Below are positions 1 through 64,000 of a stretch of 64,000 bases of DNA, piece after piece; position 1 is the first letter of the stretch, and each line of letters starts with the position of its first letter. This stretch comes from Balanoglossus misakiensis (lineage: Eukaryota; Animalia; Hemichordata), in NCBI GenBank assembly GCA_040954595.2, contig CM082592.2, positions 2,483,462 to 2,547,461 on the forward strand. The letters run 5' to 3'. The translations under genes were made by a program, and so were the position numbers. The notes under the pieces are model-generated. The model did no database searches and had not been told where the DNA came from. It worked only from the letters and a program-made list of their open reading frames with translations.

Positions 1-8
1 GTCCCCAG

Positions 9-1913
9 GTTTGCCGACTTACTAATGTATTATGGCCTGGCTTTGAATGCGGATTACTTTTCAAAGAATCCATATCTGCTCTACTTCCTGATAACATTGG
101 CTGACTTGCCCGCCATAGTCTTCGTTTTGTTTACACTCCATTTCTTTTCTCGTCGATGGCAACTTTCAATCGCCATGGTTATCTCCGGTGTTTCGTGGAT
201 AACTTCGGGTTTTATTACTGGTAGGTATTATTTTAAAACATTACGTAATGACAATATTTCGACCAAGTTGGGATTTTCTTATTTGTGTTCTCCAAATTGA
301 ATGTGATAGTCAATATATATATTCCATATTTTCTTAGTTCTGCCAAAAACACCTGGGAATGATTCGACATCAAACCTTTGTGCGCATGCGTGAGCCATGG
401 CAAGATATATCACATCACAAAGGGATCTGACTCCTGGGAAGTCGGCATTGATAATGATGCACACATTCATGACAAATTACATATAAGAGGTGACACTTTG
501 TGCCCGCTACCAGAAATTTTAACCCCTCCACAATTTTTCACAAGTGGAAGCATAGTACGTATAAGGGCTACAGTCCAGCCGGGTATCAACTACAATGTCG
601 TTGATTCGAATGGCTGATTGAACCAACCAGGGAAAACATTCTGAGTCATGGCTAATGCACAGCCCACTCACTGCTTGGAAGCCTGCAACAACAAAATACC
701 AGTAGGCAGTTACTACTGTTAGATACAAATGATGTGGAGAACATAACTAAATCAAATTAAAAGCCCGTTTCTTCCACTTTATGCTTTATTACAATTTATT
801 ACAATTTTTGCAGACGACACTGAATGGTTGAAGTTGTTGCTTCTGGTAGTGGCAAAATTTGGCTCATCTGCTGCAGGTGTTATGGCTGTTGTCACAGCCA
901 ACGAGGTGCTTCCCACACCCTTAAGGTAGATGGCTAATAGCCTGTTATTGTTTTCTTGAAGCAAAAATGAGTACATGTTGTAAGGTAGAATATAAGTTAC
1001 TTGTGGTGATTTCACTCGTATCTATATTTGACAACTGCAAACCGCGTCTCCGTTCTGTTATTGACTGAACGTGAAATGAGATACAAAACTATGACGAATG
1101 TCACAAATCTGTTTGGAACACGGACCCTTTGTAATGTGTAATTTGTATAGGTATGAATGCTAACATACAAGGGTTATTGCGAAAAATAAACTGTCAATCA
1201 ATAGTTTCGTGCGATAAAGTATTTTACACCAGGGTGTTACATAGTTATCCTTTATGTGTAACGACCTGAAGTGAAACGTAGTACAAAAACTATTATTTTT
1301 ACTATTTCACTCGGTAATATCTTATCACATGCTATGTTGGGCGAGGTTTGTAGTCTAAGAGTTAACATCAACATCAGACGTCATTGAACTTTATCGTCAT
1401 ACAAATTTTGACATCAAGCGTTTCTTTAGACATGATTCATTCCAATGTTTACTAACTGCCAGCAACTGCGTAAAATTGACAAATACATCTGCATTTTTAC
1501 CTCAGCGAAGACACATTTCGTTTCAGAAATACTGGGATGGGACTGATCAATCTTTGGCACGGATTCTCTGGCATAGTTGCACCGTATATCATATTATTAA
1601 AATATAGCTGTTACATTTGCACGTACACCATTGTCGGCAGCATAGCCATCACATCGGGTCTTCTCGTATTACTTCTGCCAGAAACGTTTAAGAAAAAATT
1701 ACCAGAAACGCTACAAGATCTGGAAACCATGAAATCGTGAGTATTAATCATATGAGAATGTTCATCATATTATCATGGTTTCCCAAGGCTCGTATCAGCT
1801 TACTGTTCCTAATTCTATTCTTGTTTTATTTCAGATCCAACTGTATTCTCAATAATCCCAAGAGAAATTTGGAAACCGTGACACTATTGAATCGGGACGG
1901 CAGAGACCGATAA
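9..1913 (+). CDS. SLC22-family organic cation/anion transporter (MFS), 3' part; 5' exons lie outside the window
   Basis: Four GT-AG exons join in frame: 9-220 (FADLLMYYGLALN...FSRRWQL), 814-925 (AKFGSSAA...NEVLPTPLR), 1527-1736 (NTGMG...LLLPETFKKKLPETLQDLE), 1835-1913 (stop TAA 1911-1913). YYGL, E-x-x-PT-x-x-R and LPET...LPET are SLC22 hallmarks. Confidence 0.9.
340..740 (+). mobile_element. possible highly decayed LINE (RTE-like) reverse-transcriptase C-terminal fragment in an SLC22 intron
   Basis: Fragments across broken frames (LLGS, DNDAHIHDKLHIR, TYK/ATVQPGINY, LEACNNKI) loosely echo the RTE RT C-terminal pattern. Many stops and frameshifts; recognition by eye only. Confidence 0.2.
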
Positions 1914-3463
1914 AGTCAATTATACCAGGACAACACAATTCTGTACCAATAACAACTGAGATTGGTCTTTGCTTATTCTCATATTAAACTACTGATTGTT
2001 CGTACGCCAGATTACTTCTTGTAAATATACAGCCGAGAGGGCCATGTAAATTCGACTCATTAACTACCGACGCCACATGCACATTATGAAGTTCATGATC
2101 AAACCCGAGACTGTCACACATCCAACACAATGAATCGAAAATAGCCGTAAATATAAAAACAGCTGGTGTAACAATCACATGAATGAAAGGTTGTAGGGTT
2201 TCTAATGTCTTGAAATAAGAAGATTTCGATCGATGCTCATTAATTAATTTATCATTAATTTTTCGTTTATTTCTAATTATAAAGTGACGCCTTTCATCAA
2301 CCTGTTAGAATGCGGCACAATTGTAAATAGTCTCATCGTCAAGCATGTCAAGACCAATGAAGACTTGTGAGTCATGAGGCCAAATACCACAGAATTCTAA
2401 ATAGCTGCAACGAACACCAAACTGGCAACACCGTATTTCTTTGATTGGAGCGACACGTTATCTCTGAAATTGTAACAACGTCTAAATTTAGTAGACACAG
2501 AGGCGCCCCCCCCCCCCCCCCCCATCCCAATTGAGGAGTTGAAGTAGTGCGTGTTGAGAGAGACGTGAACAGAAAGGGGTAGAAGATTCGAGCACGGACG
2601 ACGAGAGTTGTTCCTGTAATAAACGAAAACATATCCTAGTTTGATCTGTACACTTATGTAAAGACTGTGAATATGTCAAATAATTGCAATGACGACGCTG
2701 TAACTCTCAAAACAGTCTTCCTTGGTACACTAGCTATATGGACATGTATTCATACGTGCGAAGCTTTATTGAATATGCAAATTATTAATTGACAATATAT
2801 CTTTCAGAACAGTCAATTTTTGTGAGGTTAAAATCTATAAATCCAACTTTTCATGATATTTGGTCGATAACTCTGGTTTTATGTCTCTAATTGTGAAAAT
2901 TGGCATGTTTTGATTAAAGAAGACTACATGGCCTAATCCTCTCAGTGGTTGAATCCGTTTGGGCTAGAATTCCTTGGAGACCCTCCACTGAACACCCCTT
3001 CAGTTAAGGGACACTAATTGCTTTAAGAACATCAAAATATTTGTCAGGGAGTCATAGTGACGTTTAAGTTTTTTGTGTGACAAGTATTATTTTTTCCCCT
3101 GACAATAACCAGGTATTTAGGTGGAGTCTAAACCTTTTGTTTGATCGATTAACTATAAGAAAATTGCCTCATTTTCCGCTCTTTATCATCTCTACAACCA
3201 CAATAACGATCCAAAGTATATCACATCACGTCCTTCAAATTTAGGCCTAGGCTTGTCATGACATGCATCGTGGAACACAGCAACCAAAATAGTCATTATC
3301 ATCACTAAAAACTGACAGGGCTTCATGTTTTTGTCAACCGATGACAAATCGATCTCGACAATATTACGATGTGCACCATCACCATCACCTTCACTCCGTT
3401 TATTCGTGATCAAAAGAAGCATGACTCCATGCAATGAAACGGCATAGGGCCTCAGTGTTCATC

Positions 3464-4891
3464 ATGGAATATGAGAGCATTGTGGGGAAAATTGGTGATT
3501 TTGGGAGGTTCCAACAAATACAACTGTTCTTTATTCTTCTTTCCATGATTCCGTATTCAACATATTTTTTCGCAAATACGTTTTACTATGCGTCAACGAT
3601 TATTATTGTCGAACACGCGAAAACCATTCTACCAGATGGATTCCGTTTGGAAAAACTGCACCATTCCACTGAAAGAAGAAAAGGGAATGCTGGTTTGGGA
3701 TTCCTGCGTCAGATATCAGATGAACGGTACCACAATGTCGTCAGTTAACAGAACTTTCTCGTGTCCAGCGAATAGGAACTTTATCAGAGCGTGTGACGAC
3801 GGTTGGGTGCATGATAGATCATTGTTTTCAAATACACAAGTTATGCAGGTAAACATTTCAACTTTTCTACACTGATTTTGTATCAAATCGAATTTTAGAA
3901 ATCGGCAGAAGCGTCTCATGATGTCACAGGCAATAATTAACAAGGACATTTTATCACGATCTAGCTTATTCGGTTTAGTGAAGCCAATGCTGCATACAAC
4001 AAGTGGTAAATGCGATATTTTTTAAAAACCTGCGGTTGACGGGGAATTCTATTTGGATCGCTTACATCTAGATAAAGTTGGTAACTCAGTAGAAACTTAA
4101 AAGAATTCAGCGTATACCTGGAAGTATAGCTAGTTAGCATATATTAACATTTTTGCCCATACTTTTACGTACTTAGTTTGATTTAGTGTGTGATCAAGGA
4201 TGGCAGAGACAGCTGTCTAAATCACTCGGTGGATTGGGTTTGATGATTGGCTCTGTTATCTTTGGACAGCTCGCAGACGTGTAAGTAATAGAATCGTGTA
4301 ACAGCCTTTAGCGGAAGGTGGTATTTATGCTCATTTTTATAGTAGTGGTCTGCATGGTTATCACACTCCGTGGCTTCACATGTAGAATTTTGACAAAACG
4401 GTGTTGCAAAATTGTCATTTTCTTGAAATTTTCACTAAAGACCCGACCGAGAAGTATTAAATTGCATAAAGAAATAGAAAAACTATAGCGTTATAACAGT
4501 GTGAAAAAATAATTGAGATTGAAACACCATTTTTTCTCTATTTCGTGTTAAAATTTCGTTGATACACAATATATATGACAATCGGGAAAATGACATTCTA
4601 AATTTGGAGGTACTATAATTAAAGAACAACACTTTCCCTTGGGGGCCTTGCTGGGCATCTTTCTGGTGGGTTCATTCTTAAGTTTTCTTTTTTTATGGAC
4701 AGTGGCTGATAGATTCTTCCACGTTATATTTTGTAGGTATGGTAGAAAGGTGTGTTTATATACCAGCTACATTGCCGGAATCGTTTTGAATTTCATAATG
4801 ACATTTATAGTATCGTTCCCCATGTTTGTAACTGTACAGTTTGTTATGATAATAATGACCGCTTCAGGATGGAACGTTGCCACTGTACTAG
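3464..4891 (+). pseudogene. SLC22-family transporter paralog, frameshifted and truncated after exon 3
   Basis: Exon 1 3464-3848 (MEYESIVGKIGDFGRFQ...C..GWVHDRS), exon 2 4177-4280 (104 bp, FDLVCD...FGQLAD), exon 3 4737-4891 (155 bp, YGRK). The 104/155-bp sizes are typical of SLC22 exons 2 and 3. Exon 1 is not open: the SLC22-like reading moves from the 3464 frame (YYAS) through DYYCRTREN to the 3588 frame (FYQMDSVWKNCTIP). No downstream exons were found. Confidence 0.8.
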
Positions 4892-6440
4892 GTGAGACAA
4901 CGGTCATTTATACAATTTTACCATTTACTAGTATACATGTTATAAGAATACAACGGGAATCTACGGAGCAAATCGGATACATACTCTGATATTGAGACCA
5001 CAATAACACAGTAATACTTGTTATAGATGCCATTAAGTTAATAACATTGTTGTTAAAATACGGAATATGAGATGATAACTTATTGAATACTTTTGTAATC
5101 AATCAGAAACAATCTGCTAAAAACTATTCCCCCAAATTACTGCATAAAATATAGTTCCCATAATCTCCACAGCTGTGCACTAAACTTGGGGCTGTGACAC
5201 AACCATTACAGATTCTCCTGTATCCATTGTATCTCAGTTGCATTGAAAGGCAAAATCTGCCGCTGAAATCAAAAGCATACAGCGATGAGGTTAAACTGAA
5301 AGTCATTGAGCAGAGTCTTGGTAAAAACTTTTGATCATTTGCAAATCGGGACACACACAAAGAATTACCACACCAATTTGGATTGAATTAAACGCAATCC
5401 CGAGAGGTTTTCAAGAAAGAAAAAAAAACACTTAGAAAACGTCAAAATGTTTTTGAAACTACAATGAATTTTATTTACATTTGTAAACACGGTACAGAGT
5501 GAAGACAACTTTTACAAGAAAAATTGTACATTGCACATTGACTTGTATATAACGTCAAAATCGTGCCGTTAACACGGAAGTGGTACTAGAACAATGTCAA
5601 AGTAGAATTTCTCATATCCTCTATCTATAAAGTTTGACAGTTTTTCAGTTAAATATCTTACCTCAAGCTTTAATTCTGTCAGATTTGCTTTGTAAGAATA
5701 GTAAAAATGACGTTTTTTTCTAGAAATTTGCATCCGAAAACAATTATGAGAATACTAATTTTTTTAAAACTAATTAACAATTTATTATTTTATTCCAAAA
5801 GTAAGTCAGTAAATTACAAGGTGTTATCACAGTTTGTAGGCAATTTTACATTGGAACGAACAAGGTTCAGTTTTAATGCCCAGTTTATTGCACAAGAGGG
5901 ACTAGTTCAACTGCGCGTCTGAATTTTTTCTTCCATTCATTTGGTATTGCGTAATCATACATTGTGCTATCCATGCACTTTCGTTTATTTTTCATTTCCT
6001 CAACAATTTATTTTTTTCAAATAAACCTGCAATATGAGTAATTTGTTGTTGTTGTAAATGTAAACAGTGGTCGTCTATCAAGAACCGCGTTGCTGAGACT
6101 TCGCCCCCCCCCCAACTCCTTGCCCAATAATACTATCACATTCCAATATTTCGGCAATGTTGAAAGTATGCCGACAAAATATTATTAGCAAAACTAGCTT
6201 GTAGCTCTAAACTATTTAGATTTAACCATTTTCACATGTTCCAACTCAAATGCACATTTCTGAAAATGACAGCTCCATTTCAATAAATCGAAAAATATCA
6301 ATACCAAACACAAATATGATACATGCAAAAATTCTCAAGGTTTCTTGTATGAACACCAATCAAAACTACATTACTTTATACACGTATATGTTATTCACCC
6401 ATCAAATGGGTATTATTGATCTCGTTACTGACGGGCAAAG

Positions 6441-28277
<21,837 letters not shown>

Positions 28278-29636
28278 TTCTCCAGATGAAGCCGTTACTT
28301 CAAACGGGCATCGATCAACAGGTAGACATACAGGCCTTAAATAACTGGCGACCAGTGCTGCAGTATTACAAACATGGTCAGCAATTAAATCAACGTGAGT
28401 ATTACAGCTTCATTAAGAAGCTTGGGGCCCCCTATCGATTTTTCCACTGATCTGCCCACAGTGGTCGTACCGCGAGAAATGCTTAATAACCATTTCATGT
28501 CGTGTTCATATCATTTCATTTTAAGCAAATATAATACTAGTTGGTTTGTTTATCCCAGAGTGTTTATTCATTGGAACCGCCAATTATTTTGCGCACGCAG
28601 CGAATTTTGGAAAATCGCCGATTCATTGGAGAAATTTGATTTCACTGTAACAAAGCATAACAGTTATATAAGATTACGTCTTTCGATATTAAGTAAATAA
28701 AATGTAATTAGCGACGTATCAATTGTCCCAATGGTAATTAATTACAAAAAATGTCATGTCAAACGAGCTATATTGCAAGTCCGTCAAAAATTGGTGTTGC
28801 TAGGCAACAAGGAGAAGGCTGGGAGAGTGAAACCGGTGCCAGTGATAAATCGGCAGAAATTCTATAAAAAAAATGTTAGATGCAAAATTTATTGGTTAAA
28901 ACACACAATTCATAGAGCCACCGCACAGCTCCACGGGATGTTCTCGGAAATCTCCATGGTTACGCGCTATACATGTACTAAATGTCATGACTGTTTACTA
29001 GATTAGCTGCAGTCAAGTTTGCGCAGCTTGATGTTTGTCCAATGTTGTGATTTTACATGCTTTGTCACTTAGCGGGCCTGTAGTAACTGCTCCGCTGTCA
29101 CTTTCGCCAAGTTGGGCTCATTAGCTAGTAGGAAGACAACACGATAAGGGATTGGTGAGTTTCTTCAGGTGGGAGAGGGGGGGGGGAGGGTAGGGTATAA
29201 GTTGTTTTGGGGACGTCGAAAAGTTGCTGAGCCCCTCCCTGGTGTATAAAACAAAACAGCTCACTCAGTGTTTACGTAAAAGCAATTAGAATCTCATTAT
29301 TAACAATTACATTGTTATATAACTGGCCACAAATCCATAGGGAGCAACAGGCATGTTATTGTTGATTTGCGCATACGAATACGATGCTGCCCTTTCTTAG
29401 TTGAAACTATGGACACAGTAGAAAGAGACATACTGTGATTGAACGATCTCTGTCCTTATTATTAAAATTATCATTTTTACATAATTCTTTATTTAAATAT
29501 TATTACAAGTTTAGGGGGTTTAAAGAATTATATAAACAATTTATCAATTTAATTAGCACAGGTAGATTTTCTGTACAATCATCCTCGATTCTTCGGATTC
29601 AAAATTTAGCCGGCACTAAAGACATTTCATCCATTA

Positions 29637-30386
29637 GGCTGCATTCACAAACACCTCTGGAGGGGGGGGGGGGGTGGCGGGAGAATTCAATTTTTTTTAC
29701 CGCTACTTTACACAACCCAAAATATTTTCAAATCCCCCCCCTTCCGAACTGCCAAAATTTTGAAATCCCCCCCCCCCCACATTTTCTTTCACAGAGCAAA
29801 ACACATCACCTATCTATCTCGTAAAAAAGAAAAACAGCGCTCCCATGAATAGAATTTGAAACTGTTGTTTCCCCTCATCAGTGGGTATTAAAACTGAACA
29901 TTGTTTTTATTTTTTAAATACAGTGTATTTGTATTCTGTGTTGTGAGACATTGTAAACCGAGAATTGTAGGGGGGTGGGTGTGGGAGGGGGTGTCCCCCT
30001 CCCACGTAAGAAAATTTTATAAAATACAGAGCTCAAAGCTGCATTTTAATGAACCCGGCAAAAGCAAATTAACACAACTACCGGTATGTTGGGGAGGACA
30101 AAAAATTTAACCGTCGGCGCTCAAAGTTATCATGGGGTGGGGGCAAGTCCCCTGACCTGGGACACTAGATAAACCAGTCAATGATTGAAAGGAATTGATG
30201 AATGGAGGGGGTGGGTGTCCCCCTCCCACATTAGAAAATTTTGTAAAATAAAGGGCGCGAAACTGCATTTTTGTGGACTCAAAATAAATATTTAGTGGTC
30301 AAAGTTTTCAAGTCCCCCCCCCCCCCTTCAGTCCCTACATTATTTCAAATCCCCCCCCCCCTCCAGAGGTGTTTGTGAATGCAGCC
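29637..30386. mobile_element. 750-bp MITE with perfect TIRs (GGCTGCATTCACAAACACCTCTGGAGGGGGGGGG), TA-flanked
   Basis: Left end TTA|GGCTGCATTCACAAACACCTCTGGAG, right end CTCCAGAGGTGTTTGTGAATGCAGCC|TAA. A closely similar copy lies at 51174-51916. Confidence 0.88.
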
Positions 30387-31966
30387 TAATTCCAGGCAAA
30401 CCAAAAGAGCTAGGGGTTTGGTTTTTGTTGGACATGGACCAGTATGGGAGTCAAAATTTAGTATTGTGCATTTTGTATCAGAGTTAAACCACATATTTCC
30501 TATATATACATTAGTACATACCAGTACATGTACATATACTGGCCAGTTTAGTCTCCTGATGAGTGCATGAGTCCAGTGACTCACGAAACAGCGTTGTTGA
30601 GATTATACCGCCTTTCTTTTCTCCATGTACCCAAACTTTATATTCCGCTCTACTTTTGTATTGAGCACTTTGTATCGGACCAGTCGAACCGCATACTTTG
30701 GACATACATACATACATACATACATTTGCCTATGCAAATGGCTAAAGACAGATTACTCAAGGACAAGTCATGAAATAAATTTCCATGATCAAATAAAGTT
30801 TAACTTCATGATGAATTGTCACAGGGCAACAGAAAATGAATTTGGATATTCAAGAATATAAAGAAAATACAGTTTTGTTGTAATTACATGAATATTTACA
30901 TTTAATCATCTATTTTTCATCTTTGTTATACGTAACTTGGCTTCTCTCAAGAAAATTGGAGAAGAATCAAATATTGGCACAGCCCTTGGAAAGGAAACCT
31001 TCAAGCTACTGGATTTCAGTTAATTAATCAAATGAATTCTACACTCTGGCCCCTATTATATTACAAATCCTGAACATTTGCATACAGGTATGTAAATATT
31101 AGGTGTGCAAACCAAGCAGAATGGTTTTTTAAAAAAATGTAATCAAAGTGGTCACACTAAGATTACATTTCTCAAGTCTGCACATCAGTGGTATGTACGA
31201 TCATCACATCTTTCATGGGACAACTTACAAAATTGACCAGAGAAAAAATGGTTTGATTATTGCTTTATTAAATCACAACTGAACGAACACAAAGTTTAGA
31301 CCAAATGTTTCATAATTTAACGTACAAGAACCCCTGGCACAGATTAGGATATCCATGTTCAAGATCAAACAATTCCGTAAATGGCAAGAATAAACTTTGC
31401 CATCTTGCAAAATTTGGTTTTATGCCGATATCTCAAATGGCATGCATACCAGAGTTGAGTGGTTTCAACATTTTCAAAATACCAACTTATGTTTTTTCAG
31501 CAGGTTAATCCATAGAACAATGTTATTTTAAAGTGGTGTTGGGCTGAAGTACATGTCTAAAAGTTGGGAGAACAAATCGATCCCACACTCTTACAGAATT
31601 GAAAACGGTATATGATGCGAGCGCTGATTGGATGACATAGCATTATTTTATTAACACGCACTAAATGGTATCCAATGAGGCGATGTGCATTACATGGACA
31701 GAAACTACAATAATCAGTTTTTTCTATATGAATTTGGCTAATTTGTGGCCGTGTGAGAAGTATACTGTCACACTCACAAGGACCTGGGATCATATTTTTC
31801 ACACTCGTTGGGGATATTTTGACCCAAACTTGCCTGCGGCGTGTGATGGAGATTCTATTTGTCCTCTCATCTTTAGCATGGCATGGAGTATTACTAGTAA
31901 CATCGAATATGGGACATTGATATACCTTGCAATTGTCTATTTTTGATATACCTTGCAATTGTCTAT

Positions 31967-33159
31967 TTAGCTATATGGACTGCAGTATTTCTGGATCAGC
32001 AGCAAGACCAGATTTGTGTGCCTATGTGGACTTTGTCTTTTGGCCAGAGTGGCCACAAGGAATGACTCAATCATAACAGCGGCAAATACAGGCAATAGTA
32101 TAAACACTATACTGAAGATGAATATAGCAAATATCAAAGAGGAAAGGACATTGCCCTGGGAGAACAGCTCAGCAGTATCCAAACCGCCAATCATCAGCCC
32201 CAGCATAGACATATAGGCAACAGACATGTTCCGGAAGTTGTTCATGAAAGACCCGAAGGCAATCAGACAATAATGAGAAAATGCTACAAGAAACAGGCCT
32301 AAGAAAAAAGTGTACCATAAAACAAGTCTGGCAGTTTGCAGCATAACTGTGTGCATCAATTCAAACACTGCACTGTGACACAGTAATTTGAGTAACTTGA
32401 TCGTCCAGGAAAACACCAGACTTGCAGTTAGCATATGGTAGGCTTCATTACACAGGGCTGCTGTGTAGAAACTTGTGAATGAGCTCCTGTCGTTGTTGTA
32501 CTTGGTCATTGATGTATCAAACTGGCTGAATATCGAACCAAACATCATGACAGTAAGCGTAGAGAGAAAGATTATCACTAAATTCAAGTAATTCCAACTG
32601 CTGAGAAAGTATTTATAGCCCTGATGCCAAAGTGCCATCATTTCAATGAGTGTGAAGTAAACCATTCCTAGCAGGTACAGAATTTGACAGAAGAGGACAA
32701 AGTAATCTATGTACAGCGTAAATTTATGATATCGACCAATCAGAAAGTCGTGCGATGCAGCAATGGACCCAGATGGAGAATATTCCATAAGTATAGTCAT
32801 CACACTGAACAGATTGCTTTGTGCATTGTGCAGTGTGAATTCTACAAACACAGCTCTGGTGTTCTCATCACACCACGTCGAATCATACATCTGCCGCAGA
32901 ACACCAAGAGCACTCTCAGATGTCACTCCCAGATCAGCTACATAGCCACCTCTGCTGTAGAGAGACAGTTTACCCCACATGTAGCTGCCTTGTGCTTGAC
33001 CGGGCGACTTGTACTGCCACATATCCGATGGGTTGGATGGGTGTGCAGTCACGCTGTCCCAAGAACCAGCAAAGGATCTTGTGTCTTCTGAGCTGAAACT
33101 GTACTCTTCACTGCAAGACTGCATATGATCTCTCATTATCCTGTTCACTTTACAGTTGT
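31967..33159 (-). CDS. polycystin terminal exon (TOP domain remainder plus the remaining TRPP-like transmembrane helices)
   Basis: YSRGGYVADLG, WCDENTRAVFVEFTLHN and WNYLNL, then hydrophobic helices; stop TAA at 31967-31969. Confidence 0.93.
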
Positions 33160-36100
33160 CTGTGAAAATAAGTTGAGAATTCACTAATATTACAACAGAC
33201 AACTAATCAGACCAGTGGTTTCAGAGAAAAAGACTTTTTTTAAATACAAACACAGCAAAAATTACCCCAAAATACAAATTTCCCCACAATTTGAACAAAC
33301 TTTAGTTAGGTCACCCTTAGCAACCTGCATAACAAATGTCAAAGTGTTTAGACCAGCGGTTTCAGAGACGAAATCAAGTGTTGAAGTACAGTGGATGTCG
33401 GACAATCACCCTATCTGATAATCTATGCGTCACTGACAGTGGAGATAAAAATCCATGTCCACCACTTGTGTGGAATATGACATATTGAGTCAGAGTGGCT
33501 CATTTGAGATTTTCATAGGGCAGTGTTTCTTGATAGTTTTCTTTCAAAAGTTTCATTTATTGGGAAAACATTGTATTGTATAAATCACGACATGTGCAGC
33601 CAAGAGCTTACATGATTTTGACAGACACATTTCTCACCATGAGGGCGCCAGTCAATAATTACAGACCAGACTATGAATCATTCACCTTCACTTATTTATG
33701 CTGCAAATGGGTCTAGCTGTGCCATTGAAAAGAGGTTAGCTTTGAAACACTTATATAATGGTTCAAAGGTTGTATGGCACAATTATCAGCAAGCTTACAT
33801 GAACAGCTGCATCAAATTTCAAAATGTCAGTTTTAACCCTTTCACCACCATGGTTCAGTCCAAACCCATATTGTTTCCTGTGGTATAAAGGTTGGACCTC
33901 TAAAGAGGAAACTGGAGGTGAAAGGTTAAAACTCTTTTCAAAAAGATCAAAATATAATCTAATATAGCAATTAGCAAGTAAATTCTGGCATCTGTTAATC
34001 TATGCTAAGCTTTCATCTAATTCCTACCTGGAATAATCCTGACTTGTCTAAGTCTAGCACTACCTAGCAATGACATACATTCACAGTTAACATCTATGGT
34101 TCCTGCACTGCCTCCATACAGAGTGGGAATTAGTGTGGCATTCATCCAGTCATACATCTCATCATATTTGGTCATCTAGCAAAGCAAGCAGTATCAGTTT
34201 GTAGTTTCCTGTGTGTACGTCACTACCACAAATGTATTTAGTTTAGGAAACAGATCCTGTTTTCAAGATCTATTCGGTGCAACTTTCAGGTACTGGTAGA
34301 AGTTGTACTGATAACTGCATAAACCAATAATTGGCTCTGAAGGTCACTATATTATCACTGAGAATACTTTTGACGTTGTAATAAAATACAAGCTATCTTC
34401 TACTTTGAGATGTGAATCTTCGACATATCTTACTTAACAACATCTTTTTTTCTTTCAATAAGATTATTATATTATTCCTGTATTAAAGTTCTACAACCTT
34501 CACTAGGTCAATTGAGTGCGTCAAGCACAATGACATCACAAGTCTCTCATTGGATATATGTGATGTGTTTTGTGAGATAATCACAACAAACTTTCTCTAG
34601 TCTGTTTGCTACACTCAATGATGGAACCTACAGTATGTTAGTCTAAAACACACACATTGTGTCCCATGCACACAGTGTGAGAACTAGCTGCAGAGTTGTC
34701 ATTTTTAAATCATGTATCTATAAGGAGGAGATTTTACCTTGTCAAAACCTGTCACAAATGTCTGTTTTAAGACATTATTCATGAGGTATCCATTTGTTGG
34801 TTGTTGGCAGTAGGCAATGATCAATAACAACAGCCAGAGTATTGCCAAGCAGATGAACTCTTTCAGAAAAGACATGGCTTCATTCAGTTGGTTTTTCTTC
34901 TTGAAGCTTTTCAAGAGCTTTTGCGATGGTGGTTGATATTGTGAGCATTTTCGGAGGTCCCTGAGTCGAGGTAACCACTCTCCGAGTTCTTCTGGCATCC
35001 ATTGAGAATTGTCTGTGAAAGATAACAGGATAATATCTGTATGGCATGTAGCCTTCAAAAAAATACATGTGCATCATTTAAATTACTGTCATAATGCTGT
35101 GTGTCTCAGTGGTGTGTAAGTGACCATAATTTGAATTTACAGCCCAACATATGTGCTAGGTTCCAGTCAGCTGTGGAATTTGTCAATGGGATTATAACAG
35201 CACATGACAATTTTGTTTTGGAAAAGTAACACATAAAGATATCAGCAAGACAAAAAGTTTTCCCTTCAACCCTTTCACCACCATGGTTTGCTCCAACTTC
35301 ATCATTTTCTCCGTGAAAGTTTGGACCGCAATCGCAATAGTGGGGGAAATGGAGGTAAAAGGAAGAAGTAATTCAACACTTGATACAGACGCATTGAAAT
35401 TTTACAGCTGCAACCGGACTTAGAAATATATCAAAATCAGTTCTTTTTTCTACTTTAACATATTTATATTTTAAAACAATGCTTATTTGGGGTAGGTTAT
35501 AATTTACTTTGATTTTCACAATAAATTATCATATAATTACCTACAATTACAATTGTACGTTTCACATCAAATCTGCAGGAGTCGAAAAATGACAGATATG
35601 CGAAATTGCTAAATCAATACAAGTACATACCAGAGTTTACATAGTGAACGTCATCTTCACTTTGGAATAAATAGCGATCATCCAAGGCCTTGCAAAAGAT
35701 ACCAGCCATGACAGCCATCAGTGCCAGAAATACAGGCTGGATTATCGGTGTTATCACCAGACATAGCAACAGGGATGTTAACCAGTCAAAGGCCCTCTGT
35801 TGGTCGTACTGAATTCCGTAGAAGACCACCACACAGGCAGAGGTCGCTATTGTAGCAATTGCCAAGAACCAGCCCAGGAAGGTCATCCCACATGCCACGC
35901 AGCTGCAATGGTGAGTCCCACATCTACATTGAGAGTGTCGGCAGCAAGCACTGCAGTCACACCGACAAGTGGACAAACACTGGCCTTGACTGCACTCGCA
36001 ACTCTTTGCTTTTAGCTCATCGCTAGTTTCAAGTGTTACTCCTTCGAGCGAAACGGCTTCGTAGCTGCTGAAAGAGTCATGCCCTCGTTGTGGACTTTCT

Positions 36101-39100
36101 CCTTTATCGGAAGAACTGGACACTGACACGTGGTCCACTGTATGAAATGTATCTGCAGAGATGTCATGCTCCACATACTGGTAACTCTCATATTCCTGCC
36201 AATCTGCCAAGATCTGGTCCAGGCCTTTTTCCCTGCGGAATTCCTTCCATGCATGTTTTCGATCAGGTGGTACTGGTTTTCTCAACACATCCCTGACTTC
36301 ACGCCTGGCATCAATCAGCGCCTGTTGCATCAAATACATGGACTGAAGCTCATCTTCTTCTTCATCTGAATCACAAGAACAAAAGGTGTACAAGCTCTCT
36401 GTAGCTGTTCTCACGGCAGCTTCAGACTTCCTCCTGCGGGGTGGAACACTTCGGAATACTTGGATGATGATCAGGTTTACAGGTATGACTATCAGAGCAC
36501 TTAAAATGCCGACGATAAGGTCTGTCCATGTGAGTCTGAACTGGCCAATTTCCAATCTCCGTTCTGCGGAACCCCGTGGCACGTGAAGTAAGACCAAGCT
36601 GACCAACATTGAACAGAGAATGAGGGAAAGACAGCAAGCAAGTCTTTGAAACCGGGTGAACTGATTGGAGTGTTGACGGGAAAAGATATTGATCAATGGA
36701 TAGCAGTCTTGAAGATTCTTCACCATCTTGGTTATGAAGCTGTTTTGCAAATTGGTTAACTCCTCTTCAGATGAGCAAGGTATAGTGATATCTGCAAGTC
36801 CTGTCTTTGCTGACAGCCAGAAATTGCCAAGGAATGCCCAGTGGGTGTTTGCCAATAGATCATGCACCAAGATGTGATCAATATACCTGAAACAGAAAGA
36901 GTTGTATGTTACACACTTCTGAATTGGACAGAAGATAGTACCGGTATACACCCAAAAATTAGCATCTTTGTCTTATGAGGGGGGGGGGGGGGGAATATAT
37001 TCTTGTGCCAGTCCATCTGGTCTTTTCTCATTTCTCCGTTCAGCTGGAAACACGACATTTTCACCATAAATGTTCTAAACAGTGCTTTAAAACTTGGCGA
37101 AGATTTTGTACCTGATAACAACAGATTTTCTAACAATAAAAATCAGATTTCTTCAAAGACCCTCTTTACATATTTTTCATCTGCATGCTTATGGAGATTT
37201 GCTCAGGAAATTGATAGGAGATGCATACATTGAATTTTGCTTTACTAATGTATCAACTTTCTAAAAGACATTTATCGTGCAGACAAGGTTGTGTGCGGAT
37301 ATGCACTTTAATGAATCTCATGTATAGCTGACCTTCAAAATTTCTTTCCATTTGTATAAAGTCTAGAGTAAAGTATAATGTGGTTCAAAATGATTCCTGT
37401 ATTTTGATGAAACTTACCACGATGGACTCCTTCCTGAGTTATCATACCAAAGTCTGATGGAATAAAGATCACCCAAGTATTCATGTGTTGTCAACAGAAA
37501 TCGATCTATAGAGCCACGCTTCAGCAGTCTTCTCTTTGATGATGAATTCAGTATGTGTGTCTCACTGGACAGGTTGCTGCCATTGATGGTAAAGGCAACA
37601 TTTGAAGTGGTTCCAGCACCTAGTCTTGTACCAGTAAATACAGTGACGTGGTAACAATACTTGGAAAAGGGATCATTATCTTCTAACACAACAACTTTGT
37701 CCTGTCCAGGTATGATGAAGAACAGACCAAATAGACATCATTAATGAAAAAGCCCCCATGGAGAATTAATAACTGTATGACTCATAGATTGAAATAGTTT
37801 ATATTGAACACCTATTGCCTGGCCATGAGGGCCATAGCGGCCGTTTATTACACCCGAGGGGCTGTGAGTTACCAGAATCATATGCTATTTCCCGAGGCCG
37901 CAGGCCTCGGGAAATAGCATATGATTCTGGTAACTCACAGTCACGAGGGGGTAAAAACGGCTGCTATGGCCCGAATATAGGCCAGGCTATAGGTGTTTTA
38001 TAATAAACCTCATGCTAACAGCTGGGAAAATCTTGCAATTTTCTCTTGAGGTTGGCAGACGACATCTTCAGCGGTGGCCATTGTGTCAGACGACGCGACG
38101 CTGATTGACGTGACCGAGTCTGCGCACTCACGCTGGTCACGTGACCGGTTTATATTTTTTCTGCTATTTCCCTAGCGGTTCATAGTCGATTCTATTTTCC
38201 TATCACGTGACGGATTCTGGCGAATCACGACACAGTATTAGCATGAGGTATATTATAACTATAATTATTAAAATCATTCCCACTCCACTAGGGAGCTTCA
38301 ACATTATGAGAGAATAAGTGACTGATATTTTATTGGAAGTTGAACAAATCTGATGGAGAATGTTCAAGGAGTTTGCAAACCAAATATCAAAACAGTTAGA
38401 TCAGCAGTTTCTCATAATTTTTTAAGGAAAAATAAACAAAAATTATATACACAGTAGAACATTATATTTTCATATTTTATACACATCAATTAACATATAG
38501 AAAAATCAATAAGACATTCAAAGCAATCAGACCAAGTAATTTCTGATAAATCATTCTACCCAAAATTAGAATTGCCTCAAAACACATCTGTATTTCCAGA
38601 CAAGTGATCTCATGAGATTTTTTAAAAACTAAAAACAGCAGAAATCAAACTGTCAAGAGCGCTGTTCTGATTGGAGCAATAATAGACTGAACAAAGTATT
38701 GTGTGACTCTTCAGCTATTGCCTTGTACCGGTACATGCACAATGAGAAATGTCTCACCTCTCACCAGGGACGGCTTGATACAAACAAAGCCCCTCTTACC
38801 AGAATTTTTACAAATTCGTAGTAAATTTGGAAGTATTACCTTTACATCCGTTTGGTCTATCCAAAGAGCCCACACTGCAATCAGCAAAAAGATGACAAAC
38901 ACAACTGCCATAGCAAGTATGATGGGATGAGTCACAATTTCTTTCAACGTCAAGCTGTCATCTATCAAATCTGTTAAGGTTGTTGTTGTTGTTGTTGTTG
39001 ATGATGACAACGACAACATCATCAGAGTGTGTGTCACAGAAGTTGGTTTTATCAAAGTTGCTGGTGACAAGCGATTACCAAAAAGACTTAAATGGTTACA

Positions 39101-42100
39101 GTTACACTTGATGTCGTTAGCTGTTGAGTTGGAATCCACCTAGCAAAATAAACAGACAGAGAAAACTCACTCAAAAGCACTCTAGTGGCCGCAGAGTCAT
39201 ATTAATTGTCCGTGGATGGATGGCTGCATTTGTCAAACTGAAGAAATCAACAAAGCTATAAATGATAGAAGTAAAATCTTTTTGTTTAAATTCCCCTGTC
39301 TCTTTCAACAAAAAACAAATGAGAGAGAGAGAGAGAGCTTATAGATCGATGGATTTGTTCAAGTAAAATAACACTGCTATCTGATTTAAATGAATTGTGA
39401 ATTAAAGTTGGGTTCCATATTTAAACAGTCTAAATACTAAATTTACCTGACAACCAGTTGTTTGCCACTTTTCTTCATCTGCATTCCAATACATACAGGC
39501 TGTTGTGTAGAATGAAGCATTCACAGTAACGCCATACATGGTCTCCTCAGGGTGCAGGTTGACACCAACCACATAAGTACCATTTCCAAAATGCTCCCAT
39601 GGCTGAACAATGATGGTCCTTGACGCTGTCTCATGTCCAGATGGTAATTCACGGAATATATGGTGGTTGTCAACTGTGGGGACCACTTGATATCCAAAGA
39701 AGACACCCAATCTGGCCAGTGGATTATCTGCAGAACCGACTTCAAGAAGAATAGCTGACTCGTCACTGTCAACCGTTATATTCTTCATTCGTAATGAATC
39801 TTTGGATAAAGTCCATGTGACATGATATCCCATCTGCTGATCATGCTGTGGTATTGACATCTGAATTGGTGTGCTCAAATTCTTCATTTCTATCACACTT
39901 TCGTCTTCTCTGGTCAGTTGTAGACCACTTAGTGTAGACGTCACAGTCTGGCCAGTATCAGCCCACGAGAAGAGATTTTCCTGAAAATGTTGCATCTGGT
40001 GGACAAAGGCAGACAGGATTGAGTTGCACGACAAATACTGGATATTCAGTATCATCAATTATTGTGAATATCACTGTCTATACCAAGACGTTGCCACTTT
40101 GTTCCCCACTTGCTAATTTGCCCAAACAATTTGAGGAACAATGTTTCTATTTTCTCCATGTCCTCACCTTGACAACAACAACATCATCAGAGTGTCCGTC
40201 ATCTTCACCAAACAAGACATCACCGGACGGTAGCTGAAATAAGGCGCCATCATCGTCAACAAGTGAACTATCACCAATGTCCAACTGTTCTTGTTTACTC
40301 AGCAGGACTGACAAACTGTGACTTTGGAGAATGGTTGGCTCTTCTCCAGCTAATGTGTTCATCAATACAGCATCTGCAACATTGTCGATGGCTTCAAAAA
40401 CATCAAGTATCATGTCATGTTCCTGTGAGAAATACATGTCAGTTTTGAAAACATTAGAATTCTACGCATCTTGTACTGAAGGATGTAACTAGTATGCCCT
40501 TGAAGTCACTCACATAAACTGAGCAATGGTGATTGGGTGTAAGGTATGGTGAAGGCAGGGCTAATTTGAATTTAAAATGCTACCCACCGTTAATTACACA
40601 TATGTACACATCCTTTGTCCAATCATTGGAAAAACATAGTCTCTGATTGACTTCAGAGGGACCCTGCCTTCACTATAACCTTACACCCAATCACCATTGT
40701 TCAGTTTATGTGAGTGACTTCAAGGGCATGCTAGTTACATCACAATTCCCAGCAAGGGGTATGGGGTTTTATTGGGCCAGTGGCATGAGTGAGGCTAGAC
40801 GTTAGTTTTGGAAGCAAAGTGGACAAAATACGGCTAGGTACTAGATTATTGAATTTATGAAATGGGAGTTAAATTTTGGAATCTCAGTGACAACAAAATA
40901 GTGTAACTGTAACAAGTTATGAAGTCTGTCATACCAATTATCCTGATTGATGTTATGTTCTAAATAAGGTCTTGTTGTGGTTTTCAGCAACGTTCTTCCT
41001 CATATCCTACAAACTGGATGGAAGTTGTGTGTGGTCGAACGTTGATTTACTATATATCCACATGTAGAATCAAATGGTGTCTTGTATCAAGCATAATTAA
41101 TGAAAAAGGGCAGCGAGAGAGAGACTTTGACCCTTTATGGACACATCTCAAGTAAGGACAGTTTTTCTGGTCTCAGAGGTGTCCTTAAAAGGCAGGTTTC
41201 ACTGTATATTGCATTTAGGAAAGCTAAAATTTCAGGGGGATTAAACCTGGCAGTGTTTTCTTTTGTGTTTGTATGAAGACATGAAATCATCTAGTGTAGG
41301 CCCTTCCAAGTACAGCTGTTTGTACCAGTACTATAAGGGCGTACTACGCAAACTTTCTTTAATTTACTAGTATCAACTTTGGCGCCCGGAAGTTAGTGAA
41401 AGACGTGGATTTTTTGAAAAGCAAAACATATTCCACATCATCGGTTGCACAAATAATCTTTTTCGGAAATAATACTAAGTACAAAATTTGGAAATTCCCA
41501 GTGTTTCAGAGTTTGGTTTTCAGGCCGATTAGTCTAGCTTACTGGGAAGCCCTACAAGTTCACCACTACGATCGCATTTGTTCCTGTCAGAACATGGCTT
41601 GTCTTTTGCCACGTGTTTATGTAGTCATGCATAAATTAGATTTAAAATGCTTTCCCACCACATGGTGTTGAAATGTATCACTGTGTGGGTATTATTGAAT
41701 TTAAATCACATCGTTTCCAAGTGCCACGAGACATCATCTTTTTCCTGATGTGCACCTGTCACCTCCTCTAAAGATATTTGTCAAAACCCCCAAACAAACT
41801 TTAAGTTTTGGGGCTGTAAGGAGGTTTACAAGTACCAGACAGTTTACGATTGGTGTAACACTGGTGCTGGGCCTGGGGAAGTGTAAAAAAATAATGTGGA
41901 CATTGTAAGTCGGCCTAGGGGCGACTTAGTTTGGTTCTGCTAAGAAGGGGGGTTTAGGGTCGACCTAAGATCTGGGCCAAAGCAAATTCGCGTATGTGGA
42001 CGTGTTGGGTGCACTGAGAACATGGTTTGTAAAACCAATGCAAACTTGACATTCACTTGTGTTTGAGCATAAATTAGGGGGGGGGGATGCGTAGATCCAG

Positions 42101-45100
42101 CAGAATCGCTTTGCCAAGAGAATTCTGTCTGACTGGATTGAGTAATACCCACTAATGCAAGAACCAGGTATTGAGAATGGCCACGCTTAAATTTAAAGAT
42201 ATCACCTCTGACCTCTTATGGTTAAAAAGGTGTGTCTGAGTGTCCTGAAGAACAATGATGTAATGTTTTTTTTTTGTATGGCTAACCCCATGAAAATATG
42301 GCATTTGGCTTGATCTGTTTGTCTATGCATTTCTAATCTGGGCTACCGCATGGGCCACATACCATTAGTGAAGACAGATTTATGATAGATTTCATTCTAG
42401 AGTAAGGCATTACTTACTGTATTAGTATGACTGCCATCACTTCTGTCATTTGCGTTGGATGGCACTGATAAAGAAACAGCATCTACTATGTTGTTGATGC
42501 CATAGAGAAGTACAGAAGCTGTCTCTTTGATGAGTTCACTGTCACCAGTTTCCAAAGACTGCTGCTTTAGAATAGTTCCCATTTGTTTCATTCCCTTTGA
42601 GGCTGAAATCTACAAGAACATTGAACAGATGAAAGTATTGTTTCAATTGTTAGATAGAATTACCCTTTTGGTGTTGGGAGGAAATAATAAACAATGCAAA
42701 TCAATTTAAACATACTTTAATACACAAGAAAAATTGTCATTGATGTTATACTGTGATTGTTTTGCTAATTGTAGCTTTTATTTGTAACTCATGTTGTAGA
42801 TATACCGGTAGAGGTACATCAGCCCTTGTTATACTTATAGCTATGTATTTGCTGAAACAGTCCTGTATCACAGAGTTGTGTCACAGCCTGTCAATGGGAT
42901 AATTTTTTTCATGTTAATATAATTTCCATTGCTTTTACCTGAGCTTGCTGGGACACTTCTTCTTCACTTTGTGTCAAATGGACTAAGGCTGACGCTTTCT
43001 GTTGTATATCCTCTACACTCCTCACCTCTACATCTTCCAAATCAAGGATGATGTCTTCACGAATCTTTTAATTTCACCAATAATAAAAAAGATACAATTT
43101 CAATCTTTTGAATAGAGACTTCACATTTACCTTTCAAGAGGGCGCCATCAATGACCTTTGGCTTTTCAGAGACATTGTGCATGACATCTCTCCAAATCCA
43201 TTTTATTCAGCCAATGAGAGCGCTGCAGTGGCATTTATTTTGAGGGAAGGTAACTGGATTTTCAATGGCGTTCCACTGGAAAGATCACCTTGGTTGCCTA
43301 CTACAGTATGTCACAATTGCATTTTCATAGCTCAATTACCGAAACCGAGAAAATATTGAGAAAATCCAATTTTTTTTTACAGCAATCATAAATAAATACA
43401 CATAGAAGTGTCATTTGCTGTTCTAAACATTCCGCTCTACAAGTAGGGCATGTCACGTGACAAAGACATGATCGAATGTGCACGTGATGGAACTTCCATT
43501 GGGCATATTAGCCAATCACATGAAGCAGAGTCTACATGACAACAGCCAATTGGAGCCCGAGCTCAAACAGATTTGGAGAGATGTCTTGTCTCTGAAAAGC
43601 TAGCGGTCATTGACGGTGCCCTCTTGAGAGGCAAGTATATAGTGCAATGTATTGAACAATATTTGTCTCACAGGAAATGGCCCAATAATGTTAAAAGCAG
43701 TTTTTCACAGTACCATTATATAACACAAAGGTCTGAAACACATAGATATTAACAAGGTTCTATCAAATGCAAATTCTAGAAAAAAAGAGATCATTTGAAG
43801 TACACACCTGTCGAGATCCTTGTGTGCCATGTTCTCCATCATGAGTATCTGTATGAGCATCTTCGGTATTTAGGACTGATGTTACCATGGTAATTAGCTG
43901 TGATGCAGCTTGTAGATCACCTGAATTAAGCAGCTGTTTCAATTCTGCATTTTCACCAGTGGCTAAATTCATAACATCCACAAGAACATCTTCATCACCA
44001 ACGCCTGGCCCGAGGACCTAACGGACGGTACATGCAAATTATTTGGAAACTAATTTTAACTCATGAAAGTAAACCTCATTCTGTCCATAATATGTTGTGT
44101 TGAAATCCTTGAAAATGGAATGATTATAAATAGCATTGCTTCAATCCTAAAGGGAAGGGATTGTCATGCCGCGTGGCTGTCCCCCTTGATGAGAATATGT
44201 CCTCCCATACCAGCACAAACCCCACTGCAGTCGCCACGACCGACTAGGATCTTCAGTTGCTGTCATGCCCAGTCTACACTACGGTTGGCTGCTTCGTTCA
44301 TTGTACAAATTATCTAATTTCAGGGATTTGTGGATAAACTGTAATGTTTATAAACAAACAAATGCTGCGCAACGACCCCTTCACTTGAGAGAGAATGTTA
44401 TGGGAAAAGGATTTCCTCTGGAATGCTGAAGAATCATCGCTACACTCTAGTCTAACCCACTTGGAGACCGATGACATATCAGAAAGATTTCAACTGAGCC
44501 AGGTTGAAATTAAACCCTCTAGAGCTGCCACATTTTTGCATTACTTTCATGATTTTATTCTCCAACTTAGATTGGTACATCGAAATAAGCTAACTGATAG
44601 GTATACATCAACATCTTATCGATGTTCGATTGTGGCTGTATGTTGCAATTTGGACACGCTATGTATTAAACAGTTGCCACACTGATTTAATCAGCCTCCA
44701 TACAACAGCACGCAGCTATTGTGGTATGTGTCAGTAATATGGCTAAAGGATAGGGAATAGGTTTGAAGAATTTTACTGTGTAAAAAAAATATGTGAAATT
44801 TGGCAGCTCTGGAGGCTTTAAATGGTATGCCTGCCTCAAACATCAACAGAGCTTGCCATGGCTTTGCATTAGAACATATTTTCAATGCTTGAATTACAAT
44901 ATTGACAGTGACATTTGTATATTTCTTCCAAAATTTGCAGTGGAAGGAACTGGTCAACATTCCAATTTTCTTTGTTTTGTGTCTTGCTTTGCAATCATTT
45001 TTCTCAACATGCTTGCCACTCATTGCATCTTGTCTGATTTCTTAGAATTCTGACCCTTCAAGAGTCACCATTTGTAGAATACTGCTTGACCACTAGAATG

Positions 45101-48100
45101 ACAAATTGTGAGAAACAATTTGATTTGACTTACTGTTACATCAACTGAGGTCTGAGTACTGGAACCAAGAGAGTCAGACACTTTAATTCTAATCTTTATC
45201 ACATAGTTTCTTGTTTCAATACCAACTGGAAGCATAATATCAGTTATTGTGTTATCAGGACCATGATACAGTAAAGTACCTGCAACATTACAAATGAAAA
45301 GAATGTAAATTTTCTGTTAGTGATGATGGCAAAAACAAATATATTTGTCAGATCTGTGAACAAGAGTAATGATGTCAATGTGTTTTGAAATACTACATAC
45401 TGTATCAATTGATGTTTATTCCGGCTCTACATACTCTATTGATAAACAAAATCTATTTGTTTTGCTGAGAAAGAACTACCGTAGAAATGATTTCAGCCAG
45501 AACGCAACACCTTCATTAACATATGCAAATGAGGAATCTGATTTGACAAACGAGGTCGTTACACTGAGCCCCTGGACCATTTGGATGGCACGAAATAAGA
45601 CATATGTCAGGTGAGGTTTTTTGCTTTTACACGATTTAAAAGCGAAGGTTACAGCAAGTTGAAAGTGCCTCAAAAAACGGTCTGTGAGTGGCCATTCAAA
45701 ATGTAACGGTCCTGATCTGGATAGGCGATAATATGCGTTCTGGTTGATTTTGCCAATGTTGACCACAGTGAAATGGATACGTGGGGGCAAAAACAATAAT
45801 TTATGATGGTATATTATGTGTATATTAAGAGACAACAATATTACTTTGACAAGACATGACTTAGAAAGAGAGGTTTTTAATGAATGCTCATATATTTCAC
45901 CAAGATGTCATGTGAAATCGCTGTGTAAACTGCAGAGCGTGCCACACATGTTTTCCTGCAGACATACCTGAAGACCTTGCAGGTGTGGGAACACCAAAAC
46001 TAGGAGTAGGATCCCTACCAGTGACAGCGTAGTATTCATAAGTCAGGGGTGTACTTGTATCCACAAAGCCAGAGCATGCAATAGTGAACTTGGTTCTAAA
46101 GACTGTCCCGACTGAAGGAGTGACATCACAAGTACCAAGTGATGGTGGCGAGTTTGTTCTGAAGCTGTACTCGGCCACTGCACTTACTCCACTGTTGCTG
46201 GTTACTACAAAAGATAAAAAGTAAATGAAACAATATGACTTGTCGCTGTTGTTTAATATGTGCAGGTACAGGCAACAAGTATCAATGAAATTCAGTTGGT
46301 CATATGCCAAAAAAAGATACATTGGTCTGCTTTTAGGACAAGGTGTGTTCTGATTACATGTAGTGAAGGCGTGAAAACTTGATATTCAAATTTGAGAAAA
46401 AAACTTTCTCTTTCATTCAATTTTTTGCATTCATCCATTTGCATTTATTCTTAATTTTAAGAGAGACTGGTCTAAATTTGCCCTGAGCAAAAGTTCAAGA
46501 ATATGGCTTTTGAGGTACATTCTACTTATATTTCATTTACCTCTTACTCCAATAGTGTAATATTCTGATACTGTGGTTGAAAACACTCCAGCTTTGATTG
46601 CCAGATATGGCCTGGATCGACCAGTTGTAGTTTCTGTGGCCCAGTCAAGTGTCTGTTTGGTGTTGAGTTCACTTGTCTTCAGATACCATCTAATTGTGGG
46701 TCGTGAAGTCCTCGTACAATCACTGCAATGTCCACTTACAAGAAGTCTTCTCGAAGGATTCAACTCTGGATTGCAATTCTTCAAGCATCTTTTGAAAAAG
46801 AAACACATCAAACACTGTTATGTCATCTTGACAAATCACAAAGTCAAAAAACATATCAACTTTGAAATTTAGAACAACAAGTTTTGTACTTTCTCCAAAT
46901 CTTACTTAAAGAATGTATGAGAGAAAATGGAGGCACTGCTGGACTGGCTCTTGGTCAACTCAATTTTTGGCTCAGTCAGTTGTTTACACAATTGTGTATA
47001 CCGTATACCACTTTGTTCATTGGTGTACCTGATTTTTTTTGCATGACAGAAATAATGAATTGAAATGAAATGTGCAAAATAGGTTTTGATGGGTGTGGCA
47101 TGCATCAAATCTACTGTAAAACACTTTATTTTCGCGAGTTGAAATTTTCGCGATATCGAGAGAGGCCACTGTTTCGCGAGTATTAATTTTCGCGTTCTCT
47201 TATTTCATTCACTGCATCGTTATCTTAAAAAAAGTTTATGTGACTTTTTATTTTCACGCTATTTTGGCTCTCGTGTATTCCACGAAAATTTATTCAAATT
47301 ATTGTTCGCGAAAATAAAGTGTTTTACAGTATATTTGTCTATAACTTCCTCAGGTTTACAGTATAAAGAAGCATTTTAAAACCCAGTTCCTCAAAAAAAC
47401 TACATGATCACTTCATTACATTTCCTGATTTCCTGATAGTAGGCAAAATTTATGCATACACACAGATATAAAAACAACAAAAGGAAGAGGCACAGAAGTG
47501 AATACTAACGTAAGTAGAATATTTGGTGGCTGGCTAGAGAGGACACGGATAACTTGATCTACAAAAGAATCTTCTCTTCCAGGTTTTGATAACCACAGAC
47601 GGATGACGTATGTCATGTTAGGTTGCAAGGTAGCAGTCTGCAACACCCACGTCACATTGTTATAGTGCTCACTCAGGTACATTCCTTGATTAAAACATCC
47701 ACCTACAAAAAAGAATGATATCTATGCAACAAGATGGCTATACTGGAGATGCTTTGATCGGTATACAGTCACCTTCAATTTACATACACACATGGACTGA
47801 AATGGCGTATTTGGGCGTTCTAAAGAACATATGGTGGTGCTCTTTTTTCGCGTGTGCCACCCACTAAAAATCAGTGATTGGCTAGATCTCATTTTGCCAT
47901 GGTAACTATAGCTAATTTTCAATGGGTGACCGTATACCTTTAAAATAAATTGTTGATTGGCAAATGAGATATTGTCATAAAGGCCTATAACATTTCATAA
48001 TACAATGTAAAAGAACACATAATGTTTTGTCTCTTAAAAAAACCATGTCATCTTGTACAAATAACCTACTGGGTAATAAATGTTACTCCTATAATTAATT

Positions 48101-51100
48101 TCAAAATATCAGGAAGTCAGTACACAGGTGTTTTAAAATAGAGCTGTACACATTTGAAAAAGCAAAAGATGTGTATCTGTTTAATTATCTCCTTAGCAAC
48201 TGTTGCCTAGCCACTTGAATGCTTCAATTTTTCCTTCAACTCTGTAATCAGGTATCTATGATAATTTGATGCTAAACGTCATGCTTCAACTGACCTGAAG
48301 GCGAGAACTCTGTAAGATTCAACGCTTCTGGGAAAGTTTCATTTGGCAGTTTGCACAACCAGTGAAAAGATAAGCTTGTTTGCTGATCTCTAAAATCAGG
48401 GTCCTTGGATTCAGATGCATCCACAACTAAAGTTGAATTCCAGCCTGCAAAAGAGACAAGATGTATTACATATATTTGAGTTAGGGTTGTCATCTCTTAT
48501 TTGCTACCTTCTTTTCATTGGCCTGCAATTAAAGGTATACGGTCACCTATGGAAAATTAGCTCTAGTTACCATCGCAAATTGAGATCTAGCCAATCACAG
48601 ATTTTCAGTGGGTGGCACACACGAAAAAAAGAGTGCCACCATATGTTCTTTAGAAGGCTCAAATACGCCATTTCAGCCATATATGGGCGTATGTAAATTG
48701 GCGGTGACTGTATACCTTTAATCAAACGATCTAGGCTGATGGGCCTTTTGAGTTCTCTCTACCAAATGCATTGGATGCATTGGCTATTTGCACGTCAAAT
48801 ACTCATACCCATGAAACCTGCTTCTGCGTCACGTTTTATCGTTGGAGTCCTCAGTTTGACATGCAAATAGCCAATCAACTTTGCCAAAATGTTATGCTAA
48901 TCACACCAATACAAAATGTAAATTGGCTGTCTGATGATTTTGACACTATTCTACCATGTCGGTTTGGTAGAGACCAATTATTCATTATAACAAGAATTTT
49001 ACTCTCATATCCTACAAATGGGATGGAAGTTGTGTGTGTTCGAACGTTGGTTCACTATATATCTACATGTAAAATAACATAACAGTGTCTTTTATCAAAT
49101 ATTAATGGAAAAAAGGGCAGCGAGAGAGAGAGACTTTGTCCCTTTAGTTTGAGGTAAGCTAAACGAAAACCCACCTGTTGTCCTGAATGAGCCACCGCTA
49201 ATACTTGGCATTAATTCAGATTTGATGATTTCGATCCATGTCTCATCCAAGTTTGACCAATGTCTATCATTGGTGTCAATAATCGATGTTGTCAGCTTGA
49301 AAAGGTAATATCCATAATCCAGGGAATAAGCAGGTACAAGGATGTCTCTGAGCCTTCGTCGCACTTGCAGATTGTAGATATCAGTCAACGGTGAATCTTC
49401 CATGACAGTAACATTGAAAACTTGCCACTGGTAAACAACGCCTTTCCGGAACTGACAGTCGGTAATGACATTGGCAGATAGCATGAAATGAGCATACTTT
49501 CGATAGGTGGTAGCAGTTGAGTAATTGAAGCCTCCTCCTTTGATTTCAACAGCAGGTGGGAGACAGAATATGTTGATGATGAAGACCTCTGACTCTGCGA
49601 AGATACCATTCCCAGTAACATTTGCCGTGTATGTGCCACTCTCGCTGTAGGAATGAGAAATAACCACTTTCAGGAATGGCCTCGGGTCGAAAGTCACCTC
49701 CATCCTTCTATTTAGATAGCCACTGATGTCTGAGCTACGACGAGGCAAAGGAAATTCCACCGGAGTTGAATCATCACCGAAGTCTATTTCAAAGGGAGTT
49801 GATGGTGGAATATTCTTGGTGAATATCAGGAATGTGACATCTTCTCCTGCCTTCTTGGCTCCTGTATTCAATACATGTAGATCTGAAACATGCAAGAATT
49901 ACAATCAAACATGATGAAGAAATATTTAGAAGTGGAAATTTGAGTGACAACACTCCCTTTTGACCAATTTGTTAAATGTACTGTGTTGGCTTCAATGGTT
50001 GCTACTCTATCCTAGTGCACAAACAGCACAAAATCAACCATTATAATACATATAATGTGCCGCAACTGGGTGTATTTTATGGGAACATATGGGTAGTAAA
50101 TTAACCGAATAGTGACCACATAATCCCTAACATTTGGCTTCTCATGTTGAATTCATCAATCTAATGCCGAAATTAACCACAGCAAACATCTACAAATGTA
50201 CAACTTGCAATAAATGCTAGAAATTCATTTGACATACTTTACCAAACAAGTAAACGTTCCTTTGTTTATTATTATCATGGCGTATTGTGTGTATGTTGGC
50301 AAGGTAATGGTGTTAAATGATGACCTGGGTATCAAACATGATGTTAATGTGCTCCCATTTGAATAGAATTACATTGATGCACCCTAATTTTGTTTTGCAC
50401 AAAATAACCAAATAATTCATTGTGTTACTTGCATAGTAGTAAGGGACAACAAACTGTAAATTTAAAGAAACTATTTAATGAACTCATGTGTTAATTAAAG
50501 CTGCAAGCAGCATTGAAGGGGCCCAAGCATAGAGTTAATAACCATTGGACTCCATTCAGGGTTGTACCATTCAAATGCGTAGGCTGTATTTGCTCTCGAT
50601 GTTGAGATATGGGGAAGTAGGCAACCACCCGAAATGGATGTCCTACAAGTACAAACACAACAACCAAAGGTGAATTTCTACGTTGTAAGTACTTCAGTAA
50701 GTACTTCAAGGGTCAGCTGAGGGTACCCAAAAATTGGGCCAAAAATTAGGATTCTTATTTGGTTCATATTCAAGACAACGGAAAATCCTCGCCCTTTGAG
50801 TTTGTCAAATTAGATATGGCCATAATAATGAGTTACGCAAGTAAGTTACAGGTGGCCCCAGGAATTTAGCATTTCATGTGCATGCTAACATATGGAAAGC
50901 AGGTCAATGGACACCTGAGGTCACCCGAATATTTGACAAAAAATTTTCATTCCTGTTTATGTCATGTGCAACAAATCCTACATTTGCAGCCCTTTCACTT
51001 TGCCTACCATTAGGTATGCACGTAATACATGAATCAAGCAGGTGTCACAGGTATCCCCCTGTATTTGGCATTTTATGATAGTTTCATCCCTCAAAATACC

Positions 51101-54100
51101 AAAGCTGCACCTGTACAACGTGCTGAGTCTAGAGATATGGCACTGTACGACAGAGGTCATCCAAATCACCTTAGGCTGCATTCACAAACACCTCTGGAGG
51201 GGGGGACGGGAGAATTCAATTTTTTTACCGCTAATTTTCACATGCCCCCCGGCCCGTACACAACCCGAAATATTTTCAAATCCCCCCCTTCCGAACTGCC
51301 AAAATTTTGAAATCCCCCCCCCCCACCAATTTTCTTTCACAGAGCAAAACACATCACCTATCTATCTTGTAAAAAAAGAAAAACAGCGCTCCCATGAAAA
51401 GAATTTGAAACTGATGTACCCCCTCACTGAACATTGTTTTTATTTTTAAGTATTTGTATTCTGTGTTGGGAGACATTGTAAACCGAGAATTGAAGGGGGT
51501 GGGATTGTAAGAATATGATGTAAGAAAATTTTATAAAATACAGAGCTCAAAGCTGCATTTTAATGAACCTGGCAAAAGTAAATTAACTCAACTACCGATA
51601 TGTTGGGGAGGACAAATTTAACCGTCGCCGCTCAAAGTTATCATGGGGTGGGGGCAAATCCCCTGACCTGGGACACTAGATAAACTAGTCAATGATTGAA
51701 AGGTGCTGATGAATGGAGGGGGTGGGTGTCCCCCTCCCACATTAGAAAATTTTGTAAAATAAAGGGCGCGAAACTGCATTTTTGTGGACTCAAAATAAAT
51801 ATTTAGTCGTCAAAGTTTTCAAGTCCCCCCCTTTCAGTCCCTAAATTATTTCAAACCCCCCCTTCCATACCTTCAATTTTTTCAAATCCCCCCCCCCTCA
51901 ATTCTCCTGCCCCTCCATCACCTTACAATAGTGTTATAGCGCCCTCACACAAAACTTTGTGGAAACATTCATATGCTGTAGTGGTCTGGACAAACTTCTT
52001 GTTATCCACTTATGTGGGAATTAGTTTTATGATGTACAGAAAACAAGACATACAAAGACGTTGTTAGGAAGAGAAAAATTTAGACTTTTTAGGCAGTTCT
52101 AACATATGTAATGCTTCAAGTAAAACTTGACACCACTTATTGATTTTTTGCACACTCAGCATTGTCCACAAGATTTTAGACCATCTTATTGAAAAAAGTT
52201 GCATAGGAACACCCAATTTCTCTTTATTATTGTTTTAAAAATTAATTGATTCACATTTATTTAAAAAAACAAGAAAATTACAATATTTTAAAATATGTAA
52301 AATTAAGTATGTGGTGGCCATCTTGGGTAAAACCTTAATAATTACACATTTCCAGTTGTCAGATATTGGTAGACTTTTAATATGTTATTAAATAATGAGA
52401 TTCAATACTACACAAAACCGTTGAGAAACTTTTTGTTGCATTTTTTTTACGGTAAGGTCCTTTTATTTCGTAAGTGCAGCCGACTATTCATCATTTATGA
52501 AATCCACTGTCCAATATGAAATTCTCTCTCTCTGCCATTCTATCAGTGGGTGCCACTGACTCAACAAACTCACTTGTGACTCAAGAAAGTCACAGTATAC
52601 TTTTAATACAATGCTGAAACTGGTTACTTGAAATGTAAAATGTAAACAGTTGCTAACTTACCAATGCAAGTTGTATTAATGCAAATTTTCGTCTGGATGT
52701 TTTCATCACCTGTACAATTCAGGCCAAATTCTGGAGGTGGTGGGCTGTCACACATGCGAATCCTGCTATGAAATGCAAGACCACATGTCACTGGGCAGTC
52801 TGGCCAGGCACTCCACTCTCCCCAAGAGCCACTTACTAAAAAAAGAAGAAATTCTGTAGTAAATGTGGATTTGTGCATCACATCACATCACATCACATCA
52901 CATCACATCACATCACATCAACAGAGCCAGTTGCAGTTATGGATCCAACAGCCAGGGTCTACCTTTGGCCAATTAACAAGCTGAGGGTTTCTCAGCCAAT
53001 CAGGGTATTTTTCCAACCCTCACTCATGGTTTTTCACAGACTGAGAGTCGTACAACTTTTCGCCTACGGCTCGAAGTTGCACAGCTCCCCGAAAACCACT
53101 TGTATACAATGACGTCAAACAAAGAAAAATATCATGGGATTTTATGTACTGGTAAGTACCGGTATATGCCAAATTGGCAGAAAAAGTTTCCTGTGGTCTT
53201 TTGCATTTGGCATGCCAGGTAACTTTAATTTTACTACATTGAACCCTACTTATTCAACAGGAAAGCCAGTCTGTAGTGTACCATGTACATTTCTTTGAAT
53301 AATGATGATGTGCACTACCTAAATTACTAATTATGCAAACAGCTCCATAAAATTATGTAAGTTAAACCTACCAACAAAGCTTTGATCAAATCTAAGTTAA
53401 ATCATGACCACCTGTATACTATACCGGTACATGTGAAAATTGCCTGAGAACTGTTTTATGCTGAGGATTTTACAGAGAAAGAATAATCTTGTGACAGATG
53501 AGACATGAGTAACCGACACATCAGAAAGCACGAAACAGACCCATACTGTAGGTTAACCAGTCCATGCACACACTCCAAAATGACTGACGGTGCTATACAA
53601 CCTATCAGTACTCACCTTGTTGACAATGGCCAATGCCAGATGAATCACCCCATCCTTGAGCACATTCAGTTTCGTTAATACAGGTAGCTTTTACTCTGTG
53701 ACAAGGTTTATTGTCTTTACAGTGACATTTCCAAATACATAACATACCCCAAAATCCATCCTCACAATGGTCAGGAACTGTAATGTAAAGGAAAGATATT
53801 GTGATATATCCCATTGATAAAATGTAATAACACTAAATAATATTGAGTCTTATATAGTGCACGTATATCCACAATTGTGCTCAAGGCGCTTTACAACAAT
53901 TATTACCCCTGGTCATTGGACCTTACTTAAATCCATTCAGCTCCTTGGGGAGCAAACAACAGCTCACATGCATGTGCAGCCATAAGCGCAGCAGAGCTAA
54001 ACACACACAATTTGCAATCTCTGTCCTACCAGGTACCCATAACTCCTAGGTGGGGAGACGCAATTAGAAGTAAAGTGCCTTGCTCAAGGACACAACACCA

Positions 54101-57100
54101 CAAGCCATGACGGGGCTCGAACCCACGATCCTACGATCACGAGTCTGATGCTCTAACCATTGGTCTGGACTATGATGCCTCCATCAAAAATATTGCTATC
54201 AGGTAAAAGAAATCTAACAGACTTTTCATATATTACATTATCATTGAAGTATACATGTACATAACAAACATTACTGCAGATATGTGCTTTCATAATTTAT
54301 GACAGTCTTCCACACATCCAACACTGGTTTCTGGAAAATAAAACGTCTGTTGCCAAAACTGGCAAAAAATATCCATACACAATACATACTGCATATTTTG
54401 TCCCAATTTCTACAAAAACTGGATGCGCATGTCCATGCAATGTACATTCTGAGGAAGGTCCAAACTAAATTTTAAAGAAAGTGGACAAGTTCCTCAAAAT
54501 TTGAACACCTTAAAAACAATCATACTGGTGTTTCATACAGGAACAAATTAAGTTAAAGTCACACTGTAGCTTAATTAGACTTAAAAATATCCATTTAAAG
54601 CTCCGCTAAGCTAATCATCTACATTTACATTTCAAAGTATCTCATCTCCGATTTCTTGGGGTTTTCCGTCAGAAAGTGTCAGTGATAATGATTTATTTTA
54701 CCATTCATTTTACAACTTCTATCTGCATCCATCAAAGTCCACAGAGAAAATAACAAGCCTGCAGTAGACTTACGCCCCTCATCCAAGAAGAGATTACTAT
54801 GGGATAGAACTTGCAAAACTTACCTTGACAATTGACACCTGACCATCCATTTTCACATGGGTCATTATCGGGACATGAACCAGTCATTCTGTCACAAACA
54901 CCAGAAGAACAATGACAACTTTGGTCACAGTCGTTTCCATACCATCCTGTTGGGCACTCTGTCAAAGAAATATCAAAATAATATCATCATCTCTTTCATA
55001 AACTCACACAATTCACCCATGGCACGTTTGTGGCCATTGTTGTAAGAAAGACCAAGCGCCATTCTTGACCGCCGAATTTCCCCATGCTGCAGGCAACCAC
55101 GCTGCCAGTTTCACCTTGGGGCCGGGGCTGATCCATGTCTCGTCCGAGTTAGGTTACCGCACGTACATCACTTGCATCCTGCTACAGCATATAAGTATAT
55201 GCGTACGCGTAAATGTGTACAGGGCGCCTGACTGGCCAACCTTGACAAGGTGCCCCAGATAGCCTTGCCCGTTCTGTTATCTTTCAATGGATTTTTGGGG
55301 GGCGCATGTCACACAACTGTGACAAAATATTTGCATGTACACATAACATTGTAGTTTTGCATGAAAACACAAGAAATAGTCGTGAACGCGAGCCCTGTCA
55401 GGTAAATACTAAATAGATGAACAACAGATTTGGATAAAATAGTAAAATTTGGTTTATTAATAATCAAACAATCAAACAACATGCTACCTGATCCCTGAAG
55501 TTGCAGTGCAGCTTGGCATTCGATTTATGACTTCCAACTCAGGGTTTAATAAGTGAATTAAGCAATAGCTTACCAGTTAAACAGTCCATTCCTGTAAATC
55601 CTGAAGCACAACTGCATCCATAAGGATTGTGATGACACAAAGTAGAACCAGGACAACCATCTTCTGCAGTTCCAGGACAATAAACAACACATCTCTTTCC
55701 CATAGTGTGCATCTCACAAGCTTGAATTGCAAAGATAAACATACAATTATATAAATGACTGGTACCAGCTATAGTTCTGTAGTGCACATTATACACATGA
55801 TGACTGACAATGAGGGCAACAGTGTATTTTGATGACAGAGGGCGCTGCTAGTCACAACTAAAACAGTCTTGTTTTCCCGGGGGCATAGCCCGAGGGAAAA
55901 CAGACTGTTTTGGTGTGACTGGCAGTCCCGAGGTCATTAAAAATACACTGTTGCCCAAATATGTCAGTCATCATGTGTTTTGTAACACACCAAACATGAC
56001 ACACACCATATCCAGGCAACAGTATTGGGCAGAAACCGATCGAACTGATGCCCTAGGGAACAGTTCGAAATGACTAAGGTCACATGACGGCGTATTGACG
56101 AATCACGATTGACGTTTCGCTGCTTTGTGTGCTATAATAAACACTGTGCTATAAATGAACATATTCAAGCAAAACTGCCAGACAGGCTTTCATGAATCAA
56201 TCAAAAGATACTCACTATTCTCGCACTGAAGACCGACAAATTGAGGAGGGCACAAGCATTCTCCATCCTCAGAAAGACAGATTCCACCATTGTAACAGGT
56301 TTGACATTCATTCAGACATTCAGGTGGTCCCCATTTTCCATTTGGACATCCTGCAGAAATAAGTAAATGAGGAATAATTACATTAAAATACTTGTTAATG
56401 ATACACTCCCTGTAAGATCAACCCTATTTTGAATTTGTTGACATCCTTATGTCCATGTACGCATACCATGATTGTCGAGTACTCTTTGCAATGGGTGACT
56501 GAATATACTGGCATGTCACCTTTTTATTATATTAAAGGCACGTAAGCTGCAACTGGATAAAAAATCAATGTTTTAAAAAATCTCATATATGCTTTTAATT
56601 ATATCTATTAAATGCTATTTCATGATAATATATCAAGCTCAACACTTATTTATGACAAAATGGCCAAAAATTAAAGAAAAACGAAAATTCCTGAAATTTT
56701 TAAAAAAGTGCAATATTGCAATGAAAAATGAAAATCTGATGTCTCAGTGGTGTACATTTACTTCCATGAGCTCAAGTGGATGAGATCATGTTTTGTTTAT
56801 GAAGTTTCACAACCGGAAATGCGACATTTTCATTGTTTCTTTCATTTTCCCACGGTGGCGGCCATAATCGCTTGCGGCAAAGCTTTATTACTTATCTGGT
56901 TAAAACTTGCATATGCACTCATATTTAGTGTTTATAATGCTTGTGTATAGTTCACTGCCTTCATCTGCATGGACTAATGGTAGTGCAGAGTGAAACAAAA
57001 ATTATGAAAATTATCCCAAAAGTTACAGCTTACGTGCCTTTAATTGCTTAATTATATATTTCAATGTACTGGTATAACCACAATCTGAGGCTGGTAGTAT

Positions 57101-60100
57101 GTTTGCGTCTATCCATGAGTAAAATCATTTAAATAGACCATTCAAAGTGTAAAAGGAAAATCATGAAAATAATGCAAAAATTGGCAGCTATGGGGCTATT
57201 ATCGAATGAGAGGAACATTAGTTGTAACTATTGGTTTTACTTTCAGTATTTTTGTTATGTGTATCACATGCAATTTCTTCATCATTCAGGAATGTGAACA
57301 GGAAACTGCAGTAGATACAGAAAACAACATTACTGGAAAACAGAGCGGAAAAGTTTAAGCTAATGGACCTTTAATAATGATAGTGTATGAAATAGATTTT
57401 CTTCATTTTCACAGTTAGCATCCTGTCTGCAACCATAGGTAAATAAAAATATTTAACTTCTCAGGGTATGGCAAACTACCAATGTGATGTAAAGATGGGT
57501 TGGCTTTTTTACTTGAATCATACTATACTTGGCTGTTACCTGTACTTCTGTGCCCCAACCCCACCAACAAACCACAAAAACGATTCAAGAGCAAAAAAAC
57601 ACCCATAACTGTATCAGATTTTAAAATTAGATTGAGATTGAATAAACAAGCAGTTTTTAATTTTCTTATAACTCTTCCATATGATACGTTTATGGCACAT
57701 GGAACTCATAATACCCGGTAATCACAGTTTAGTTGGTATTACGGTAGACCAGTTCAGATTTTCTGGTAACCAGTACTTGCCTATAATATGTACGATCATA
57801 AAACCATGGAGTCCAAGACTTCTCTGTGTCTCATTGGAATAGCATTCATAAATACCACCATCACTCATCCTTGCAAATGGTATTGTGACATTACTCAGAC
57901 CATCCCACTCTGGTTTGATCACTCCGTTATGGCGCCACTTTAAAGATGACTTTAATATGTGCGGTTCAGGTATCATAGTCAATGTCACAGGTTCTCCCAA
58001 ATTATACCTCATTGTCAGTCTTAATCCTTCTGGTTTTATTTCAGCTACAGGAAAAAACAACAAGATGTTAAAATTAAAGCTGCAAGCAGCATTGGCAGGG
58101 CACAAAGGTAAATTAAGATCATACAGTTGGATGTTTTAAGAAGTTAAGCAGGACTTTAAAGGGACAAAGTCCGTCTTTTTGATGTCAAAATCCATTAAAT
58201 ACTTACTCCAAATCAATAACTTGTACATGTACAATGACCACACACATTGGCCTAAAGAATACTATGTTTTTGCCTTTTGCACTAAGATTGAACTTATGTC
58301 TGGCGCGGTATGTGCGATTTGAATCAGTCGCCATTTTGAACCTAGGTGGCAAGCAATATACAAATCACCGAGTGAAGTCCAACTTGAAACATCAGCATAA
58401 GTCGATTATTTTAGAATTCCATAGAGATGATGTTCCTAACCTTGGTATGATTTTACTGGGACATGTTGTACCGGTAGAACAACTAACAGAATCTGAGTAC
58501 ATGTATAGGCATACACAATTCACGCTGTGTCTTCTTGGGAAACTGCTATCAATATATTTGCGCGCACACACGACGATAGTAGAACCTGGACCAGGAACTT
58601 GCTACCCGACCGTGTCGTGTTTCAATTGCCAAGAAGCATATTATTTTGATGACATTCTAATTTTGAATTTCCGAGAAAATGTTTTATCTGACCTGTAGAT
58701 TTCTAGGCGTGCCTACATTTCTGTGCTGATGCAGTGAGTTGTGGGTGACCACGGTTACGTTTACCAGACACGTGAGCTCAAGCTCAATTAATAACTACAA
58801 TTCCTGTTATGTCACCTCCTTGAATACTAAATAAGTTTGGCACAACACTAGCAAACCCATGTGCAAAGATTGTAAAGAAATTACCATACCTTCAGCAATC
58901 ATTACGATTATTGTCAACGTTTTTACACGTCTAATGATGCGTCTAAAACTAATATGTACATCAGGGGACACATTGTAAGCACCAGCTTTCAAAGATCCTG
59001 TTGGTAATGTGACTTCCATCGAAATCATAGAAACTCCTGATACACGCTTTCCTTCTGGTAATCCATGTCCTGTACCTACATCCACCGGTCTTCCAATTCT
59101 TAACCTCATCTTTTTTGGAAATCTTAGTGCACCCAGCGCATAATTATTGTCGGATATATATGAATACAATCGAACTTTTGATGACATCTGTGGAATTGAC
59201 GCATTTACCATTACAGAATAATCCCACCAAAGACCTACAAAAAGAAAGAAGATCAAACAGTTAATGTTAACAATGTACGCGCAGAACATATAACCAGAAA
59301 ATTGCGCGCACTCGTCTGTTTCCCATAGGATTACATTGATAATTGCTAGAAAACAAACTTCTATTATTGTCATTTTCACAAAATTTTACACGTAGCTAAG
59401 TACAGTAAATATAAATTCATTGGTCAAATAAAATCATGTGGTCAACGCACTCTATTTTGAGATAAATTTCGTTAAAATATTTGCCCATAGACAAACCATT
59501 GGTGAACAATTCTTTACTATCAATCACGTGATCTGGCAATGCGTCCCATGGCGCAGTCATTTCCAGATGACGGGCAAGCAATATTTCGGCATCCAGTAAA
59601 AGTTTTTCCGAGTATGTTTTTACTTTAGAACCGCCAAACACATAACATGTATCGGGTATGGTGCCTCATCAGCCTCATTGCATTTCGTCTAGCGTACGCA
59701 GTCTTTATCTGCACCACTTTGCTAAAGTTGCCCATCATCTGGAAATTGGAATGCGAACGTAACTGCCACCTGAACGCGTCTGACGTCATTTGATAGCGAA
59801 GAATGCTGAGTCAGCAGTTTTCTTCTATTATCGACTAAAATCATGGCCCTGTATTTCAAAAACAAGCATGGTGATCCCTATATTTTATCATGGATTTTCA
59901 TTATACAGACACAAGATAATCCAAAAACCAACAATAAAAAGAAATGACAATACTTTCAATTTTTGACAAACGTACATCCTTAAAGGGACAAAGTCATTCT
60001 TGCTTGTGACCAAATTTTGATCAATACATGTAGTGTTTGATACAAAAAGTTGTCAATGCTGTTGGACTTCTTGAAACATAACAAAGCCCCCATAACTCCC

Positions 60101-61059
60101 CAACTTTGGTACAAAAAAATGTTTTAGTTGATAAAGTGTTGAATGACAATTGAATGACATAATATCAAAAAATGGTTTTTTTAACCCAAAACGCCACCAT
60201 TTCCGGGGGTCAATAAAATGTACACGGCCTCGTGTAACACTCAGACCTGTAGAGCTAACGCTGGCCATGTTCGTTAGGGATATAAATGTAAGCCTATTTC
60301 TCATCAAGACGCCTAGCGTAACCTAGGTGGGTTGGGTCGCGGGGCTTGCGCTTGTTTTGTGGTGCAGTTTGGCGCCAAACTGCACCACAGAATAGAAGCG
60401 CACGTACGTAGCTACGATTATTGTGGCAGCTGCAAGACGCCCAATTTTGCATTACATTTGAACAGCAAAGAATGAAAGATCGCTTGCATTTTGTACAGCT
60501 CACCCCAACCCTCAGTCCCCCCCCCCCCGCAAAAAATGATGCATCCCTTTCTCCACAGGCGGCACCGAAGTTAGTGGGCTTCTCTGCAGTCCGCCCACAG
60601 TTGAGTGCTATGTCGCACGGTCAGCGGGGCCGGTAAAAAAAAGCTCATTTCAGTCTCCGGATATCTTTACTGTTTTTGAGTTACCGTGACAATAAAAATG
60701 CATCAAACCCGCACTCTAATAAATAACATCAAAAGAACACCAAACAGCCGACACCGGAGGCCAAAAAAATTCAGTCATTTTTTTTTGCAGACGATCACTT
60801 TGAATGAAAGTAACCTTTGTCGTCCACTTCCGAGTAAAACTAAAAGGCGCGAAGCCTCAGTGAGCACAGGAATCGAATGTATCTCTCACAGTCGTTTGAA
60901 ATAACAAGAAGCTCCACATGTAAGATCTAGCAAATCAACATAGTTTAGAGTACAATTAATGAACTTACAGTAACTTGGTTCGGGACTCGTGGCTAACCAT
61001 ATTATGGTCACAATTAACCACCAGGAAAGCACTCCTGATAATCGAAGTCGAGATTCCAT
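31967..61059 (-). CDS. Polycystin-1 family (PKD1L/REJ-type) receptor-channel with Tie-like Ig-Ig-EGF ectodomain, TSP1, PKD, REJ, GAIN/GPS, PLAT and 11 TM; ~2640 aa
   Basis: 25 phase-consistent exons totalling 7923 nt: 60969-61059, 58890-59234, 57781-58044, 56216-56350, 55574-55720, 54824-54958, 53616-53777, 52662-52835, 49175-49882, 48295-48444, 47510-47702, 46541-46788, 45968-46204, 45134-45279, 43808-44017, 42939-43064, 42418-42609, 40168-40422, 39447-39995, 38840-39139, 37418-37701, 35631-36886, 34738-35012, 34028-34175, 31967-33159. Motifs: PKD (IDFGDDS, HSYSESGTY), REJ (DASESKDPD), GPS (CMYWN...WQTTGC...CNCNHL|SLFG), PLAT (YHVTVFTG...GTTSNV...WYDNSG..PSW), FTRFQRLACC, RLRQVR and TRAVFVEFTLHN. 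Confidence 0.88.
37793..38261. mobile_element. non-autonomous hairpin element (Crypton-like architecture)
   Basis: Perfect 38-bp stem (37862-37899/37903-37940) with a GCA loop inside a ~190-bp imperfect hairpin. It is followed by the inverted pair TTATAATAAACCTCATGCTAA / TTAGCATGAGGTATATTATAA. The class assignment is an inference. Confidence 0.6.
40482..40741. mobile_element. 260-bp foldback element/MITE with ~80-bp inverted arms
   Basis: GATGTAACTAGTATGCCCTTGAAGTCACTCACATAAACTGA...GAAGGCAGGG pairs with CCCTGCCTTC...TCAGTTTATGTGAGTGACTTCAAGGGCATGCTAGTTACATC. Confidence 0.8.
43134..43627. mobile_element. MITE with ~40-bp imperfect TIRs
   Basis: TCAAGAGGGCGCCATCAATGACC...CTTTTCAGAGACA versus TGTCTCTGAAAAG...GGTCATTGACGGTGCCCTCTTGA. 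Confidence 0.72.
44514..44817. mobile_element. TTAA-flanked (Kolobok-like) non-autonomous element
   Basis: TTAA|ACCCTCTAGAGCTGCCA...TGGCAGCTCTGGAGGCT|TTAA; second copy at 23312. Confidence 0.7.
47114..47329. mobile_element. TA-flanked MITE (Tc1/mariner-type)
   Basis: TA|CTGTAAAACACTTTATTTTCGCGA...TCGCGAAAATAAAGTGTTTTACAG|TA, with internal TTTTCGCG repeats. Confidence 0.85.
47760..47939. mobile_element. Kolobok-like MITE, copy B (inverted relative to copy A)
   Basis: Reverse-complement match to 48533-48717; ends GTGACCGTATACCT|TTAA. Confidence 0.8.
48533..48717. mobile_element. Kolobok-like MITE, copy A
   Basis: TTAA|AGGTATACGGTCACC...GGTGACTGTATACCT|TTAA. Confidence 0.85.
51174..51916. mobile_element. 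second copy of the 29637 MITE, right TIR truncated
   Basis: Colinear with 29637-30365; lacks the outer right TIR. Confidence 0.85.
52662..52835 (-). CDS. thrombospondin type-1 repeat exon
   Basis: GSWGEWSAWPDCPVTCGLAFHSRIRMCDSPPP..GLNCTG; phase 1-1 exon. Confidence 0.92.
52876..52920. repeat. (CATCA)n pentanucleotide microsatellite
   Basis: Direct reading. Confidence 0.95.
53616..59234 (-). CDS. Tie1/Tie2-like ectodomain module (Ig1, Ig2, EGF1-3 plus a fourth EGF-like repeat) at the N-terminus of the polycystin
   Basis: EGF1 CPNGKWGPPECLNECQTCYNGGICLSEDGECLCPPQFVGLQCE and EGF2 ACEMHTMGKRC...LCHHNPYGCSCASGFTGMDC closely follow Tie2 as recalled (KWGPEC...CMNNGVC...GECICPPGFMGRTCE; ACELHTFG...PDPYGCSCATG). 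Ig2 ends in DGGIYEC; Ig1 has IGR and GAY. Confidence 0.85.
53826..54182 (-). mobile_element. tRNA-derived SINE
   Basis: On the minus strand: tRNA-like head (TGGTTAGAGC, B-box GGTTCGAGCC), central GTTGTGTCCTTGAGCAAGGCACTT segment, and a LINE2-like tail (AAGCGCCTTGAGCAC...GCACTATATAAG...TATTATT). Confidence 0.8.
55791..56139. mobile_element. second hairpin element with the same architecture as 37793-38261
   Basis: Imperfect ~185-bp hairpin 55793-55978, followed by a TTGTAACACAC / GTGTGCTATAA inverted pair. Confidence 0.55.
56536..57039. mobile_element. Kolobok-like non-autonomous DNA transposon
   Basis: TTAA|AGGCACGTAAGCTGCAACT...AGTTACAGCTTACGTGCCT|TTAA. Confidence 0.82.
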
Positions 61060-61165
61060 GCCAGTTAGATGCACTGTCTGCAGTCGTCGTCAACAAAATC
61101 GGTAGTGAGCCATAGTTTCTGTCGAACAGTTCTTGTTAACGTGGGTTGTGTTGATTTCTTGTTCT

Positions 61166-61200
61166 ACTGTCCACGACTGACTGAGTATCCTCGTTTTATA
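61166..61200 (-). promoter_or_regulatory. candidate TATA box/initiator for the polycystin gene
   Basis: TATAAAA on the minus strand at 61200-61194, with CAGT-type initiator-like motifs 22-32 nt downstream; ~140 nt upstream of the ATG at 61059. Confidence 0.35.
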
Positions 61201-61769
61201 CAACAGGCCGCATAATCGACCATCCCAGTGAAGTTACCGCCTGTATCTGAAGTGAACTATCACAACATCCAGCTGACCTTTCAGAGGGAACGCTGGGTAA
61301 ACGCTACAACTGTTGCCTGGCAACCCCGCAGCGCAGTCCGAGGACAGCGCGGTTGCTACCGACGGAAGAGGGGATAGCCCCGAGAAAGAAGGGATTTCAA
61401 TTCACATTGTCTAACTTTGGGAAATAATTTAAAAACTGAAGATCATACCAATCATGCAATCTGATTAAAATCAGATTAGAGTACGGCGACGTCATATAAT
61501 TATATGATACACGTACATGACGTACATACTCATAAACACCTCTGGATAGGCTAAGGGGAGAATTAACGGGGGGTTTGACAAAATATAAGGAGGGCATGAT
61601 TTGAAATAACTTGGGGACTGAAAGGGGGTCTTGAAATGAAACTTCTTGTCCCTGATTGAGTAAAGAAAGTGCTAAAGATCTATTTTCAAAACTGAAAACT
61701 TTCAAAACTGCAAAAATGGGAGAACAACAATGCACTAACAATATTGCAAGGATCACGGTACACATGTAA

Positions 61770-62355
61770 GGGACCGTTCAGTTTTTACGGCCGGGGGGGC
61801 GGCAAAATCCAGGGGGGGGGGGTCACTTAAATTTTGAAGTCCACAAGGGGGGGGTCATCTGTTTTTTTTTTAAACGTTTAGGGGGGGTCACATACTTTTG
61901 CCACCGAACTTTTGCTTTTGAGTCTACAAAATAGCAGTTTCGCACCCTTTATTTTACAAAATTTTCTTATGTGGGAGGGGGTGTCCCCCTCCTACACCCA
62001 CCCCCTCCACTTTTCTTGTTTTACCGATTCTAGCAACTATTGTATTGACTTGTCATTTTAATTTGTTCATAGATTTCTGTATTGCAATGATATACTATTA
62101 TATACTTCAATAATACTTAAAGAAGTATATAATTGAGGTGTGAGGAGCCTCATTCCCTTAATTGCATACAGTGTACATAGGATCAGGACGGCGAATGTTT
62201 TCGGCGTGGGGGGGGGGGGTCATCATATTTTTGGGTCTGTCAAAGGGGGGGTCATCATTTTTTGGTCCTGGGTGAAGGGGGGGTCGGCCTGATTTTGAGA
62301 ACCGATGACACAAACTTGCCGCCCCCCCCCCCTGCCGTAAAAACTGAACGGTCCC
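61770..62355. mobile_element. PIF/Harbinger-type MITE with TAA target duplication
   Basis: TAA|GGGACCGTTCAGTTTTTACGGC...GCCGTAAAAACTGAACGGTCCC|TAA. Confidence 0.88.
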
Positions 62356-63913
62356 TAAGGGTTACATATATAAGTAATCAAATGAAGCTAAAACACAAGA
62401 AATCTGATTTATAAGATTATTTTACCTGTAACCCATTGCAATTTTATGTATAAAAAATCTAGGCATATTCCAGTTTTTGCTTTGGATTTACAAAAAAGTA
62501 ACATCATTGCGTAACATTCCAACCAAAACAACTGATTTCTTTTAATTTTGCACTCAAAAATGATATAGGGCCTACTTGGTATTCTGACAATGTACCCTCT
62601 GAGAACAAAGCTGTCATTGTCAGTGATCACGTCTATACAGCAATTATTAATTTAGAACCAGGAAGACTCGGTTCGTCCAGGTGATAAATCGCGTAAGATT
62701 CCTCAGCTATCTTGATAAAAGGTCCGTCCTTATAAATGCCGCTGCATGGCGCTGACGAAATCATTTTAAAAGTAATAATATATTTGTCGGTGATGACTTC
62801 CCACCAGAAATTAGAGAGGCTAGAAAGAAATTATTCATTAAATTCCGGACATGAAAAGCTTCGCTCGTGGAGGCAGACTGCGATTAAATCAAATTTTATG
62901 AAGCTGCAGTATAAACTACTTGTAGGATCTCTTGGCCCTACACGGACTCAATATCACGCCAAAACACTTGAGACACTCGTACTTGTATGTAATCCATAAC
63001 CAGGAATAAAGTTCGATGTTCTTTAATGCACACTGGTTTCCGAATGTTTACATAACTTTTGCGTACATACAGCGAAATACGGACAGCAAATTACGGTTCT
63101 AAATGAAATGGGAAAAAGGGAAAAATAGGAAACTCAAAGAAAGTACATTTATGCGTTGTCAAATACACAAAAGTAAATTCAATAAAGTTCTAAAAGGTTC
63201 GAAAGTCTCGATGAAATAAACGTGGCTGCCACGCCCAAGAAACTACAAAATGCTGACGTGGCCGTAGTAATGACACGTCGGGAATTCACAAACAGCTTGC
63301 TTGAAATTCCACGAAAGTTGCGTCCAAAAAACGGTATGCGAAATAATTGACAAACTTGACTCGCTTACCTCAGATAGTGACGCCTTTGGGGTGATACCGA
63401 AGCTGCTGACGTTGACTCAACGAAACGACAAAATTTAACCATACGTGTACGACGCTGAAACCCGCGTCCGTACAACACCACTTTGGACTGAGTGAGTGCG
63501 GACAAACTGGTACCGCTTCTTATATAAACCTCATTTACATAGCAGGTGGCATACAAAATGTCAGCCACCAATAGAAACGCAACAGTCAGCACTTACACTA
63601 CTTACTTGTATTCTGTGTTCAGACGGAAAGAAATTATAATCGACTGAGAGGAAAACTGCAGCGGTAATTGCTAGCAATTGCTCGGGTGTCACTTCGGCAG
63701 CTCAGCGCAACGAAGATTTACGTGTTTGTTCAAAGTTCAGGTCCTAAACAGGAATAAACAATGTCATGTCCAAGCATAGTTTTTTCCTGTAAAGGGACAC
63801 ATAAAAATCTAAAAAAGTGTTGTCAAACAGAAAAAAAACGTAATTTTGGTGTATATGTTGCAACTGAGAACTAACTACCGGTACATGCACAGGGTACAGA
63901 GGAATAAATCGTG

Positions 63914-64000
63914 TTGTTTTTTGTTTGTTTGGTTGGTTGGTTGTTGTTGTTGTTGTTGACGATGATGATGATCATTGATGATGATGATGATGATGATGAT
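63914..64000. repeat. compound (GTTT)/(GGTT)/(GTT)/(GAT) microsatellite
   Basis: Direct reading; runs off the window end. Confidence 0.92.

Follow-up and report, generated by a model that had tools for sequence, protein, structure and literature searches.

A predicted polycystin-1-family subunit with a Tie-type Ig-EGF head in acorn worms

Within a window of 64,000 nt from Balanoglossus misakiensis (contig CM082592.2; all positions are those of this stretch), we identified a gene predicted to encode a polycystin-1-family subunit in which a Tie-type Ig-Ig-EGF4 unit and a TSP1 repeat stand where the family usually carries a lectin head. By analogy with known polycystins, the subunit would cleave itself at the GPS and pair with PKD2-type subunits. 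Its fast-changing, basic Ig tip likely serves to recognise a partner on a surface or in the matrix, the most plausible candidate being a sulfated glycan or glycoprotein and not a protein of the angiopoietin kind. We place a probability of roughly 0.6 on this proposal as a whole, which joins a shuffled Tie-type head, GPS self-cleavage, PKD2-type pairing and recognition by the basic tip. The narrower reading of the protein as a TRPP-partner sensor subunit is, judged from its sequence, probable, and we infer both a ciliary or gamete location and the class of ligand that the head may bind.

Assembled by hand from splice sites, the gene model comprises 25 minus-strand coding exons (61059-31967), giving 7923 nt (2640 aa plus stop). 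The single spliced frame from head to channel reported in the initial annotation was rebuilt without stops, and encodes in order a signal peptide, two Ig domains, four EGFs, TSP1, PKD, REJ, GAIN/GPS, PLAT and an 11-TM polycystin channel. All introns are GT-AG save one GC-AG (donor after 57781), and phase 1 applies to all junctions between the end of exon 1 and the start of exon 11, that of 52662 to 49882 among them. The features are as follows, with P0001 and P0021 denoting counterparts in Ptychodera flava.

60969..61059, minus strand: exon 1, start codon and signal peptide (aa 1-30); in-frame stop ~30 nt upstream; 41-46% identity with the P. flava P0001 N-terminus
58890..59234, minus strand: exon 2, diverged Tie-type Ig1 without cysteines, net charge +9 (donor-only Ig1 HMM)
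57781..58044, minus strand: exon 3, Tie-type Ig2 with the GC donor at its end, lacking a counterpart of Tie2 H163-R167 (alignments)
56216..56350, minus strand: exon 4, EGF1 (Pfam EGF_2, E 1e-5)
55574..55720, minus strand: exon 5, EGF2 with the Tie-type PYGCSC motif (alignment; no Pfam match)
54824..54958, minus strand: exon 6, EGF3, precisely the exon that P. flava isoform X3 skips
53616..53777, minus strand: exon 7, EGF4, common to invertebrate Tie-type receptors and missing from shark Tie1
52662..52835, minus strand: exon 8, TSP1 repeat (Pfam TSP_1, E 9.7e-12), where the donor family has an Ig3-FN3 stalk
49883..52661, minus strand: fusion-junction intron, phase 1, 2779 nt, of which ~700 nt (about 51170-51870) is a dispersed repeat
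49175..49882, minus strand: exon 9, PKD domain and start of REJ (Pfam REJ E 1e-10; PKD below cut-off; 57% identity with P0001)
45134..48444, minus strand: exons 10-14, remaining REJ module (Pfam REJ per exon, consecutive profile positions 98-410)
39447..44017, minus strand: exons 15-19, GAIN region to first half of GPS (51-60% identity with P. flava)
38840..39139, minus strand: exon 20, second half of GPS, HL/S site, Thr/Ser run and TM1 (Pfam; hand-built model)
37418..37701, minus strand: exon 21, PLAT (Pfam PLAT E 1e-10; 85% identity with P. flava)
35631..36886, minus strand: exon 22, end of PLAT, TM2-TM5 and Cys-rich loop (hydropathy; 60% identity with P0021)
31967..35012, minus strand: exons 23-25, TM6, TOP domain, TM7-TM11, ~35-aa tail and stop (Pfam Polycystin_dom E 1e-32, PKD_channel E 7e-29; PDB matches PKD2, PKD2L1, PKD1L3 and PKD1)

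The Pfam set that had been anticipated was recovered in part: in a per-exon scan EGF_2, TSP_1, REJ (5 of 6 exons), PLAT, Polycystin_dom and PKD_channel scored above the Pfam cut-offs, Ig, PKD and the intron-split GPS fell below them, and Ig_Tie2_1 had no match in the window exons. The reported lack of kinase and FN3 exons held, with no Pfam match to kinase, FN3 or Ig3 in any of the 25.

The assignment of the body to the polycystin-1-type channel subunits agrees with each of its parts. Pfam REJ matched six consecutive exons, five above cut-off (335 bits on P0001); an HL/S GPS site precedes TM1, with the two GPS halves split by an intron and the joined orthologue matching Pfam GPS at E 1e-7; and PLAT follows directly after TM1. 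Of the 11 TM segments, ten are hydropathy peaks past the signal peptide and one is an S4 helix placed by PKD2 alignment, the last six being TRPP-homologous and accompanied by a TOP domain. From PKD to channel the whole body is the same as in polycystin-1 proteins of the PKD1L2 / SpREJ3-4 type (11 TM, one PKD repeat, REJ, GPS, PLAT), SpREJ3 is of similar length at 2681 aa (PMC1934368), and the best non-hemichordate PLAT-region matches, among the best 120 of 223, were amniote PKD1L2/L3 at 44-47%. Unlike these proteins, the window protein carries Ig-Ig-EGF4-TSP1 in place of a C-type lectin/SUEL head and has a very short C-tail. The tail, of ~35 aa in both species, is too short for the usual C-terminal coiled coil, which is absent here and occurs in only 3 of 10 SpREJs (PMC1934368). 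In the available text of one source, GPS cleavage, 1:3 assembly with TRPP and ectodomain activation are described for PC1, and autoproteolysis and 1:3 TRPP assembly are known for both PC1 and PKD1L3 (PMC12799467).

An architecture search recovered the identical layout, domain for domain, in two P. flava RefSeq genes (P0001; P0021/P0002), with 52% identity to the window protein from end to end. These proteins (XP_070543334-41 and XP_070543344) bear the automatic names 'receptor for egg jelly-like', in which the Tie-type head goes unmentioned, and by sequence are likely orthologues of the window gene. In P. flava the gene is duplicated, in tandem-like fashion given that both genes have the same longest contig, and its Ig domains are more diverged; the annotation of the second copy is split in two (P0001, P0018). 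From word-index protein searches the fusion is known in these two species, and it was present in 2 of 15 head-search matches, both from P. flava. Among the listed PLAT-region matches (the best 120 of 223, nearly all amniote PKD1L2/L3, which hardly cover invertebrate polycystins and give no proof of absence elsewhere), 0 of 118 other proteins scored on a Tie Ig2-EGF profile. The architecture was not known to the initial annotation as one already described, and no published description of a Tie-headed polycystin was found in the literature searched; varied polycystin heads are already a known theme, the 10 SpREJs being described with CTL, EGF, SUEL, WSC, PKD or Ser-rich parts only (PMC1934368).

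Multi-domain comparisons show homology of the head with Tie Ig1-Ig2-EGF, bearing out its description as Tie-like. Tie2 was the top PDB match by Foldseek and also by sequence (E 9e-24 for Ig2-EGF3 of the orthologue), the window model scored 181 bits on a donor-only Ig2-EGF2 profile, and with a donor-only Ig1 HMM window Ig1 reached 23.3 bits, where the best of 2000 shuffles reached 6.4. Exon 2 alone gave no match in a full HMMER scan, no usable Atlas match and no Pfam match, and its predicted model was poor (pLDDT 48), with weak Ig-fold matches (E 0.05 or worse) and no Tie2 among the matches listed; a frameshift in this exon as cause of the lost cysteine was rejected, the other frames being short and unrelated. 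The Ig2 exon alone matched generic Ig domains, with Tie2 absent among 43 PDB sequences, and in VIA-align Tie2 came 18th, level with generic Ig folds (Z 10.1 versus 11.2) though over 153 residues versus ~84. An ectodomain model (pTM 0.36, Ig1 pLDDT <50) did not reproduce the compact Tie arrangement (TM 0.21, rmsd 28 A), and Ig3 is absent. Vertebrate Tie1/Tie2 kinases (PDB 2GY5, 4K0V) share a homologous Ig1-Ig2-EGF1-3, whereas the window protein has no kinase, FN3 or Ig3, has an extra fourth EGF and lacks the angiopoietin-binding H163-R167 segment.

The suggested derivation of the head from a growth-factor receptor kinase was not upheld, as its nearest relatives are invertebrate: of the 13 non-polycystin matches of the head search, six carry a phosphatase domain, six have no catalytic Pfam match and one is a kinase. 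These invertebrate Tie-ectodomain receptor phosphatases or 'angiopoietin-1 receptor-like' proteins (P0003-P0007, P0009-P0013, P0015) share the Ig1-Ig2-EGF1-4 head and a shortened Ig2 strand, with 54-60% identity to hemichordate members in Ig2 and 33-64% in the EGFs. The window protein differs from them in lacking Ig3, FN3 and phosphatase, in having lost the Ig1 cysteine, and in a tip that is basic where that of the donors is acidic. Its Ig2 has 60% identity with P0004 versus 23% with shark Tie1, and an Atlas query with the P0001 head returned, as a lead only, an echinoderm EGF/Ig_Tie2_1 cluster at 0.85. Of the separate ectodomain trees, an approach advised initially, that of EGF2-4 grouped the window protein with P0001 and P0021 at 92/91 (under the tool's starred threshold), that of Ig2+EGF1 placed the window and P. 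flava polycystins weakly (72/75) with hemichordate donors, and that of Ig1-EGF3 was unresolved, with long branches. The likely source of the shuffled head is the invertebrate family of Tie-ectodomain phosphatase receptors, and the fusion may have arisen once, by phase-1 exon shuffling in hemichordates. A second head capture in one lineage is possible, given the lack of resolution in the Ig1-EGF3 tree and the failure of the Ig1 profile to recognise the first domain of P0001 and P0021 (-0.7 bits).

Comparison of the P. flava paralogues P0001 and P0021 revealed marked divergence of the head, with identities of 39% in Ig1, 53% in Ig2, 54-56% in EGF2/3 and 56% in TSP1 versus 74-97% in exons 9-22; five of seven head domains thus fall at 39-56%, the exceptions being EGF1 (78%) and EGF4 (87%). 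Donor paralogues P0004/P0006 keep Ig1 at 73% and Ig2 at 83%, and Ig1 identity between species is 12-21%. The net charge of Ig1+Ig2 is +9, +6 and +14 in the three polycystins versus -4, -2, -7 and -11 in four hemichordate donors, a contrast of three non-independent sequences that sits in Ig1 in the window and mainly in Ig2 in P. flava, other relatives having 0 to +3. These patterns suggest that the head is likely a fast-evolving recognition tip; gene conversion in the body or relaxed constraint could also produce the contrast in rate. As ligand, a polyanionic glycan may be put forward tentatively, and another protein or matrix partner with the same reserve; a head with no ligand seems rather unlikely, and a fibrinogen-type ligand more unlikely still. 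SpREJ1 binds egg-jelly fucose sulfate (PMC1934368), and the available text of PMC8438194 reports heparan sulfate as a Tie1 ligand.

A special case of the recognition tip would be a gamete or allo-recognition receptor resembling sea urchin REJ1/REJ3, its head sensing the egg coat species-specifically on sperm. The REJ-family body, the rapid tip divergence and the tandem-like P. flava duplication are consistent with such a role, as are a P. flava isoform (P0017) that ends after TM1, like SpREJ1, and the positive selection on SpREJ lectin heads (PMC1934368), but most SpREJs are not sperm-specific (PMC1934368) and one pk1l2 paralogue of a hemichordate is a marker of the ciliary band with which the larva feeds (PMC13554239), leaving this specialisation conceivable at somewhat long odds. 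The C-terminus of Schizocardium pk1l2 differs by eye, and its ciliary-band expression was therefore rejected as evidence for the window gene.

Direct opening of a PKD2 channel by a soluble extracellular protein docking on the Tie-type tip, whether of fibrinogen type or not, is unlikely. Also rather doubtful is a mechanosensor complex whose head, left to drift by relaxed selection, is a passive spacer or a tether to the matrix. Loss of the Ig1 cysteine motif, the low Ig1 identity between species and annotated P. flava isoforms that lack either Ig1 or the signal exon fit such drift, but both lineages, at 52% overall identity, have retained all 24 cysteines of EGF1-3 and all eight of EGF4, along with exon order and open reading frames.

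The fibrinogen-related ligand suggested initially fared poorly. Angiopoietins bind Tie2 Ig2 through their fibrinogen-related domain, and in the available text of that source F161-E169 is required, with V165A ~20-55-fold and R167A ~8-40-fold weaker by EC50s (PMC8294587). Homology of the Ig2-EGF part to this ligand-binding region of Tie2 would favour an angiopoietin-like protein that docks on Ig2 and so gates a PKD2 channel. However, the F161-E169 motif was not found in window Ig2, where alignments place a five-residue gap at Tie2 H163-R167 that is likewise without counterpart in the invertebrate donors; Ig1 contains no cysteine; and the donor relatives are mostly phosphatase-type receptors. Without the H163-R167 segment and the Ig1 cysteines the case for a fibrinogen ligand is weak, and with most of Tie2's angiopoietin-binding strand gone an angiopoietin-like trigger appears quite improbable.

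The recognition-tip proposal further supposes that head and body belong to one gene, as initially claimed and as the sequence makes very probable. The junction is phase-compatible and the same join occurs in both P. flava RefSeq genes, TSP1 followed by PKD in a single chain being found in all six isoform proteins of the P0021 gene and in P0001. Isoforms X2, X3 and X6 differ exactly at exon junctions of the window gene and X4 near one, a pattern from which RNA support behind the RefSeq models is inferred. The absence of a stop between Tie-like and PKD exons and of a second signal peptide before 49882 also stood, in that a search of the 2779-nt junction intron for a signal-peptide exon gave six ATG-led hydrophobic peptides, none with a usable h-region by eye. 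That a gene for a secreted Tie-like fragment and an adjoining polycystin gene were mistakenly merged in both species is highly improbable: this intron is the longest and holds nine AATAAA/ATTAAA hexamers, but these are frequent in AT-rich DNA, the phases match with no stop or second signal exon, and all RefSeq isoforms of a distant species keep the join.

To our knowledge, the activators of polycystin-1-family proteins are for the most part still to be identified, and no ligand has been assigned to the majority of heads (lectin, PKD, LRR, WSC). Heads are routinely swapped in this family, and the Tie-type one is a new version of that known theme: a natural chimera, kept in two lineages ~52% identical, in which an intact polycystin body bears a head whose receptor fold is well characterised structurally. 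Should a ligand be found, it would offer a handle on head-to-pore coupling; were it a soluble protein, this would be a natural ligand-gated polycystin, showing how an N-terminal head drives GAIN/stalk-coupled gating, a question open for human PKD1. The chimera also shows the Tie-type module to be a mobile unit in invertebrate deuterostomes, occurring in a channel subunit as well as in phosphatases and non-catalytic receptors, and in acorn worms its rapidly changing tip is a candidate for a role in gamete or surface recognition.

Joined at their splice sites on the minus strand, the 25 coding exons give 7923 nt encoding 2640 aa with one stop, at the end, thereby rebuilding the single spliced frame proposed in the initial annotation. 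The introns are GT-AG throughout, bar one GC-AG intron behind exon 3 (Ig2; donor after 57781). All junctions from the end of exon 1 through the start of exon 11 are in phase 1, so that the head exons constitute symmetric modules. In a Pfam scan of the 25 exons, EGF_2, TSP_1, REJ, PLAT, Polycystin_dom and PKD_channel reached the cut-off, Ig, PKD and GPS (the last divided by an intron) fell below it, and Ig_Tie2_1, kinase and FN3 gave no match. The domain anatomy, including the absence of kinase and FN3 exons, had thus been called correctly; of the Pfam matches then expected, EGF, TSP_1, REJ, PLAT and PKD_channel passed, Ig_Tie2_1 did not match, and PKD and GPS stayed under the cut-off. Ten membrane segments after the signal peptide appear as hydropathy peaks, and an eleventh was assigned through alignment with PKD2. 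The GPS site reads HL/S. The stalk from GPS to TM1 is variable, its Ser/Thr stretch being a trinucleotide run (39020-38970, minus strand) at which the Ptychodera flava copies carry a Pro/Thr repeat; it is longer than the short stalk of vertebrate PC1. The loop preceding TM4 (~36010-35880, minus strand; aa ~1975-2020) is Cys-rich, as in P. flava, and is a possible lipidation or metal site.

Features in the window
63526-63369, minus strand: polycystin gene, candidate promoter plus non-coding first exon (TATATAA at 63526, initiator-like stretch ~30 nt on, strong donor at 63369)
61059-31967, minus strand: polycystin gene
27119-7334, minus strand: adhesion-GPCR-like gene (four pentraxin exons, Ser/Thr-rich stalk, GPS, 7tm_2)
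1-5000, plus strand: SLC22/MFS transporter-like exons, by eye only

The next gene downstream, immediately following the polycystin, is the adhesion-GPCR-like one, likewise a receptor with a GAIN domain. None of three tested SLC22/MFS-like exons matched Pfam at E 0.01.

A protein search with window exon 9 found P0001 (XP_070543344) of P. flava, and a search with its residues 140-720 found P0002, whose cluster comprises six isoform proteins of a single gene (X1-X6; X1 is P0021, 2635 aa) and a fragment, P0018. Both P. flava genes are 52% identical to the window model, aligned from the signal peptide on, and TSP1 is followed by PKD within a single chain in P0001 and in all six P0021-gene isoform proteins. 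Isoform X2 has exon 1 replaced, X3 lacks precisely the EGF3 exon, X4 starts near the Ig2 exon, and X6 ends at the exon 20/21 boundary, after TM1, being channel-less like SpREJ1. Because the isoforms vary at conserved intron positions, we infer that the RefSeq models are transcript-based, as this pattern suggests. The second P. flava copy is apparently annotated as two pieces, P0001 and P0018, the latter 92% identical to the C-terminal half of P0021. Were head and body separate genes, the boundary would lie in the 2779-nt intron between exons 8 and 9 (52662 to 49882); no stop or signal-peptide exon was found there, in line with the earlier claim of no second signal peptide before 49882. Taken together, the frame, the P. 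flava models and this intron predict that head and body exons form one gene, with a probability of about 0.93. About one quarter of the intron is repeat DNA. A MITE-like element occurs in two copies, 83-96% identical in blocks, at 51170-51870 (within the intron) and 29633-30390; the latter carries terminal inverted repeats of 40 nt without a mismatch, and related pieces lie at 61500-62250.

By its REJ, GPS and PLAT domains and 11 TM segments, the window gene belongs to the polycystin-1 family and is not a member of the Tie kinases. Its architecture is real and conserved, and apparently undescribed. It is present in RefSeq under automatic names and was seen in two species, invertebrate sampling being thin. 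The Tie-type head occurred in none of the 118 other proteins among the PLAT-region matches listed (one unnamed PLAT protein, the other 117 being amniote and of PKD1L2/L3 type). In the available sections of the sources, the heads described for the 10 SpREJs (PMC1934368), a coral REJ protein (PMC4890752) and planarian PKD1-likes (bioRxiv 10.1101/2024.07.17.603829) lack a Tie-type module, and "Tie" and "immunoglobulin" are absent from the main text of PMC13672419. Among the papers listed by searches of the open-access literature, none showed a description of a Tie-headed polycystin, and none combined "REJ domain" with "Tie2".

The head is Tie-type, as first annotated, since Tie2 leads the structural matches of P0001 and window exon 2 scores on an Ig1 profile. 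The top PDB match of P0001 is Tie2 (2GY5; E 9e-24, covering Ig2-EGF3), and Foldseek on its modelled ectodomain also placed Tie2 first (E 7e-13); the fit is local, at TM 0.21 and an rmsd of 28 A, and the model of Ig1 is poor. Window exon 2 reached 23.3 bits on a profile of 11 non-polycystin Ig1 rows, whereas 2000 shuffles reached at most 6.4; the first domain of the P. flava proteins did not score on this profile. Contrary to the suggested growth-factor-receptor origin, however, the source is not a vertebrate Tie kinase. Thirteen non-polycystin proteins matched residues 140-720 of P0001, comprising six with a tyrosine phosphatase domain, six without a catalytic Pfam match and one kinase (shark Tie1). 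Window Ig2 is 54-60% identical to four hemichordate donors (non-polycystin proteins with this head) and 23% to shark Tie1, and EGF4 is common to the invertebrate group only, among the proteins compared. Trees used 14 rows (P0008 and P0015 omitted from all; four rows without EGF4 omitted from the EGF2-4 tree). The window gene, P0001 and P0021 group together for EGF2-4 (support 92/91), Ig2+EGF1 gave a weak hemichordate grouping (72/75), and the Ig1-EGF3 tree, with long branches, did not resolve the branching. The simplest reading of these sequences, not proven, is one capture of the head within hemichordates. For head and body alike, the nearest relatives are enteropneust proteins, which makes an acorn worm the likely source of the window. 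TSP1 stands at the position of the donors' Ig3, and is therefore likely a separate insertion. The head is also found on receptor phosphatases of echinoderms, hemichordates and chelicerates (P0003-P0015), in tandem copies in P0003 and P0007, and combined with PAN domains in amphioxus P0008; paper listings held no description of such a phosphatase family.

Tie2 Ig2 is the angiopoietin-binding domain, with a large share of affinity from its F161-E169 motif (PMC8294587). Alignments of the window row, and of a profile of it with its relatives, contain no counterpart of Tie2 H163-R167, and the cysteine motif typical of the family has been lost from window Ig1; angiopoietin-like binding is thus unlikely, which weakens the fibrinogen-ligand proposal. 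Between the P. flava copies, Ig1, Ig2, EGF2, EGF3 and TSP1 are 39-56% identical, versus 78-87% for EGF1 and EGF4 and 74-97% for exons 9-22, while donor paralogues are more alike in the tip (Ig1 69-73%, Ig2 83-87%). This rate contrast could also stem from relaxed constraint, or from gene conversion acting on the body. Ig1+Ig2 carries net charges of +9, +6 and +14 in the polycystins with this head (three sequences, a small and non-independent sample); the hemichordate donors, four in number, range from -2 to -11, and other relatives from 0 to +3. Both the fast divergence and the basic charge point to a putative recognition tip. Sea urchin REJ1 binds fucose sulfate polymer, and REJ heads there are positively selected (PMC1934368); for Tie1, one of the ligands cited is heparan sulfate (PMC8438194). 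On these grounds the favoured partner of this basic, fast-evolving tip, at modest odds, is a polyanionic glycan or glycoprotein.

Polycystin-1 family proteins are cleaved at the GPS, keep the ectodomain and occupy one of four channel positions beside three TRPP subunits, with gating modulated through the ectodomain (PMC12799467). By analogy, the window protein would self-cleave at the GPS with its ectodomain staying attached, and would assemble 1:3 with TRPP subunits into a channel whose gating would be modulated by ectodomain engagement. The C-tail beyond the final helix (~35 aa) is too short for the usual coiled coil, which occurs in only three of ten SpREJs (PMC1934368). A location on sperm would be plausible by analogy, as would one on cilia, because a different gene, a pk1l2, marks the feeding band of the tornaria (PMC13554239). 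Gene numbering in that atlas reaches at least 32 for Pk1l2 and at least 8 for Tie2; both parent families thus appear expanded in acorn worms, which would make a shuffle of head and body less surprising.
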